Assembly (NCBI GenBank): GCA_963829055.1
Contig: CAWHHI010000008.1
Location: 32,001 to 96,000 of the forward strand
Direction of reading: 5' to 3'
Length of the DNA stretch: 64,000 bases
DNA from: an uncultured Gemmatimonadaceae bacterium
Lineage (GTDB): Bacteria > Gemmatimonadota > Gemmatimonadetes > Gemmatimonadales > Gemmatimonadaceae
This document shows positions 1 to 64,000 of this stretch, one piece after another; the first letter of the stretch is position 1, and the number at the start of each line of letters is the position of its first letter. The translations under genes were made by a program, and so were the position numbers. The notes beneath the pieces are model-generated. The model did not search any database. It was not told where the DNA came from and saw only the letters and a list, made by a program, of their open reading frames with translations.

Positions 1-4
1 TCAA

Positions 5-78
<74 letters not shown>

Positions 79-431
79 TCATACACCGGGAGTGCGCGGA
101 TCGTTTCCACCCGTCGCACCGGGCCGGTAACGAAGCGGCCCCGCTCGTGGCGGGGCCGCGCCGATACGCCGTAAACTACGATGCAACGGGCGGTTGTCAA
201 GCGCCGCCGTACAGCGCGGCTCCTTCTGCATCGTGGACGAGCGATCGCATTGCCCGTCACGACAGTGGGCGAACCGAGCGAGAGAAAATTGCGTGTGCTG
301 CCGTTGATACGCATCACGGGCGGTGCTTTGGAGGGCTCTCCTCGCACCATTGCGTTCCCAAGCTATGCTGATATTCTTCGCGCCGCCCCGATAGGAATAT
401 CCTGACGCTTTCCATCTCAAGGAGTGACCTG

Positions 432-839
432 ATGCGTATTCGTCGTGCCGCCGCTGTGGTTGCGGCATTCGCTCTCACCGGATGCTACCACTCAGTGATC
501 CAGACCGGCCGTCCCGAGTCGAGCGACGTCATCTCGATCAAGTGGGCGAATGGTTTCATCTATGGCCTGGTTCCGCCCCCGGTCGTCGAAACTGCGGCAC
601 GATGCACGAACGGAGTTGCCAAGGTCGAGACGCAGCACAGCTTCCTGAACGGTCTGGCCGCCGTGGTCACATTCGGCATCTACACACCAATCCAGATCGA
701 CGTGACGTGCGCTGCTCGCGGTACGGCGTCGGCCGAGTCGGTGATCAAGGTGGAGAAAGGCAAGACCGCGGCGCAGGCGCTGAACGAAGCCGCCGCACTG
801 GCGGTCGAGAAGGATTCGCCGGTCTTCGTCCAGTTCTAG
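432..839 (+). CDS. Bor/Iss family lipoprotein
   Basis: Lipobox LTGC; C-x-GVAKVETQHSFLNGLAAVVTFGIYTPIQIDVTC resembles the lambda Bor core; AAGGAG RBS. Confidence 0.85.
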   Translation: MRIRRAAAVVAAFALTGCYHSVIQTGRPESSDVISIKWANGFIYGLVPPPVVETAARCTNGVAKVETQHSFLNGLAAVVTFGIYTPIQIDVTCAARGTASAESVIKVEKGKTAAQALNEAAALAVEKDSPVFVQF

Positions 840-906
840 CAATTCTCGCAGGAGACACGCCTACGAGGCGCGAATCGAGTACCTAACGCCCGCTCCTGAC
901 GCGCGC

Positions 907-942
907 GAGCCCGGTTTCGGAAGGTCCGAAACCGGGCTCTTT
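907..942 (+). terminator. Intrinsic terminator between convergent genes
   Basis: 14-bp stem GAGCCCGGTTTCGG/CCGAAACCGGGCTC, 5-nt loop, followed by TTT. Confidence 0.8.
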
Positions 943-1022
943 GCGTCGTGTTGCCGTTCTTCCCCTGGTACGTTTGCTACCTGTGCTGCCTGTCTTACGG
1001 GTGATCGATTTGGGCTGCGCGG

Positions 1023-1439
1023 CTATCTCGCGTCCCGGGCGTCCCCCGCTGCTTCGACGCTCTCTTCTTCCATGTCATCCCGCCCAGAGCGCGAGCCGTT
1101 GCCCTGATCGCGTGACATCCCCTCGCGCGAGACCTCCACCGGTGACTCGCGGTCGGAGTACGCCGCGCCGGACGTCTCGTTGCCGCGTCCGTTGGATTGA
1201 CGCCCACGATTCTTGGCGCCACGGGACTCCCCACCCTCGCGTCCAATCGCGGCCATGTGCGCGCGATCGCGACTCACAACCTCTCCTCCCTTTCGGCCCG
1301 CGACGCGAGCCTCGTCCGACGTCCACTCGTGAGCGGTTCCCTTCGCGTGCGCAGCACGCCCGCCCTTGCTGGCGATCTCTTTCTGTCGGTTCGCGTCCAT
1401 CGACGCAAACCCCCGCTTGCTCTTGCCCGTTCCCGACAT
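1023..1439 (-). CDS. KGG-repeat general stress protein (YciG/GsiB-like)
   Basis: RGFASMD..QKEIASKGG, EARVAGRKGG and HMAAIGREGG repeats; GGAGG 5 nt before the ATG at 1439. Confidence 0.9.
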   Translation of the reverse strand: MSGTGKSKRGFASMDANRQKEIASKGGRAAHAKGTAHEWTSDEARVAGRKGGEVVSRDRAHMAAIGREGGESRGAKNRGRQSNGRGNETSGAAYSDRESPVEVSREGMSRDQGNGSRSGRDDMEEESVEAAGDARDAR

Positions 1440-1550
1440 CCGCGCCTCCATCAGTTGGGGTCATGTCAACTCTGGCTCGCGGATCCCCAACAGCTTCTAT
1501 CCGCGAGCACCGCAACAATCCAATTCCCTGACCCAACACACCAGCCCGGC

Positions 1551-1565
1551 GCAATTCATGGGCCG
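1551..1565 (-). promoter_or_regulatory. Sigma54-like -24/-12 element upstream of the KGG gene
   Basis: CGGCCC-ATGAA-TTGC (GG-N10-GC spacing). Confidence 0.45.
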
Positions 1566-1900
1566 TAACGTGAGAGCGGGCGTAGAATTTTCTACAATCA
1601 AGTGACTAGGTGGCCAACTTCGCACTCGATGCTCGCCCACGTTTCCCAACCAATCTGCGAGTCCGCACATCATCGCAGAAGCAGCGGCACGCCGCGGTCT
1701 CCACTCGCCCGCCGCGTACATCGGGTTCGAAGCGCCGCCCTGGCCGAGCGCCTGCGACGACCGATAGCGGTGATGAGCGTTCACACAATTAGTTGGAATC
1801 GCAACCCTATCGCGTAAGGCAAGCGGGTTGCAAGGCAAGGCACGGGCCGCGCGCTCGTGCATTAGCTGAGAATCGCGCTACTGCGGGCTATATTCCCGCT

Positions 1901-2872
1901 GTGTCACTCTCGCTCCGGTTTCTCGGGACATCGGCCTCGCGCCCGACCGTCGAACGCGGCGTCAGCTCCATCGCCGTCGTGCGCGAAGGAGAGACATTTC
2001 TTTTCGATTGCGGTGAAGGTACACAGCGCCAGATGATGCGGTATGGGGTCGCGTTCTCGCTCCGCGACATCTTCTTCTCCCATATGCACGTCGATCACAT
2101 CCTCGGTGTGATTGGCCTGATGCGGACCATGGCGCTGCAGGGCCGCGAAGAAACGCTGCGCATTTTCGGGCCCCCGGGCTCGGCGAAAGTACTTCGTCGT
2201 GCAGAGACCATCGGCGCGGACCGGGTCGGATTTCCCGTGGAATACAGGGAACTCACGCCCGGCGAATCGATTCGCCGTGACGGTTACGAGATCGTTGCCT
2301 TCGCGGCAGATCATGTGCGCACGCCGGCGCTCGGCTTCGCGCTGGTCGAAGCGCTTCGCCTTGGCCGATTCAATCCCGATCGCGCGCGCGAGATGGGAGT
2401 GCCCGAAGGCCCCATGTGGGGGCGCCTGCACCGCGGCATGCGCGTCACGCTCGAAGACGGGCGCGAGATCGACCCGGCGGACCTCGTTGGTCCCACTCGG
2501 CCAGGACGGAAGCTCGTCATCACAGGCGATACGCGACCGTGCGATGCCACCGCGGAGGCATCAACGGGAGCCGACCTCCTCGTGCACGAGGCAACGTTCG
2601 CCGAGGAGGAGGCATCGCGCGCGTCGGAGACCGGTCACTCGACGGCACGTGAGGCCGCCCAGATCGCGGTGCGCGCGGGCGTGAGGCGGCTCGTACTCAC
2701 GCACGTGTCGGCCCGCTATTCCCGCGATGTGTCGGACCTCGAACGGGAGGCACGCGCAGTCTTTCCCGTAACGCAGGTCGCGCGCGATGGGACCGAGATC
2801 GACATCCCGTTCCCGGATGCGGCGGAATTGTCTGACGCGACTGGCCGCGCCCCGCACGTCGCGAGTACTTAA
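1901..2872 (+). CDS. rnz: Ribonuclease Z
   Basis: FLGTS..PT, FDCGEG, SHMHVDH (HxHxDH), exosite GVPEGP, ITGDT, HEATF, HST, LTHVSARY. Confidence 0.95.
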   Translation: MSLSLRFLGTSASRPTVERGVSSIAVVREGETFLFDCGEGTQRQMMRYGVAFSLRDIFFSHMHVDHILGVIGLMRTMALQGREETLRIFGPPGSAKVLRRAETIGADRVGFPVEYRELTPGESIRRDGYEIVAFAADHVRTPALGFALVEALRLGRFNPDRAREMGVPEGPMWGRLHRGMRVTLEDGREIDPADLVGPTRPGRKLVITGDTRPCDATAEASTGADLLVHEATFAEEEASRASETGHSTAREAAQIAVRAGVRRLVLTHVSARYSRDVSDLEREARAVFPVTQVARDGTEIDIPFPDAAELSDATGRAPHVAST

Positions 2873-2937
2873 CTCGCCAACGTGAGCACGCGTGGGTTAG
2901 TGCGAGCTCCCGTGGCTAGCGGTTACGGTCGAGTCCG

Positions 2938-3231
2938 CTATCTCGAGCCGCTGGGCCCCGCCGTCGACGGTGCACGTGACGTGGACACGGGCATCGATCG
3001 GCGGTAAAGCCGCTGCAACTGGGCGTCCGTCAGCGAATCCAGCACCGTAGCGCGATTCAGCCGGGCCGTCACGTCATTCGACTCGGCGCCCGGATTGATG
3101 TACCACCCATAGCGATCGAGTTGCGATGTCCGCCCGTCGGGGTGGCGGAAGACGACCATCGCGTTACTGGCGCCAGGAGACTGCACTTCGACCGTCCAGT
3201 TAATGCCGTCAGGTCCCGTGAACGAGCGCAT
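2938..3231 (-). CDS. Small hypothetical protein
   Basis: 97-aa ORF MRSFTGPDGINWTVEV.. with coding-like composition, directly downstream of the thioesterase. Confidence 0.65.
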   Translation of the reverse strand: MRSFTGPDGINWTVEVQSPGASNAMVVFRHPDGRTSQLDRYGWYINPGAESNDVTARLNRATVLDSLTDAQLQRLYRRSMPVSTSRAPSTAGPSGSR

Positions 3232-3274
3232 GATGTGAGGTTCGAGTGATGAAGTGAAATGCTCCGGATGCTCT

Positions 3275-3800
3275 TTACGCCCTGACCGCTCTACCGTTTT
3301 GCTCCGCGTCACGCTCCTCGAGACGACGCCGACGCCGATCCTGAGCCGCCGCATAACGCCGCTTCTCCGCGTCGCTCTCGGCGACGAGCATCGGGATTTC
3401 ACGCGGGTGCCCGTGGTCGTCCACGGCGACGAACGTGAGGTAGCAGGAGTTCGTGTGCCGTCGCACGCCCGAGATCAGATCTTCGGCTTCGACGCGAACC
3501 CCGATCTCCATGGACGTCCGACCCACGAAGTTGACGCTCGCCTTGAGCACGACGAGGTCACCGAGGTGAATGGGCTCCCGGAAGTCTACCCGGTCGATCG
3601 ACGCGGTCACGCAGGTCGAGCGGGCATGCCGGATCGCCGCGACCGCGGCGGTCTTGTCGACCAGCGCCATCACGACTCCGCCGAATACGTTCCCGAGGTT
3701 ATTGGCGTCCGGCGGAAGCATGAGCGCCGAGGACTCGTGCTGCGACTCGCGCACGGTTCGGCTCGAGCGGGCGTTAGCGACGGTCACTTTCGCGACGGTC
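3275..3800 (-). CDS. Acyl-CoA thioesterase (hotdog fold); in frame with the upstream lipoprotein, start approximate
   Basis: MLPPDANNLGNVFGGVVMALVD, CVTASIDRVDFREPI, VGRTSMEIGV, YLTFVAVD. Confidence 0.9.
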
Positions 3801-5047
3801 ACGGCGGTGAATCGGAGGACGAGACGCGGACCGCGTACGACGAGCAGGCGCTCATGGGGCGTACTGTGTGACTGACCTGTCACGACGTTCGCACGAGCGC
3901 GCGCGGGACCGAGTACGGTGCGGGCGGCACCGGAATAGAGCGACGACTCATCGAACGCACGAGAGAGCCCGCGGACCACCGTGGTATCGACGTCGGGCGT
4001 ATCGAGCCGATAGACGCGCCGCGCTGGTGTCGGAAGGCGCGTGGCGTTCCACTCTCGCTGCGTCGAATCCCGCACGACGAGCGTGGCGAAATCACCGCTC
4101 GTGTCGTACCGGGCGATGACATCGTACCGCGGGCCGTCCCACACCTCGCTCACGGAATCGGCACTGAGCTTCGGGACGGTCGCGGCGATCTCGGCCCACC
4201 ATGCGGGCTGCGGAGCGCGTACGTGCGGGAGCGGCAGTGAGAGCCCACCGCCCGGGCCACCCTTGCCCGGCACGTAGAACCCGACCATCGGCGCGCCATC
4301 GATGTCCACGATCGCGAAGCTGGTGGAGTCGAATTGGAAGGTGTCAATGGCACGCGCGGCCCGGCGGCCGTCTACGCCACTCGCGCGGCGCACCGAGTCG
4401 ATGACGATGCGGTACGCGGCGCGCCCTTCGGCGATGATGCGGTGCGCGACGCTGTCTCCGAAGACGCCGTGCAGCGTCGCGGTGGACCCGTCACGCAGGT
4501 CGACGACGCTGTGTCGCATCACGTGCGAATCTTCGACGTTGGCGATGTCGATGTTGGTGCTGTACGCGAAGGAAAGCAGCGGGCCAACGACGTCGAGCAG
4601 CTCCGCATCGCTCGTCGCGACCGTATGCGGCTCGTCGCTTCCCTCCTCGTCCGCGTCCAGCCTGCGCTCGCCGGGGTGCTCCGCTGCGTAGGCGCGCGCG
4701 ATTCCGTTGACGCGGCGATCCTCGAACACCGGAACGGAATCCCCGGAGACGAGGTCACGCCGGTAGATGCGCTGGCCGACGAGGAGCGCGTCGAAGTACG
4801 AGCGATCGTCGTCGGTGACATAGAGCTCGTAGAACCGACCACGAACGTTCGCGAGGGTGAGCGGCGCGCGTCGAAGCCGAAGCCGACCTTCGGTGGTCGT
4901 CACCCAAAATGCGGAGTCGCCGGCGGTGACGAGAAATTCCGCCGCCGGAGGCGATTCGTTCAGTCGCGGGCGAGATGAACACCCGGCGGCCATGGTGAAG
5001 AGCGCGGCACAGGCAATTGTCGCGCGCAGAGACGAGAGGGGGGGCAT
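3800..5047 (-). CDS. Hypothetical lipoprotein (N-terminal part of ORF 3275..5047; 3' boundary uncertain)
   Basis: Signal peptide with lipobox AAGC; no family recognised. Confidence 0.6.
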
Positions 5048-5146
5048 CGTCGTCGGAATATAGCCGAGCCCATTGCCTCGCCGCAGGGCGACGCGCTGGG
5101 CGGCGATTAGATTGCCGCACCCCGACTACCTCTGCCGTGAGTCTCG

Positions 5147-6397
5147 ATGCATCGCTACCTGCCGCTCGTCGTCGTCCTGCTGGCTTGCTCCTCTTCCGCG
5201 GGCGACCGGTCTGACTCCACCGCCCAGGCGTCCGCCGCGCCCGCCACCTCGACTCCTGCGCCGGCCGCCGCTGCTGGAGCGATGGCGAGCGATTCGGCCG
5301 GCACGGCCGTCAGCGCCGCGAGCGGCGGCTCAGCGACGGCGAGCACGGCTCCAGCTACGGCGGTGCGCCCGGCATCGGCCGCGGATCTCCCGATCGTGCG
5401 CGGTCTGTACGTGAACCGCTTCGCCGCCCAGAGCGCCAAGCGCATGCACAAGCTCATCGCGATCGCGGACTCCACCGAGATCAATGCCTTCGTCATCGAC
5501 GTGAAGGACGAGTTCGGGCTGAACATCGCGTCGCAGGATCCGATGGTGCAGAAGAATGCTGGCAAGGCCGGCGTGATCCCTAACGCGAAAGCGTTGCTCG
5601 ACACGCTCAAGGCGCACGACATCCTGGCGATCGCGCGGATCGTGGTGTTCAAGGACTCGGTCGCGGCACGCGTCAATCCCGATCACGTGATCCGGAAGCC
5701 GGACGGCACGGCATGGCGCGACAAGCAGGGCCTAACGTGGGTGAATCCGTACGACGAGGAGATCTGGGAGTACGACATGCGCGTGGCGGAGGAAGCGGTG
5801 CGCCTGGGATTTGGCGAGGTGCAGTTCGACTACATCCGCTTTCCCGAGCCGTACAAGAGCCTTCCGCCGCAGGTATTCCCCAAACAGAACGGGCGCTCGA
5901 AGCCGGACGTGCTCGCGGAGTTCCTGCGACGGGCGAACGGGCGCCTCGACAAGCTGGGCGCACGGACGACCGCGGACATCTTCGGTCTCGTCACGACGGT
6001 GGGCGGCGCCCTCGAGATCGGGCAGGAGTGGGAGAAGGTCTCACCGGCGGTGGACGTGGTGCTGCCGATGACGTACCCGTCGCACTATCCGCCAGGCGCG
6101 TTCGGCGTGAAGCGGCCTAACGCGGAGCCGTACACGATCCAGTTGAAGGCGATCTCGCGCGCGCGCCAGCGCGACGAGAAGCTCGGACTCTCGGGTGAGC
6201 GCGTGCGCCCGTGGATCCAGGCCTTCTCGCTGGGCCAACCGAAGTACGATGCGTCGCATGTGAAGGAGCAGATGCGCGGCATCTACGACGCGGGCTACAA
6301 CGGGTGGGTGTGGTGGCACCCCGGCTCTGTCTACGAGCCGTACCTCGGGGCACTCGAGACGAAGCTCGTGCCACACGCCAAAACAGGCGGCAAATAG
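5147..6397 (+). CDS. Putative glycoside hydrolase (DUF4015-like) lipoprotein
   Basis: Lipobox LLAC, Ala/Ser linker, INAFVIDVKD, IARIVVFKD, WVNPY, EVQFDYIRFP, PMTYPSHY, RPWIQAF. Confidence 0.85.
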   Translation: MHRYLPLVVVLLACSSSAGDRSDSTAQASAAPATSTPAPAAAAGAMASDSAGTAVSAASGGSATASTAPATAVRPASAADLPIVRGLYVNRFAAQSAKRMHKLIAIADSTEINAFVIDVKDEFGLNIASQDPMVQKNAGKAGVIPNAKALLDTLKAHDILAIARIVVFKDSVAARVNPDHVIRKPDGTAWRDKQGLTWVNPYDEEIWEYDMRVAEEAVRLGFGEVQFDYIRFPEPYKSLPPQVFPKQNGRSKPDVLAEFLRRANGRLDKLGARTTADIFGLVTTVGGALEIGQEWEKVSPAVDVVLPMTYPSHYPPGAFGVKRPNAEPYTIQLKAISRARQRDEKLGLSGERVRPWIQAFSLGQPKYDASHVKEQMRGIYDAGYNGWVWWHPGSVYEPYLGALETKLVPHAKTGGK

Positions 6398-6400
6398 ACT

Positions 6401-6520
6401 CAGCGAGCAGCCGGCACGCAGCTGCCCGCTGGGCACATCTGCCGACGGCTGCATGCTGCGGCCGCACGCTGCGCGCTGCTGCTATTAGCGCCCAGCAACC
6501 TACGTGCTGCTCGCTGCTCG
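6401..6520 (+). repeat. Left arm of ~120-bp imperfect inverted repeat flanking the four-helix-bundle gene
   Basis: Aligns to the reverse complement of 7122..7239; identical 35-bp core TCTGCCGACGGCTGCATGCTGCGGCCGCACGCTGC. Confidence 0.92.
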
Positions 6521-6617
6521 CAAACGGCAAGCGGCGTTGGCACCGCCTCGCAATCGAATGGTTGGTAGCGCCTAACGGCGGTACGGCAATGGGAACGTGC
6601 GGCCATATCTTGGCGGC

Positions 6618-7100
6618 ATGACTCCATTCCCTGATCCTCCCGGCTTCGCCGACTGGGAGGCGACCGTACCGGCGTCGTTCAAGCGGGACACGATCTGGCG
6701 CACGCCTGCCTACCGCTTCGGTCTGTGGTTGGGCGACTTGGTGAAGGCCGACGCAAATGTGCTGCGCGCTGACCGGAACAGTCGTAATGACGCCGACCAA
6801 CTGCTACGGGCGGTAGGGTCTATCAGTTCCAACCTTTCGGAAGGCTACAGTCGCAGCACTGGCCCGGAGCGAGCGCGCTACTACGATTACGCACTCGCAT
6901 CGGCCAGAGAGTCGAGGGACTGGTATTTCAAAGCGAGAGACGTGTTAGGCATCGAGAGGATGGAGCATCGCATCGAGATCCTCGACCGCATCATTCGGAT
7001 CCTCACTGCGATTGTTCCGCGTGAACGCGAGGATAAGTCGCACAGGCGACGGCGGAAGGACCGCGATAATCGCCCGCCGCGAACAGATCTGGACCGCTAG
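6618..7100 (+). CDS. Four-helix-bundle protein (23S rRNA IVS protein / bAvd-like family)
   Basis: DQLLRAVGSISSNLSEGYSR..ERARYYDYALASARESRDW matches the family pattern (Q..RA..SI..NI.EG..R, A.GS..E). Confidence 0.88.
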   Translation: MTPFPDPPGFADWEATVPASFKRDTIWRTPAYRFGLWLGDLVKADANVLRADRNSRNDADQLLRAVGSISSNLSEGYSRSTGPERARYYDYALASARESRDWYFKARDVLGIERMEHRIEILDRIIRILTAIVPREREDKSHRRRRKDRDNRPPRTDLDR

Positions 7101-7121
7101 CCGCGCGGCAGCGCGCCGTTA

Positions 7122-7239
7122 CGAGCAGCGAGCAGCGCGTGGGTGACCGGCGCGGTATTGGCAGCAGCGGGCAGCGTGCGGCCGCAGCATGCAGCCGTCG
7201 GCAGAGAGCGGGCAGCTGGACGTGCCGGCTGGCTCGCTG
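7122..7239 (-). repeat. Right arm of the inverted repeat
   Basis: Reverse complement of 6401..6520 with a few indels and substitutions. Confidence 0.92.
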
Positions 7240-7250
7240 GTTGCTACGTG

Positions 7251-9540
7251 CTAGAAATCGGCCGAGATCCGGACGAGGATGTTTCGGCCCGGATCAAGCG
7301 CGAAGCTCTTGTACCGGCTCAGGAATGACGTGTACCGCGTGTTCGCGAGATTGCGCACGCGCAGGTCGAAGCGAAACGGATGCGATCCGATGTGGCGCGC
7401 CAGGCCCGCGTCGAGGCCCAGCAGCGTGTAGCCGTCCGTCGGCTGGTCGAACTGGCCGAGTCGTGTCTGCTTCGACGAGATCTCGACGTCCACACCGGCG
7501 TGCGCACGCTCGGCCCAACTCAGGCCCACGGTGTGGAAGTCCGTCTCCAACGTCGTGCGCGGAGCCGGCATGAGCGGGAGCGGCTCGTCCGTGTCCTCGT
7601 TCGTCCCGCGCACGATGTCATAACGCGCGCGGAGTGTGACGATGCTCGTCGGATCCACATCCGCCGAGAACTCGGCGCCGTTCAGCGTCGCCAGCGTGTG
7701 CTGGTAGCGGTACACACTCAGGTTGCCCTGCTGCTGGCCCGTCGGCGCGATGTAGATGAAGTCGTCGATCCGGTTGTGAAAGCCCGACAGCTCGGCGTGC
7801 GCGCGTCGACTGCTCCACCGGAGGCTGCCGTCCAGGTTGAGGCTCGTCTCCGGATCGAGGGTCGCGTCGCCGATCTCGTAACGCGCTTCCCCCAGTCGCG
7901 GACCGTTCGCGAACAGCTCGAACAGCGTCGGCGCACGCCATGCGCGGCCGATGTTCGCGGCGACCGATACGTCCGGCACGAGTTGCACGACCGCGCCGAC
8001 GTCGCCGGAGAGCGCGCTCGAGTGACGCGATTGATCGGAGACCCCGAGGTCCGCGTTCGCATCGGCGTCCAGCGAGTGGAGATCCCCGCGTGCGCCGGCG
8101 ACGAAGCTGACGCGACCGAGATCGAATTGCTCGAACGCGAAGGCCGCGGCCGTCGCCAGCCGCGCATCGGGCACGAGCGGGATGATCCCGCGCGAGTCAC
8201 TCGACTGATACCCGCCGCTCACGCCTAACGTGCCGCGCAGCCGGCCCTCGCTCCCGTGATGTGCCAGAACGTCCGCCGTCAGCGTGTTGAGGAGGAGGTT
8301 GAATACTTCGGTCTCCGTCCCTGTCGGTGCGCCGCCCGGTCCGAGCTCGTCCGACACCTCAGCCAGCGAGTGACGCTGCCACTGGACCTTTGGCTCGAGC
8401 CGCAGCCCGCCAGCGACGTAGTTGCCGGTGAACTGCACCCGGTCGTCGGACAGCTTTCGCTCGGGCCCTTCCTCCTCTTCCTCGCTGCCCGGAGGCTTGG
8501 CCGCCTCGCCCGCCTCGAGCAGATGGAACTCGCCGCCATAACGCGCGTAGCGGAGTGTCGACGTGCCGCGAGACGAGCGGAACCCGGCCGCTGCTTCGCC
8601 GGTGACGGCGGAGAACTTCGTGTTCTCCAGCTTCCCGTCAGGCGTGGTCATGTCTTCGGAAAGCCGAGCGATTGCCGTCGCGCGCCAGCCGAGCCGTGAC
8701 CGCGCGCCCTCGGCGCCGAGCACGACGTCCCCCTCGCGATTGTTCGACGCGCCGGACAGCTCGGCCGTCGTGCGCGTGAAGTTACCCGCGCTCGCGTCAG
8801 GCAGCGCGGCGGGAACCGCGTTGACCACGCCGCCGATCGCGTCCGAGCCGTACAGCACACTCGCGGGTCCGCGAATGACTTCGACACGTTGCGCGAGACG
8901 GGCGTCGATCGACGGGCCATCCTCATCGCTCCACGAGTAGTCCTCGAGGCGATGCCCGTTGTCCAGCACCAGGACGCGCGATCCGCTGAGGCCACGGATG
9001 ACGGGCTTTCCGATCTGCTGGCCTGTCGTGAGGTTGTGCACGCCCGGCAGGCGATCGATGGCGCCCGAGAGCGTCACGCTCTGTTCCCGCTGCAGGCGAT
9101 CGCCCGCGAGTTGCGTGACCGGGAGCGGCGACCGGCTCGGATCGAGCACATCGCGCGTGGCCGTCACGACCACAGGCTCCAGGTCTCCGAGGATCAGTGG
9201 CAAGCGCAGATCGAACGACGTACGATCGCCTGCGCCAACGGTGATCGTGCGCGAGACGGACGCGTACCCCAGTCGTCGCGCGACCAGCGTGTAGCGGCCG
9301 GCAGGGACGTCGGCGAAGACGAACGCGCCCTGCGCGTTCGTCGATGCGGCGCGCGAGAGCTCCACGATGGTGACCCGCGCCGCATCGATGGGCACACCGG
9401 TCGAATCGGCAACCCGTCCGCGAATCGAATCCGAGGCCGTGGCCGTCGCGACCACTCGCTCGCTGCGCGGCACTGAAGCGTTGGCACTCGCAGCTGACTC
9501 CGAGTAACGCGATCACGGCGAGTGAAAGACAGAGCGTCAT
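7251..9540 (-). CDS. TonB-dependent receptor with N-terminal carboxypeptidase-regulatory-like domain (probable frameshift near 9480)
   Basis: IRGRV..G.F.F.DVPAGRYTL..RLGY, TonB box VVVTATR, plug KPVIRGLSG and RVEVIRGPASVLYGSDAIGGVVN, C-terminal F; signal peptide in an adjacent frame from 9540. Confidence 0.92.
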
Positions 9541-9564
9541 TCCTGGCTCGAAGAAAGAGAAGGT

Positions 9565-10785
9565 TCAGTCGCGTGTGAGATCGGCAACCCCGGCAACGAG
9601 ACGGTCGACCTCGTCGGCCGTCGTATAGCACGCGCATCCAGCGCGAACGACGCCGTCATCGGCGTGCCCGATTCGCTCGAGCACCGTCGTGGCGTAGAAG
9701 TCACCGTTCGAGACGAAGACGCCACGGCGAGCCAGCGCGCGCGCGACGTCGTCGGAGACCATGCCGTCGAGCGTGAAGGCGACGGTTGGCGTGCGAGCGC
9801 TTCCGGGCTGACAGCCATACATCCGCACTCCGGGAATCGCCGATAACCCATTCCACATGCGTGCGAGCAGCGCCGTTCCCTGTTCGTGCAACGTCGCGAA
9901 CGCCGACACGAGTCGGTCGCGCCGCGAGGCGCCCTGCCCCAGGCTGGCGAGATAGTCGACCGCGGCCGCCGCGCCAATGATCCCCTCGTGATTCTGCGTG
10001 CCGGTTTCGAGCCGCTCGGGCGGTGCTTCCGGCGCCGGCTGCAGCTTCGGCACGTCGAGCGACGCGATGAGATCGTTCCTGCCCCACAGCACGCCAACGT
10101 GCGGGCCATAGAACTTGTAGGCCGAGCAGGCGAGGAAGTCGCAGCCTAACGCCTTGACGTCCACGAGCACGTGCGGTGCGTAGTGCACGGCGTCGACGAA
10201 CACGAGCGCGCCCTGCGCCTTGGCGAGACGCGCGGCGGCGGCCACGTCGGTGACCGTCCCCAGCGCGTTGGACGCAGCGCCGATCGCGAGGAGCTTCGTG
10301 CGCGGTGTGATCGCCTGCTCGAGGTCGGCCCAGTCGAGCACGCCCGCCTCGGGATCCATGCGGACCGTCCTGATCGTGACGCCGCGCTCGGCGGCGAGCC
10401 GCGTCCACGGCGCGATGTTGCCATGATGATCGAGCTCCGTGACGACGACTTCGTCGCCCTTGCCCCAACGCGTCGCGAGCCCGCGCGCGAGGTGGAACGT
10501 GAGCGTCGTCATGTTCAATCCGAAGGCGATCTCCGTCGCGTCGCCGTTCACGAAGTCGGCGAACGCCACGCGCGCCGCGTCGAGTGCGGCGTCAGTCTCC
10601 GCGCTCGTCGGGTAGTTCCAGTGCGTGTTCGCGTTGTGGTAGAACAGGTACGTGTTCATCGCCTCGACGACCTGGCGCGGCACCTGCGTGCCACCAGGGC
10701 CGTCGAAATACGCAACGGGGTACCCTTCGTGCTTGCGCTCGAGCGCCGGGAAATCGCGCCTAACGTTGTTGACGTTGTTGCTCAT
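9565..10785 (-). CDS. Cysteine desulfurase-like class V aminotransferase (VC1184-type)
   Basis: YFDGPGGTQVP, LDHHGNIAPW, VDAVHYAPH, CSAYKFYGPH (PLP Lys), ETGTQNHE. Confidence 0.92.
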   Translation of the reverse strand: MSNNVNNVRRDFPALERKHEGYPVAYFDGPGGTQVPRQVVEAMNTYLFYHNANTHWNYPTSAETDAALDAARVAFADFVNGDATEIAFGLNMTTLTFHLARGLATRWGKGDEVVVTELDHHGNIAPWTRLAAERGVTIRTVRMDPEAGVLDWADLEQAITPRTKLLAIGAASNALGTVTDVAAAARLAKAQGALVFVDAVHYAPHVLVDVKALGCDFLACSAYKFYGPHVGVLWGRNDLIASLDVPKLQPAPEAPPERLETGTQNHEGIIGAAAAVDYLASLGQGASRRDRLVSAFATLHEQGTALLARMWNGLSAIPGVRMYGCQPGSARTPTVAFTLDGMVSDDVARALARRGVFVSNGDFYATTVLERIGHADDGVVRAGCACYTTADEVDRLVAGVADLTRD

Positions 10786-11675
10786 CCGGACACCTCGCAG
10801 CCGGCCCAGGACTCGATCAACTTCACGGTCTCCACGTGATCAGCCTCCTCACCTAACGCGCCGCGGGCCACACGGAGCAGGTCGGCGACGGTCTGTGTGA
10901 GCGGCGACGGCACGCGATTCTCCCGCGCGAACTCGGCCGCGATGGTCACATCCTTCTCCATGAGCGCGAGCTTGAACGTGCGGGGGAACGCGCGCGTGAT
11001 CACGCGCTCGGTGAACAGGTTCTGCGACACGTTCGACCGACCGCTCGACGCGTTGATCACGTCGAGCGCGAGGCTCGCCGACACGCCCGCCTTCGACAGC
11101 GAGACCAGCCCTTCGCTGAGCGCCCAGATGTGAATGCCGAGGAGTGCCTGGTTCACCGCCTTCACGGCGTCGCCTGAGCCGACGGGGCCGCAGAGGACGA
11201 TCTTCTTCCCGAACGCCTCGAGCACCGGCCGAGCGCGTTCGAGGGTTGCCTCATCGGCGCCGCACATGACGGTGAGCGTCCCCTGCTGCGCGCCCGACAC
11301 GCCGCCGCTGACGGGCGCGTCCATGAACGCAACGCTGCGCGCCGATAGCCGGCCTGCGATGCGCTTCGACGTTGCCGGATCACCGGACGTGCAATCGATG
11401 AAGAGCACACCGTCGGCGATGCCGGCCAGCAGCCCGTCGTCGCCATCGAGGAGGGACTCGACCTCGCGTGACGTTGGCAGACAGGTGATAACGACATCGG
11501 CCCCACGTGCGGCATCCGCCGGAGATGTGGCGACACGCGCGCCGGTCTCGGCGCCGAACGCACGGGCGCGCTCGGCCGTGCGGTTCCACACCGTGAGGGA
11601 GAACGGCGGCTTGGCGAGATGGAGCGCGATCGGGGTACCGATCGCGCCAAGGCCCAGGAAGGCAACGCTTGTCAA
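10782..11675 (-). CDS. NAD(P)-dependent 3-hydroxyisobutyrate dehydrogenase family oxidoreductase
   Basis: FLGLGAIG, WNRT, DAPVSGG..GA..GTL, VKAVNQ, F.LALMEKD. Confidence 0.92.
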   Translation of the reverse strand: MTSVAFLGLGAIGTPIALHLAKPPFSLTVWNRTAERARAFGAETGARVATSPADAARGADVVITCLPTSREVESLLDGDDGLLAGIADGVLFIDCTSGDPATSKRIAGRLSARSVAFMDAPVSGGVSGAQQGTLTVMCGADEATLERARPVLEAFGKKIVLCGPVGSGDAVKAVNQALLGIHIWALSEGLVSLSKAGVSASLALDVINASSGRSNVSQNLFTERVITRAFPRTFKLALMEKDVTIAAEFARENRVPSPLTQTVADLLRVARGALGEEADHVETVKLIESWAGCEVSG

Positions 11676-11792
11676 CGGCGGATGGGTGCGGGGTGGTGCA
11701 TAGTTGCGTTGGTGGGAAGCCGGAAAGTCGTGACCCCTCGCAGGTACGTCAACTGGCCAGGGCCAGTGACCGGTGCGCTACGTTTCCATGCA

Positions 11793-12050
11793 ATGCATAC
11801 TGTAGTCACCATCTCCGGCATGTTGGCCGTTCACGCGAAACGCGCCGTCTTTACGGCGCTGGCTGGTGTCGAGGGGGTTCGTGTCGCCGACGTGGAGCTC
11901 GGGCGCGCCATTGTGGAACACGATGCGAGCGTCAGCGAGGAGGCGCTCGCGACGGCGATCGAGTCGGTAGGGTGTCACGTCGTCGCAACCGAACGGCTCG
12001 CGAGTCGAATGCTCCCGGTGGTAGGCAGCGCCGATGATGAGAGCGCGTAG
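11793..12050 (+). CDS. Heavy-metal-associated (HMA/CopZ-like) domain protein lacking CxxC
   Basis: ISGMLAVHAKRAVFTALAGVEGV..ADVELGRAIVEHD..L..AIESVG aligns to the HMA fold. Confidence 0.7.
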   Translation: MHTVVTISGMLAVHAKRAVFTALAGVEGVRVADVELGRAIVEHDASVSEEALATAIESVGCHVVATERLASRMLPVVGSADDESA

Positions 12051-12105
12051 CGGTGGCGCTCGATCCCGACGCCTTTGCGTCGACAGAGCGACCGAACAAA
12101 TGAGA

Positions 12106-12141
12106 AGACGGGGGTTGGCGGATCTTCGCCAACCCCCGTCT
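12106..12141. terminator. Hairpin between convergent genes
   Basis: 15-bp stem AGACGGGGGTTGGCG/CGCCAACCCCCGTCT, 6-nt loop. Confidence 0.75.
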
Positions 12142-12161
12142 CTTGCATTCACGCGAGACCG

Positions 12162-13580
12162 CTATGGGATCGGCCAGCGGACCGTAACATTGTTACCGGT
12201 TGCGACGTACCCAACGGCGAAATACGGCTGCACCGATGTTATCGCGACCGCAATCGTATTGTCGGAGCCGCTGCCCACCTGTCCGAGGCCACTGAGTCTC
12301 GATGGAGCGCCGGCGAGCGTGGGAGGAGGGCCGGACAGGTCGAGACGCCAGACGGTGCCCTGATTTTTTCCACCGGTGCTGCAGCTGTAGCCAACAATGA
12401 TTCCGGCACTGTTCACATCTTGCGCGCGACCGCCGGCGCACGAAGACGACAGAGATGGAAGGGGCGTGCCGACAACATTCCCTGCCCACGTCGTACCGTT
12501 TCGGTACCAGTACACGGGCGTGCCAGCACGCTGTCCAACGACGACGGTCCCCGCGGGATTGATCGCGTAGGCGATCCCGTCGAGCAGTGCGTAGGTCGTC
12601 GCGTTGTTCCAGACCACACCCTGCACGGTTCCGCCGGCGGACGTCGTCCGTCCTGCCGCCTGTCCGGCTTCGTTCACGTCGTAGATCGATGCGGCAGCAC
12701 CCGGAAGGGCGTACTGAATCGGCTGCGGATCCCACGCACCGTTGGCGCGACGCCAGACCACAGGACGATTGACCTGATTGCGCGCGACCGTTACCGCCAA
12801 CCAGCCGCCGGCGAGCAGTGTTCCGTCACTCGCTATTGCGGCTGATGTCGCGTTGCCACCACCGCTACCGGAAAACCCAGGGAGCGTCTGCCGTGTCCAC
12901 TGGCCGCTGCTCATGTCGCGCGTCCACGCGACCGCGACGAAGCCCCCGTCACGGCCTAACGCGACGGTTCCCGTGGGGTCGATGCCCCAGGCCTGACCCG
13001 CGCCAAGGTCGACGGCCGCACCCGAGATGTTGTCATACACCCACGCACCGGACAGGTCGCCATACCCGACGGCGCTCACCTGCTCGCTGGCGCCCATGAC
13101 GTACCCGCCAATCCCGCCGCCAAGCACTTGTGCGGTGGTGACCTCGAACTTCTCGGTGCCGACGCCTTTCTTGCCCCCAATCAGCGTGACTGCAATGTCC
13201 CAGTACGCGAGATCGGCATCGGCCGAAACCGTGATGTTCGCGACGAGCTCGGACGCGCTCACGACGGTGGTCGAGTTCGTGCGCACCTTCGCGGCATTCG
13301 GGACGCCCGCGAGCGCCCATTCCGCCGCCGCACCAGCGGTGAAGCCGGAGCCGAATACGTGGACGTCCAAAGTCGTGTCCCGGCGTGCGTAGGATGGTGA
13401 CGCAGACGTGACCGCGGGCCCCGCGGGCGTCTTGCCTAACGACGGCCGGTCCACGAGACGGACGTTCGTGGGCGCGTCGCTACAGGCGACGGACAGCGCA
13501 GATAGCCCGGCGGCCATCAGCGCACCAGCGGTGCGTCGCGCACGCGAGGCGGGCAAGAGGATGCGCATGTGGTGGGGCAT
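12162..13580 (-). CDS. Secreted lipoprotein with Ig-like domain and HAF-like beta repeats
   Basis: Lipobox VAC; VTSASPS..DVHVFGSGF; repeats A.(D/A)IN.AG..VG and V.W; GGAG RBS. Confidence 0.75.
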   Translation of the reverse strand: MPHHMRILLPASRARRTAGALMAAGLSALSVACSDAPTNVRLVDRPSLGKTPAGPAVTSASPSYARRDTTLDVHVFGSGFTAGAAAEWALAGVPNAAKVRTNSTTVVSASELVANITVSADADLAYWDIAVTLIGGKKGVGTEKFEVTTAQVLGGGIGGYVMGASEQVSAVGYGDLSGAWVYDNISGAAVDLGAGQAWGIDPTGTVALGRDGGFVAVAWTRDMSSGQWTRQTLPGFSGSGGGNATSAAIASDGTLLAGGWLAVTVARNQVNRPVVWRRANGAWDPQPIQYALPGAAASIYDVNEAGQAAGRTTSAGGTVQGVVWNNATTYALLDGIAYAINPAGTVVVGQRAGTPVYWYRNGTTWAGNVVGTPLPSLSSSCAGGRAQDVNSAGIIVGYSCSTGGKNQGTVWRLDLSGPPPTLAGAPSRLSGLGQVGSGSDNTIAVAITSVQPYFAVGYVATGNNVTVRWPIP

Positions 13581-13644
13581 TCTTGGGCTCCAGTGACGAG
13601 AGATCTGTACGAACTCGGGAGACGACGACTGCAGGCCGGCGATT

Positions 13645-13674
13645 CTATGACACGGCAGACCGCCGCCGGATTGC
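13645..13674 (-). promoter_or_regulatory. Putative ECF-sigma promoter, copy 1
   Basis: GCAAT-N15-CGTGTCATAG, 65 nt upstream of the lipoprotein start; same motif and spacing at 17341..17370. Confidence 0.7.
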
Positions 13675-13687
13675 GAGCGACCTCAGC

Positions 13688-16600
13688 TCACCAACGGGCA
13701 CGAGGCAACGCGCCGGCGCGAAACACTGATGCGAGCGGCGACGTCTGCATGACGCCAGCGCCGCTCGCCGCGTACGCCGCCCAGTAGTGCGGCGCGGCGT
13801 ATCGTCCCTCGCGAATGAGATCACGCTGCGCGAACGCGAGCGCCTCAGCCGCATCGCCTCCCGCGAGATGCGCGTAGAATCGATCAGCGAGCGCGGCTGC
13901 GCTTTCATCCTCGACTCGCCACCGCGTCGCGACGACAGTGCGCGCACCCGCGTACAGGAACGCCTGCTCCAGCGTCGCATGATCGGCAGCGCGTGCATAA
14001 CGCGACGACCAGGCCCCGCCCACACCGGTCTCGCACCCGGAGAGAAACACGAGTGGGCTGGTGATCCAGAGCGGAAGCAGTTCGTGCACTTCCAGGCGCC
14101 CATTGTCGGCGCCGGCGCCGCTGCCACGCGCGAGCTCGATGCGTGAGAACATCGGGCTATCGACGTCCAGCACGCCATGCGATGCCACGTGCACGATTGC
14201 TCCCCCTTGCAGCGCTTCGCGGAGGGCCTGCTCTGTTGCGGCATCACCGAGCAGCACTGATGAGCCCGGGTGAATCGCGGCCACGCGGTTGGCTTCACCG
14301 CGCGAGCTGACGAGCGTCGTTGGAAACGGCGCGAACGCCGCAATGCGCGGCTGGTCACTCGTGGTGGGTCGAGCGCCCGAGCGTAGCACCGGCAGCGCCG
14401 CAGCGACGGGCAGATACAGCACCGTGTAATCCTCGACCAGCGCACGACCCGACGGCGACCTCAATGCGGCGAACGGCAGGTACGCGAGAGCGCCGTGCGG
14501 CACGACAACGAGTCGGCGCACTCCCGTCAATCCTCCCGCAGTGGCGACCGGCTCGATGAGCGTCGCGTACAGCGCGCGCAGCACGGCGTGGGCGCTGGCG
14601 TCCGTCGATGCCTGGTCCGCGGAAACACCGGCGGCGAGCAGGTCGCGCGCGAGACGAACCCGCCCCGCGAGATCGGATGCGTTCGCCTCGCGTACCGCCA
14701 CCTGCACGCCTCGCCGGTTGAGCCAGAAGATGATCACCTTCTCGCCTGTCACGAAGAACTCGACGAGCGTCTCGTCCTCGCGGAGCGCGGCGCGGATGAC
14801 ACTCGTTCGCGCGCGTGCGAGACGAGTCTGTGGCACACCTGCTCGCGCGCCCGGATAGCGGACGAGCATCTCGTCGAACTCGCGACGCCGCGCGGCCAGC
14901 TCGGCCGCAAGAGCAGGCTGCGGATCGATCGTACTCCTGCCGCGGGCACGAGGCGCACTCTCGCTATCCGCGGAGAGGCGACGCATCAGTCCGTCGATCG
15001 TGTGGAGCACACGTGCGCGCTCGCCGAGGATCGCGCTCGTGCTGTCCGAATCGTCGTCGCGAACCCGGGCTCGAGCGAGGTGGTCCAGCAGCGCACGACT
15101 GCGAGCGCCGTCCGCGACCTCGAGCGCTTCGCTCGTTCGCCCAGCGCTCAAGAGAGCCAGAACGAGGTCCTCATAGACCGAGGCCTTCTCGGTAATGAGC
15201 GCTGTGCGCAACTCACCGTCGCCAAGAGACGTGCGGATTCGCTCCGCATGCGCGACCGCGAGATTGCCATGCGCGATCGCGGCGTCCAATTCACCCAACC
15301 GCCGGTACGCGCGCGCCGTGAGCGCTTCCGCCTCGAACTGCGCACTGACGCCGCCGATGAAGAGCTCGGACCTCGCCGCCGCCAGGAGCGACAGTACGCG
15401 ACGAGAATCGCTTTCCCGATCCGCGATGCGCGCTGAAGTCAGCGCGAGAAGACTGCGTGCTGGCGCAGTACGCAGCGTGTCCGAGAGTGCCGCGGCGACG
15501 GCAAGGCGATCACGCGCCGTGGAATGGTCCCCAGATCGCTCCGCCAGCTCCGCATCGACGAGCAAGTCGGTGAGAACGTCGAACCGCGCGTTCATCGCGC
15601 GGTGCATCGCGAGCGCCCTCGCCGCGCTCGCGCGCGCCCGAGCAGCATCCCCGAGCTCACCAAGCACTGTCGCGCGACGTAATAGCACCGCCGCGACCTC
15701 ATCAGGCGCGCCAACGGCGGAGTCCAGCCGGAACGCTTCGTCGAGAATGCTGAGCGCGCGTCGCCGGTCTCCAGTCTTCTCGTAGATCTCGGCAAGGAGC
15801 TCGAGATTCTCGCCCTCCTGCACCGGGAGATCGGACGCGCGCGCAATCCGGATCGCTGTATCGAGCGCCGCGATGGCACGCTGTGTTTCGCCCAACAGGT
15901 CGTACGCGGTGGCGAGTTGCGCGTACGCATTCTCCTCGCCGACCGGATGGTTCGGCTGCGGATGGCGTCGTCGAAGGTCTTCGATCGCTTCGATCGCGGC
16001 GAGCGGAGCACCGAGACGCACATCCACGGCTGCGATCCCCGTGGTGGCGTTCCATTCCGTGATCGTCTCCCCCAGTCGCCGCGCGGCCTCGCGCGCCGAC
16101 ACCAGATCGGCACGAGCGACTTCGAAGTCGCCGAGGTCGTACGCCAGGAGACCTTTGTTCGCGGTGACCTTGGCCAGGCCAACGCTATCACCCATCTCCG
16201 CCGCGGCCACGCGCGCAGTATCGAACAGCGCCACACCTACGTCGAGGCGCCCTTCGTCTCGCGCCAACAGACCCAGCGCATTGTAGGATCGGAACAGGTC
16301 GGCCCGCATGTCGTGCCGACGTTTGAGCGCGAGCGCGTCCTCCCCGAGTCGTCGAGCCTCCGGATAATCACCGAGACGCCATGCGGCGACGCCGAGCGAG
16401 GTGAGCGACCGCGCGACGGCCACGCTGTCGCCTAACGCATACGCCTGTTGCAGCGCGGCCTGATAGTTCGTTCGCGCGCTGTCGTACTGACCGCGCTCGT
16501 ACAAGGCGTCGGCCGCGGCGACTATTTGCTCGAGTCGGCTCGCGGGGCTTCCGTCCGCTGTAACGGTCCCGGGAGTGACAGAACCGGACGCTGACGTCTG

Positions 16601-16693
16601 ACGCGGCCGCGGATCGAGCGCGGGCGTCGACGCGTCGCCGCAACTCATCGTTGCGACGAGCATGATCGGCGCGCTCAACGTCGCGAGGCGCAT
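13688..16693 (-). CDS. TPR + CHAT (caspase-like) domain protein, probable lipoprotein
   Basis: TPR helices; LVVVPHGALAYLPFAAL; catalytic HVASHG and FLSGCETG; AFLYAGA..VVATRWRVED; PHYWAAY; N-terminal hydrophobic segment ending in TMSC. Confidence 0.93.
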   Translation of the reverse strand: MRLATLSAPIMLVATMSCGDASTPALDPRPRQTSASGSVTPGTVTADGSPASRLEQIVAAADALYERGQYDSARTNYQAALQQAYALGDSVAVARSLTSLGVAAWRLGDYPEARRLGEDALALKRRHDMRADLFRSYNALGLLARDEGRLDVGVALFDTARVAAAEMGDSVGLAKVTANKGLLAYDLGDFEVARADLVSAREAARRLGETITEWNATTGIAAVDVRLGAPLAAIEAIEDLRRRHPQPNHPVGEENAYAQLATAYDLLGETQRAIAALDTAIRIARASDLPVQEGENLELLAEIYEKTGDRRRALSILDEAFRLDSAVGAPDEVAAVLLRRATVLGELGDAARARASAARALAMHRAMNARFDVLTDLLVDAELAERSGDHSTARDRLAVAAALSDTLRTAPARSLLALTSARIADRESDSRRVLSLLAAARSELFIGGVSAQFEAEALTARAYRRLGELDAAIAHGNLAVAHAERIRTSLGDGELRTALITEKASVYEDLVLALLSAGRTSEALEVADGARSRALLDHLARARVRDDDSDSTSAILGERARVLHTIDGLMRRLSADSESAPRARGRSTIDPQPALAAELAARRREFDEMLVRYPGARAGVPQTRLARARTSVIRAALREDETLVEFFVTGEKVIIFWLNRRGVQVAVREANASDLAGRVRLARDLLAAGVSADQASTDASAHAVLRALYATLIEPVATAGGLTGVRRLVVVPHGALAYLPFAALRSPSGRALVEDYTVLYLPVAAALPVLRSGARPTTSDQPRIAAFAPFPTTLVSSRGEANRVAAIHPGSSVLLGDAATEQALREALQGGAIVHVASHGVLDVDSPMFSRIELARGSGAGADNGRLEVHELLPLWITSPLVFLSGCETGVGGAWSSRYARAADHATLEQAFLYAGARTVVATRWRVEDESAAALADRFYAHLAGGDAAEALAFAQRDLIREGRYAAPHYWAAYAASGAGVMQTSPLASVFRAGALPRARW

Positions 16694-16696
16694 TGC

Positions 16697-17296
16697 CTAT
16701 CTGGTCGTGAAGCGCTGGCGACCCGTCCCTACTGATCGGCCATCGGATTTCAGGCCGTCCACGTACCAGTGGATCTCTGCTCCAGGCGCAAGGACAACGG
16801 AATCCGGCAGCGCGACGCTGGTGTCCGACGTGCTGGTCGTCCACCGCGCACGGCCATCCGCGTCGAGGACAGTCAGCGTGTACTCCACCACGGATTCGGA
16901 CGCGCGCCACACGAATCGAACGCCCGCCGGTGTCACTACGGCTTCTCTCGCCGGCATGACTACCGCGAGCGTGGTGGAATTCGCAGCGGAGGGTATTGGC
17001 GCCGATCGCATCCGCGGACTGCTCGCCGTCGGTGCTTGCCGAGAGATGACCATGAGCAGGACTGCCGCGGCGGCCGCACCGACGACCGCGACCGAAGGCC
17101 AGCGTCGCACCGCCGGCGTCGGCGCGGGCGCGGCGTTCACGAGCCGCTTGGCGCTCACGAATTCGGACCGACATTGGAAGCAGTCCGCAACGTGAGCTTC
17201 GACCTCCGCTCGCGCTGATGGAGCCAACGATCCGTCGATGTACGCAGCGAGCGTCTCGGCCGGGAGATGACCCGGCGGCGGAGCTGAGCTCAACAT
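16697..17296 (-). CDS. zf-HC2 anti-sigma factor (alternative start 17335)
   Basis: LAAYIDG.L..EVEAHVADCFQC (HxxxCxxC), one TM helix, C-terminal beta-rich domain. Confidence 0.85.
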   Translation of the reverse strand: MLSSAPPPGHLPAETLAAYIDGSLAPSARAEVEAHVADCFQCRSEFVSAKRLVNAAPAPTPAVRRWPSVAVVGAAAAAVLLMVISRQAPTASSPRMRSAPIPSAANSTTLAVVMPAREAVVTPAGVRFVWRASESVVEYTLTVLDADGRARWTTSTSDTSVALPDSVVLAPGAEIHWYVDGLKSDGRSVGTGRQRFTTR

Positions 17297-17340
17297 GAGC
17301 GTCGAGTCACGGCGAGACCGAGAGCTGGGGGGCACATTGC

Positions 17341-17370
17341 CTATGACACGGAAGAGCGAACGCGAATTGC
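17341..17370 (-). promoter_or_regulatory. Putative ECF-sigma promoter, copy 2
   Basis: GCAAT-N15-CGTGTCATAG between the sigma stop codon and the anti-sigma start. Confidence 0.7.
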
Positions 17371-17399
17371 ACGCGGCCTCGGGCTGATCGACCGTGATG

Positions 17400-18089
17400 T
17401 TACGGAACGGCGCCTTCGAGACCGCGTGCGATGAGCCCGCGGCGCAACACGTCGAGTACGTGATTCAACCGCCGGTAGACGTGAAACGGCGTGGGCGCGT
17501 CGATCACCTCGGCGATCTCCTTCGCCGACAGGTCGTCCTCGAAGCGGAGTTTGATGAGGAGCCGGTCGGCGGCCGGGAGCGCCTCGATCTCCGCCGACAA
17601 TGCCGCGCGCGTTTCCGCCACGATGATGCCCGCATCGGCGGCCTGACAGTCGGTGTCGGGAAGGAGTGCGAGGTCCATCGCCTCCGCCGCGAGGTCAGCG
17701 AGCCGCCGGCGCGCCGCCCGGTCGTCGCGCGCTACGTCAGGCGCGGCCTCAGCGGCCGTTCTCCCATAGCGCTCCCGATGCCAATCATGAGCAAGCCGCC
17801 GAGCGACCACGACGAGCCACGTCGTAAACTTGCCGGTGCCGTCCGCGGCGAATGTTCGCAAGCGCCGACAATCCTGGTCACTCAGCTTCTGCAGGATGAA
17901 CGTGTACGCGTCCATCGCTGAATCGTGATCGCGATCAACCGATCGCACCGCGTGCAGCATGACCTTGCTGTACGTGGCGACGAACGCCTCCCACGCGCGC
18001 TCCCGCCTCGCCGCGGTGGCGGCGTCGAGGAGCGCGGAGAGCTCGGCTGGGCGAGTGTGCGTCACGCGAGAGAAGGGACGACGCGCCAC
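17400..18089 (-). CDS. ECF-type sigma-70 factor
   Basis: AWEAFV..Y, FTTWLVVVARRLAHDWHR (region 2), LPAADRLLIKLRF..LSAKEIAEVI (region 4). Confidence 0.88.
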   Translation of the reverse strand: MARRPFSRVTHTRPAELSALLDAATAARRERAWEAFVATYSKVMLHAVRSVDRDHDSAMDAYTFILQKLSDQDCRRLRTFAADGTGKFTTWLVVVARRLAHDWHRERYGRTAAEAAPDVARDDRAARRRLADLAAEAMDLALLPDTDCQAADAGIIVAETRAALSAEIEALPAADRLLIKLRFEDDLSAKEIAEVIDAPTPFHVYRRLNHVLDVLRRGLIARGLEGAVP

Positions 18090-18121
18090 GTCGAGTTGCT
18101 CGACGAATTCGCGTGCGATCG

Positions 18122-18149
18122 ATAATAGGGGAGGCTGTCACCGGCGCAA
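18122..18149 (-). promoter_or_regulatory. Housekeeping-type promoter candidate for the ECF gene
   Basis: TTGCGC-N16-TATTAT. Confidence 0.45.
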
Positions 18150-18254
18150 CACGCCGCGGAAGCGAACAGGCAAACAATGACGCGCCAGCTTGTTCGCTCT
18201 GGGCCACCCTCGTAACTTGACGCCCCGCCCTCGCCCGCCGCACACGACTCGCCG

Positions 18255-19637
18255 ATGACTCCACCTCAGCGAAAGGAAGAACGCCCTGTCGCGGCGCTGA
18301 TCGCGCCGGACATTCTGGCGCTGCTGGAGGAGTCTCCGGCGGATGTCGCCGCGGAGACCGAGGAGATGCACGCGGCCGATCTCGCGGACGTCGCCGAAGC
18401 GCTCCCGATCGAGCAGGTGAGGATCCTGCTTCGCGTCCTGCCCGCCGCGCGCGCGGCCGACGTGCTCGAGTACCTCGACGAAGAGCTCAGGTCCGAGCTG
18501 CTCGAGGAGATGTCCGCGGCGCAGGCCGCGAAGCTCGTCTCCGAGATGACGCCGGACGATCGCGCCGACGTCCTCGAGGAGATGGAGGAAGACCGCGCCG
18601 AAGCGATTCTCGCGGAAATCCCCGCCGAGGCGCGGCGCGAAACAGAAAAGCTGCTCACGTACGCTCCGGATTCGGCCGGTGGCATCATGACCACCGAGTT
18701 CGTGCAGGTGCCGGAGACGATCACGGTGGAAGAGGCGCTCGCCAGCGTGCGACGCATCGCACGCGCGGGGCGCCGCGAGGCGATGCACAACATCTACGTG
18801 ACCGACGCGCAGGGGATCCTGCGCGGCGTGCTCTCACTGCGCGAGATGCTCGCCGCAGCCGAGGGTACCCGCGTGGCGGACGTCGCGTGGGAAGAGGTGG
18901 TCAGCGTTCCCGCCACGACCGATCGCGCGGAAGTGGCGCGGGCAGTATCGGAATACGATCTCGTCGCCGTGCCGGTGGTCGATGACGGCGGACGCGTCAT
19001 CGGCGTGGTGACGGTCGACGACGTCATCGACGCGATCGTCGAAGAGCAGACGGAAGACGTGCAGAAGCTCGGCGCCGTCCAGCCGCTCGAGGAGCCCTAC
19101 TTCCAGGCGGGCTTCTGGTCCATCGCGCGCAAACGCGGCGGGTGGCTCACGCTGCTGTTCATCGAGGAGATGTTCACGGGGACGGCGCTGCGTCACTACG
19201 AAGCGACGCTCGCGAGCGCGATCGCGCTGACGTTCTTCATCCCGCTCATCATCAGCTCGGGCGGTAACTCGGGCTCGCAGTCGGCGACGCTCATCACGCG
19301 TGCGCTCGCGGTCGGTGACGTGGACATGCGCGACGCGATGCGCGTGTTTCTCCGCGAGCTCGGGCAGGGCCTCGTGCTCGGCGCGTTCCTCGGCGCGATC
19401 GGGTTCGGACGCGCGCTCATGTGGGGGAACGGCACCGAGGTCGCGACGGTGGTGGCGCTCACGCTGCTGTTCGTCGTGATCACGGGCACGATCGTGGGGG
19501 CGATGCTGCCGATGGCCTTCACGAAGCTCGGGTTTGATCCGGCGATCGCGTCATCGCCGTTCGTCGCGTCACTGGTCGACGTGGCGGGGATCATCATCTA
19601 CTTCAACATCGCCATCCATCTACTCGGCCTGAAGTAG
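18255..19637 (+). CDS. mgtE: Magnesium transporter MgtE
   Basis: N-domain, SAGGIMTTEF, CBS pair, FIPLIISSGGNSGSQS, DPAIASSPFVASLVD. Confidence 0.96.
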   Translation: MTPPQRKEERPVAALIAPDILALLEESPADVAAETEEMHAADLADVAEALPIEQVRILLRVLPAARAADVLEYLDEELRSELLEEMSAAQAAKLVSEMTPDDRADVLEEMEEDRAEAILAEIPAEARRETEKLLTYAPDSAGGIMTTEFVQVPETITVEEALASVRRIARAGRREAMHNIYVTDAQGILRGVLSLREMLAAAEGTRVADVAWEEVVSVPATTDRAEVARAVSEYDLVAVPVVDDGGRVIGVVTVDDVIDAIVEEQTEDVQKLGAVQPLEEPYFQAGFWSIARKRGGWLTLLFIEEMFTGTALRHYEATLASAIALTFFIPLIISSGGNSGSQSATLITRALAVGDVDMRDAMRVFLRELGQGLVLGAFLGAIGFGRALMWGNGTEVATVVALTLLFVVITGTIVGAMLPMAFTKLGFDPAIASSPFVASLVDVAGIIIYFNIAIHLLGLK

Positions 19638-19658
19638 TCGCTTGCTGGACGCTGCTGT

Positions 19659-19735
19659 TGCCGACGGCTGCATGCTGCGGCCGCACGCTGCGCGCTGCAG
19701 CCATTACCCCCGGTGACCCACGCGCTGCTCGCTGC
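19659..19735 (+). repeat. Solo copy of the four-helix-bundle flanking repeat
   Basis: TGCCGACGGCTGCATGCTGCGGCCGCACGCTGCGCGCTGC..CCCACGCGCTGCTCGCTGC, intergenic between convergent genes. Confidence 0.9.
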
Positions 19736-19816
19736 ATGCAGCCGCACGCAGCGTCACCCAGCATACCAGCACGACCGACCCAGCCACCAGCCGCAGTTCC
19801 CCGTTCCCGGTTCCCG

Positions 19817-21745
19817 TTAGACCGCCGCCGGCTGACGAGCAACAGGCAGCTCGACGGTGTCAGCGTCGATCGGATCCTCGGGCACGAGTCCGACGCTGCC
19901 CTGCTCGAGCCACGCGTGCTCCCCGCGCAGCACCTGCATCGCGACTTTGTAGAGCGCCGGATCAGAAGGTCCGAACAGCGCGCGGAAGTTCGCGCGAATT
20001 CTCTGGCGGGCTTCGATGCAGAATGCGTCCGCGAGCGTCACCGCTTCCGGCCGTCCCTGCTTCGCGAGCATCTGCGCCCGCGAGCATGCCGCGGCCATCG
20101 CGTACAGCTCGGCGCCAATGTCGACCGCGCGAAACAGCACCATCTGCCGGCGCTCGAGCTTGGGCCCGAACCGCACCATGGCGTGGAAGAGCGAGCGTCC
20201 GAGCTTGTTCGTCGCGCGATCCGCAAAGCGCAGGTGTGACGCGAGCTTCCCGAATTCCGCGTACGGTCGCGGCCGCGCTCGCGCGAGCCAGCGCGCCGGG
20301 TACCACGTCGCGTAGAACGGCGCGGACTTGGACAGCGCGGCGAGACGCTGCTTCATCGATGACTCCGGCGCGACGATCGGGAACGCGAGCTTGAAGTGGT
20401 GATCGACCGCCTCGCGCGCGATGAAGAGACGCATGATCTCCGAGGATCCTTCGAAGATCAGGTTGATGCGGAAGTCCCGCATCGCGCGCTCGACCGGAAT
20501 CGGCTTCTCGCCGCGTTGCTCGAGTGACTGCGCCGTCTCGTAGCCGCGCCCGCCGCGGATCTGGAGCGTGTCGTCCACGATCCGCCAACCGGCCTCGGTG
20601 TTGTAGAGCTTCGCGATCGCCGCTTCGAGCCTGATGTCGTAGCCGCCCTGCTCATAGAGCGCGGTGGACAGCTCGGCTACCGCTTCCATGGCGAACGTGT
20701 TCGCGGCCATGCGGGCGATCTTCTGCGCGATCGCTTCGTGTTTCCCGATCGGCTGGCCCCATTGCACGCGCTCGTTCGCCCACTCGCGCGCGACGCGAAG
20801 CAGCGCCTTGCCCATGCCTGCGCACCCGGCGGGAATCGTTAGGCGCCCCGTGTTCAGCGTCACGAGCGCGAGCTTGAGGCCCTTCCCCTCACCCCACAGG
20901 ATGTTCTCGCGCGGCACGCGCACGTTGTTGAACCGGATGACGCCGTTCTCTATCGCCTTGAGGCCCATGAAGCGGCAGCGATGGACGATCTCGACGCCCG
21001 GAAACGACCGCTCGACGATGAACGCGGTGATCTGTTTTCGCGTCTTGCCTGTGGCATCGACGACATCGGGAGTGCGGGCCATGACCACATACAGATCGGC
21101 GCGCGTCCCGTTCGTGCACCACAGCTTCTGCCCGTTGAGGATGAAGTGCTTCCCATCCTCCGTCGGCGTCGCGGTCGTCGACATGTTGGCCGGATCAGAT
21201 CCGGCGTCGACTTCGGTGAGCGCGAACGCCGAGATCGCGCCCTTCGCGAGACGCGGGAAATACTTCCGCTTCTGCTCTTCGGTGCCGAACAGCTTGAGGG
21301 GCTGCGGCACGCCGATGGATTGGCTCGCGGAGAGCAAGGCGACGAGTGACCCGTCGCGCGATGTGACCATCTCCATCGCTCTGACGTACGATAGCTGTGA
21401 AAGCCCGAGCCCTCCGTATTCCTTCGGGATCTTGATCCCGAACGCGCCCATGTCGCGCAGCTCCTGGACGTACGACTCGGGGATCTCGCCCGTGCGGTCG
21501 ACCTCTTCGGACGGAAAGCGCTCGAGGAACGCGCGCAGACGATCGAAGAACGGCTTCGCCCGCGCCGCTTCCGCGGGATCGTCCACGGCGGGGTGCGGAT
21601 GAATCAGATCGAGCCGGAAGCGTCCGAGGAACAGCTCACGGGCGAAGCTCGGGTGCTCCCACTCGGTTTCGCGAGCCGATTCAGCGACGTCCCGCGCTTC
21701 CTTCTCGGAAGCAATGTGCGACGTGTCGGTCATGTCCGCGCTCAC
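19817..21745 (-). CDS. Acyl-CoA dehydrogenase (ACAD9/FadE-like)
   Basis: FALTEVDAGSD, LNGQKLWCTNG, R.QWGQPIGKHEAI, QIRGGRGY, RINLIFEGSSEI. Confidence 0.95.
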   Translation of the reverse strand: MSADMTDTSHIASEKEARDVAESARETEWEHPSFARELFLGRFRLDLIHPHPAVDDPAEAARAKPFFDRLRAFLERFPSEEVDRTGEIPESYVQELRDMGAFGIKIPKEYGGLGLSQLSYVRAMEMVTSRDGSLVALLSASQSIGVPQPLKLFGTEEQKRKYFPRLAKGAISAFALTEVDAGSDPANMSTTATPTEDGKHFILNGQKLWCTNGTRADLYVVMARTPDVVDATGKTRKQITAFIVERSFPGVEIVHRCRFMGLKAIENGVIRFNNVRVPRENILWGEGKGLKLALVTLNTGRLTIPAGCAGMGKALLRVAREWANERVQWGQPIGKHEAIAQKIARMAANTFAMEAVAELSTALYEQGGYDIRLEAAIAKLYNTEAGWRIVDDTLQIRGGRGYETAQSLEQRGEKPIPVERAMRDFRINLIFEGSSEIMRLFIAREAVDHHFKLAFPIVAPESSMKQRLAALSKSAPFYATWYPARWLARARPRPYAEFGKLASHLRFADRATNKLGRSLFHAMVRFGPKLERRQMVLFRAVDIGAELYAMAAACSRAQMLAKQGRPEAVTLADAFCIEARQRIRANFRALFGPSDPALYKVAMQVLRGEHAWLEQGSVGLVPEDPIDADTVELPVARQPAAV

Positions 21746-21754
21746 ACGGGTTCG

Positions 21755-22552
21755 TCACATGGGTTCGTGACGCTCCCGCGGGATTTTCAGTGCACGATGA
21801 CTGCCACGTCGCAGCGCACCCCGACGATCGGCTCGGATGGCGAAGGCCGCTCCGACGACTCCGATCAGCGCGAACGCGAACCACTGGAACGCGTACCCCA
21901 GGTGCGGCCCCTCATCCAGGGTCGGGAGCGGAAGGCGCGCGGGCGTCGCGGCGGGCGGCGTGGCCGACGCAGGCTCTGCCGGCACGGCGGCCGCCGCCGA
22001 AGTCTCGGTCTCCACGAGCAGGAACGGCGCGAGGGGGTACGGGAGGCGCCTGGTGAGCGAATCGAACGCGAGGTGCCGCACGACACGCGCGTTCGTCGCC
22101 GCGCTCACCGGACCGCGCGCGGTTGGCTCGATGGCTACGAGATAGCCGGTCACGGTCGTATCGGCTGGCTCCTTCCACCGCGCGAAGTCCGCAGTCATCG
22201 CGTCCGGCGCGTACACCCAACCCCGATTCACGAGTACGACGGTGTCGGTGCCGGCGAGGTGCATCGGCGTCACGAGATTCACCCCGGGCGAACCCTGCCG
22301 CGTACGCGATGCGAGTGAGAACTCGTTCGCGAAGTCGAACGTACCGGACGCAGTCGCGCGGCGGAAACCGGCGGTCGCCGAATCACGCACGACGTCTCTC
22401 ACGGGCCGCGGCTCTGAGGACAGCCGGTCGAGTAGCATCGCATTGAGCGCACGCCGTTCATGCAGCCGGTGCAGCTGCCAGAAGCCGAGGCGCACGCACC
22501 CCGCGGACACCACGAGGGCGAACAACAGGAACGCGAGTGCTCGGCGACTCAC
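21755..22552 (-). CDS. SURF1 family cytochrome oxidase biogenesis protein
   Basis: LGFWQLHR, VLVNRGWV, HLGYAFQWF. Confidence 0.92.
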   Translation of the reverse strand: MSRRALAFLLFALVVSAGCVRLGFWQLHRLHERRALNAMLLDRLSSEPRPVRDVVRDSATAGFRRATASGTFDFANEFSLASRTRQGSPGVNLVTPMHLAGTDTVVLVNRGWVYAPDAMTADFARWKEPADTTVTGYLVAIEPTARGPVSAATNARVVRHLAFDSLTRRLPYPLAPFLLVETETSAAAAVPAEPASATPPAATPARLPLPTLDEGPHLGYAFQWFAFALIGVVGAAFAIRADRRGALRRGSHRALKIPRERHEPM

Positions 22553-22787
22553 GAGTGTGCGGAGCGAAGGGTGTGGGTCACCCTGGAAAGCTAATCGCGA
22601 CGTTCGGCGTCATCGCCGAGCCGTCGAGGATGCTCGGCCATTCGATTCCGACGGAAGCCGCGGCCGCCGTCCCAATGTTCGGAACGCCGGTGACCCGTTA
22701 GGCGCGGATGATCCGCCGCTCTGGTTGTAGCCTGGCGTGTTCGTTCCATGGCGGGCCAATCCCGGATCGTGTCAGCACGGCGCGTCG

Positions 22788-23597
22788 CTAGAACAGCGAC
22801 ATCTGCTCGCCCAACTGGTCGGGCTCGACGGGCCGCTGATGCAGCAGGCGCTGAAGCTCCCGCGCCGACGCCGGACTGTGACCGGCAAAATGGTTGTTCA
22901 CGTAGCCGTAGACCGTCTTCACACGGTTCGCCAGCGCGGCGATCACTGCCGCCCACGACTCGAGCTCTCTTCCCCGGTCGACCTGGATACGCGAGTAGTC
23001 CACGAGGTCCCGGTTCGGCCCCATCCATCTGATGTAGGCGACATCAGAAGTCGGGCGTGACGCGAGCGTCATCATGGTCTTCCGCGGAATCCACCGCGCG
23101 TCGACGAACGCCACCGCCACGTTATGCTCGGCCAGGAGCGCGATGATGCCGTCGTGAATCCACCCGCGTTGCCGAAACTCCACCGCGACGCGCACATCCC
23201 GTGGGATCATCGGCAGGAAACCCGCGAGCGCTGGCAGCTCTGACGGCGCGAAGTCCGGGCCGAGCTGCATCAGGATCGGCCCGAGCTTCGGCCCAAGCTC
23301 ACGCGCGCGATCGAAGAACAGCGCCGCCAGGTCGGCCGAGTCGCGCAGGCGGTTCTCGTGCGTGATCTCCTGCGGCATCTTGAGCGCGAATGAGAACTCG
23401 GGCGGCGTGCGCTCCGCCCATCCTCGCACCGTCTTCGCGGCGGGGATCGCGTAGAACGTCGAGTCCACCTCGACGGTCGTGAACGCCCGCGAATACACGG
23501 CGAGAAAATCCGCTGGCCGAGTGCCCGAGGGATAGAACGGGCCGACCCACGCTTCGTAGTTCCACCCTTGGGTGCCAATGCGGATGTCGTTGCTCAT
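22788..23597 (-). CDS. DUF72 family protein
   Basis: IGTQGWNY..W.GPFYP, TVEVDSTFY, F.FALKMPQEITH, VEFR, YVNNH. Confidence 0.92.
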   Translation of the reverse strand: MSNDIRIGTQGWNYEAWVGPFYPSGTRPADFLAVYSRAFTTVEVDSTFYAIPAAKTVRGWAERTPPEFSFALKMPQEITHENRLRDSADLAALFFDRARELGPKLGPILMQLGPDFAPSELPALAGFLPMIPRDVRVAVEFRQRGWIHDGIIALLAEHNVAVAFVDARWIPRKTMMTLASRPTSDVAYIRWMGPNRDLVDYSRIQVDRGRELESWAAVIAALANRVKTVYGYVNNHFAGHSPASARELQRLLHQRPVEPDQLGEQMSLF

Positions 23598-23641
23598 CGC
23601 GACAGAATCGATGCCGTGAATCAGTGATGTCAAGTTGAGGT

Positions 23642-23656
23642 CGGTCCCGATCTTGC
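23642..23656 (+). promoter_or_regulatory. Sigma54-like -24/-12 element
   Basis: CGGTCC-CGATC-TTGC upstream of the glycine-zipper gene. Confidence 0.4.
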
Positions 23657-23702
23657 TTTCGTGTGCGTCGTCACAATTGATCACGCATGCTGGAGGCATA
23701 CC

Positions 23703-24653
23703 ATGGATGAAATGGATCGCAGGCCCGTGGGTGAAGATCCCACGCTCATGGGAAATGATGTCCCTCGCGACGAGACGGCGAACGATCGCGATGTCACCGC
23801 GCGACCCGTCCGGGATGACGACAATCCAACGACCGCTGATTACGTCGGCGAAGCGGCTGGCGGAGTTTCCGGCGGCCTTGCTGGCGCGGCGATCGGATCC
23901 ATCGGTGGTCCGGTCGGCACGTTGATCGGCGGACTCGCTGGCGTCATCGGCGGCTGGTGGGCAGGACGTTCGATTGCCGAGGCTGCCAAGGATTATGGCG
24001 ACGAGGACGATCGTCGTTATCGCACGCATTACGAGACGGGCTCGCGCGGCGCGGATCGCTCGTACGATGACGTGCGTCCCGCGTACCAGCTCGGACATCT
24101 CGCCAGCCGCAACCCCGACTACCGCGGCCGTGACTTCGATGCGATCGAACCCGATCTGCGCCGCGGCTGGTCCGACGACGTCAGCACGCGTCATGGTGAT
24201 TGGTCATCCGTCCGCAACTACGCGAGAGAAGCGTACACGCACGGCAGCTCGACGCTCGCAGCGACGTCCGCCGGCTCGATCGACAGCAGCGTGCGCACGA
24301 GCGATCGGCTCGACGACATGGGCAACCGCTCGGCGAATGCCGCCGATCGCGTCGCCACTGGTCTCGAGGCCGGCGTAGACAACATCAAGGACAGAATCGA
24401 CGGCAATCCCGCGTCGAAGCCCGGCCTCGATCCGACCGATGCACGCGCGGGTGGACGCAATTTCGCAGAGCGCACGGCCGATGGCGTTCGCAGTACTACA
24501 GACGATCGCCTGGCAGACACGGGCTCCGGCGTTGGTGACGCAGCGCGCCGCGGCGCCAACAAGGTCGTGGACGCGGTCGACAACGTGAAGGACCGCATTG
24601 ACGGCAACCCGGCGTCCAAGCCGGGCCCTGATCCGACCGACAAGCGGTTCTAG
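23703..24653 (+). CDS. Glycine-zipper-containing hydrophilic (stress-type) protein with duplicated C-terminal motif
   Basis: GGAGG RBS; GGLAGAAIGSIGGPVGTLIGG; YDDVRPAYQLG; VDN(I/V)KDRIDGNPASKPG(L/P)DPTD twice. Confidence 0.8.
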   Translation: MDEMDRRPVGEDPTLMGNDVPRDETANDRDVTARPVRDDDNPTTADYVGEAAGGVSGGLAGAAIGSIGGPVGTLIGGLAGVIGGWWAGRSIAEAAKDYGDEDDRRYRTHYETGSRGADRSYDDVRPAYQLGHLASRNPDYRGRDFDAIEPDLRRGWSDDVSTRHGDWSSVRNYAREAYTHGSSTLAATSAGSIDSSVRTSDRLDDMGNRSANAADRVATGLEAGVDNIKDRIDGNPASKPGLDPTDARAGGRNFAERTADGVRSTTDDRLADTGSGVGDAARRGANKVVDAVDNVKDRIDGNPASKPGPDPTDKRF

Positions 24654-24659
24654 GGGTAG

Positions 24660-24795
24660 CGTCATTCCGAGCGGAGCCGCGAAGCGGCGGAGTCGAGGAA
24701 TCGCGATCATACGGGTAGAGGGGCCCTCTATCGGGACGATCGCGATTCCTCGACTCACTTCGTTCGCTCGGAATGACAACCCGCTCGGCATGACG
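24660..24795. repeat. CGTC-type REP-like nested palindromic element
   Basis: Outer GTCATTCCGAGCG/CGCTCGGAATGAC, inner 19-bp GAGTCGAGGAATCGCGATC/GATCGCGATTCCTCGACTC, extra degenerate arm CGCTCGGCATGACG. Confidence 0.85.
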
Positions 24796-24800
24796 CGCGC

Positions 24801-26299
24801 CTAACGATACGTCTCGAAGAACCCCGCCCCCTCCCCTACGATCGGCGCCCCGCCCGCTCGGCCACTCAGGCGCGCCGTCCCCTTCATCTGAATGAAGTAC
24901 GGCCGCGCGAGAGCCCGCGCCGTCATCGTCTCTCCGCGTTCGGCCTGCGGCTGGCGCGTATCGGTCGCCACCGCGTCCTCGATCGTCAGCTCGACGCGCA
25001 GCGTGTCGTTGCCACGCACATCCGCGAACACCGCGCGAGACGGCACGCGCAGCAGCGCCCCACCAGTCACTCGAAGGGTGCGGCCGTCCGTGTAGTCGAC
25101 GCGCTTCGGGCGAAACAGCGTGCGGAAGCCTAACGAATCGACGAGATAGAAGAACAGCGGGACCTCACCCATCACGCTGTCGGGCTGCTGGACGCGGCCG
25201 TAAAGGAACGTGTAGGAGCCAGCGCGCGCCGCGCCCCACTCCCACGTGACCCCACGCCAGACTCCCCAGTTGTGATCGTGATAGGCCTGCGCGCCGTCGT
25301 AGTGCTCGCAGCGGTCGCTGACACAGATCGTGCCGGTCGCGGCGGCACGTAGTCCGGCCACGGCGTACCCCGACACGAACGTTCCGGTGCCGAGCGAGGC
25401 GCCAGGAAAGTAGGCACCTGGTGCGGGCGTGACCGTGAGATCGACGCTCGCGGGGCCGGCACCGCCATCGCCCTGCGCGAGCGCGTGGACGAGATAGCGC
25501 CCCGTGGAATCCACCGTGACCGTTCCCGTGCCGACGCGCAGATCGGCCTTCGACGTGGAGAACGCGATGGCGCTCGACGGGAAATGCGGCGGTGAAGCGG
25601 CGCGCTGGCTTCCCCTCCTCGTGCAGCGTGAGCAGCACCTGACCTCCCCACTCGCCGTCCGGTACGGCGCCGCCAACGATGAACGAGAGGAATGCCCACC
25701 GCTTCCGATCGCTGGAGAGCACGTTGAAGTAGTGCCACTCCGCCCAACTATCGCGATTCTCGAGATCCCGCGCCGGAAGGTGGAAGTGGTCGATGTCCGC
25801 GCGCAGTTCGGCGGTCGTCGGGCGCGCGCCACCGGCGGTCGAAGTCATCATCATCCCACTGGCCGCCGCCTAACGGCGGCACCGCGCCGACGATCGACGA
25901 CTGCGACGGCAGCTCGCCGGTCGCACGCACAGGCCGCTCAGTGCCGTCCGCCGTGCGCAGATAGATCACCTTGTCCACGATCTGCGGAGCGACGGCACGC
26001 ATCTGCGACGCGTTCCGCGGGCTGGACAGCAGTTGCAGGTCGAGGAAGCGCGCGTTGCTGATCGAGAAGAACAGTCCACCGACGCCCCCGGTCTTCATGA
26101 CCTCGACGTCGATACCCTCCGGAAGCACCGTGACGTCGCCGCCGCCAACGAGACGTTCGTCGCGCGCCTGCGTGAGCAGTGCCTCGCCGATCGCGAGCAG
26201 GACGATCATCACGCCGACGCCCAGCCCGAACCCGCCGAGCAGGAGCGCCGATCGCCACGGGCGCAGTGTGAGGTTGCGACGAGCGAGGATGCCGATCAT
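24801..26299 (-). CDS. MacB/FtsX permease N-half fused to AttH/CrtC lipocalin-like domain (frameshifted in this sequence)
   Basis: RNL..RPWRSALLLGGFGLGVGVMIVLLAIG (TM1); later frames give WAEWHYFN and AYHDHNWG..WEWG. Confidence 0.72.
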
Positions 26300-27006
26300 G
26301 CGCGCCGCAGCAGTGGTTCGTCCCGAACGACGCGTCCGTCGAGCATATGCACGACGCGCCGCGCGGCCCCAGCCAGCTTCTCGTCATGAGTCACGACAAC
26401 GATCGTCATGCCGTCGCGATTGAGGCGGTCGAATAGCGCGATGACGTCCGCACCGGTACGCGCATCGAGCTCACCGGTGGGCTCGTCCGCGAGGAGCACG
26501 GTCGGCCGATTCGCGAGCGCCCGCGCGATCGCCACACGCTGTTGCTCGCCGCCCGATAGCTCCGACGGGCGATGCCCCGCCCGCTCGGCGAGCCCGACGT
26601 AGCCTAACAATTCCGTCGACCGCTGCTGCCGCTCGGCCGCCGCGACCTTCGCCTCAGCCATGGGCAGCTCGATGTTCTCGCGAGCGCTGAGCACCGGCAG
26701 CAGATAAAATCGCTGGAACACAAACCCAATGTGCGTCAATCGAAACCGCGTCGCCTCGCGATCCGGGAGTGAGCTGACGGCCGTCCCGCCGATTTCTACC
26801 GTCCCCGTTGTCGGCCGATCGATCGCGCCAAGGAGGTTCAGCAGCGTCGACTTGCCGCACCCGGACGGACCGACGATCGCCACGTACTCGCCGCGCGTGA
26901 CGTCGAGCGACACGCCGCGAACGGCGTGCACGGCGGAGCCGGACAGCGGGTAGTCGCGGTGAACGTCACGCGTCGACAGGACGAGCTGGCCGTTCTGGCC
27001 GTTCAT
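26296..27006 (-). CDS. ABC transporter ATP-binding protein (LolD/MacB type)
   Basis: [43 protein letters not shown]. Confidence 0.96.
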
Positions 27007-28192
27007 CCGACGGCCTCCTCGCGTAACGTGGCCGAGATCGGAAGCGATGCCGCGCGCCACGATGGGTAAATGCCCGCGATGATCCCCGACGCGACCAGCA
27101 GACCTAACGCGCGGAACGCGGCACTCGGCTGGAACAGAAAGAAGTCGATCGCGTCCGGCAGCCCCGGGAACCCACGCAGAATCGAGTTCAGATATCGCGC
27201 CGTCACGATCCCGAGCAGCAGACCCGCGACCGCTCCCGTCAGGCTGAGCGCGACGCCCTCGATGGTGATCTGCTGCACGATGTGCCAGCGCGAAACGCCA
27301 ATGGCACGCATGACCGCGATCTCCCCGACGCGTTCGTTCACACTGACGGTGATGATGGTGGAGACGAGTAGAAACCCGACGATCAGGCTCACCGCGCCGA
27401 GGATGAACGCGAGCTGACGGAAGTAGCTGAGCCGACGCTCCGCCTCCGCGATCGCGCCGGCCGTCGACAACGCGGTGACCCGAGGCAGCGCGCGCTCGAT
27501 AGCGGCGCGTGCGACTTCCGGGTCCACGTTAGGTGCCGTGCGCACCATGAACAGCGACACGCGATCCGCTCGTTGCCCGCCGACCATTGCCTGAACGGTT
27601 GCGAGACGCAGGGCCACGGCTCGATCCTCGGCGCTGAGATAGGTGAAACGCGCGCGTCCGGAGATCACGAGCCGCTGCCTCCCCTGATACGTGCGCAGCT
27701 GCGGGTCGAACCCGACGGCGATGTCCAGCGTGTCGCCAACGTGCGCCCTTGGCAGCACGAAGGAAGGCGTCGCTGACGACGATCGTGTTCGGCGCGGTCG
27801 GCTCCGCGCCTTCGAGAAGCTGGTAGTCGCCCTGGACCGCCGGATCGATTCCGAGCGCGAATGCCGTGACCGGCTCACCCCTGCCTAACACGTGAATCGT
27901 CGCGCCGAGTACTGGCGCAACCGCTGTGACGCCCGCGACGCGCTGGATGGCCGCGGTCGCCTCGGCTCGCCTGCCCGATCGTCGCCTCGCTGTCGAACGG
28001 GAGCGTTCCGCGTGGCGACACGCGGATGGTGAACCCGTTGCTCCCGAGCAGGCTCGCGAACGACTGGCGCATTCCCGTCGCCAGCATCACCATGTCGAGC
28101 AGCATCGCCGCGGAGACAGCGACGCCGAGCGTCGCGAGCAACGTGCGGCTGACGTGACGTCGGAGAGTGCGGCCCGCGAGCTGAAATCGCAT
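27003..28192 (-). CDS. ABC permease, MacB_PCD + FtsX (frameshifted)
   Basis: RTLLATLGVAVSAAML; SVNERVGEIAVMRAIG; GIYPSWRAASL..LREE. Confidence 0.88.
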
Positions 28193-29061
28193 CAGCGGCC
28201 GAACAGCGCGAGCGGTGGCGTGCGCGCGAGCCTGCGCGCAGCGAGGGCACCAGCGCCAATGCCGAGCACGAGCGACAGCAACACGGAATAGGCGACCGTG
28301 CTCGGGGTGATGATCGCGAAGCGCAGCGGCGTGCGATATACGCTCTGGTAGTGCACGTTGACGAACGCTGATACCGCGAAGCCGAGCGCCACGCCGAACA
28401 AGCTTCCGGCAAGCGCGACGAACGACGACTCGAGCATCACCGATCGGACGACCGTCGACCGCGAGATGCCCATGAGTCTCATCGCGGCTACGTCGCGACG
28501 GCGCTCATCTACCTTGAGCAGCATGATGCAGAGGAGAAACGTCGCGCTCGCCACGATGGTGATGACGCCGATCGCACGATGGAACCGGCTGACGACGAGA
28601 AACGTCTTCGACGTCTCGACCGCGATCTCGCGCGACGGATAGGCTTTGAACCCGAAGGCCGCCGAGTTGATGCGGCTCAGCACGGAGTCTGTGGCAGTGC
28701 CACCAGCCGTGAGCACCGCAAAGCGATCGACTCGATCACCGTACCCGATCAGGCGCTGCAGGTGATCGAGGTGCAGGCGCACGCGGTACTCGCTTCGCGC
28801 GACCTCTGACGGGTCCGCGCGGCGGCGGATGATCGCCGAGACGCGCACCGTATCACCGGTGGCGCTGCCGGGTTCGGGCGCGAGCACGACGCGGTCGCCA
28901 ATGCGAATTCCGGCATCGGACGCGAGGCGCTCGTCGATAGCGATGGTGCGCTGCGCGTTCGCGCCGACTGTTGCGGAGTCGATGCGCTGCGCCGTCGCTG
29001 CCGCCAGCGGGACGCAGCACAACGCCAACAGTCGGGACGTGCCACTCAAGAATCCGCGCAC
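28192..29061 (-). CDS. ABC permease C-half (signal peptide + partial periplasmic domain + FtsX)
   Basis: IAIDERLA..GIRIGDRVVL; VDERRRDVAAMRLMG; three TM helices; no TM1. Confidence 0.85.
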   Translation of the reverse strand: MRGFLSGTSRLLALCCVPLAAATAQRIDSATVGANAQRTIAIDERLASDAGIRIGDRVVLAPEPGSATGDTVRVSAIIRRRADPSEVARSEYRVRLHLDHLQRLIGYGDRVDRFAVLTAGGTATDSVLSRINSAAFGFKAYPSREIAVETSKTFLVVSRFHRAIGVITIVASATFLLCIMLLKVDERRRDVAAMRLMGISRSTVVRSVMLESSFVALAGSLFGVALGFAVSAFVNVHYQSVYRTPLRFAIITPSTVAYSVLLSLVLGIGAGALAARRLARTPPLALFGR

Positions 29062-29173
29062 GCCCCGAAATGTGTTCGACTGGCCGGTCCCGAGGCAGTC
29101 AGCGCGGATGCGCGCGCGAAGATCCGCGCGACGACTGGTCCGACCGATCAGCGCGACGACGCCGGTCCGCCGA

Positions 29174-29593
29174 TCACGGATGCCGCACGGGGTGTCGAAC
29201 CCACGACGCGGTGTCCTTGAGCGACTCGCGCGACGCGGCCAGCGTCGATGCCGGCTTCGCCACCGTGGACAGCCCGCGCCGAAGCGCGATGAACCCGCCG
29301 ACGAGCTCCACCACGCCGACGATCAATGCGCCCGCCCAGTAGTTGTGATTGAGCGCAGCGGACACCAGCGCCACCAGCAGCACCGTGAGCGCGACCGCCG
29401 CCACTATGCCGAACGCGAGCGCGAGCGCGAGTTGAATCGACCCGCGTACTCCGGTGCGCACGCTCTGGTGCAGCTCGAGCTTCGCGAGTCGAACCTCATC
29501 ACCGGCAAGACGCTTGGAGTCATCCGCCAAGCGACGAATGAGATCCGGAATCCCCGTATCGGGGTCGATCTGGATAGATGGTCGTGCAGTCAC
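29174..29593 (-). CDS. DUF1469 / holin-X-like membrane protein
   Basis: IPDLIRRLADD..L..DEVRLAKLEL, two TM helices, SLKDTASWV; GGAGG RBS. Confidence 0.85.
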   Translation of the reverse strand: MTARPSIQIDPDTGIPDLIRRLADDSKRLAGDEVRLAKLELHQSVRTGVRGSIQLALALAFGIVAAVALTVLLVALVSAALNHNYWAGALIVGVVELVGGFIALRRGLSTVAKPASTLAASRESLKDTASWVRHPVRHP

Positions 29594-29641
29594 CGTGGCC
29601 TCCGCAAAACGACGCGACGCAGTTCAGACACGGTGCTTAGG

Positions 29642-29656
29642 GCAAAGAGCATTCCT
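29642..29656 (-). promoter_or_regulatory. Sigma54-like -24/-12 element
   Basis: AGGAAT-GCTCT-TTGC upstream of the DUF1469 gene. Confidence 0.4.
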
Positions 29657-29732
29657 CTGCGCACGATTGGCTTGCTGCGTCGGGTACCAGGGTGCGAGCT
29701 TAGCCGCACCTTCAACCCACGAGCGCCATCGC

Positions 29733-31169
29733 ATGGCCGTACCCGCCGTCGTCGAAGAGCCGACCGTACCCGCGAAGGGCCGCGGCCGTCTCCTGCAGGT
29801 GCTCGGCGTCGCGTTCGGTGTCGCCGTCATCATCGGCAATACGATCGGGTCTGGAATCCTGCGCACTCCGGGCACAGTCGCCGGACTTCTGCCGAGCCGG
29901 CACGCGTTCCTGCTCGCGTGGGTGGCCGGCGGAGTGTACGCACTCCTCGGCGTCGTGTCGCTCGCGGAGTTGGGGGTAGCTGGTCCCGCGGTCGGGCGGG
30001 CAGTACGTGTTCGCGCCGACGCGCCTTCGGGCCGTACGCCGGCTTCATCATCGGCTGGAGTGACTGGGTCTCCTCCGTGGCGTCGTTCGCCGCTGCGGCA
30101 ATTGTGATCGGCGAATACAGCGGCGCGTTGTTCCCGTCGATCACTCGCTATTCGCTCGCGGTTGCGATGGCTGTAGTGGTGGTCTTCACGCTGTTGCAGT
30201 ACGGAGGGCGTCCGGCGCGGTGACCAGATCCAGCAGGCGACCACGCTCCTCAAGGCGTTGGGCTTCGTGGGGCTCATCGTCGCGTGTTTTGTCTTTTCGC
30301 CGGTGAATGCGGCGCCGGCGCCCACCGCGATCGCGACCGCCACAGGGGGCATCGGCATCGCCGCTGTCGTGCTCGCCATGCAGGCGGTGATCTTCACGTT
30401 CGATGGCTGGAACGGGATGCTCTACTTCTCCGAGGAGGTACGCGATCCCGGCCGGCAGATTCCTCGCGCAATGTTCACCGGCGTCCTCGCCATCATCGCG
30501 ATCTACGTCCTCGTGAACGCCGCGTTCGTCCACGTGTTAGGCATGAGCGGGCTGGCGGGGAACGAGTTCGCGGCCGGGGCGGCGGCGCAGGCGCTCTTCG
30601 GCAGCCGCGGAGACACCATCATCCGGGTCCTCATCATCGTCGGACTGTTCAGTGGCGTGAACGCCTACATCCTGTTCTGCGCGCGCATCCCGTACGCGAT
30701 GAGCCGGGACGGCCTGTTTCCGAAATGGGGAATGACCGTGAACGCGGGCGGGACGCCGACCAACACGCTGCTGCTGTCGGGCGCTCTCGCGATCGGCTTC
30801 CTGGTCACGGGCACGTTCAACTCCGTGATCGCCGTCGCCGCGTTCTTTTTCGTGCTCAACTACGTGGCGTCGTTCGCGTCCGTCTTCGTCTTCCGCCGGA
30901 CGATGCCCGACGCGCCACGCCCATATCGCGCCTGGGGCTACCCTTGGACGACGGGATTCTCACTGCTTGGCGGCATCGCGTTTCTCGTCGGCGCCGTCGT
31001 GAGCGACCGGAGGAACTCGCTCATCGCGATCGGGCTGCTCGTCGTCAGCTATCCGGTGTTCGCGATGACGACGCCGACGCAAGGGCGATTAGCCGGTCAG
31101 CGGAGCTGCGCCGAGCGCCGGCTACGAGCTGCAAGGACCTCGACGAAGATCTTCGCCGCCAGCGCGTAG
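29733..31169 (+). CDS. APC family amino acid permease (frameshifted; 3' end approximate)
   Basis: IIGNTIGSGILRTP, SLAELG, FTFDGW..FSEEVRDP, ARIPYAMSRDG, RPYRAWGYP. Confidence 0.9.
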
Positions 31170-31855
31170 CCGATCTGATGCTGCGTCGGACCGACGCGAA
31201 CGGTGAGCGGCCCGTCGAACGGAGCCCGCGCGCCGAGCGTGACCATGACGCCAGGGCGGATGCCTAACGAATCGAGGTAGCGGAGCAGCTCGTCATTCTC
31301 ATCCGCCACACGCATCACACACGCTCGCCCACCCGTCGGGACGTCCGCGAGCAACGCGTGGCGCGTTTCATCGATGATGCCGTCGCGCGTCGGGATCGGC
31401 GCCCCATGCGGGTCGGTGAGCGGCTCGCCGATCGCGGCGGCCATGCGATCGATGAGCTCGTCCGACGCCGCATGCTCGAGTCGCTCCGCCTCGGGATGCA
31501 CCTGATCCCACGGGTAGCCGAGCGCCTTCACGAGATACGCCTCGATGACGCGATGGCGGCGAATCGTCCTGAGCGCCGCGCGGCGACCGGCATCGGTGAG
31601 ACGCACGCCGCGATACCGCTCGTACGCCAACAGCCCCTGCTCCGCCAGTCGGCGCACCATCCCGGTCACGGACGCGGGCGCGATCTGTAACCGATGCGCG
31701 ATGTCGTTCGTCGCGGCCGCGCTCTCGCTCAGCTCGATGTCGTAGATCGCCTTGAGGTAGTCCTCGACGGGCCCCGTGAGATCCACGAGGCGCGCCTCGA
31801 CCGGCGCGGCCGCCTTGGCTGCGCGAACACGCCGCGATGAACGCTCGCCCGTCAT
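31097..31855 (-). CDS. mntR: DtxR/MntR metal-dependent repressor with FeoA domain
   Basis: VEDYLKAIY, PASVTGMVRRL, RRHRVIEAYL, EAERLEH, DPHGAPIP, LRYLDSLGI.PG. Confidence 0.92.
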   Translation of the reverse strand: MTGERSSRRVRAAKAAAPVEARLVDLTGPVEDYLKAIYDIELSESAAATNDIAHRLQIAPASVTGMVRRLAEQGLLAYERYRGVRLTDAGRRAALRTIRRHRVIEAYLVKALGYPWDQVHPEAERLEHAASDELIDRMAAAIGEPLTDPHGAPIPTRDGIIDETRHALLADVPTGGRACVMRVADENDELLRYLDSLGIRPGVMVTLGARAPFDGPLTVRVGPTQHQIGYALAAKIFVEVLAARSRRSAQLR

Positions 31856-31890
31856 GCGGCGAGTACGTGGCTCACGTCGGTTCACAAGGT

Positions 31891-32344
31891 TCACGTCGCC
31901 GCGACCTTCTGCTTCGCGTGACTCGGCGCGCGGAGCAGCAGCACGGGCACGCTCGTCATGTGGCGAACCGCATTGGCGACGCTGCCGTAAATGAGATCGC
32001 CGATGAACCGATGACCATGCGTCGACATCGCGATGAGGTCGCAATGCTCTCGCTCCGCCGCCGCGGCGATCTCGGCCGATGGGTCACCTGACGCGAGCAG
32101 GGCTTCGGCTGCCAGCCCGTCGCGTCGAGCGACGCACCGCGAGGCGCTCGATGTACTCGCGGTCGTCGCGCATCTCCTCGGACTCGCGAAGATTGAGATG
32201 CCGGATGTTCCGCGCCGCCCACCCGTCGGCCACGTGGATCAGCACGATGGACGCGCCGCAGTACTGGGCCAGTTGGCGCACGTGGTCGAGAATCCGCTCG
32301 TCGTAGCTGGAGTTCTCGACAGGAACGAGAATGCGATGGTACAT
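31891..32344 (-). CDS. Universal stress protein (frameshift near 32100)
   Basis: MYHRILVPVE, VLIHVADG; second frame GDP..EI..DLIAMSTHGH..GSVA..V..VPVLLLR. Confidence 0.88.
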
Positions 32345-32345
32345 G

Positions 32346-33745
32346 TCAGCGCGAGCCAGTTGCTGGAACGTCTGCCAGAGCAGCCACGCGTTGAGGCCGG
32401 CGATCACGAATGCCACCAGATACGCGAGGATCTTGAGCCACGTCGCGTTCACGAACTCGCCCATCTTCACGCGGTCGGACGTGAACATCACGAGCGGAAA
32501 GACAGCGAACGAGAGTTGAAGACTGAGGACGACCTGGCTCGAGCACCAGGAGCTTCGCGGTCCCACTTTCTCCGTACAAGATGGCGACGATGGCAGCCGG
32601 CACAATGGCGATTGCCCGTGTGATCGAGCCGCCTGCAGCCAGGGTCGGATGCGGATGTTGAGGAATCCCTCCATCACGATCTGACCGGCGAGCGTGCCGG
32701 TCAGCGTCGAGTTCTGGCCCGACGCCAAGCAGCGCGAGCGCGAACACGACGCTCGCCGCCCCCACGCCAAGCAGCGGCGTGAGCAGCTGGTACGCGTCCT
32801 GGATCTCCGCCACCTGCGTGTTACCCGTTCGGTGGAACGTCGCCGCGGCGACGATCAGAATGGCCGCGTTGATGAAGAGCGCGAACGACAGCGCGATCGT
32901 CGAATCGAGGAACGCGATAGCGCACCGCTTCGCGTTTCCCTGCCGACGTCAGATCGTAGCGCCGCGTCTGCACGATGGACGAGTGCAGGTAGAGATTGTG
33001 CGGCATCACGGTCGCGCCGAGGATGCCGATCGCGATGTACAGCTTGTCGGGATCCTGAAGAATGCTCGGGCTTGGAATGAATCCTCGCATCACACCGCCG
33101 AGCTCGGGGCGCGACACGATGAGCTCGAACAGAAAGCAGAGGCCGACGGTCGCGACGAGCGTGATGACGAGCGCCTCGAGCACCCGGAAGCCCTTGTTCT
33201 GCAGGTAGAGCACGATCAGCACGTCGAGCGCGGTGATTCCTACGCCCCACGCGATCGGGATGTGAAACAGCAGGTTGAGCGCGATGGCCGTGCCGATGAC
33301 TTCGGCGAGGTCACAGGCCGCGATCGCGATCTCGCACAGCACCCACAGCACGAAGTTGACGCGCGGCGAGTAGTGATCGCGGCATGCCTGAGCGAGATCG
33401 CGACCCGAGACGATGCCGAGCTTCGACGCCAACCCCTGCAGCAGGACGGCCATCAGGTTCGAGATCAGGATGACGCTCAGCAGCGTGTATCCGAATCGGG
33501 AGCCGCCGGCGAGGTCGGTCGCCCAGTTGCCGGGATCCATGTAGCCGACGGCAACCAGGTATCCGGGGCCGGCGAATGCGAGAATCTTCCGCCACCACGT
33601 CGCGCCCGTAACCGGGACGGAGCGGTAGACATCGGAGAGACTCGGCGTGACACGAGAGAGGCGCCACCCCGCGTCGTCGTGCGCGGTCGACGCGCGCGAC
33701 GCGTGGTGGTTCGGGTTTTCGCGGAGATATGCGTGGTGCGGTCAT
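32346..33745 (-). CDS. mntH: Nramp divalent metal transporter MntH (multiple frameshifts)
   Basis: [65 protein letters not shown]. Confidence 0.93.
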
Positions 33746-33769
33746 ATGGGGCGCGGCGACGCCGGTCGG

Positions 33770-33810
33770 TTTCAGGCTAGTGAAAATTATGTTTTAGGTT
33801 CGGCTAACAT
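33770..33810. promoter_or_regulatory. Tandem DtxR/MntR-like operators upstream of mntH
   Basis: AT-rich island with TTTCA-N6-TGAAA (33770..33785) and TTAG-N6-CTAA (33794..33807). Confidence 0.65.
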
Positions 33811-33844
33811 ATGTCGAAATCGCGAAACGGGCAAGCGACGCATG

Positions 33845-34478
33845 TCACACGCGGCGACAACGCGCTAGCCGAGCAGCGAGCAGCAGGTTGTTGAGTATCC
33901 GCTCCGTCATGCCCCACACGACGTGACCCGCCGAGCGAATAGCTCGGGACGCGCCACGTCGTGCCGCGCGCGGTGACTTCGGATTCAACCGCCACCTCCG
34001 GATCGCCAAGTGAGGCGAGTGAGACCCAGAACGTCGACGCGACCTCGTCGCTGATCTCGATCGTGACGTCCGCGCGGACCACGGCGACGAACGGCGTGAC
34101 AATGATCGACGGCAACATCGCGGAGCGCGGCCGGAGCTCGTCGAGTGTGCCTAACACGAGACCGTCTCGCGCGAGATCGATCCCGGTCTCTTCGCGCGTC
34201 TCGCGGACGGCGGTGTCCTGCAGCGTGGCGTCGGTGGGGTCGTAGCGCCCGCCCGGCAGCGCGATGTGGCCGCTCCATGGGTCGTTCTCGCGCTCGGAGC
34301 GCTTGATCAGCAGCAGCTCCACGTCGCCCTCCGCCGTGTGCCTCAACACGATGGCAACCGCCGCTCGGCGTGGCGCGCCATCATCGGGCGCGAGCGCACC
34401 GGGACGCTCGGCCAGCACCCGACGCAGATGCTCGAAGCGTCGGATGATCGATGAGCGTCAGAGCGTCGTCACGCGCAT
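33845..34478 (-). CDS. Nudix CoA pyrophosphatase (frameshifted, ends approximate)
   Basis: RAAVAIVL, LLLIKR, WSGHIALPGG, AVRETREETG, VWGMTERIL. Confidence 0.88.
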
Positions 34479-34481
34479 CGC

Positions 34482-34847
34482 TCAATCCTCGACCGGGCCT
34501 CCGACCGCGATCCAGCCTCCGAACCCGTCGGCCATCGACGTCACGTCGGTGTAGCCCATCTGCTGCAGCGTGTCGGCCGCCAGCGCCGAGCGGTTCCCGC
34601 GCGCGCAGTAGATCACGATGGGCTGCGACGCGATCGACACGCGCTTCGATGTTCGACTCCAGGTTTCCGCGCGGGAGGTGCATCGCGTCAGGCAGGTGCC
34701 CGAGGTTCCATTCGTTAGGCTCGCGGACGTCGAGGTAGATGACGTTGGCGTTTCTGTTGTTGCATCTCCAGGACCTCCTGCGGCGTCAGCTCGCGGATGC
34801 GCTGCTTCGCCTCGGTGACGAGGTCCGTCTCCGGTCTTGTAGGTCAT
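34482..34847 (-). CDS. Rhodanese-like domain protein (frameshifted)
   Basis: IVIYCARGNRSALAADTLQQMGY..V.SM.DGF.GW; LDVRE.NEW..GHLP in another frame. Confidence 0.88.
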   Translation of the reverse strand: MTYKTGDGPRHRGEAAHPRADAAGGPGDATTETPTSSTSTSASLTNGTSGTCLTRCTSRAETWSRTSKRVSIASQPIVIYCARGNRSALAADTLQQMGYTDVTSMADGFGGWIAVGGPVED

Positions 34848-34860
34848 GGGTTGCTCTCGA

Positions 34861-35820
34861 TCAGGCGATCGTTAGGGTCGGCTGCACCGCCAGCGTGCGA
34901 CGGTCGGTATCCAACACGGCGGGGGCGCCAAGCGGGAGCGTCCACTGGTCGTCGATGTGGCCGATGGGGACGCCCGACATCGCCGGCACCGTCGAGCAGA
35001 TCTGCCACCTCGATGATGACATCATCGAGGCCGCGCGCTCCGTCGTCGGAGGCCTCTGGGCAGTTCGTGCACATCGCCGAACACGATGCCGCGGACGCCG
35101 TCGAGCAGCCCCGCGAGCAGCAATTGGCGCAGCATGCGGTCGACGCGATACACCGCCTCGCCGACGTCTTCGAGCACGAGGATCGTGTCATCGAGTCGTG
35201 GCGCGAACGGCGTGCCGGCCAGGGCGGCCAGGAGCGAGAGGTTCCCGCCCGCGAGTATTCCCTGCGCGCTCCCGCCGCGCAGCACACGCGCATCGGTCGC
35301 GACGCCACACGAGTCACCACCGTGAATGAGCGCGCAGGCGAGCGAGTCGCGCGAGAACGCCGACATCACCGCGCGCGCCGTCGGTCCGTGATACGTGACG
35401 AGCTCGCTCCGACGAGCGAATGCCGCATGCAGCGCTGTGATATCGGAGTACCCGATGATCGGTTTCGGTCGACGCGCCATTGCGTCGTAGTCGAGTGTGT
35501 CGAGAATGCGCATCGCGCCGTAGCCGCCACGCAGACACCACACCGCATCGATCGAATCGTCGGTGAGCGCATGATTGAGATCAGCCGCGCGTTGTGCATC
35601 CACGCCAGCGAAGTAGCCATCACGAGCGAGTGCGTGTTCGCCTACCACTGGTTCCCAACCAAACGAGCGCACGTTGTCGATGGCGCGCGCGAGGTCCGCA
35701 TCGCCACGCAATGGTCCCGCCGGCGCGACGAGCGCGACACGCGCGCCCTCGCTCAGCAGCGGAGGACGACGCGCGCGCAGAACCGCGGGGGTGCTCGTGT
35801 GTCAAAGCGCTCCTTGGCAC
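34861..35820 (-). CDS. LD-carboxypeptidase (peptidase S66; frameshifted, ends approximate)
   Basis: ALVAPAG, RAADLN, CLRGGYG, IIGYSDIT, GGNLSLL, VLEDVGE..YRVDRML. Confidence 0.9.
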
Positions 35821-35829
35821 ATGCGTTGC
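35815..35829 (+). promoter_or_regulatory. Sigma54 -24/-12 promoter candidate
   Basis: TGGCAC-ATGCG-TTGC, near-consensus, upstream of the Gly/Ser-rich gene. Confidence 0.65.
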
Positions 35830-35911
35830 CACTGCCTCCTCCGCCTATGGTGCGGCAGACCGTTCCGCCGCACATGGAGGACGCAGTCAAAATATGCTGG
35901 AGGGTACTGCC

Positions 35912-36486
35912 ATGGCGGACCAGAACAAGAATCGTGGCTCGAGCGGCGGCAATCCGAATGACGACGAGAGCATGAAGGGCTCGTCAGGCTCGCAGCGCGG
36001 ATCGTCGGGTGGCTCATCAGGCGGCTCGTCAGGAGGGTCATCCGGCGGGTCATCTCGTGGGTCGCAGGGAGGCAGTGGCTCGGGCGCTGGCGGCTCCGGT
36101 GGCAGTGGCCAGTCCGAAGGCATGGGTGACGAAGATGACCTGACGGGTGGCACGGGCGGATCAGGTGGCACGTCGGGACGCGGCGGCTCGTCAGGCACAG
36201 GCGGAACGGGCGGCTCCGGCGGCGGCATGGGCGGCTCCGGGTCGGAAGTGGAAGCGGTGGTGGAACGGGAGGCAGCAGCGGAGCCGGCAGGAGCGGCACC
36301 GGCGGCAGTGGTTCCGGTGGAAGCAGCGGCGGTGGCATGGGCGGTAGTGGTGGCGGCACAGGCGGAAGCGGCGGCGGTGGATCGCAGCGTGGCGGATCAT
36401 CGGGCGGCTCCGGCGGATCTGGAACTGGCGGTTCCGGCGGATCGGGCAGCTCTGGTGGATCCGGTGGCTCGGGCGGCAACCGCTAA
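35912..36486 (+). CDS. Gly/Ser-rich intrinsically disordered protein (1 frameshift near 36243)
   Basis: GGAGG RBS; MADQNKNRGSSGG.., GGS/SSGG repeats continue in a shifted frame to TAA at 36486. Confidence 0.75.
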
Positions 36487-36520
36487 GCACAGTCGCACAC
36501 TGTTCGCGGACCTCGAGACG

Positions 36521-36546
36521 GGGCGGCCCAACGGGCCGCCCTTTTT
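36521..36546 (+). terminator. Intrinsic terminator
   Basis: GGGCGGCCC-AAC-GGGCCGCCC-TTTTT. Confidence 0.85.
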
Positions 36547-36610
36547 CACGTCGGTCTACTGCCTGACGAGTGCGTCTCGTGCCGCGCCAGACCGCTGCCT
36601 AGATTGGCGC

Positions 36611-37880
36611 ATGTCTCTCACTACCCGCGTTCTCATCGCGCTCGTCGCTGGCATTGGCGGGGGCGTCGCCATCGCGAGCAGTGGCTCCCCGCGTCTCGCC
36701 AGCGCCGCGCTCGCGATCGAGCCGCTCGGCACGCTGTGGATCAACGCCATCCGAATGACGGTGATTCCGCTGGTCGTCGGAAGTCTGATCGTCGGCATAA
36801 CGAGTGCGCCGAACGCGAGGTCCATCGGTCGCGTCGGTCGAGGGGCGATCGTGTTTTTCATCGTGACGCTGTTTGCCGCCGCTGCGTACGCGGCACTCCT
36901 CGCACCGCCGCTGATCAACCGAATTCCGCTCGATCCCGCCGCCATCGCGTCCATGAAGGCGAGCGCGTCGAGCGCGGGAACGACCGCGGCGCAGAACGCG
37001 ACGAATATTCCGACGTTCTCCCGGTGGCTCGTCGACCTGGTCCCGGCAAACCCGGTCAAGGCCGCAGCCGACGGCGCGCTTCTGCCGCTGATCATCTTCA
37101 CCCTGATGTTCGGGCTCGCGCTCCTTACGCTGCCGGCAGAGCGGAAAGTCGCCGGTGATCGCGTTCTTTCAGGGCCTTGGCGACGCGGCGTTGACCGTCG
37201 TGCGATGGGTGCTGCAGCTCGCACCGCTCGGCGTGTTCGCGCTCGCGCTCCCGCTCGCGACGCGCATGGGAGCGTCGGCCGCCGGCGCGCTCGCCGCGTT
37301 CGTCGTCACGGTCATTGGTATCACGGTCTCGTTCGCCGTCGTCGTCCTGTATCCACTCGCCGCCGTTGTCGGACGCGTGCCGTTAGGCGAGTTCGCGCGC
37401 GCGATCTTCGCCGCGCAGGCGGTCGCGTTCAGCTCGCGGTCGTCACTGGCGGCACTGCCCGCGATGATCGAGAGTGCTCGTTCCCGACTCGGACTTCCGC
37501 CAGAGATCTCCGGCTTCTTCCTCCCGCTCGCGGCGTCGACGTATCGCGTTGCGGGCGCGCTCGCGCAGCCGACCGCCGTGCTCTTCATCGCCCGGCTCTA
37601 CGGCGTCGAACTGACGGCCACGCAACTCATGACGGTCGTGCTGACCGTCGTGCCGACGACGTTCAGCGTCCCCGGCATTCCCGCTGGTTCGATCATCGTC
37701 ATGGTGCCGATCCTCATCGGCGCCGGCCTCCCCGCGGAAGGCATTGGCGTGCTGCTCGGCATCGACGCGATCACCGACATGTTTCGCACAGCCACCAATG
37801 TCACTGGCGACATGGTCGGTGCCGTCGTCCTCGGCCGGCGCGACCGCGTCGCGCGCCGCTCCAATGCGCGCCGTGAGTGA
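36611..37880 (+). CDS. Dicarboxylate/amino acid:cation symporter (GltP family; frameshift near 37150)
   Basis: GTLWINAIRMTVIPLV, LVPANPV, AFSSRSSLAALP, VPGIPAG, IDAITDMFRTATNVTGD. Confidence 0.92.
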
Positions 37881-37932
37881 AGCGACGCCCTAACGCGGAT
37901 CGGCGACGGCCGCGCGAATCGCGGTGCGGCTG

Positions 37933-39146
37933 ATGGATCTCGCGCGGGACATCGCGGTGGCACTCGCCATCGCGTCGCCATGGATCGTCGTGCCCGTCGG
38001 TCACGATGTGGCGCATCCGCCGCTCGCGCGATCTGGCCGAGCTTCCGGCTGATCCGCCTCCCGATGCGCCGCTCGTTTCGGTGGTCATCCCGGCGCGCGA
38101 CGAGCGCCGCAACATTGAAGCGTGCCTGCGATCCGTCGCTCGACGCGTCGTATCCAGCGCTCGATGTGGTCGTTGTCGACGATCGCTCGAGCGACGGAAC
38201 GGGCGACGTCGTTCGAGCACTGAGCCGCGAGGACGCGCGTGTTCGACTCATCGAGAACCCGGAGCTGCCGGACGGTTGGTTCGGGAAGCCGTGGGCCTGC
38301 ACCACCGGGCGCCAACGCGGCGCAAGGGTGAGATCATCTGCTTCACGGACGCGGACGCCGTGCCACGGCACCAGCGCTCGTCGCGCGCGCCGTTCGGGAA
38401 ATGCAGGCGAACCGGCTGGACATGCTCTCCGTCGCCGGACGCCAGGAGCTCGGCAGCTTCTGGGAGCGCATCGTCCAGCCGCACGTGTTCTGGATGCTCG
38501 GCAGCTCGCTACGGTGGCACCGAGGCGGTCAACCGATCGCGCAAGGTCGAGGACAAGATCGCGAACGGTCAGTGCATATTCGTTAGGCGCGACGCGTACG
38601 AAGCCGTCGGCGGACACGGTGCCGTACGGGAGCACGTGGCCGAGGACGTCGCGCTGGCACAGCATCTGTTCGCGTCCGGAAAGCGCACGGCGCTGATCCT
38701 CGGCCACGACGAGCTCACGACGCGCATGTACACGTCGCTGCGCGAGATCATGGCGGGGTGGCGCAAGAACGTCTTCGCCGGCGGACGCGAGGCCATGCCG
38801 TTTGGGCGGCTCGGGCAGGTGATCTTCCCCGCCCTGCTGTTACTGATGCCGATCCTGACGCTCGCCCCGCCGCTCGTGCTCGCCGGTGCCGCGGTCGTCG
38901 GGGCACCGGCGCTCGCTCACGCTAGCCGCCGACAATCGCGGTCGCCGCGGAGCTCGCCACGTGGGCGGTCGTGTACCGCTGGATGGGCGTGCCGGTTCGC
39001 TACGCCCTGCTTTTCCCGTTAGGCGCCGCCGTGTTCGCGGTCATCGCGCTGCAGGCGATCGGCCGCGGATCACGGGTGGAATGGAAGGGGCGCGCCTACG
39101 TCACGCCCCCCCGGCGCACGGCTCGACGATCTCGCGCTTGACCTGA
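37933..39146 (+). CDS. Family 2 glycosyltransferase (CrtQ/HpnB-like; frameshifted, end approximate)
   Basis: VSVVIPARDE, VVVDDRSSDGT, GWFGKPWAC, FTDAD, ANGQCIF, VAEDVALA, RMY. Confidence 0.88.
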
Positions 39147-40247
39147 CGCTGGTCCGCGATGATCCGGAAGAACTCGTCCTCGTAGTCGAGCACGCGCTTC
39201 CGGTAATTGTCTTCGAGCGGAAGCTTCGCGTAGAGGTCACGGATGGCGGCCTTCTGCGCGGCGAATTTCCCCAGCACCGCCGGCAGATCCGCTGGCGGGA
39301 AGCACGGACCACGGAACAAGCGCTCCTGCACCGTCTTGATGCCGAGCCGTGGGTCAGGCTTCGCGTATCGCGCGAACACCGCACCCGACCAGTCGAAGTC
39401 GTACGGCACCGGCATGTAGCGGCCGTCCGGTGTCGTCATGAGGCGGATGTTGTGCAGCGAGGAGAGCGACCAGTCGGTGTTGCCAAGGAAGTACGCGAAC
39501 AAGCTGATGAGCATCATCTGCGTCGGATCGACGTCGCCGAACGTGGCGCCGCGCAGCGTCAGGACGCGGCCGCCGTTCCGCTTGGACATGTCACTCTCAT
39601 CTTCGATGAGCAGGCCGAACCTCGTGAACGCGTCCTTCTCCTCGCCCACCGGCACGTAGTTCACGCGCGCCAGACGCGACTTGAAGCTCGCGTCCGTCAA
39701 CATGTTCAGCACCTCATACGCGGCGTGCTCGCGCACCGGGTACTCGGCGAACTCCTTGTCGCGCATCTGACAGTGCGTTCCGAGCTTGAGTGCTTTCTGA
39801 CCGGCGAACGGCGTGCCCTTGAGACCTTCCTTCGGGAAGATCAGCACGGAGCGGAGGGAAGTTGCAGATGTCGTTGCGCAGACGGAAATGTCCGCGTGGC
39901 GAGATCTCGACTGGAATCGCGACGGGGTTGCCTGACGAGTCGTTCACCGTCAACGTCGCCTTGGTCGTCTTCACCTTGAGCGTGTCGCGGCTCTTGAACG
40001 TCGCCTTGAAGTCGGCAGTCAGCGTGAACTCGAGCGGCTCATCGCGCCGAACAGCCGCTCGGTGCGTCGCTTGGCGGCCGCCATCTCCTCGGGCGTGATC
40101 GGCTGTGTCTTGTCCTTCTTCGGCTTCGGCTCCTTCGCCGCCCGCCGCTTTCTCCGGCTTCGGCGTGAGCTGTTGCGCCGGTGCGACGACGCTCGCACAC
40201 AGGAGCGCGAGAACCGGCAACAATCGGGTGCAGTGCATGGTGCGCAT
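39101..40247 (-). CDS. Exported CotH-like / kinase-fold hypothetical protein (frameshifted)
   Basis: Signal peptide; RGHFR, KLGTHC, E..AYE..N, LGNTDWS..HNIRL, VPYDFD. Confidence 0.6.
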
Positions 40248-40274
40248 GGTGCTGTTCCTCGAGGACGCTTCGTC

Positions 40275-41352
40275 TACTCCGAACTCGGATTCCGTTTCCA
40301 CGATCTCCACGCCGATGACGTACGGCGCGCCCTTCTCTCGCACGGTGTCCGCAAGGCTCTGCCGGCTGTAGCCCTTGCGTCATCCGCAGCTCGTATTCGA
40401 CCGACGTTCCGGTCTCGTTCGTCGACACACCACGATACCGCCAGCGCTTCGACTCGGACTCGAGCACGGGATCGATCGCGCCGCGGAGCGACGACGCATC
40501 GGACGTGAGGATACGCATCGTCGCGTCGTATCGCGCGTCCGAGCCGCTCCCCGCTAGCTCCCCCCTTCGCTTCCGCAATCGAGTCTCGAGCGCATCGAGC
40601 TGTGCCGGCGCGAGCGTTTCGAGCACTTCCGAATCGAGTCGCGCGACGAACTGCGAGGTGCGATTCGCGATCGCGGTCGCACGCTCGAGTTGCCGCTTGG
40701 CACGAACCCCTTCGAGCGACGGCGGCATGCGCGCGAAATCGCTCGTCCACAATATCAGCACGGCACCGTTGAACAACACGGACATCACCGCGGCGACCTC
40801 GATCTGCACGCCGCAGGCGAGCCCCAGCGCCGTCGCGAGGAAGATGAACGTCGCGTCCTTGCTGTCCTCGAGGTTCGTCCGAAAGCGGACGGCCGCTACG
40901 ATGCCCGCGAGGCTGAATGCCAGCGGCAGACTGTTCTTCACCAGTACAACCACTCCCGCTACCACCACCGGCATGAGCACGAGCGCGTGCACGTCGGATG
41001 GTCGGTATCCCTTTCGCTGCCGCGTGAACATGTAGACCCACGCGACGGGCAGCGCGAGCAGGAACGCGCTCGTCACCGCGATGACGACGAGAATGAGCGG
41101 CTGGAAGGGAGGGACGACGAAGTCCGCCGCCGGCATTCCGGTCGGATCGAGCTTGACGCCCGGCGCCCCGGTCGGGCGGAACGCGATGAGCGACGACATG
41201 ACGCCCATCACCTCGGCGCGCCCTCCGGCTGGCAGCAGCGCCCATGTCAGCGCGACGGCCGCGCCAAGGCCCAGGTAATAGAACACGACCCGGGCAATGA
41301 GACTGTGCGCGAAGTCGTTCAGGTTGTCGGCAGTTCGGCCGTTCTCGGCCAT
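40275..41352 (-). CDS. DUF4956 family membrane protein (3' end frameshifted/approximate)
   Basis: VKNSLPLAFSLAGIVAAVRFRTNLEDSKDATFIFLATALGLACG. Confidence 0.85.
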
Positions 41353-41550
41353 ATAAGGACTCTCGACGGGTGACGTCGCGCGGTCGGCAGGCAGCACCGG
41401 CGGCGACAACCAGAATGGAAAGACCGGGGTGACTCGACCGTTTTTGCGGCCGGTACGATCATAACGTCGAACACTCGGTCTGGCGATATTTGACTATGCG
41501 CGCGGTGGAGCGATGACGGAGCTCGGTCACCGCCGGCGCACTGTGCGCGC

Positions 41551-44500
41551 GTGCCGACTCTCCGAGCCGCCGCCGCGCTCCTCGCCGCCGCCACCGACAT
41601 CACCGCCCTCGGCGCCATTGCCGCTGCGGTGGGGTGTCACACCCCGCCCGCAGCCCTCGACGGCGCAGCGCGCAGCGCGCTCGGCATTCCTGAAGAGTGC
41701 TCGGTCGCGCACGTCGCGCGGGGCCCGGACACGCTGCGTGCCCTGTTACTCGACGTGAACGACGGACCTCCGATGCGGGAGGTCATCACGCAACTCGCCC
41801 GCCGGCTCTCCTCGCGAGCTCCTCACCTGCTCTGGCTCGCGATCGCCTGCCGTGACACGAGCTCGGAAGTGGCCATCGCCGCCTGGACGCCGGGCCGAGC
41901 GGCGCCGCGGGTCAGCGCGCTGGTGGTAGATCGAACGCACGTGGTGGACAGCGACGCGGAAACGCTGTGCGCTCTGGCAGCCGGAATGGAAGCGGTGGAT
42001 GTGCTCACGCATGCGCGCTGGGTCGCGGTGCTCGGACGCGAGGCGGTGACGCGTCGGTTCTACCGGACACTCGAACGCCTGGTTGGCGCGCTGGCGGACA
42101 ACGCCGTGGGCCGCGCGACACCCGATGTTCGTCGCGAGATCGCGCTGCTGTACGCATCGCGTCTGCTCTTCCTCTCCTTTCTCGAAGCCAAGGAATGGCT
42201 CGACGGCGACCGCTCGTTCCTGGCGCGCCGCTACGACGACTGCATGGGAGCGCGAGGCGGCTTCCAGCGCCGCGTGCTCGTCCCGTTGTTCTTCGGAACG
42301 TTGAACACTCCGGTCCGATCACGCGCGCCCACGGCCAGGTCGCTCGGCAGAATTCCCTTTCTCAATGGCGGATTGTTCGCGCGTTCGCCGCTCGAGCGCG
42401 CGCACTCGCAACTCGAGCTTCGCGATGAGGAGCTCGGTCGCTTTCTCTCCGAGCTGCTCGGGCACTACCGGTTCACGGCGCGCGAAGAAAGCGCCGACTG
42501 GTCAGAGGCGGCCGTCGATCCCGAGATGCTCGGTCGGGCATTCGAGTCGCTCATGGCCGGGCAGGACCGGCGCAATACGGGAGCGTTCTTCACGCCGCAC
42601 GAGCTCGTGACGCGCGTGACGGACGAGGCGCTGACGCACGCGCTCGGAGTCTCGACCGACGAGCTCAGTCTCGTTAGGCCCGCGGATCGCACGGCGACCG
42701 AAGGCGTTGTCGCGGACTTCCAGCGCGCGCACGACATCCGTGCGCGACTCGCGACGCTTCGCCTGCTCGACCCTGCCTGCGGTTCCGGCGCGTTCCTCGT
42801 CCACGCCCTGGAACGCATCGCGAACCTGCTCTCCACGCTCGGCGACCCGCGCCCCGAGGCCGGACCTGCGACGTGCGGTGCTCACGAGCTCCATCTTCGG
42901 AGTGGACATGAACCCCACGGCGGTGTGGCTATGCCAGCTCCGCCTCTGGCTGTCCATCGTCATCGAGAGCCCGGCGCGCGACCCAGCACACGTCGCGCCG
43001 CTGCCGAACCTCGACCGCCACGTGCGCGTCGGGGATGCCCTCGCTGGCGATGACGTCACGACGCGTTCGCATCGTCGGGACCTCGGACGATCGCGCGATT
43101 GCGTACGCGTTATGCACGCGCCGTCGGCGTTCGGAAGCGCACGCTCGCGCGAGCATTGGACCGCGCCGAACGCACCGCCGCGCTCGCGGTGCTCGACCGC
43201 ACGCATCACCGCCATCACCGAAATGCGGCGCGACATGATCGTCGCCGCGCGTGGACACGATCTGTTCGGCGAGCAGAGCCGTTCCACCCGCTGCCACGCG
43301 TTCGCTGCTTGCGGAGCTCAAGGTCCAGCTACGAGGCGCCCGCGCACGGCGGAAGTCGCTGTCGTCGGGCGGAGCGCTCCCCTTCTCCTTCGCCACGCAT
43401 TTCGCCGACGTCGTGAACGCCGGCGGGTTCGACGTCGTCGTCGGCAATCCGCCATGGGTCCGCGTGCACCGCATTCCGGAGGCGGCGCGCGAGGCGCTCC
43501 GCCGCGATTACGCGAGCTATCGCGGTGCGGCGTGGCGTGCCGGCGCCCTGGCGGCACGCGCCGGATTGGGATTCGCGGCGCAGGTCGATCTCGCGGCCCT
43601 GTTCGTCGAACGGTCGCTCGCGGTCGCGGCACCCGACGGTGTCGTCGCGCTACTCGTTCCGGCGAAGCTCTGGAGGTCGCTCGCCGGCGGCGGCGTCAGG
43701 CAGCTACTCGCGTCGGAGCATCGACTGCTCGCGCTCGAAGACTGGTCCGACGCGCCTTCGCTGTTCGACGCCGCCGTCTACCCCTCGTTGTGCGTCGTTA
43801 GGCGCGGCAAAGGCCGGACAGCCGACACGCTGGCGGAAACGCAGCATCACCGTGCACGCGTCTCGCGTTGCCGCGACGTGGGGCGTGCATGCGCGCGAGC
43901 TCGGCCTCGACGACACGCCGGGCGCTCCGTGGCTCATGCTCCCCCACCCGGCGCGGCGCGCGTTCGAGGCTGTGCGCGCCGCGGGCACACCGTTCGCCGC
44001 GTCGCCGTTCGGTCCGCCACTGCTGGGCGTGAAGTGCGGATGCAACGGCGCGTTCATCGTGGAGTCGCGGGGTGGAACTACCGTCGCGAGCGAGAACGGC
44101 GCTGTCGTCGACATCGAGCCGGAACTGCTTCGGCCGCTCGTCCGCGGCGAGCACGTCACACGCTGGCGCATCGATGTGAACGGCGAACGGCTCATCTGGA
44201 CACACGGCGCGGACGGCGTGCCGCTCGATCGCCTGCCACCGCGGACCGAGCGATGGATGCGAAGCTGGCGTCGGCGGCTGATGGCTCGCTCTGACGCTCG
44301 AACGAGCGCGCCGCTGGTGGACGCTGTTCCGAACCGAGGCCGCGTCGGGAAACGCGGCGCGCGTCGTCTGGGCGGACTTCGGACGCGCGCTCACGGCGGC
44401 GGTGCTGCTCCCAGGCGATCCAGCGGTGCCGCTCAACACGTGCTATGCGGTTCGCTGCACCGACCCGCGCGACGCGTTCGCGTTGGCCGTTGTACTCAAC

Positions 44501-44758
44501 TCGCCGCTGGCCGCCGCGTGGCTCGCCGCGCTAGCCGAACCCGCCCGAGGCGGATACAAGCGCTACCTCGGATGGACAATCTCGCTCCTTCCGCTGCCGA
44601 CGCGCTGGGATCGCGCGCGCGAAACACTCGCTCCGATCGGGCAGCGCGCGCATGCCGGCGACGCACCATGCGACGCCGAACTGCTCGACATCGTCGTCCG
44701 CGCGTTCGGGCTGCGGCCCGCGGCCGTGACCGCACTCCTCGACTGGAACATCCGATGA
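41551..44758 (+). CDS. N6-adenine DNA methyltransferase, Eco57I/Type IIG-like with TaqI-C-like specificity region (several frameshifts)
   Basis: IPFLNGGLF, VDPEMLGRAFESLM, GAFFTP, LLDPACGSGAFL, IFGVDMN, FDVVVGNPPWVR, VPLNTCY..LNS. Confidence 0.88.
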
Positions 44759-47061
44759 CACACTGGCGGTGGGCGGACCCCACGGACGTGCGCTCGACCA
44801 TCGCAACCCTCGCGTTGCACGATCAGTCGGCAGACGCGCGCCTGGGTGAGATCGTCCTGCGCGAGCACCAGCGCGAAGCCGCGGGACGACTGCGACTCGC
44901 GATTGACCGCTACGGCGGCGCGCTGCTCGCCGACGAGGTCGGACTGGGCAAGACGTTCACGGCGCTCGCTGCCGCGCGCGACGCCGCGACGCTGCTCATC
45001 GTCGCTCCGGCATCGCTCGCCTCGATGTGGCGCACCGCGCTCGAGCGTTCTCACCTGCGCGGTGATTTCGTCTCGCTCGAGACGCTGAGTCACCGCGACG
45101 CGGTCGCGGAGCGCTACCACTTCGTCATCGTGGACGAGGCACATCACGCGCGCAATCCGCTCACGCGACGCTATGACCGCCTTGCGGCCATCACGCGCGA
45201 CGCTCGTGTCCTGCTGCTCTCGGCGACGCCGGTGCATAACGCGGTCAGGGATCTGCACGCGCTCCTCGCGCTGTTCCTCGGAGCGCGCGCGCAGCACCTG
45301 ACCCGCCTCGACCTCGCGTCATGCATCGTGCGGCGCAGTCGCGATGACATTCGAGATGACCAGACGCCGCATCGGGCGCCGCCCGTATGGTTGCCCGTCG
45401 ACGACTCGGCCGACGTCCTGCGCGCCATCGCCGGGATTCCCGCGCCGTGTCCGCCGAGCGACGGTGGCGACGGCGGAGCGCTCGTTGGACTGTCACTCGT
45501 TAGGGCGTGGGCTTCCACCGAAGCCGCGCTCCGATCGTCCCTGCGCCGTCGGATCGCGCGCGCGGACTCGCTCGCTGACGCGCTCGCGACGGGTCGTCAC
45601 CCCACACGCGCGGAGCTGCGCGCCTGGGTCGTGGGCGACGACGCCACACAGCTGGCGTTTCCCGAGCTCATGGCGCAATCGCTGGCGGCGAATGAGGCGA
45701 CGTTGCTCGAGGTCGTCCGCGCCCATGCCAGCGGAGCACGGCGCGCGCTCGCCGTCGTCAATGCCTCCGGCGGCGAGATCGACGACCGGCGGGCCGCACT
45801 CATTCGCGAGATCCGACGTCGCCACGCGGGTGAACGCATTGTCGTGTTCTCGCAGTTCGCGGACTCCGTGCACGTCGATGTTCGAGCGTCTTCGCGGCGA
45901 CGGGCGCGTCGCGGCGGTCACGGCCAACGGCGCGTGGGTCGCCGGCGGCTCGCTCAGCCGAGCGGAGGTACTGGCCCGGTTCGCCCCGACCGCGACCGGT
46001 GCAGGCCCGGCGCCGCGTGCCGAAATCGTCGAGCTCCTCATTGCCACAGACCTGTTGAGCGAAGGGCTGAATCTCCAGGATGCATTGGTCGTGGTGCACC
46101 TGGACTTGCCGTGGACCGCCGCGCGCCTAACGCAGCGAATGGGTCGCGTGTGGCGCATCGGGTCCGTGCACTCGCAGGTGCACGAGTACGCGCTCGCCCC
46201 GCCGGCGCCGGCCGAGGACGTGTTGCGGGTGACGCAGCTGTTGACGAGAAAGGCGGGCGACGCCTGCGCCGCGGTGGGCGAGGCGTTCACTCCATTGCTC
46301 GTCGCGCGAGCGGCTAGCAGGAGCGTCGCTCGTCAGCACGGAGGGCGCTCGCGCGCCAGAGGCGCTGCGGAAGCTTTGGCACCACTGGCTCGACGTCGCC
46401 CCGGCTGGCCATGACCAGACACGCGCACCGGCATGTGCAGACGCGGGCGAGGGGTACAGGTCGCTCGTCGCCGGAGTGCGCTCGTCCGTCGACGGTTGGA
46501 TCGCGGCAATCGATCGTGGCGGCGTTGTGGAGGTCGTTGCCGCGCGCACCGGCAGCGCCGCGACGAACGACCCAACGCTCGTACTCGGAGCTGGCGCGCA
46601 TGGCTCATGGCGCGGCGCGGGTGACGTCCCCGTCGCGGGCGGCCCGCGTGCTCGGCGAGATCAGTGCGTACCTGGATGCTACGCGCGCCGCGGCCGACGC
46701 TGGCGTGCTCGCAGTCGGGTCACGAACGCACGCCAGCGCTGCCGGCCGCATAGCGTCACTCGCGGCCTCGGCGCCCCCTCATCGACGGGTCGTCGTATCC
46801 CGGCTCGCTGCCGGTGCGCGTCGAACCATCCAGAGCGCGAGGTCGGCGGGTGCGGAGCGCTTGCTCGCGGCGCTGGTGTCGGCCGACGTGTCCGACAACG
46901 GAGATGCAGACGCCGGCGAAGCCTGGCTGGAACGCGTGATCGAGCTGGGCTCACCCGGCGCGCCTAACGTCGAGCCGTCGCCGGGCACCAGCGCGCCGGT
47001 TGTTCGGGCGGTGCTGCTCCTCGTCGGCGAACCGCGAGCGTCGCTGCCATTCCTCCAGTAG
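44755..47061 (+). CDS. SNF2-like (SF2) helicase (frameshifted)
   Basis: [66 protein letters not shown] overlap with the MTase stop. Confidence 0.88.
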
Positions 47062-47070
47062 CTTTCCCGC

Positions 47071-47766
47071 ATGGGAACGACTTCGCACAGCCACGCGGCT
47101 GATGCCCACGCTCGCACGTTGCCGGCGGTGCTGTTCGACCTCGACGGGACGCTCATCGACAGCATTGAGCTGCTTCTGAGCTCGACGCGTCACGCCTTCG
47201 AGGGACGCTCGCGGGCGCCCACCACCGAGGAATGGGTGCGTGGCATCGGGACGCCGCTCGTCGAACAGCTTCGGCAGTTCGCCGACACCGAAGAGGACGT
47301 GGCGTACCTGGTGGCGCGATACCGCCGCTACCAGCACGAGCACCACGACCGCCTCACGCGCTGCTATGACCACGTGCCGGACGTCGTGGCGCAGCTGTTC
47401 GAGCGTGGCCACCCGCTCGCCGTCGTCACCAGTAAGGCATCGGCGATCGCACACCAGAGCCTCGCGTTCGTCGGGCTCGACCAGTACTTCCCCGTCGTGG
47501 TCGGCTACGATGAGACGACGCGCCACAAGCCGGACCCGGAGCCGGTCATGGTCGCGCTCAGCCGCCTGGGGGTATCCGCCGACCATGCCGTCTTCGTAGG
47601 CGATTCGCCGCACGATATCCACGCCGGCAACGCCGCCGGCGTCATCACCGTTGCCGCGCTGTGGGGCCCGTTCGACCGTGAAACTCTGGCCGCAGCCAAC
47701 CCGGATCACTTCATAGGATGCCTCCCGGACCTGCCCGCCGTCCTCGAGCGGGCGTTCGGAGCGTGA
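47071..47766 (+). CDS. HAD-IA hydrolase (PpaX/Gph-like)
   Basis: LFDLDGTLIDS, VVTSK, KPDPEP, FVGDS.HD. Confidence 0.93.
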   Translation: MGTTSHSHAADAHARTLPAVLFDLDGTLIDSIELLLSSTRHAFEGRSRAPTTEEWVRGIGTPLVEQLRQFADTEEDVAYLVARYRRYQHEHHDRLTRCYDHVPDVVAQLFERGHPLAVVTSKASAIAHQSLAFVGLDQYFPVVVGYDETTRHKPDPEPVMVALSRLGVSADHAVFVGDSPHDIHAGNAAGVITVAALWGPFDRETLAAANPDHFIGCLPDLPAVLERAFGA

Positions 47767-47872
47767 CCCGGGTCACTGGACCCGTCATTGGCCCCTTTTC
47801 GGGCGCCGCTCTTCAAACCATCTGGGCCGTTTCGGTATCTCATTCCGCGAGCAACCGAGGACCGGCCGGCGA

Positions 47873-48442
47873 ATGACGGTGGCGACAGTCGACAACCAAA
47901 GCTTCACCACCGGCCGACCCGACGCCGATGACGTAGCGCTCGCCGCGACCGGCGATCGCCTGGCGTTCGAGCGCGTGTACCGTGCCCATGTGAATCGCGT
48001 GTTCGCGGTATGCGCGCGCATGGTCGCCGATCGCGCGTTGGCCGAGGAGCTCACGCAGGACGTGTTCGTACGGGCGTGGTCGAAGCTCTCGCTGTACCGC
48101 GGTGAGAGCGCCTTCACGACCTGGCTGCACCGGTTGGCTGTGAACGTCGTGCTCAACGCTCGCAAGAGTGAGGGCCGTAACCGAACTCGATTCGGCTCGG
48201 AGCCCGACGAGGTGGACAGCCTGCCGCATGCGCGGGCGAGCAGCTGGACGCCCGGCATGTCGCTCGACCTCGACGCGGCGATCGCGGGACTGCCGCCGGG
48301 CGCTCGACAGGTGTTCGTTCTGCACGACGTGGAGGGGTACAAGCACGAGGAGATCGCCGACATGCTCGGGATCACCTCGGGAGGGAGCAAGGCGCAGCTG
48401 CACCGCGCGCGACTCCTGTTGCGGGAGGCACTGAACCGATGA
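47873..48442 (+). CDS. ECF sigma-70 factor
   Basis: AEELTQDVFVRAW, FTTWLHRLAVN, VFVLHDVEGYKHEEIA..SKAQLHRAR. Confidence 0.95.
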   Translation: MTVATVDNQSFTTGRPDADDVALAATGDRLAFERVYRAHVNRVFAVCARMVADRALAEELTQDVFVRAWSKLSLYRGESAFTTWLHRLAVNVVLNARKSEGRNRTRFGSEPDEVDSLPHARASSWTPGMSLDLDAAIAGLPPGARQVFVLHDVEGYKHEEIADMLGITSGGSKAQLHRARLLLREALNR

Positions 48443-49267
48443 CTATGCACGCCATGGATTGCACGACGTTCGACGACCGGCTGGCCGACTACCTCGAAGG
48501 GGATCTCGCACCCGCCGATCGCCGGCAGGTCGAGGCGCACCTCGCGACGTGTGTTCGGTGCACGGCGCTCGTTCGCGATCTCGAGCGCATCCGCGCTGAC
48601 GCGAGCGAGCTGCCGGAGCTGACACCGTCGGCGGACCTGTGGAGCGGCATCGCTCGTCGTATCGACGCGCCCGTGGTTCCGCTGGTGCCGCGTGTCCACG
48701 CCTAACGTGACGACGCGCCGCCGGTTCGAGCGCCTGCGCACGGCGGCGATCGCGGCGGCACTGGTCGCCGTCACCGCCAGCGTGACGTACACCCTCACGG
48801 TCGCTCGGGATTCGGCCCGGTCCGGCGAATCCATTGCGGCGAACACGCAGCGGGGTCCGACACCCGACACGAACGTCGCGTCGTCCGTACGGGACGAAGC
48901 CCGCCGTGACACACTTCCGTCATCGAACGTTGGCCCGGCGCCCGAGTCGGTCGCGAGCACCAACCCGACTCGAGCCAGCGGGCGCGCCACGACGCAAGCC
49001 GTCCGGAATACGCCGGAGTCCGTGACGTACTCACGAGAGATCGATCGCCTGCGGACGATCTTCGCCCGCACACGCTCGCAGCTCGATCCGCGGACGGCGG
49101 CGATCATCGAAGCGAACCTGAAGGTGATCGACGACGCCATTGCGCAGAGCGAGGCTGCGCTGGCGCAGGATCCGGCGAGTCGGTTCCTCAGCGATCAGTT
49201 GAACAGTGCACTCGACAAGAAGCTCGAGCTCCTGCGGACAGCAGCGCTGCTGCCGAACCGCACCTAA
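48439..49267 (+). CDS. zf-HC2 anti-sigma factor (frameshift near 48695)
   Basis: LADYLEGDL..HLATCVRC; TM helix and C-terminal helical domain (NLKVIDDAI..AL..DP) in the next frame. Confidence 0.85.
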
Positions 49268-49273
49268 CGGGAA

Positions 49274-50221
49274 ATGACACGCATGAGAACGTCCCTGCTC
49301 CTGGCCGCGATCGCGGTCGTCGCCCTGCCCCCCTGTATAGTCGGGGCGCAGAGCAATCGCGACCGCGAGCGCGAACGTGAGGAGCCGCAAGATGTACAAT
49401 CGCGCATCGATACGACGTTCACGTTCAGCCGCACGGGCGTCGTGGACCTCACGCAGGTCTCGGGCGACGTCATTGTCACCGCGTGGGACCGCGGCGAAGC
49501 GCGCATCCGCGCCTACGCCGAGCGTGGACGCATTCGCTCCAGCCTGTCGTCGTCGCGCCTAACGCTGGAGATCGAGTCGGTCCGCGGGCGTGTCGGGGAC
49601 TCGCGCTTCGAGGTGTCCGTTCCCGTCGGCGTCCGCGTCCTCGCGCGCAGTACGTCCGGCGATGTCACCGTGAAAGGCACGAAGGGTCCGGTGGACGCCC
49701 GGTCCACGAGCGGCGACGTCACGGTAACGGAGGCAACCGATCGCGTCGTGATCGAGTCGGTGTCCGGCGACGTGCACGCCTCACAACTCACCGGCGAGGT
49801 CCGGAGCGAATCGGTCAGCGGCACGATCGAGATCCGCAACGCCAGCGGCGAGGTCCGCGCCGAGACCACGAGTGGCGACGTGTCGCTGCTCGGGGTTACC
49901 TCGCGCAGCGTATTCGCGACGACCGTGAGCGGCGAGGTCGAGTACGACGGCACCATCGACGCGAACGGACGCTACGAGTTCCACTCGCATTCGGGCGACA
50001 TCCGGCTGGAAATTCCGGAGAGCTCGGGGGCGCAGTTCACGGTCGAGACGTTCAGTGGATCGCTCGATACCGAGTTCAAACTCACCCTGCAGCCAGGACA
50101 GCGCTCCACCGGACGTCCTCGGCGCTTCGAATTCACGCTCGGGAACGGCAGTGCGCGCGTCACCGCGGAATCATTCAGCGGCGACGTCATTCTCGCACGG
50201 CGCGCCGGCTCTAGTCGCTGA
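49274..50221 (+). CDS. DUF4097 beta-strand-repeat (adhesin-like) exported protein
   Basis: Signal peptide; repeated S(T/V)SGDV motifs. Confidence 0.88.
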   Translation: MTRMRTSLLLAAIAVVALPPCIVGAQSNRDREREREEPQDVQSRIDTTFTFSRTGVVDLTQVSGDVIVTAWDRGEARIRAYAERGRIRSSLSSSRLTLEIESVRGRVGDSRFEVSVPVGVRVLARSTSGDVTVKGTKGPVDARSTSGDVTVTEATDRVVIESVSGDVHASQLTGEVRSESVSGTIEIRNASGEVRAETTSGDVSLLGVTSRSVFATTVSGEVEYDGTIDANGRYEFHSHSGDIRLEIPESSGAQFTVETFSGSLDTEFKLTLQPGQRSTGRPRRFEFTLGNGSARVTAESFSGDVILARRAGSSR

Positions 50222-50248
50222 CAGGACGCCAAACAGCATCAAACCAGA

Positions 50249-51125
50249 CATGTCTGATCTCGGGAGACCACACGCAATGCTTGCAACGCTCGCAATGCTG
50301 ACACGCTTCGCAGGGCGACGCACGTCGATCGCGGCGGTGACAGCCCTCGCTGTCGCATTGGCCGGGCTGACGTCCGTCGCTGCAGCGCAGGAGAAGAGCG
50401 GTAAGGATTTCTCGTGGGATGGCCGCATCACGAGTGGGAAGTGGCTGTACGTTCGCGATCTCAATGGCTCGATTCGCGTCGAGCGCGCGACCGGTGACCG
50501 CGCGGAAGTCACGGCCGTGAAGCGCTCCCGTCACGGCAACCCCGAGGACGTTCGCATCGAGACGCGAAGAATCGGTGGTGATGATGGCGACGTCATCATC
50601 TGCGCGTTCTGGACCGAGAATGCGTCGTGTGATGAAGACGGCTATCGCTCGCGTGGCGACGACAACCGGCGCGATCGCAACAACGACACGTCGGTCGAGT
50701 TCACGGTGAAGCTGCCAGCGGGCGTTCGCCTCAACGTGAGCACGGTCAACGGCGGGGTGGACGTAGCGGGTGCCACGAGCGAGGTGCGAGCGAGCACGGT
50801 GAATGGCCGAGTGTCGGCAGCGTCGACAGGCGGTCCGGTGAACGCGTCGACCGTGAACGGCGACATTGACGTCCGCATGCGCGAGCTCGGCACGGGAGAT
50901 CTCGAGTACTCGACCGTGAACGGTTCCATCGAGATCGAAGTCCCGTCAAACCTCGATGCCGATCTCGACATGCGCACGGTGAATGGAAGCCTCTCAGCCG
51001 ATTTCCCGATCACGCTGCAGGGCCGCGTGAATCCCCGCCGCATGCGCGCGACGATCGGCAAGGGCGGCCGTCGCATCCGCCTCGAGACGGTGAACGGCAG
51101 CGTGGAGTTGCGTAAGTCGTCGTAA
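50249..51125 (+). CDS. DUF4097 beta-strand-repeat exported protein (start uncertain)
   Basis: Signal peptide; repeated STVNG motifs. Confidence 0.86.
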
Positions 51126-51158
51126 GCTGAAGCCGCGCAGCACGCAGACGCACGCAGC

Positions 51159-51196
51159 AAGACGGGCCGGTCGCCTAAAGGCGACCGGCCCGTTTT
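51159..51196 (+). terminator. Intrinsic terminator
   Basis: ACGGGCCGGTCGCC-TAAA-GGCGACCGGCCCGT-TTT. Confidence 0.85.
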
Positions 51197-51238
51197 CGAT
51201 TCCCGATTCCCGATTCCCGATTCCCGATTCCCGATTCC
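51197..51238. repeat. Heptamer tandem repeat (CGATTCC)x6
   Basis: Six perfect units read directly. Confidence 0.95.
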
Positions 51239-51242
51239 GATC

Positions 51243-51539
51243 TCACACCCCTGATTCCGTCGCCAGCCGCTCGATCTCCCGAGCCAGCGATAGATCGTTC
51301 GTCGTGATGCCGCCGGCGTCGTGCGTGCTCAGCGTGAAGGTCAGCCGCGTGTGTCGGATGTCGATGTCCGGGTGGTGGTTCATCGACTCAGCCAGGTCTG
51401 CCACCCGCGTAACGAACGTGATGCCCGACGGGAAGGTCGGAAAACGATACGTCTTCGTCAGCGAGTCCCCGCGACGGGACCACCCGGGAAGTGCGCCGAG
51501 CTCGCGCTGAATTCCGATGTCGGAGAGTAGTTCAGCCAC
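51243..51539 (-). CDS. phhB: Pterin-4-alpha-carbinolamine dehydratase
   Basis: LPGW..L.KTY.F, AESMNHHPDI, LSTHDAGGIT..D..LA. Confidence 0.92.
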   Translation of the reverse strand: MAELLSDIGIQRELGALPGWSRRGDSLTKTYRFPTFPSGITFVTRVADLAESMNHHPDIDIRHTRLTFTLSTHDAGGITTNDLSLAREIERLATESGV

Positions 51540-51829
51540 AGGTCGGGATCTGCCCCATCTCCGCGCCGCGGACGCCAGCCGCGCGTGAAGCATTCGTGAG
51601 CACTCGTGAGCAAGCGTCAGATGACTCGGCTCGCGCGACAGCATAACTCAACTGTCCGCAAACGACAACGGACCGCCGGGCTCGACCGCTGTTGGCCCGC
51701 GACATGCCTGTGTCTGGTTCGCCACCGCGTGCAGTCGGCACTCTCGGTCCCACGCTGGGTAGATCAATTCAGGCCCGTGCAGCGAGACCACCCGCGCGTG
51801 TGGCCATCCCCAAACGGAGCCTTGCACTC

Positions 51830-52513
51830 ATGACACGTACCCTCGTCCGATTCCATAGAACGATCGCAATCACCGCCTGCGCCTCGCTGGCGTTGAGCGG
51901 GTGCGCGTCGCTCAACAACAAGGAAACAGCCGGCATCATCGGCGCCGCCGGAGGCGCCGTGGCCGGCGGAGCCATCGGCCGGGCCAATGGGTCCACCGCC
52001 AAGGGCGCCATCCTCGGCGCGGTTGTCGGAGGTGCCGCAGGCATGATCATCGGCCATCAAATGGACAAGCAGGCGGCAGAGTTGAAGCAGAACATCCCGG
52101 GTGCAATCGTCGAGCGCGTCGGCGAAGGTATCCAGGTCACGTTCGCGTCAGGGCTGTTGTTCGACTTCGACTCCGACGTCATCCGCGCCGACGCGAGAAC
52201 GAATCTCCGCAACCTCGCTGCGAGCCTCGACAAGTATCCAGGCTCCGAGTTGCTCATCGCCGGACACACCGACAGCGTCGGCACCGACTCGTACAACCTC
52301 GCGCTGTCGCAGCGACGCTCGGAGGCGGCCGTCGCATACCTCGCCGAGCAGGGCGTCAGTCGGTCGCGCATGACGTCGCGCGGCCTGGGCGAGACGGAGC
52401 CGGTCGCGCCTAACGAGAACGAGGCCGGACGCAGCAAGAATCGACGCGTCGAGGTCGCGATCTACGCCAGTGAGGCCCAGCGCGCAGAGGCAAAGCGGCA
52501 GGCCGGCAGCTGA
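51830..52513 (+). CDS. OmpA family lipoprotein with glycine zipper (YiaD-like)
   Basis: Lipobox LSGC; LFDFDS, IAGHTD..G..YN..LS.RR, GR.KNRRVEV. Confidence 0.93.
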   Translation: MTRTLVRFHRTIAITACASLALSGCASLNNKETAGIIGAAGGAVAGGAIGRANGSTAKGAILGAVVGGAAGMIIGHQMDKQAAELKQNIPGAIVERVGEGIQVTFASGLLFDFDSDVIRADARTNLRNLAASLDKYPGSELLIAGHTDSVGTDSYNLALSQRRSEAAVAYLAEQGVSRSRMTSRGLGETEPVAPNENEAGRSKNRRVEVAIYASEAQRAEAKRQAGS

Positions 52514-52585
52514 TCGACTTATGAATCGACGGGCGGGGTGACGGCGCGTCTCCGACGCGCCGTCACCCCGCACTGTCGTTCAGTG

Positions 52586-53384
52586 TCACTTCACGAGGCT
52601 CTGGCGCTCGAGCATCGCCCCGTACTCCCGATAGAGCGCGAAGATGCTGGTCGCCGCGCGTGTGTACGCCGCACGCGTGAGCTTGGACCCCGGGACGTCG
52701 CGCCACTCGTCCAGCGGCAGCTCGTACAGCCGGCGCGCGACGGCGGCCGTGCCGGCCGGACTCCGATCGATCAGACGTGCGAGAATCTCCACGTCGAACA
52801 GCCACGCGGTGTGAAACGGCTCGGCCAACACCGCGCGGAGCTCGTCGCTCGCGCGGAACATCTTCGCCCCGCACTGCGTGTCGTACACCGACAGTCGGAG
52901 AAGCTGCGACACCAGCGTCGCGAACACCCGGCCCAGGTAGTGACGCCACGCGTGTCGCTCGATCGTGCGGCCGAGCAGCTTCACGCGCGACCCGAGCACG
53001 ACGTCGATGTCCGGCCGCTCATCGAGCAGCTGGAGAAAACGCGAGAGCGCCGGGAGCGGAGTGGCGAGATCGGCGTCCCAGTAGCCAACAAAGTCCGCGT
53101 TCGTCGCGCAGCGCCTCGAGCATTCCGGTCCGTACCGCCTCGGCCTTGCCCTGGTTCGGCTGCTGGTCCCGCACGCGAACCGTATCAGGAGAGCCGCAGC
53201 GCACTTGCTGAAGCAAGTCGAGCGTGGCATTGCTGCTGCCGTCGTTGACGAACAGGAATTCGACCCAGTGTCCGGTCGAGCGGAACTGGGTGAACGCGCG
53301 GGCATTCAGTCGCCGAGCCTCGTTGAAGCACGGGACGACGACGATCGAATGGGGCAAATGCAGACCTTGGGAGACCTGGCTCAC
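52586..53384 (-). CDS. Family 2 glycosyltransferase (Dol-P-Glc/DPM-like; frameshifted)
   Basis: VVPCFNEA, FVNDGS, GKAEAVR.G, WDADLATP, DTQCGAKMF, WLFDVE. Confidence 0.9.
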
Positions 53385-53492
53385 GAACGACTGTCACCGG
53401 TCGGCGCGGTCGCATCGGTTCGCGCGGTTTCAGCGGCTTCGATTGTCCGATGACCGCAAATGAGTCGCCGAGCGCGGCAAAGGCAACGCAAC

Positions 53493-53521
53493 TTGTCGAT
53501 TCGGCCTATGTTCGGTATTTT
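53493..53521 (+). promoter_or_regulatory. Sigma70-like promoter with direct repeat in the spacer
   Basis: TTGTCG-N17-TATTTT, 5 nt before the GTG; spacer contains ATTC-N7-GTTC. Confidence 0.55.
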
Positions 53522-53526
53522 GCGGC

Positions 53527-54621
53527 GTGAGTCTCCGCACGCGAATTCCGCCCTCCGTCGGGCAGCAGTTGGTGCTACCGGAAGCGTCGTTGGAACCGCC
53601 GCTCCCGCTGCCGACGATAGGCGAACAGAAAGACATTCGCTACCACGCGGCGCGCGCGAAGGGGCTGCTCAACGGGCCAGAGTCCACCGGCATGGGCTAC
53701 TGGTCGATCAATCCGTACGTCGGCTGCGCCTTCGGGTGCACGTACTGCTATGCGCGGTACGCGCACCGCTACGCGCTCGACCGAGCGATCTCGTCATCCT
53801 CTCCGGGCGACGCGTTGCGCGACGAGATCGAGTCCATGCCGCCATGGCTCGCGTTCGAGCGCCACGTGCTCATCAAGGAGAACGCCGCCGCCGTCCTCGG
53901 CCAGGAGCTGCGGCCCGGCGGTGCGCGCCTCGCGGCACTCAAGGCTGGCGAGGTCGTGGTGGTTGGAACGGCAACCGACCCGTATCAGCCTGCTGAGCGG
54001 CGGTTCCGCATAACGCGAGGTGTCCTCGAGACGCTTGCCGAGCATGCGGGCCTGTCCATCGTCATCATCACCAAGAGTCCGCTCATCACGCGCGATGTCG
54101 ACGTGCTTCGTCGCATCGCCGATCGATCGGAGCTGACGATCCATCTGTCGCTGATCACGATGCGGCGCGAGCTCGCGCGGCTGATCGAGCCGAGAGCGCC
54201 GACGCCGGACGCGCGCATCCGCGCCCTGGCCCGCCTGCGTCGCGCCGACATCGACGTCGGGATCAACGTGATGCCCGTACTCCCGGGCATCACCGATAAC
54301 CCCGCGGACCTCGACGACCTGGTCCGCCAGGTCGCGGCCGCGGGCGCTACGCACGTCAACGCGTGTGCCCTACGACTGCGCAGCACGGCCCGCGCGCGCT
54401 ACCTGCCATTTATCGCCGAGCACTTTCCTCAGCTTGCGGACCGCTACGCATCGTCGTTCGCGAGGGGGCACCAGCTGAGTCAGCACTACCGCGATGGCCT
54501 CCGCCGTTTCTTCGACGACCTCTGCGCTCGCGTGGGGGTTCAGTTCGGGAGGCTCGACGATGATGGCGATCTCGCGTCCACCCAGCCGGTGCCGGCAGAA
54601 GCTCAGACGGAGCTGTTCTAG
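53527..54621 (+). CDS. Radical SAM protein (Rv2578c/SplB-like, DNA-repair associated)
   Basis: INPYVGCAFGCTYCYAR (CxxxCxxC), GTATDPYQPAE, ITKS.LI.RD, EPRAP..R. Confidence 0.92.
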   Translation: MSLRTRIPPSVGQQLVLPEASLEPPLPLPTIGEQKDIRYHAARAKGLLNGPESTGMGYWSINPYVGCAFGCTYCYARYAHRYALDRAISSSSPGDALRDEIESMPPWLAFERHVLIKENAAAVLGQELRPGGARLAALKAGEVVVVGTATDPYQPAERRFRITRGVLETLAEHAGLSIVIITKSPLITRDVDVLRRIADRSELTIHLSLITMRRELARLIEPRAPTPDARIRALARLRRADIDVGINVMPVLPGITDNPADLDDLVRQVAAAGATHVNACALRLRSTARARYLPFIAEHFPQLADRYASSFARGHQLSQHYRDGLRRFFDDLCARVGVQFGRLDDDGDLASTQPVPAEAQTELF

Positions 54622-54662
54622 CTGATAGCTGATCGCTGACAGCCCTACTAGCTTCTGTCCCC

Positions 54663-56597
54663 ATGTCTACGACCGCCATTCGCGACCAGCTTCGCGCCAT
54701 TTCGTTCCTCGACGGGCTCACGGATTCCGCCTACCACCAGCTCGCGCGTCTCGTGAACGGCGTGCGCTATGACACGGACGAGATCCTGTTCGAGGAGGGC
54801 GCGCCGCGCGCGTTCCTCGCCATGGTCGTGAACGGCGCCGTCGCCATAGAAAAGCAGATGAACGGGCGACCCATCCGCCTCGTCACGCTCGGTGCCGGAG
54901 AGGCCGTCGGCGAAGGTCTGCTGCTCGACGACTCGAAGCACGGTACCAGCGCCCGCGCCCTGCAGCCGACGGAGGTCTATGTCCTCCGGGCCGAGAAGGT
55001 CGCGGACATCATGAAGGAGCATCCGCAGTTGTATGCGGCGCTCATTGGCCGCGCCGCGCGTGCAATTTCTCAACGACTCGCCGCCACCGATGCGACCATC
55101 GTCGGCCGCGGCCGGACGCTAGGGTTCGGCGGCCATCACGTTCGCGTCGAGACCGATTTGCTCGGAGATCGCGAGATTCCCGATGAGGCGCTCTACGGCG
55201 TGCAGACGCTGCGCGCGCTCGAGAACTTCCCGATCACCGGCATCGCGCTCAGAGAATTTCCGTCGCTGGTAGAAGCGTTGGCTGCTGTGAAGGAAGCCGC
55301 CGCGCTCGCGAACGCCGAGCTGGGTCTGCTGAGTCCGGAGATCGCGGACGCAATCGTGCGAGCCGCGCGCGAGATCCGCACCGGGCGTCATCACGAGCAT
55401 TTCGTCGTCGACATGGTGCAGGGCGGCGCCGGCACCTCGACGAACATGAACGCGAATGAAGTCATCGCGAACCGCGCGCTCGAGCTGCTCGGTCGCCCGC
55501 GCGGTGATTATGCGACGATCAGCCCGAACACGCACGTCAACCTCAGTCAGTCGACGAACGACGTCTACCCCACCGCGGTGAAGCTCGCGCTGCATTCGGG
55601 CATTGAGTCGCTCCGCGCCGCGATGCGCGAGATCTGCGACGCGTTTCTCAGGAAGGGTGATGAGTTCAACGGGTTCCTGAAGATGGGCCGCACGCAGTTG
55701 CAGGACGCAGTGCCGATGACCCTGGGTCAGGAGTTCGCAGCGTTCGCGCATACCATCCTCGAGGACGTCGACAGACTCGGTGAAGCGCAGGCGCTGATTC
55801 GCGAGATCAATATGGGAGCGACTGCGATCGGAACGCGGATCAACGCGCCCGAGGGCTACGCGGAATCCGTGCGGCGTCACCTGTCCACCGTGTCCGGCCT
55901 CGAGCTCATCACCGCGCCGGACCTCGTCGAGGCGACAGCCGATACCGGCTCGTTCGTTCAGCTATCGGGCGTGCTCAAGCGCTGCGCCGTGAAGATCTCG
56001 AAGATCTGCAACGATCTTCGATTGCTGAGCTCAGGTCCCCGGGCGGGACTCGGCGAGATCAACTTGCCGCCGATGCAACCGGGGTCCTCGATCATGCCGG
56101 GCAAAGTGAACCCGGTGATTCCGGAAGTCGTGAATCAGGTGTGCTTCGATGTGATCGGCGGCGACGTGACGGTAACGATGGCGGCCGAGGCGGGTCAGCT
56201 TCAGCTGAATGTCTTCGAGCCCATCATCGCCTATCGACTGCTGTACGGGCTCGACTCGATGAAGCAGGCGTTCACGGTGCTTCGCACCCGATGCGTGGAC
56301 GGCATCACCGCCAACCCGGACCGCATGCGCTGGTTCGTCGAGAACTCGATCGGCATCGTCACCGCGCTCGTGCCGGTGCTCGGCTACGAGAAGGCGACGG
56401 AGATCGCGAAGGAAGCGTTGGCGACCGGGCGTGGCGTGTACGATCTCGTCTGTGATCGTGGACTCATGACGCGCGCCGATCTGGATCACGTGCTCGATCC
56501 GCGGTCAATGACCGGTACGTTTCCGGTCGAGCAAGTCATCGCGGCGCCCGTGCCACTCAGTGGAGGCGCCGGCACGGATCGCGGCGAACGCGGCTGA
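54663..56597 (+). CDS. aspA: Aspartate ammonia-lyase with N-terminal cyclic-nucleotide-binding domain
   Basis: YGVQTLRA.ENF, QGGAGTSTNMN.NE, SQSTND, KMGRTQLQDA, GSSIMPGKVNPVIPE; N-terminal LFEEG..G.V.I..GAGEAVGE. Confidence 0.93.
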   Translation: MSTTAIRDQLRAISFLDGLTDSAYHQLARLVNGVRYDTDEILFEEGAPRAFLAMVVNGAVAIEKQMNGRPIRLVTLGAGEAVGEGLLLDDSKHGTSARALQPTEVYVLRAEKVADIMKEHPQLYAALIGRAARAISQRLAATDATIVGRGRTLGFGGHHVRVETDLLGDREIPDEALYGVQTLRALENFPITGIALREFPSLVEALAAVKEAAALANAELGLLSPEIADAIVRAAREIRTGRHHEHFVVDMVQGGAGTSTNMNANEVIANRALELLGRPRGDYATISPNTHVNLSQSTNDVYPTAVKLALHSGIESLRAAMREICDAFLRKGDEFNGFLKMGRTQLQDAVPMTLGQEFAAFAHTILEDVDRLGEAQALIREINMGATAIGTRINAPEGYAESVRRHLSTVSGLELITAPDLVEATADTGSFVQLSGVLKRCAVKISKICNDLRLLSSGPRAGLGEINLPPMQPGSSIMPGKVNPVIPEVVNQVCFDVIGGDVTVTMAAEAGQLQLNVFEPIIAYRLLYGLDSMKQAFTVLRTRCVDGITANPDRMRWFVENSIGIVTALVPVLGYEKATEIAKEALATGRGVYDLVCDRGLMTRADLDHVLDPRSMTGTFPVEQVIAAPVPLSGGAGTDRGERG

Positions 56598-56641
56598 TTC
56601 AGCGCCACGGTCGTCACGTTCATCGGCGCCGGATCCGCTGA

Positions 56642-57700
56642 ATGCCGCGTCGTCGCAAGCGGCTCGATGCCTCGTCGTTCGAGCTTCCGGCTGAAGAACT
56701 GCGTCGCGGCGCATTCTCGCACGCGAGCGCGGTGTGGGCGCGCGATGTGCTCATCGCCGACGGTCGATCGCCACTCGCGACCGTGCAATTCGCCAGTGAG
56801 CAGTCGGGGTTACTCGGTGGCATTGATGAAGCTGTTGCCGTGTTGAAGGTGGGTATCGAGGACTGGTCGCAGCTGAGCGTGCAGGCGCTCTACGATGGTG
56901 ATCGCATCGAGGCCGACGAGACGGTGATGAGCGTCGACGGTCGGTTCGATCAGTTCGCGCACCTCGCGCCACTCTGCGTTGGCGTTCTCTCGCGGCGCAC
57001 GCGCGTGTCGACGAACGCGCGCAGCTTGGTGGAAGCAGCGCGGCCCAAACCGGTGATGACGCTGCCGGCGCGCAACGATCACTGGCTGTTGCAGCGCGGC
57101 GATGCGTTCGCGGCGCAGATCGGCGGCACCATGCAGCTCACGGGCGCCGCGCAGAGCTCGCGGAGCCAACCGCCGCTCATGCTCGTGCCTCACGGGCTCG
57201 TTGCGGCATACGGTGGCGACACTGTGGCCGCGGTCCGCGCGTGCGTCGCGCACACGCCCGACCGCACGATGCTGGTCGTGCCCGTAGATTACGACAACGA
57301 TTCCGTCGCGACCGCACTCGCCATCGCGCGTTCGCAGGAAAGCCGCGTCTGGGGCGTGCAGCTTGCGACGTCGGAACACCTCGTCGACCAGTCGATCATT
57401 CCGGTGATGGGTGGCTTCGTGCCCACTGGGGTGAACCCACAGCTCGTGTGGAACGTGCGCAATGCACTCGACGCCGAGGGATTTGGGGACATCAAGATTC
57501 TCGTGTCGGGCTCGATCACGGTGTCGCGCATTCGCGAATTCGAAGACAACGGCGTGCCTGTCGACGCATACGGCGTGGGCAGCGCATTGACGAGCGGTCG
57601 ATTCAGCTTCGTCGCGGACGTCGTGATGCTCGACGGCGCGGCGCACGCGCGCGCCGGCCGCACGCTCAAGCCCAACCCGCGGATGGAGCGCGTGCGATGA
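56642..57700 (+). CDS. Nicotinate/quinolinate phosphoribosyltransferase-like protein (degenerate motifs)
   Basis: L.GIDEA, ALYDGD.I, PARNDHW, PH.L.AAYGGDT, GVNPQLV..VR.ALD..GF..KILVSG, PVDAYGVGS. Confidence 0.8.
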   Translation: MPRRRKRLDASSFELPAEELRRGAFSHASAVWARDVLIADGRSPLATVQFASEQSGLLGGIDEAVAVLKVGIEDWSQLSVQALYDGDRIEADETVMSVDGRFDQFAHLAPLCVGVLSRRTRVSTNARSLVEAARPKPVMTLPARNDHWLLQRGDAFAAQIGGTMQLTGAAQSSRSQPPLMLVPHGLVAAYGGDTVAAVRACVAHTPDRTMLVVPVDYDNDSVATALAIARSQESRVWGVQLATSEHLVDQSIIPVMGGFVPTGVNPQLVWNVRNALDAEGFGDIKILVSGSITVSRIREFEDNGVPVDAYGVGSALTSGRFSFVADVVMLDGAAHARAGRTLKPNPRMERVR

Positions 57701-57703
57701 GCC

Positions 57704-58165
57704 ATGTCTAGTGGTCCAACACTCGATGGCGCTGGCATGGCCAAGTTGGAGACGCTCGAGACCGCGAGCGGCCAGCTGCAACGACTGCACGGCATCGTCG
57801 AACAGATGGCGATGGCGATGCGTGCGCAGCAGAACACCTCGCAGATCGGCGCGCAGATGCGGCGGGCCGGTAGTCCGATGGTCGGTCTACTCAAAGGGCA
57901 GTTCGGAATGATTGCGGATCAGGTGACTGCGCTGCTCCTGGTGTCCACGCGCGGCGGCGGGGAGCAGACGAAGCTGCGATCGATGCGGGAGGGGATCGCG
58001 CAGGTGCGCACCGCACTGGAGATCGCGATCGCGAAGACCAAGGAGAAGCACACCGTGTCCAATGAGCCCGAACGCGTGAAACACGTTGCACACGTTGCAC
58101 ATTGCGGACTTCCGCTGCTTGATTCGACTGTAGGGGTCCAATACCTTGCATTGGCTATTCAATAA
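57704..58165 (+). CDS. Small helical hypothetical protein (3' end uncertain)
   Basis: Follows the upstream stop by 3 nt; coding-like until a 9-bp repeat near 58080. Confidence 0.6.
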   Translation: MSSGPTLDGAGMAKLETLETASGQLQRLHGIVEQMAMAMRAQQNTSQIGAQMRRAGSPMVGLLKGQFGMIADQVTALLLVSTRGGGEQTKLRSMREGIAQVRTALEIAIAKTKEKHTVSNEPERVKHVAHVAHCGLPLLDSTVGVQYLALAIQ

Positions 58166-58225
58166 GAGCCGTGACACCGCGGGTCGTGTGCGGTGCCCTT
58201 CATAACGCCGGTTCTCGTGACACGA

Positions 58226-59566
58226 ATGCACTGGAAGATTCGTCCGCGCCAGCTCGCTTCGATCGCCGTCATCGCACTGCTCGTGGTGGCCATCGCCGCG
58301 TGTGGAACGTACGGCAAGAGCTACCCCAACTCGACGTTCAACAACACGACCGAGTTCAACACGGCGATCAAGTCGCTCTGGGACAAGCTGCTGTTCTGGG
58401 GAACGCTGGTGTTCGTGATCGTCGAAGGCATTCTCATCTACACGATCATTCGCTTCCGTCGTCGAAGCGATGCGGATGAGCCGCAGCACGTCCACGGCAA
58501 CACGGTCCTCGAGATCGCGTGGACGATCGCGCCGGCCGTCATTCTCGTCTTCATTGCCATCCCAACCGTCCGCACGATCTTCCGCACGCAGGCGCGCGCG
58601 GTACCGAACGCGCTGCAGGTCGAGGTCGTCGGACACCAGTGGTGGTGGGAGTTCCGCTACCCGCAGTACACCACGCCGTCCGCGATGCCTGGCCGCGTGG
58701 ACACGCTGGTCACCGCCAACGATCTGTATCTGCCCATCGGTCGGACTGTGAACTTCACGCTCAGAACGAAGGACGTCCTGCATTCGTTCTGGATTCCGCA
58801 GCTCGGCGGGAAGCGTGACCTCATCACGAACCACACGAACTATCTGTGGTTCACGCCCGACTCGTCGCTCACGACGAGCGTGTTCAACGGCAGCTGCAAC
58901 GAGTACTGCGGCGCATCGCACGCGAACATGCGCTTCCGGACGTTTGTGGTGACGCCCACGGAGTTCGAAGGCTGGGTGTCGCATCAGCTCACGCCGGCCG
59001 CGTTTGCCGCGGCGCCTCCAGCGCCGCCGGCCGCAGCGCCACCGGCAGACTCGACGCGTGGTGCTGCGACAGCGAGACAGACCGCGGCTACGGCCGCGCC
59101 CGTGCCCGTGACGCCCGCGGTCGCCGTGGCTCAACAGCCAGCGGGCTACACGTTCCCCATGGCGTCGCTGCCGGACCACGCGACGCCGCACACGGGAGTG
59201 CCCTCGGGTCTCACGTTCCCGGACGGGATCACCGGCGACGCTCAGCGAGGCGCGCGGCAGTTCTCCCAGAGCGCCTGCATTGGCTGTCACGCGATTCGCG
59301 GCACGATGGCGTCATCTCCCATTGGCCCGAATCTCACGCACATCGGCAGTCGCTCGACTATCGCCGCCGGCATCTACCCTAACGACACGCGGCACCTTCG
59401 CCTCTGGATCAAGAACGCGCGGCTCATGAAGCCCGGGTCGGCAATGCCGACGCTTGGCCTCGGGCAGCGCGATCCGATCACGGGCGCTGCGGTCACGGCA
59501 GGGCTGGGCGGGCTCAGCGACCAGCAGATCGCGGATATCGTCGCGTACCTGCAGGCCCTGCGGTAG
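58226..59566 (+). CDS. coxB: Cytochrome c oxidase subunit II with fused cytochrome c (caa3 type)
   Basis: LEIAWT, GHQWWWEF.Y, DVLHSFW, CNEYCGASHANM (CuA), CIGCH heme motif. Confidence 0.96.
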   Translation: MHWKIRPRQLASIAVIALLVVAIAACGTYGKSYPNSTFNNTTEFNTAIKSLWDKLLFWGTLVFVIVEGILIYTIIRFRRRSDADEPQHVHGNTVLEIAWTIAPAVILVFIAIPTVRTIFRTQARAVPNALQVEVVGHQWWWEFRYPQYTTPSAMPGRVDTLVTANDLYLPIGRTVNFTLRTKDVLHSFWIPQLGGKRDLITNHTNYLWFTPDSSLTTSVFNGSCNEYCGASHANMRFRTFVVTPTEFEGWVSHQLTPAAFAAAPPAPPAAAPPADSTRGAATARQTAATAAPVPVTPAVAVAQQPAGYTFPMASLPDHATPHTGVPSGLTFPDGITGDAQRGARQFSQSACIGCHAIRGTMASSPIGPNLTHIGSRSTIAAGIYPNDTRHLRLWIKNARLMKPGSAMPTLGLGQRDPITGAAVTAGLGGLSDQQIADIVAYLQALR

Positions 59567-59665
59567 TCTGACATTCGTCAGATCGTTCGCACCACGAACC
59601 GATCGCCCCCGACGCACCTAACGACAGCGATCGACTTCTCACCCTCGTAGCAAACCGACGACCCC

Positions 59666-61595
59666 ATGGCCACTGTCGCTGCATCGCCGACGTACGCTGG
59701 TTCACACTCCGGAGAAGAGACCGGGCTGTGGAGCTGGCTGACCACGGTCGACCACAAGCGGATCGGGGTGCTGTACCTCTACACCTCGCTCTTCTTCTTC
59801 CTGTTCGGCGGACTCGAGGCCGTTCTCATCCGCGCGCAGCTCGCGCGTCCCGAACGAGACGCTCGTGTCGGCTGAGATGTACAATCAGCTGTTCACGATG
59901 CACGGGACGACGATGGTGTTCCTCGCCATCATGCCCCTGTCTGCGGCGTTCTTCAACTTCCTCATTCCGCTGCAGATCGGCGCGCGCGACGTCGCGTTCC
60001 CGCGACTGAACGCGTTCAGCTACTGGGTCTATCTGTTCGGCGGCCTGTTCATCACGTTCCCGATCTTCTTCAGCGTCGCGCCGGACGGCGGCTGGTTCGG
60101 TTACGCCCCACTGACCACGCGTCAGTTCTCGCAGGGCCTGAACATCGACTTCTGGGTGCTCGGCCTGCAGATCCTCGGCATCTCGTCGCTCGCGGCCGCG
60201 TTCAACTTCATCACGACGATCATCAATCTGCGCGCACCAGGGATGAACCTGATGCGCATGCCGATGTTCACGTGGATGTCGTTCGTCGTGCAGTTCCTGA
60301 TCGTGCTCGCGTTCCCGGTGATCACGATCGCGCTCGTGTTCCTGCAGTTCGACCGCTTCTTCGGTACGAACTTCTACAACATTGGCGCCGGCGGCGACCC
60401 GCTGCTCTGGCAGCACCTGTTCTGGATCTTCGGTCATCCAGAGGTCTACATCCTGATCCTGCCGGCGTTCGGACTCGTGTCCGAGGTGTTGCCGACGAAC
60501 TCCAAGAAGCCACTGTTCGGATACCCGGTCATGGTGTACTCGGGCATCCTCATCGGCTTCCTTGGCTTCGGCGTGTGGGCACACCACATGTTCTCGGTCG
60601 GCATGGGGCCGATCGCCGACACCGTCTTCGGACTCACGACGCTGCTCATCGCCATCCCGACGGGCGTGAAGATCTTCAACTGGATCTTCACGATGTGGGG
60701 CGGCTCCATCCGCTTCACGGCCGCGATGAAGTTCGCGATCGGGCTCGTCGCGCTGTTCACGATCGGTGGCATCTCCGGCGTATCGCACGCGTCACCGCCG
60801 GCCGACCTTCAGCAGACGGACACGTACTACATCGTCGCCCACTTCCACTACGTGCTGTTCGGTGGGTCGATCATGGGCATCTTCGCCGGCATCTATCACT
60901 ACTTCCCGAAGATGTTCGGCCGCATGATGAACGAGCGGCTCGGCACCTGGCATTTCTGGCTGAACTTCATCGCGATGAACCTGACGTTCTTCCCGATGCA
61001 CTTCTCCGGACTGCTCGGCATGCCGCGCCGTATCTACACGTACGATGCCGGTCAGGGCTGGGACACGTTCAACATGCTCTCGAGCATCGGCGCGTTCATG
61101 CTCGTGATCGCGACGGCGATCTTCGTCTGGAATTTCTTCCGCAGCAAAGCGACCGGGCCGATCGCGCCTGACAATCCGTGGGATGCCGCGACACTCGAGT
61201 GGTCGATTCCGTCGCCACCGCCCGAGTACAACTTCGCGGAGATCCCGCTCGTCGAGTCACGGTATCCGCTGTGGGACCTGACACACCCCGAGCGCACGTC
61301 CGAGATCCCGCACACGCACGACGCGTGGACGGACCACGAGAAGGAAGCGGACGCAAAGCCGGTGCACATCGAAACGGAACGTCGCACGGCGAAGGAGCTT
61401 GGCATCCCAATGCCGTTGCCGACCATCAAGCCGCTATTCGTGGCGGCGAGCATCATCGTCATGTTCTCTGGCCTCATCTTCATTCACCTGGAGAACAAGG
61501 CGGTCGCGTTCACGCTCATATTCGGCGGCGCGGCAGGGCTCATCGGTTTCCTGTATGCCTGGCTGCTGAGCCCTCTCGAAGAAGCCCACCACTAG
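59666..61595 (+). CDS. coxA: Cytochrome c oxidase subunit I (frameshift near 59850)
   Basis: [44 protein letters not shown]. Confidence 0.96.
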
Positions 61596-61627
61596 TTCAG
61601 TCTGTTCACTAGATCTCCACGAGACGA

Positions 61628-62311
61628 ATGTCTGCCTCGCCAGCGCTCGACCACGTACAAGCCGGCGCACACGGCCATCACTACACGACCACCGGGCTGG
61701 ATAGCCGGAAGATCGCCATCTGGGCGTTCATCGGGTCGGAGTGCATGCTGTTCGCGTCGTTGATTTCGACGTACCTCATCTACAAGGGGCGAAGCGTCGT
61801 CGGACCGTTCCCGCATGAGGCGTGCGCTCCACCGGCCTGCCAGGTGCCCCTCAAGGCGATCCTGAACATCCCGGTCACGTCCGCGTCGACGTTCGTGCTG
61901 CTCATGTCGTCGCTGGCGATGGTGCTCGCGCTGGCGGCGGTCGAGAACCGCAATCTTCCGAAGCTCACGACGGGCGACCGCATTCTCGGGTCGTCCAAGC
62001 TGTGGCTGTGGGTCACGTGCATTCTCGGCGCGACGTTCCTCGGCTTCCAGGCATTCGAGTTCACGTCGTTCGTGCACGAGGGTCTGTCCATCCGCACGAA
62101 CCTGTTCGGCTCGTCGTTCTTCACGCTCACAGGCTTCCACGGCGCGCACGTTACCGCCGGCGTGATCTGGCTAGGCACGTTGCTCGCGATCGACTACAAG
62201 CGCGGGCTCGGGCCCGGTGACGCCATCAACGTCGACATTGCGGCCCTGTACTGGCACTTCGTCGACGTCGTCTGGATCGCGATCTTCACCCTCATCTACC
62301 TCATCAGGTAA
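61628..62311 (+). CDS. coxC: Cytochrome c oxidase subunit III
   Basis: W.FIGSE, FFTLTGFHGAHV, LYWHFVDVVW. Confidence 0.95.
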   Translation: MSASPALDHVQAGAHGHHYTTTGLDSRKIAIWAFIGSECMLFASLISTYLIYKGRSVVGPFPHEACAPPACQVPLKAILNIPVTSASTFVLLMSSLAMVLALAAVENRNLPKLTTGDRILGSSKLWLWVTCILGATFLGFQAFEFTSFVHEGLSIRTNLFGSSFFTLTGFHGAHVTAGVIWLGTLLAIDYKRGLGPGDAINVDIAALYWHFVDVVWIAIFTLIYLIR

Positions 62312-62321
62312 GGAGCCGCAC

Positions 62322-62720
62322 ATGGCGCAGCAGGACTCGGCTCCCAAGGGGCACGGCGGGCATGCGAGCGGTGCAGCGGCGGGCGGAGCACACGTCGCCC
62401 CAGCCGCCGACGATGCACATGCGCACGCACACCCCACGTGGAAGCAGTACAAGTGGGTCGCACTGATCCTGACCGCGATTACCGTCGTCGAGGTGTGGAT
62501 CTACTACATCCCGTCGTTCGTCGCGTCCAAGCTGTTCGTTCCCGCCTTGCTCATCATGTCGGCGGTGAAGTTCGCGATCGTGGTGCTGTTCTACATGCAC
62601 CTCAAGTACGACGCGCGACTGTTCCGCGCGCTGTTCACCGGCCCACTGATCATCGCCGTCGTGACGATCATCAGCTTGATGTTCCTGTTCGGACATCTCG
62701 CCATTCGCGTTGGCTCCTGA
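62322..62720 (+). CDS. Cytochrome c oxidase subunit IV family
   Basis: AAGGAG RBS; His-rich N-terminus; KFAIVVLFYMHLKYD. Confidence 0.9.
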   Translation: MAQQDSAPKGHGGHASGAAAGGAHVAPAADDAHAHAHPTWKQYKWVALILTAITVVEVWIYYIPSFVASKLFVPALLIMSAVKFAIVVLFYMHLKYDARLFRALFTGPLIIAVVTIISLMFLFGHLAIRVGS

Positions 62721-62769
62721 TCGCGCGACTGGCCCCAGTTCCCTCGCTGTACCGTAGGTGTTGCTCGTA

Positions 62770-63718
62770 ATGTCCCCTGCACTGCCGCCTGCCGCGCTCG
62801 CCGTCGTCCACCCTGTTGCCCAGGTCGGGTGGACGAGCTGGACGATCCACTGGAGCACCGTCATCGGGCTCGCGGCGTTAGGCTGGCTGTACGTGTGGGG
62901 CGCGCGTCGCGTGCAGGCACGCGCGGCGGCTCGCGGTGAGAACGTCCCCGAGGTCCGGCGGTCGCAGCAGGTCTCGTTCTTCTGCGGCCTGCTGGTGATT
63001 TTCTGCTCGCTGAACGGGCCACTGCACGACTTGAGCGACACGTATCTGTTCAGCGCGCACATGGTGCAGCACCTGCTGCTCAGCCTCGCCGTTCCGCCGT
63101 TGCTCATTGTGGGCACGCCCGGCTGGCTGCTGCGCCCCTTCCTCCGAGAACGCGAAGATCGCGACCGTGGCGCGCGCTGTCACACCACCCGTCCGCTGCT
63201 TCGTCATCTTCAACGTCGTGATTTCGTTGTGGCACCTGCCGCCGCTCTACAACACGGCGATGGCGTACCACCCGATCCACATCGTGCAGCACCTGACGTT
63301 CATGATCGCGTCGGTGCTCATGTGGTGGCCGTTTCTCAGCCCGCTGCCCGAGCTACCTCGGCTCTCGTACCCGGGCCAGATGCTCTACTGCTTCCTCATG
63401 GTCATCCCGATGTCGATCATTTCGATCTACATCGCGATGGCGGATCATGTCCTGTATCCCGCCTACTCGATCGCGCCGCGCGTCTGGGACATCTCTCCGC
63501 TCAGCGACCAGCAGATCGGTGGTCTCATCATGTGGATTCCGGGCGGGCTTCTGTTCTACGTGGTGATGACGTTCGTGTTCTTCAAGTGGGCAGGCCGAGA
63601 TACCGACACCACCGCCGGCGCGCAGGTCGATTGGCGTCCGGCGCCGCCCGCTCGCGCCTCCCGTCCTCAGCCGCAGCCGCCGGTCACCGTTCGACAGGAT
63701 CGCTCGTCCTCGTACTGA
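62770..63718 (+). CDS. ctaG: Caa3 oxidase assembly factor CtaG (frameshift near 63140)
   Basis: PLHDLSDTYLFSAHMVQHLLL, WHLPPLY, H..QH, DQQIGGLIMWIPG. Confidence 0.92.
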
Positions 63719-63719
63719 G

Positions 63720-63936
63720 CGATACCTGGGTCGCGTCGCCGTGGTGCGCTGACAGCTCGCGCGGCGGCCGTCACTGCGCGTACTCTTCAATGTCGGGCTA
63801 CGCGGAAGACGTTCTCGCGAACAACGTCAGACTCGTTCCAGGCGCTGCCTTTCTCGGCAAGCCGTTCAAGCCGAAGGCGTTGGTGACCAAGGTCCGCGAA
63901 GTCCTGGATGCCCGGCCCGAATCGGAAATGGAGTGA
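63720..63936 (+). pseudogene. Orphan C-terminal half of a response-regulator receiver domain
   Basis: MSGYAED..FLGKPF.PKAL..KVREVLD, no N-terminal half or phospho-Asp. Confidence 0.6.
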
Positions 63937-64000
63937 GCCCATGAGTGCGGCCACATTGACGCCAGAGCGGACGGACACCCCCGTCGCGAGATACACACCC

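What the first reader, a model, noticed from the sequence alone, without database searches (positions are those of the whole stretch)
882..62882. Window-wide over-represented asymmetric 7-mer CCTAACR
Seen (manual count): about 43 CCTAAC sites. On +: 882, 5579, 5731, 6116, 6571, 8224, 10145, 10759, 10852, 12955, 13435, 16431, 24800, 25129, 25869, 26603, 27103, 27884, 31263, 34150, 37889, 46126, 46963, 48701, 49263, 49558, 52409, 59378, 59617. On - (GTTAGG): 6944, 20838, 22697, 27528, 30536, 34714, 34871, 37382, 38582, 39018, 42673, 43797, 45499, 62877. Of these, 38 are CCTAACG, 5 are CCTAACA and none is CCTAACY. I found only about 3 CCTAA followed by another base and about 4 CTAAC preceded by another base. 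Most sites lie inside genes, in different frames and on either strand, and use codons that are otherwise rare here (GCG-TTA-GGC in ctaG, GGC-CTA-ACG in the glycoside hydrolase, CCT-AAC in ompA). That points to selection or mutational drive at the DNA level rather than a peptide motif. Known analogues are cyanobacterial HIP1, uptake sequences (DUS/USS), Chi and KOPS; I recognise none with this sequence. Inference: an uncharacterised chromosome-wide signal for methylation/repair, recombination, uptake or nucleoid-protein binding. The 29:14 strand bias is only moderate.
Basis: partly seen in the sequence, partly recalled or inferred. Interest (0 to 1): 0.88.

Follow-up and report, generated by a model that had tools for sequence, protein, structure and literature searches.

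The report
Hyperabundant GCCTAACG word in Gemmatimonadaceae genomes
This soil bacterium and scattered relatives carry one eight-letter DNA word about once per kilobase, written through ordinary genes against their codon habits and unusually evenly spaced, much like the self tags Neisseria and Haemophilus use when taking up DNA; the word is also the core of integron recombination sites, and what reads it is unknown.

Summary
All 43 CCTAAC sites are at the stated places (about 5 expected by chance): 38 are followed by G, 5 by A, none by C or T. The full word is (G>A>C)CCTAAC(G>A). In the 7.78 Mb genome (Gemmatimonadaceae, 66.5% G+C) GCCTAACG occurs 5004 times, against 100-260 expected under low-order Markov models and 97 in a codon-preserving shuffle of 3471 genes (observed there: 2275). 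It is the top-ranked 8-mer.

It is not an artefact: contigs from four public studies and short-read assemblies of relatives also carry it. The word shows no bias with gene strand or replichore; the window's 29:14 split is local. Copies closer than 200 bp are 2-4 times too rare, unlike control words. Sites are conserved about twice as well as other 6-mers between congeners.

Richness is patchy: 16 of 401 genomes of the phylum have at least twice the control count, and one genus holds both states. One relative has a variant, GCCAAACG.

No methyltransferase, Vsr, RecC, AddB, ComP, pilin or integron integrase tracks the word. The best fit is an uptake-sequence-like transfer bias, which is unproven. 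The word equals the integron attC/attI R-box, yet over 94% of copies are solitary.

The parts
882..887 (+). word site, ACCTAACG
5579..5584 (+). word site, CCCTAACG, inside DUF4015 glycosyl hydrolase gene
5731..5736 (+). word site, GCCTAACG (GGC-CTA-ACG in the same gene)
6116..6121 (+). word site, GCCTAACG
6571..6576 (+). word site, GCCTAACG
6944..6949 (-). word site, GCCTAACA
8224..8229 (+). word site, GCCTAACG
10145..10150 (+). word site, GCCTAACG
10759..10764 (+). word site, GCCTAACG
10852..10857 (+). word site, ACCTAACG
12955..12960 (+). word site, GCCTAACG
13435..13440 (+). word site, GCCTAACG
16431..16436 (+). word site, GCCTAACG
20838..20843 (-). word site, GCCTAACG, in acyl-CoA dehydrogenase gene; conserved in G001, G002, G005; GCCTGACG in G003, G004
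22697..22702 (-). word site, GCCTAACG
24800..24805 (+). word site, GCCTAACG
25129..25134 (+). word site, GCCTAACG
25869..25874 (+). word site, GCCTAACG
26603..26608 (+). word site, GCCTAACA
27103..27108 (+). word site, ACCTAACG
27528..27533 (-). word site, ACCTAACG
27884..27889 (+). word site, GCCTAACA
30536..30541 (-). word site, GCCTAACA
31263..31268 (+). word site, GCCTAACG
34150..34155 (+). word site, GCCTAACA
34714..34719 (-). word site, GCCTAACG
34871..34876 (-). word site, CCCTAACG
37382..37387 (-). word site, GCCTAACG
37889..37894 (+). word site, CCCTAACG
38582..38587 (-). word site, GCCTAACG
39018..39023 (-). word site, GCCTAACG
42673..42678 (-). word site, GCCTAACG
43797..43802 (-). 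word site, GCCTAACG
45499..45504 (-). word site, CCCTAACG
46126..46131 (+). word site, GCCTAACG
46963..46968 (+). word site, GCCTAACG
48701..48706 (+). word site, GCCTAACG
49263..49268 (+). word site, ACCTAACG; its TAA is the stop codon of ORF 48692-49267, and the next gene starts at 49274
49558..49563 (+). word site, GCCTAACG
52409..52414 (+). word site, GCCTAACG
59378..59383 (+). word site, CCCTAACG
59617..59622 (+). word site, ACCTAACG
62877..62882 (-). word site, GCCTAACG

Best explanation
GCCTAACG is a real, lineage-specific 'self word' of the DNA itself. Shown: point substitutions write it into resident DNA in genes and spacers, on both strands and in every reading frame that avoids an in-frame stop, against codon preference. 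Once present it is preserved, and copies keep their distance from one another. Inferred: the word is read by a machine that handles DNA in pieces of a few hundred bases to a kilobase, for which one copy per piece is enough. The most likely such machine is a biased step in DNA transfer between kin: preferential uptake of word-bearing fragments during natural transformation, followed by homologous recombination. That process spreads the word by molecular drive, as proposed for USS and DUS. The reader protein is unknown.
For: Abundance: 5004 copies in 7.78 Mb against 102-258 expected under order 1-3 Markov models, and top-ranked among 6-, 7- and 8-mers. In 3471 CDS there are 2275 copies against a mean of 96.9 in 20 synonymous-codon shuffles.
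DNA-level action: 1357 of 1979 TTA codons lie inside the word. In the context xCG-Leu-GGC, TTA is used 922 of 2010 times, against 226 of 4935 in other contexts. G-CCN-AAY-G is CCTAAC in 638 of 823 cases, against 6 of 555 when neither flank is G.
Strand neutrality: 1521 copies on the gene's strand and 1719 opposite; no replichore skew.
Even spacing: observed/expected gap counts are 0.26, 0.31, 0.40 and 0.59 for gaps under 20, 20-50, 50-100 and 100-200 bp, and 1.33 for 500-1000 bp. Six control words give 0.85-1.53 in the four short bins. A purely mutational process should not give this spacing; it is expected if one copy per fragment suffices.
Maintenance and turnover: 57 of 106 sites are conserved against G001 and 72 of 214 against G004 (72 of 118 in the reverse direction), compared with 24-28% for all 6-mers. 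The alternative states are substitutions such as CCGAGC, CCGAAC and CCTGAC.
Lineage pattern and a dialect: 14 of 41 relatives and 16 of 401 phylum genomes carry at least twice the control count. G010 carries GCCAAACG 925 times against 110 for the control.
Fewer copies in atypical DNA: 6.0 per 10 kb in the most atypical 3% of windows, against 9.6 in typical windows.
Machinery: ComEC, DprA, a ComEA-like fragment and 7 pilin-like genes are present.
Literature: passages of PMC7811141 describe USS spacing of about 1 kb, a relatively even distribution, under-representation in newly acquired segments, and molecular drive.
Against: No experiment shows transformation in this phylum, and no held paper pairs 'Gemmatimonadetes' with 'uptake sequence' (one search found only irrelevant hits). 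The competence genes do not discriminate: ComEC and HHH_3/ComEA are in 28 of 28 genomes tested, word-rich and word-poor alike. Pilin homologues are in 28 of 28 and a PilW-like minor pilin in 28 of 30. No ComP_DUS domain was found in G000, G001, G005 or G014. Unlike DUS, the word does not form inverted pairs or terminators: pairs 40-160 bp apart number 84 (+-), 80 (-+), 79 (++) and 94 (--). Unlike USS, there is no informative flank. Unlike both known families, richness is patchy within one family and even within one genus: G294 has 66 copies against 3479-4141 in its three congeners. The exact match to the integron R-box is not explained by uptake alone. The gene calls used here are my own crude ones, and the assembly carries indel errors.
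Confidence: 0.4

Rival explanations
1. Binding-site array for an abundant sequence-specific DNA-binding protein, such as a nucleoid or chromosome-organising factor. Selection keeps roughly one site per 0.5-1 kb.
For: Even spacing with short-range repulsion. Strand neutrality. Conservation at orthologous positions. Similar density in genes and other DNA: 0.61 against 0.71 copies per kb.
Against: No candidate protein. Known nucleoid proteins of bacteria do not need thousands of exact 8-mers (recalled, not tested). Word-poor congeners and sister genera do without it. It does not explain the dialect or the integron identity any better than uptake does.
Confidence: 0.2
2. The word is read as an integron-type R-box by IntI or another tyrosine recombinase. 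Solitary copies would then serve, or result from, recombinase binding or nicking across the chromosome.
For: GCCTAAC is a canonical R'' (RYYYAAC) and GTTAGGC a canonical R' (GTTRRRY); the aadB attC R'' is GCCTAAC (passages of PMC12901181). Cassette arrays in word-poor sister-family genomes start each attC with GCCTAACG. G000 has an intI-family gene (265.7 bits, cut-off 265). Next to it are attC-like hairpins that begin xCCTAAC and end GTTRGGY. An 8 of 8 match by chance is unlikely (my estimate: below 0.5% even at consensus level).
Against: IntI above cut-off occurs in 25 of 35 genomes, word-rich and word-poor alike. It was not found above cut-off in the rich genomes G402, G004 and G002, and is in pieces in the rich genome G014. 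The solitary copies lack a partner box: 295 have a GTTRRRY 30-150 bp downstream against 259 in the upstream control, and there is no excess of +- pairs. Known genomic insertion sites (attG) need only GWT (passages of bioRxiv 10.1101/2022.09.11.507474). Thousands of insertion targets inside genes should be harmful. Recombination leaves no substitutions behind.
Confidence: 0.12
3. A methylation and biased-repair product, of the HIP1 or very-short-patch type: a methyltransferase marks the word, and repair converts near-matches into it.
For: The word has the form of MmeI/BREX-type asymmetric targets with A at position 5 (recalled). One-off variants at some positions are rarer than a low-order model expects, though that expectation is inflated by the word itself.
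Against: G000 has no hit to the families DNA_methylase, Vsr, N6_N4_Mtase or N6_Mtase. Its one D12-class methyltransferase also has orthologues in the word-poor genomes G007, G009, G013 (an unpublished genome), G015, G017, G018 and G023, and none was found in the word-rich G014. The weak MmeI_Mtase hit in the window belongs to a protein found in 39 of 41 relatives. A mutational process does not predict short-range repulsion. The rare T-variants could supply only about 100 sites.
Confidence: 0.08
4. A Chi-like self-protection signal: a helicase-nuclease stops degrading DNA when it meets the word, so DNA without the word (such as phage DNA) is destroyed.
For: It is an asymmetric 8-mer of high density with at least one copy per fragment, and is rarer in atypical DNA.
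Against: No orientation skew with replication: 659:716 in G-rich windows and 975:951 in C-rich windows, p = 0.14. RecC was found in only 3 of 28 genomes and not in G000. AddB_N was not found in G000. An enrichment of 20-50-fold far exceeds that of known Chi sites (recalled).
Confidence: 0.07
5. A sequencing, basecalling or polishing artefact.
For: G000 is a 20-contig assembly with single-base indel errors: the same bases are 'left out' in contigs of several public runs, for example at 5120, 7219, 7234, 7245 and 13645. It also has split genes.
Against: Contigs of 4 runs from 4 studies cover the word sites of window 5001-15000, and none of the 40 listed letter differences or 12 listed indels lies in a 6-mer core; 172 further differences were not shown. 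Loci whose contig names follow short-read assembler conventions carry the word at 0.4-0.9 copies per kb: L043, L044, L046, L051, L059, L067. Congeners with 260-1170 contigs hold 2501-5112 copies. Foreign blocks inside the same assembly hold none.
Confidence: 0.01

Closest known systems
USS of Pasteurellaceae (uptake signal sequence)
   Same: About one copy per kb. Both strands. Inside genes in several frames. Relatively even spacing. Rarer in foreign DNA. Explained there by molecular drive (passages of PMC7811141; here).
   Different: A different word in a different phylum. No AT-rich flanks. Patchy within the family. Uptake is untested. No receptor is known on either side; a minor pilin, ComN, is predicted for USS (bioRxiv 10.1101/2025.06.16.659825, abstract start in the search listing only).
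DUS of Neisseriaceae, read by the minor pilin ComP
   Same: A short hyperabundant self word with dialects among related genera. Here G010 carries GCCAAACG.
   Different: No ComP_DUS domain in G000, G001, G005 or G014. No inverted pairs or terminator use, whereas about half of all DUES lie in predicted terminators (abstract of bioRxiv 10.1101/2025.10.24.684340).
HIP1 (GCGATCGC) of cyanobacteria
   Same: A hyperabundant octamer written into genes, lineage-specific, with no established mechanism (recalled).
   Different: HIP1 is a palindrome linked to cognate methyltransferases (recalled). This word is asymmetric, and no methyltransferase tracks it.
Integron attC/attI R-box (R'' RYYYAAC, R' GTTRRRY)
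   Same: The letters are identical: GCCTAAC / GTTAGGC. The same 8-mer starts the attC sites of cassette arrays in this order and in G000's own integron.
   Different: More than 94% of genomic copies are solitary, with no partner box or hairpin, and lie inside ordinary genes. IntI presence does not track word richness.
Chi and KOPS
   Same: Asymmetric, over-represented 8-mers.
   Different: Both are strongly skewed with replication direction (recalled), and this word is not. RecC and AddB_N were not found in G000.

Membership tests
DNA uptake sequences (DUS/USS) | Short word, hundreds to thousands of copies, about 1 per kb, on both strands | tested here: met
   5004 copies of the 8-mer and 7103 of the 6-mer in 7.78 Mb; 2457 forward and 2547 reverse
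DNA uptake sequences (DUS/USS) | DNA carrying the word is taken up preferentially by competent cells | not testable with these tools
   Needs a cultured word-rich strain and an uptake assay
DNA uptake sequences (DUS/USS) | Competence machinery is encoded | tested here: met
   ComEC, DprA, 7 pilin-like ORFs and a ComEA-like fragment in G000. The same genes are in all 28 genomes tested, rich or poor, so this does not discriminate
DNA uptake sequences (DUS/USS) | Relatively even spacing along the genome | tested here: met
   Gaps under 200 bp occur at 0.26-0.59 of expectation, and gaps of 500-1000 bp at 1.33. Six control words give 0.85-1.53 in the four short bins
DNA uptake sequences (DUS/USS) | Under-represented in recently acquired DNA | tested here: inconclusive
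   The most atypical 3% of 10-kb windows hold 6.0 sites against 9.6 in typical windows (rho -0.12, p = 7e-4). The three large word-free blocks are foreign housekeeping DNA at contig ends, probably chimeric
DUS of Neisseriaceae | ComP-type minor pilin receptor (Pfam ComP_DUS) | tested here: not met
   No hit in G000, G001, G005 or G014. The only hit above cut-off is in the word-poor G016
DUS of Neisseriaceae | Frequent inverted pairs that form terminators | tested here: not met
   Close pairs are depleted overall and no orientation class is in excess
USS of Pasteurellaceae | Core plus AT-rich flanking segments | tested here: not met
   Information content is at most 0.17 bit outside the 8-mer
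HIP1-type iterated palindromes | Palindromic word with a cognate methyltransferase | tested here: not met
   The word is asymmetric. There are no C5, N6_N4, N6_Mtase or Vsr hits, and the D12 and MmeI-like genes are uncorrelated
Chi (RecBCD/AddAB) | Orientation skew with the replichore, and a RecC or AddB reader | tested here: not met
   No skew. RecC in 3 of 28 genomes and not in G000. AddB_N absent from G000. AdnAB was not tested
Integron attC site | R'' RYYYAAC and R' GTTRRRY letters | tested here: met
   GCCTAAC / GTTAGGC fit both consensus sequences
Integron attC site | Paired R''...R' 50-150 bp apart that fold as a hairpin next to a cassette | tested here: not met
   Met only at the integron on C20. 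Genome-wide, 295 copies have a downstream GTTRRRY against 259 in the upstream control, and +- pairs number 84 against 79-94 for the other classes
Integron attC site | Dependence on an integron integrase | tested here: not met
   IntI above cut-off in 25 of 35 genomes irrespective of word richness
Restriction-modification target | The word is methylated | not testable with these tools
   No raw kinetic or signal data; the public runs are held as contigs only

The most novel reading that the evidence does not exclude
Scattered lineages of Gemmatimonadales have evolved or acquired a word-reading DNA-transfer step, most simply an uptake receptor. Its specificity is the integron R-box. Cells would then preferentially import DNA that carries gene cassettes, and as a by-product the R-box word has been driven through their own chromosomes. 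This would be a third, independent family of uptake-type self tags, and the first mechanistic link between uptake specificity and integron cassette capture.
Probability: 0.15. Interest if true: 0.92.

Novelty: new variant of a known kind. Interest (0 to 1): 0.76.

Why it matters
Sequence-specific DNA uptake is established in only two bacterial families, both host-associated Proteobacteria (background from the abstracts and passages seen). A word with the same statistical signature in a soil phylum would show that self-tagging of DNA is more widespread. The signature here is about 1 copy per kb, strand neutrality, even spacing, preservation between species, and a dialect.

One example is a genus with three rich genomes and one poor one.

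The identity of the word with the integron R-box is new information about how integrons and their hosts may interact. Natural transformation is already known to feed cassettes to chromosomal integrons (abstract of PMC12614218).

There are also practical uses. The word is a sharp marker for binning and for detecting chimeric contigs in Gemmatimonadaceae metagenome assemblies; here it exposed about 116 kb of foreign DNA at contig ends.

Tried and rejected
Artefact: rejected.

Peptide motif: rejected by the context-dependent codon tests and the codon shuffle.

Genes interrupted by the word's TAA/TAG: checked on three same-frame ORF pairs. The upstream parts are non-coding frames or separate genes, so there is no read-through.

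Gene-strand or transcription link: rejected. Replichore polarity (Chi, KOPS, primase-type): rejected.

Methyltransferase or Vsr driver: no candidate.

RecC and AddB_N: not in G000.

Receptor hunt by presence and absence: the C11 pilin, the PilW-like minor pilin, ComEA, ComEC and ComP_DUS are all uncorrelated with richness.

Integron integrase as driver: uncorrelated.

Word-free islands as mobile elements: rejected. They hold housekeeping genes whose second copies elsewhere in G000 are 47-59% identical.

Replacement word in a poor relative: G008 (400 kb sampled) has no hyperabundant word.

Literature: a string search for the 8-mer gave 478 papers. The 25 listed were primers and unrelated uses; I did not see the rest.

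Loot et al. 2024 could not be read; its preprint was read instead.

The careful tree did not finish, so the tree is the quick one.

A full phyletic profile of all genes was not possible, because only G000 can be laid whole.

Full report
**Observation.** Dinucleotide-preserving shuffles give a mean of 5.25 (largest 11; 0 of 100 reach 43). One search confirms the finer claims: CCTAACG 38, CCTAACA 5, CCTAACC 0 and CCTAACT 0. Only 3 CCTAA are not followed by C, and only 4 CTAAC are not preceded by C. The flanks show that 27 of the 43 sites are the full octamer GCCTAACG.

**Extent and statistics.** The window is C8:32001-96000 of a 7,784,024-base, 20-contig genome with 66-67% G+C.
- Genome-wide, CCTAAC occurs 7103 times and GCCTAACG 5004 times, counting both strands.
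- Markov models of order 1, 2 and 3 expect 131, 102 and 258 copies of the 8-mer.
- The word and its parts rank first among all 6-, 7- and 8-mers.
- Orders 4-6 expect 2917, 4755 and 5066, but this is circular. The 5- to 7-mers of the word hardly exist outside it (7103 of 7392 CCTAA are CCTAAC), so such models have simply learnt the word.
- The logo over all 7103 sites is G .79/A .12/C .07, then CCTAAC, then G .90/A .07, with at most 0.17 bit outside.
- A null that keeps each protein and each gene's codon usage leaves a mean of 96.9 copies of the 8-mer in 3471 confidently called CDS (20 shuffles of synonymous codons within genes; largest 75 + 49). The observed count there is 2275.

**It acts on DNA, not on peptides.**
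- 1357 of 1979 TTA codons and 533 of 2494 CTA codons lie inside the word.
- For the dipeptide Leu-Gly(GGC), TTA is used in 922 of 2010 cases when the two preceding bases are CG, which completes the word. It is used in 226 of 4935 cases otherwise.
- Pro-Asn is written CCTAAC in 638 of 823 cases when flanked G...G, and in 6 of 555 cases when neither flank is G.
- The word lies on the gene's strand 1521 times and on the opposite strand 1719 times. It occupies all frames that avoid an in-frame stop. Its density is 0.61 per kb in called genes and 0.71 per kb elsewhere.
- These figures rest on my own rough gene caller.

**Not an artefact.**
- G000 does carry assembly errors. Contigs from public runs consistently lack single bases at 5120, 7219, 7234, 7245 and 13645, and several genes are split.
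- The stretch 5001-15000 is held in 20 public runs from 16 studies of soil, rhizosphere and sediment.
- Contigs of four runs from four studies cover its word sites. None of the 40 listed letter differences or 12 listed indels falls in a 6-mer core; 172 further differences were not shown.
- Six loci of relatives whose contig names follow short-read assembler conventions carry the word at 0.37-0.91 per kb: L043, L044, L046, L051, L059 and L067.
- The six congeners have 260-1170 contigs and hold 2501-5112 copies.

**Orientation and spacing.**
- The 29:14 bias in the window is local. The genome has 2457 forward and 2547 reverse copies.
- A runs test of orientation along contigs gives z between -2.1 and +1.2 on all large contigs.
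- Windows of 50 kb with positive GC skew hold 659:716, and those with negative skew hold 975:951 (p = 0.14).
- Spacing is not random. Observed/expected gap counts are 0.26 (under 20 bp), 0.31 (20-50), 0.40 (50-100), 0.59 (100-200), 1.10 (200-500) and 1.33 (500-1000).
- Six control words thinned to similar density, including the near-variants CCGAAC, CCGAGC and CCTGAC, give 0.85-1.53 in the four short bins.
- No orientation class of close pairs is in excess, so the word is not used as an inverted-repeat terminator.

**Evolution.** Relatives place the organism in Gemmatimonadaceae.
- Among 41 close genomes, 14 carry at least twice as many copies as the reversed control word. These are all 7 of the genus, plus G014 (6360 copies in 5.1 Mb), G010, G019, G020, G036, G038 and G040.
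- Among 401 genomes drawn across the phylum, 16 do so: 13 of 94 in the own family, 3 of 166 in a sister family, and none in the other classes.
- These tallies include the unpublished genomes G013, G086, G204 and G125, all as word-poor rows.
- One genus holds three genomes with 3479-4141 copies and one (G294) with 66.
- On a quick single-gene tree of 63 rows, rich loci sit in four separate places among poor ones. This is the quick tree; the careful search did not finish.
- Samples of 260-400 kb show the same word in G014 (321 against 6.9 expected) and G040 (CCTAAC 119 against 17). The poor genome G008 has no hyperabundant word at all. G010 has a second word, GCCAAACG (111 against 18.6).
- Genome-wide, G010 has 925 GCCAAACG against 110 for its control. 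Of 39 other genomes, only G324 shows a weak excess (205 against 82).
- At orthologous positions, 57 of 106 G000 sites are intact in G001 (135 kb aligned, 78% identity), and 57 of 92 in the reverse direction. For all 6-mers the figure is 27-28%.
- Against G004 (259 kb, 76.5% identity), 72 of 214 are intact, and 72 of 118 in reverse. For all 6-mers the figure is 24%.
- Non-conserved partners are ordinary G+C-rich near-variants such as CCGAGC, CCGAAC and CCTGAC. The word is therefore gained and lost by substitution and not by insertion.

**Search for a reader.**
- G000 has no hit to DNA_methylase, Vsr, N6_N4_Mtase or N6_Mtase.
- Its single D12-class methyltransferase is frameshifted in the assembly. 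It has orthologues in seven poor genomes (one of them the unpublished G013), and none was found in the rich genome G014.
- The weak MmeI_Mtase hit inside the window belongs to a protein of about 1070 residues present in 39 of 41 relatives.
- RecC is in 3 of 28 genomes and not in G000. AddB_N is not in G000.
- ComEC, DprA and seven pilin-like ORFs are present. However, ComEC and HHH_3/ComEA are in 28 of 28 genomes, pilin homologues in 28 of 28, and a PilW-like minor pilin in 28 of 30, irrespective of richness.
- ComP_DUS is absent from G000, G001, G005 and G014.

**The integron link.**
- One search listed odd same-strand runs of the word every 500-700 bp in poor genomes of the sister family. 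These are cassette arrays: each copy opens a conserved attC-like element. In G027 the array abuts intI fragments.
- G025 shows complete attC sites of the form GCCTAACG...GTTAGGC.
- In the integron literature R'' is RYYYAAC, R' is GTTRRRY, and the aadB attC R'' is GCCTAAC (passages of PMC12901181).
- G000 has an intI-family gene at C20:208041-208958 (265.7 bits, cut-off 265). Next to it are hairpin-forming elements that begin xCCTAAC and end GTTRGGY.
- The genome-wide word is therefore letter for letter the local integron R-box.
- The solitary copies are nevertheless not attC sites. A GTTRRRY lies 30-150 bp downstream of 295 copies, against 259 for the upstream control.
- IntI above cut-off occurs in 25 of 35 genomes, rich and poor alike, and was not found above cut-off in the rich genomes G402, G004 and G002.
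- Known genomic insertion sites need only GWT (passages of the preprint 10.1101/2022.09.11.507474).

**Interpretation.**
- Shown: the word is real, acts at the DNA level, is lineage-specific and strand-neutral, is preserved, is evenly spaced and is still turning over.
- Inferred: its reader handles DNA in pieces for which one copy is enough. This fits a biased DNA-transfer step best, namely uptake during transformation followed by recombination and molecular drive. USS show the same spacing of about 1 kb, the same even distribution and the same scarcity in new DNA (passages of PMC7811141).
- Against membership in the DUS or USS families: there is no ComP, no terminator pairs and no flanks, the distribution is patchy, and there is no experiment.
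- The rivals are ranked with their tests in the fields above: a site array for an abundant binding protein, a recombinase reading of the R-box, methylation with repair, and a Chi-like self signal.
- Earlier agents of this scan reported the same word in eight other windows of other Gemmatimonadaceae genomes, with the same reading. That is agreement, not independent evidence.

**Novelty.**
- I found no description in print. No held paper pairs 'Gemmatimonadetes' with 'uptake sequence'.
- Papers with Gemmatimonas and 'natural transformation' are irrelevant.
- Two papers combine integron, Gemmatimonadetes and attC, and neither is on this subject by title and abstract.
- The string search gave 478 papers, of which I saw only the 25 listed, none relevant.

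Noticed in passing
G000 C6:6854-55038, C6:591809-623330, C11:7377-44055 (outside the window): Three blocks of 31-48 kb at contig ends hold no copy of the word. The C6 blocks have 70-73% G+C. The blocks encode housekeeping genes, including FtsK, chorismate synthase, DAHP synthase, TrpG, PepA, Rpe, FolD, GlnA and IlvD. For seven of these, second copies elsewhere in G000 are only 47-59% identical. They are most likely foreign DNA joined in by the assembly or binning, and not mobile elements.
   Followed up: yes
window 24661-24778: A palindromic element of about 120 bp (GTCATTCCGAGCG ... CGCTCGGAATGAC) has very many copies on both strands in the congeners G001-G005. It accounts for the second family of over-represented words, TGTCATTCCGAGC. 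It looks like a REP- or MITE-like repeat.
   Followed up: partly
G000 C20:190545-208958 (outside the window): A chromosomal integron: an intI-family gene (265.7 bits, cut-off 265) with attC-like hairpins on its 3' side that begin xCCTAAC and end GTTRGGY. The array lies downstream of intI and converges on it, which is not the textbook layout.
   Followed up: partly
L258-L265 (G027:C95, C43, C80; G025:C3; G380:C2; G147:C51; G097:C12): Long cassette arrays in word-poor genomes of the sister family, for example 27 attC starts in 24 kb of G027:C95, all but one on one strand. Integron integrases above cut-off were found in 25 of 35 Gemmatimonadales genomes, so integrons seem very common in this order.
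   Followed up: partly
window 5120, 7219, 7234, 7245, 13645: Single bases that contigs of three or four independent public runs leave out. These are probable insertion errors of the long-read assembly, and they explain split genes such as the amino-acid permease (28829-31169), Nramp (32821-33540) and the FtsX permeases.
   Followed up: partly
window 41551-46317: Fragments with a weak MmeI_Mtase motif and SNF2/ResIII motifs. Elsewhere they correspond to one open frame of about 1000-1100 residues, found in 39 of 41 relatives. This is a conserved methyltransferase-helicase-like protein of unknown role, split here by frameshifts.
   Followed up: partly
G000 C8:134573-135785 (outside the window): A D12-class adenine methyltransferase with a DPPY motif, in two frames in this assembly. 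Orthologues were found in 15 of 41 relatives, unrelated to word richness.
   Followed up: yes
window 49265-49267 and genome-wide: The word's TAA or TAG supplies the stop codon of many genes: 341 of 3240 genic copies of the 8-mer sit at the end of a called ORF. One example is the ORF 48692-49267, followed by a new gene with a signal peptide at 49274.
   Followed up: partly
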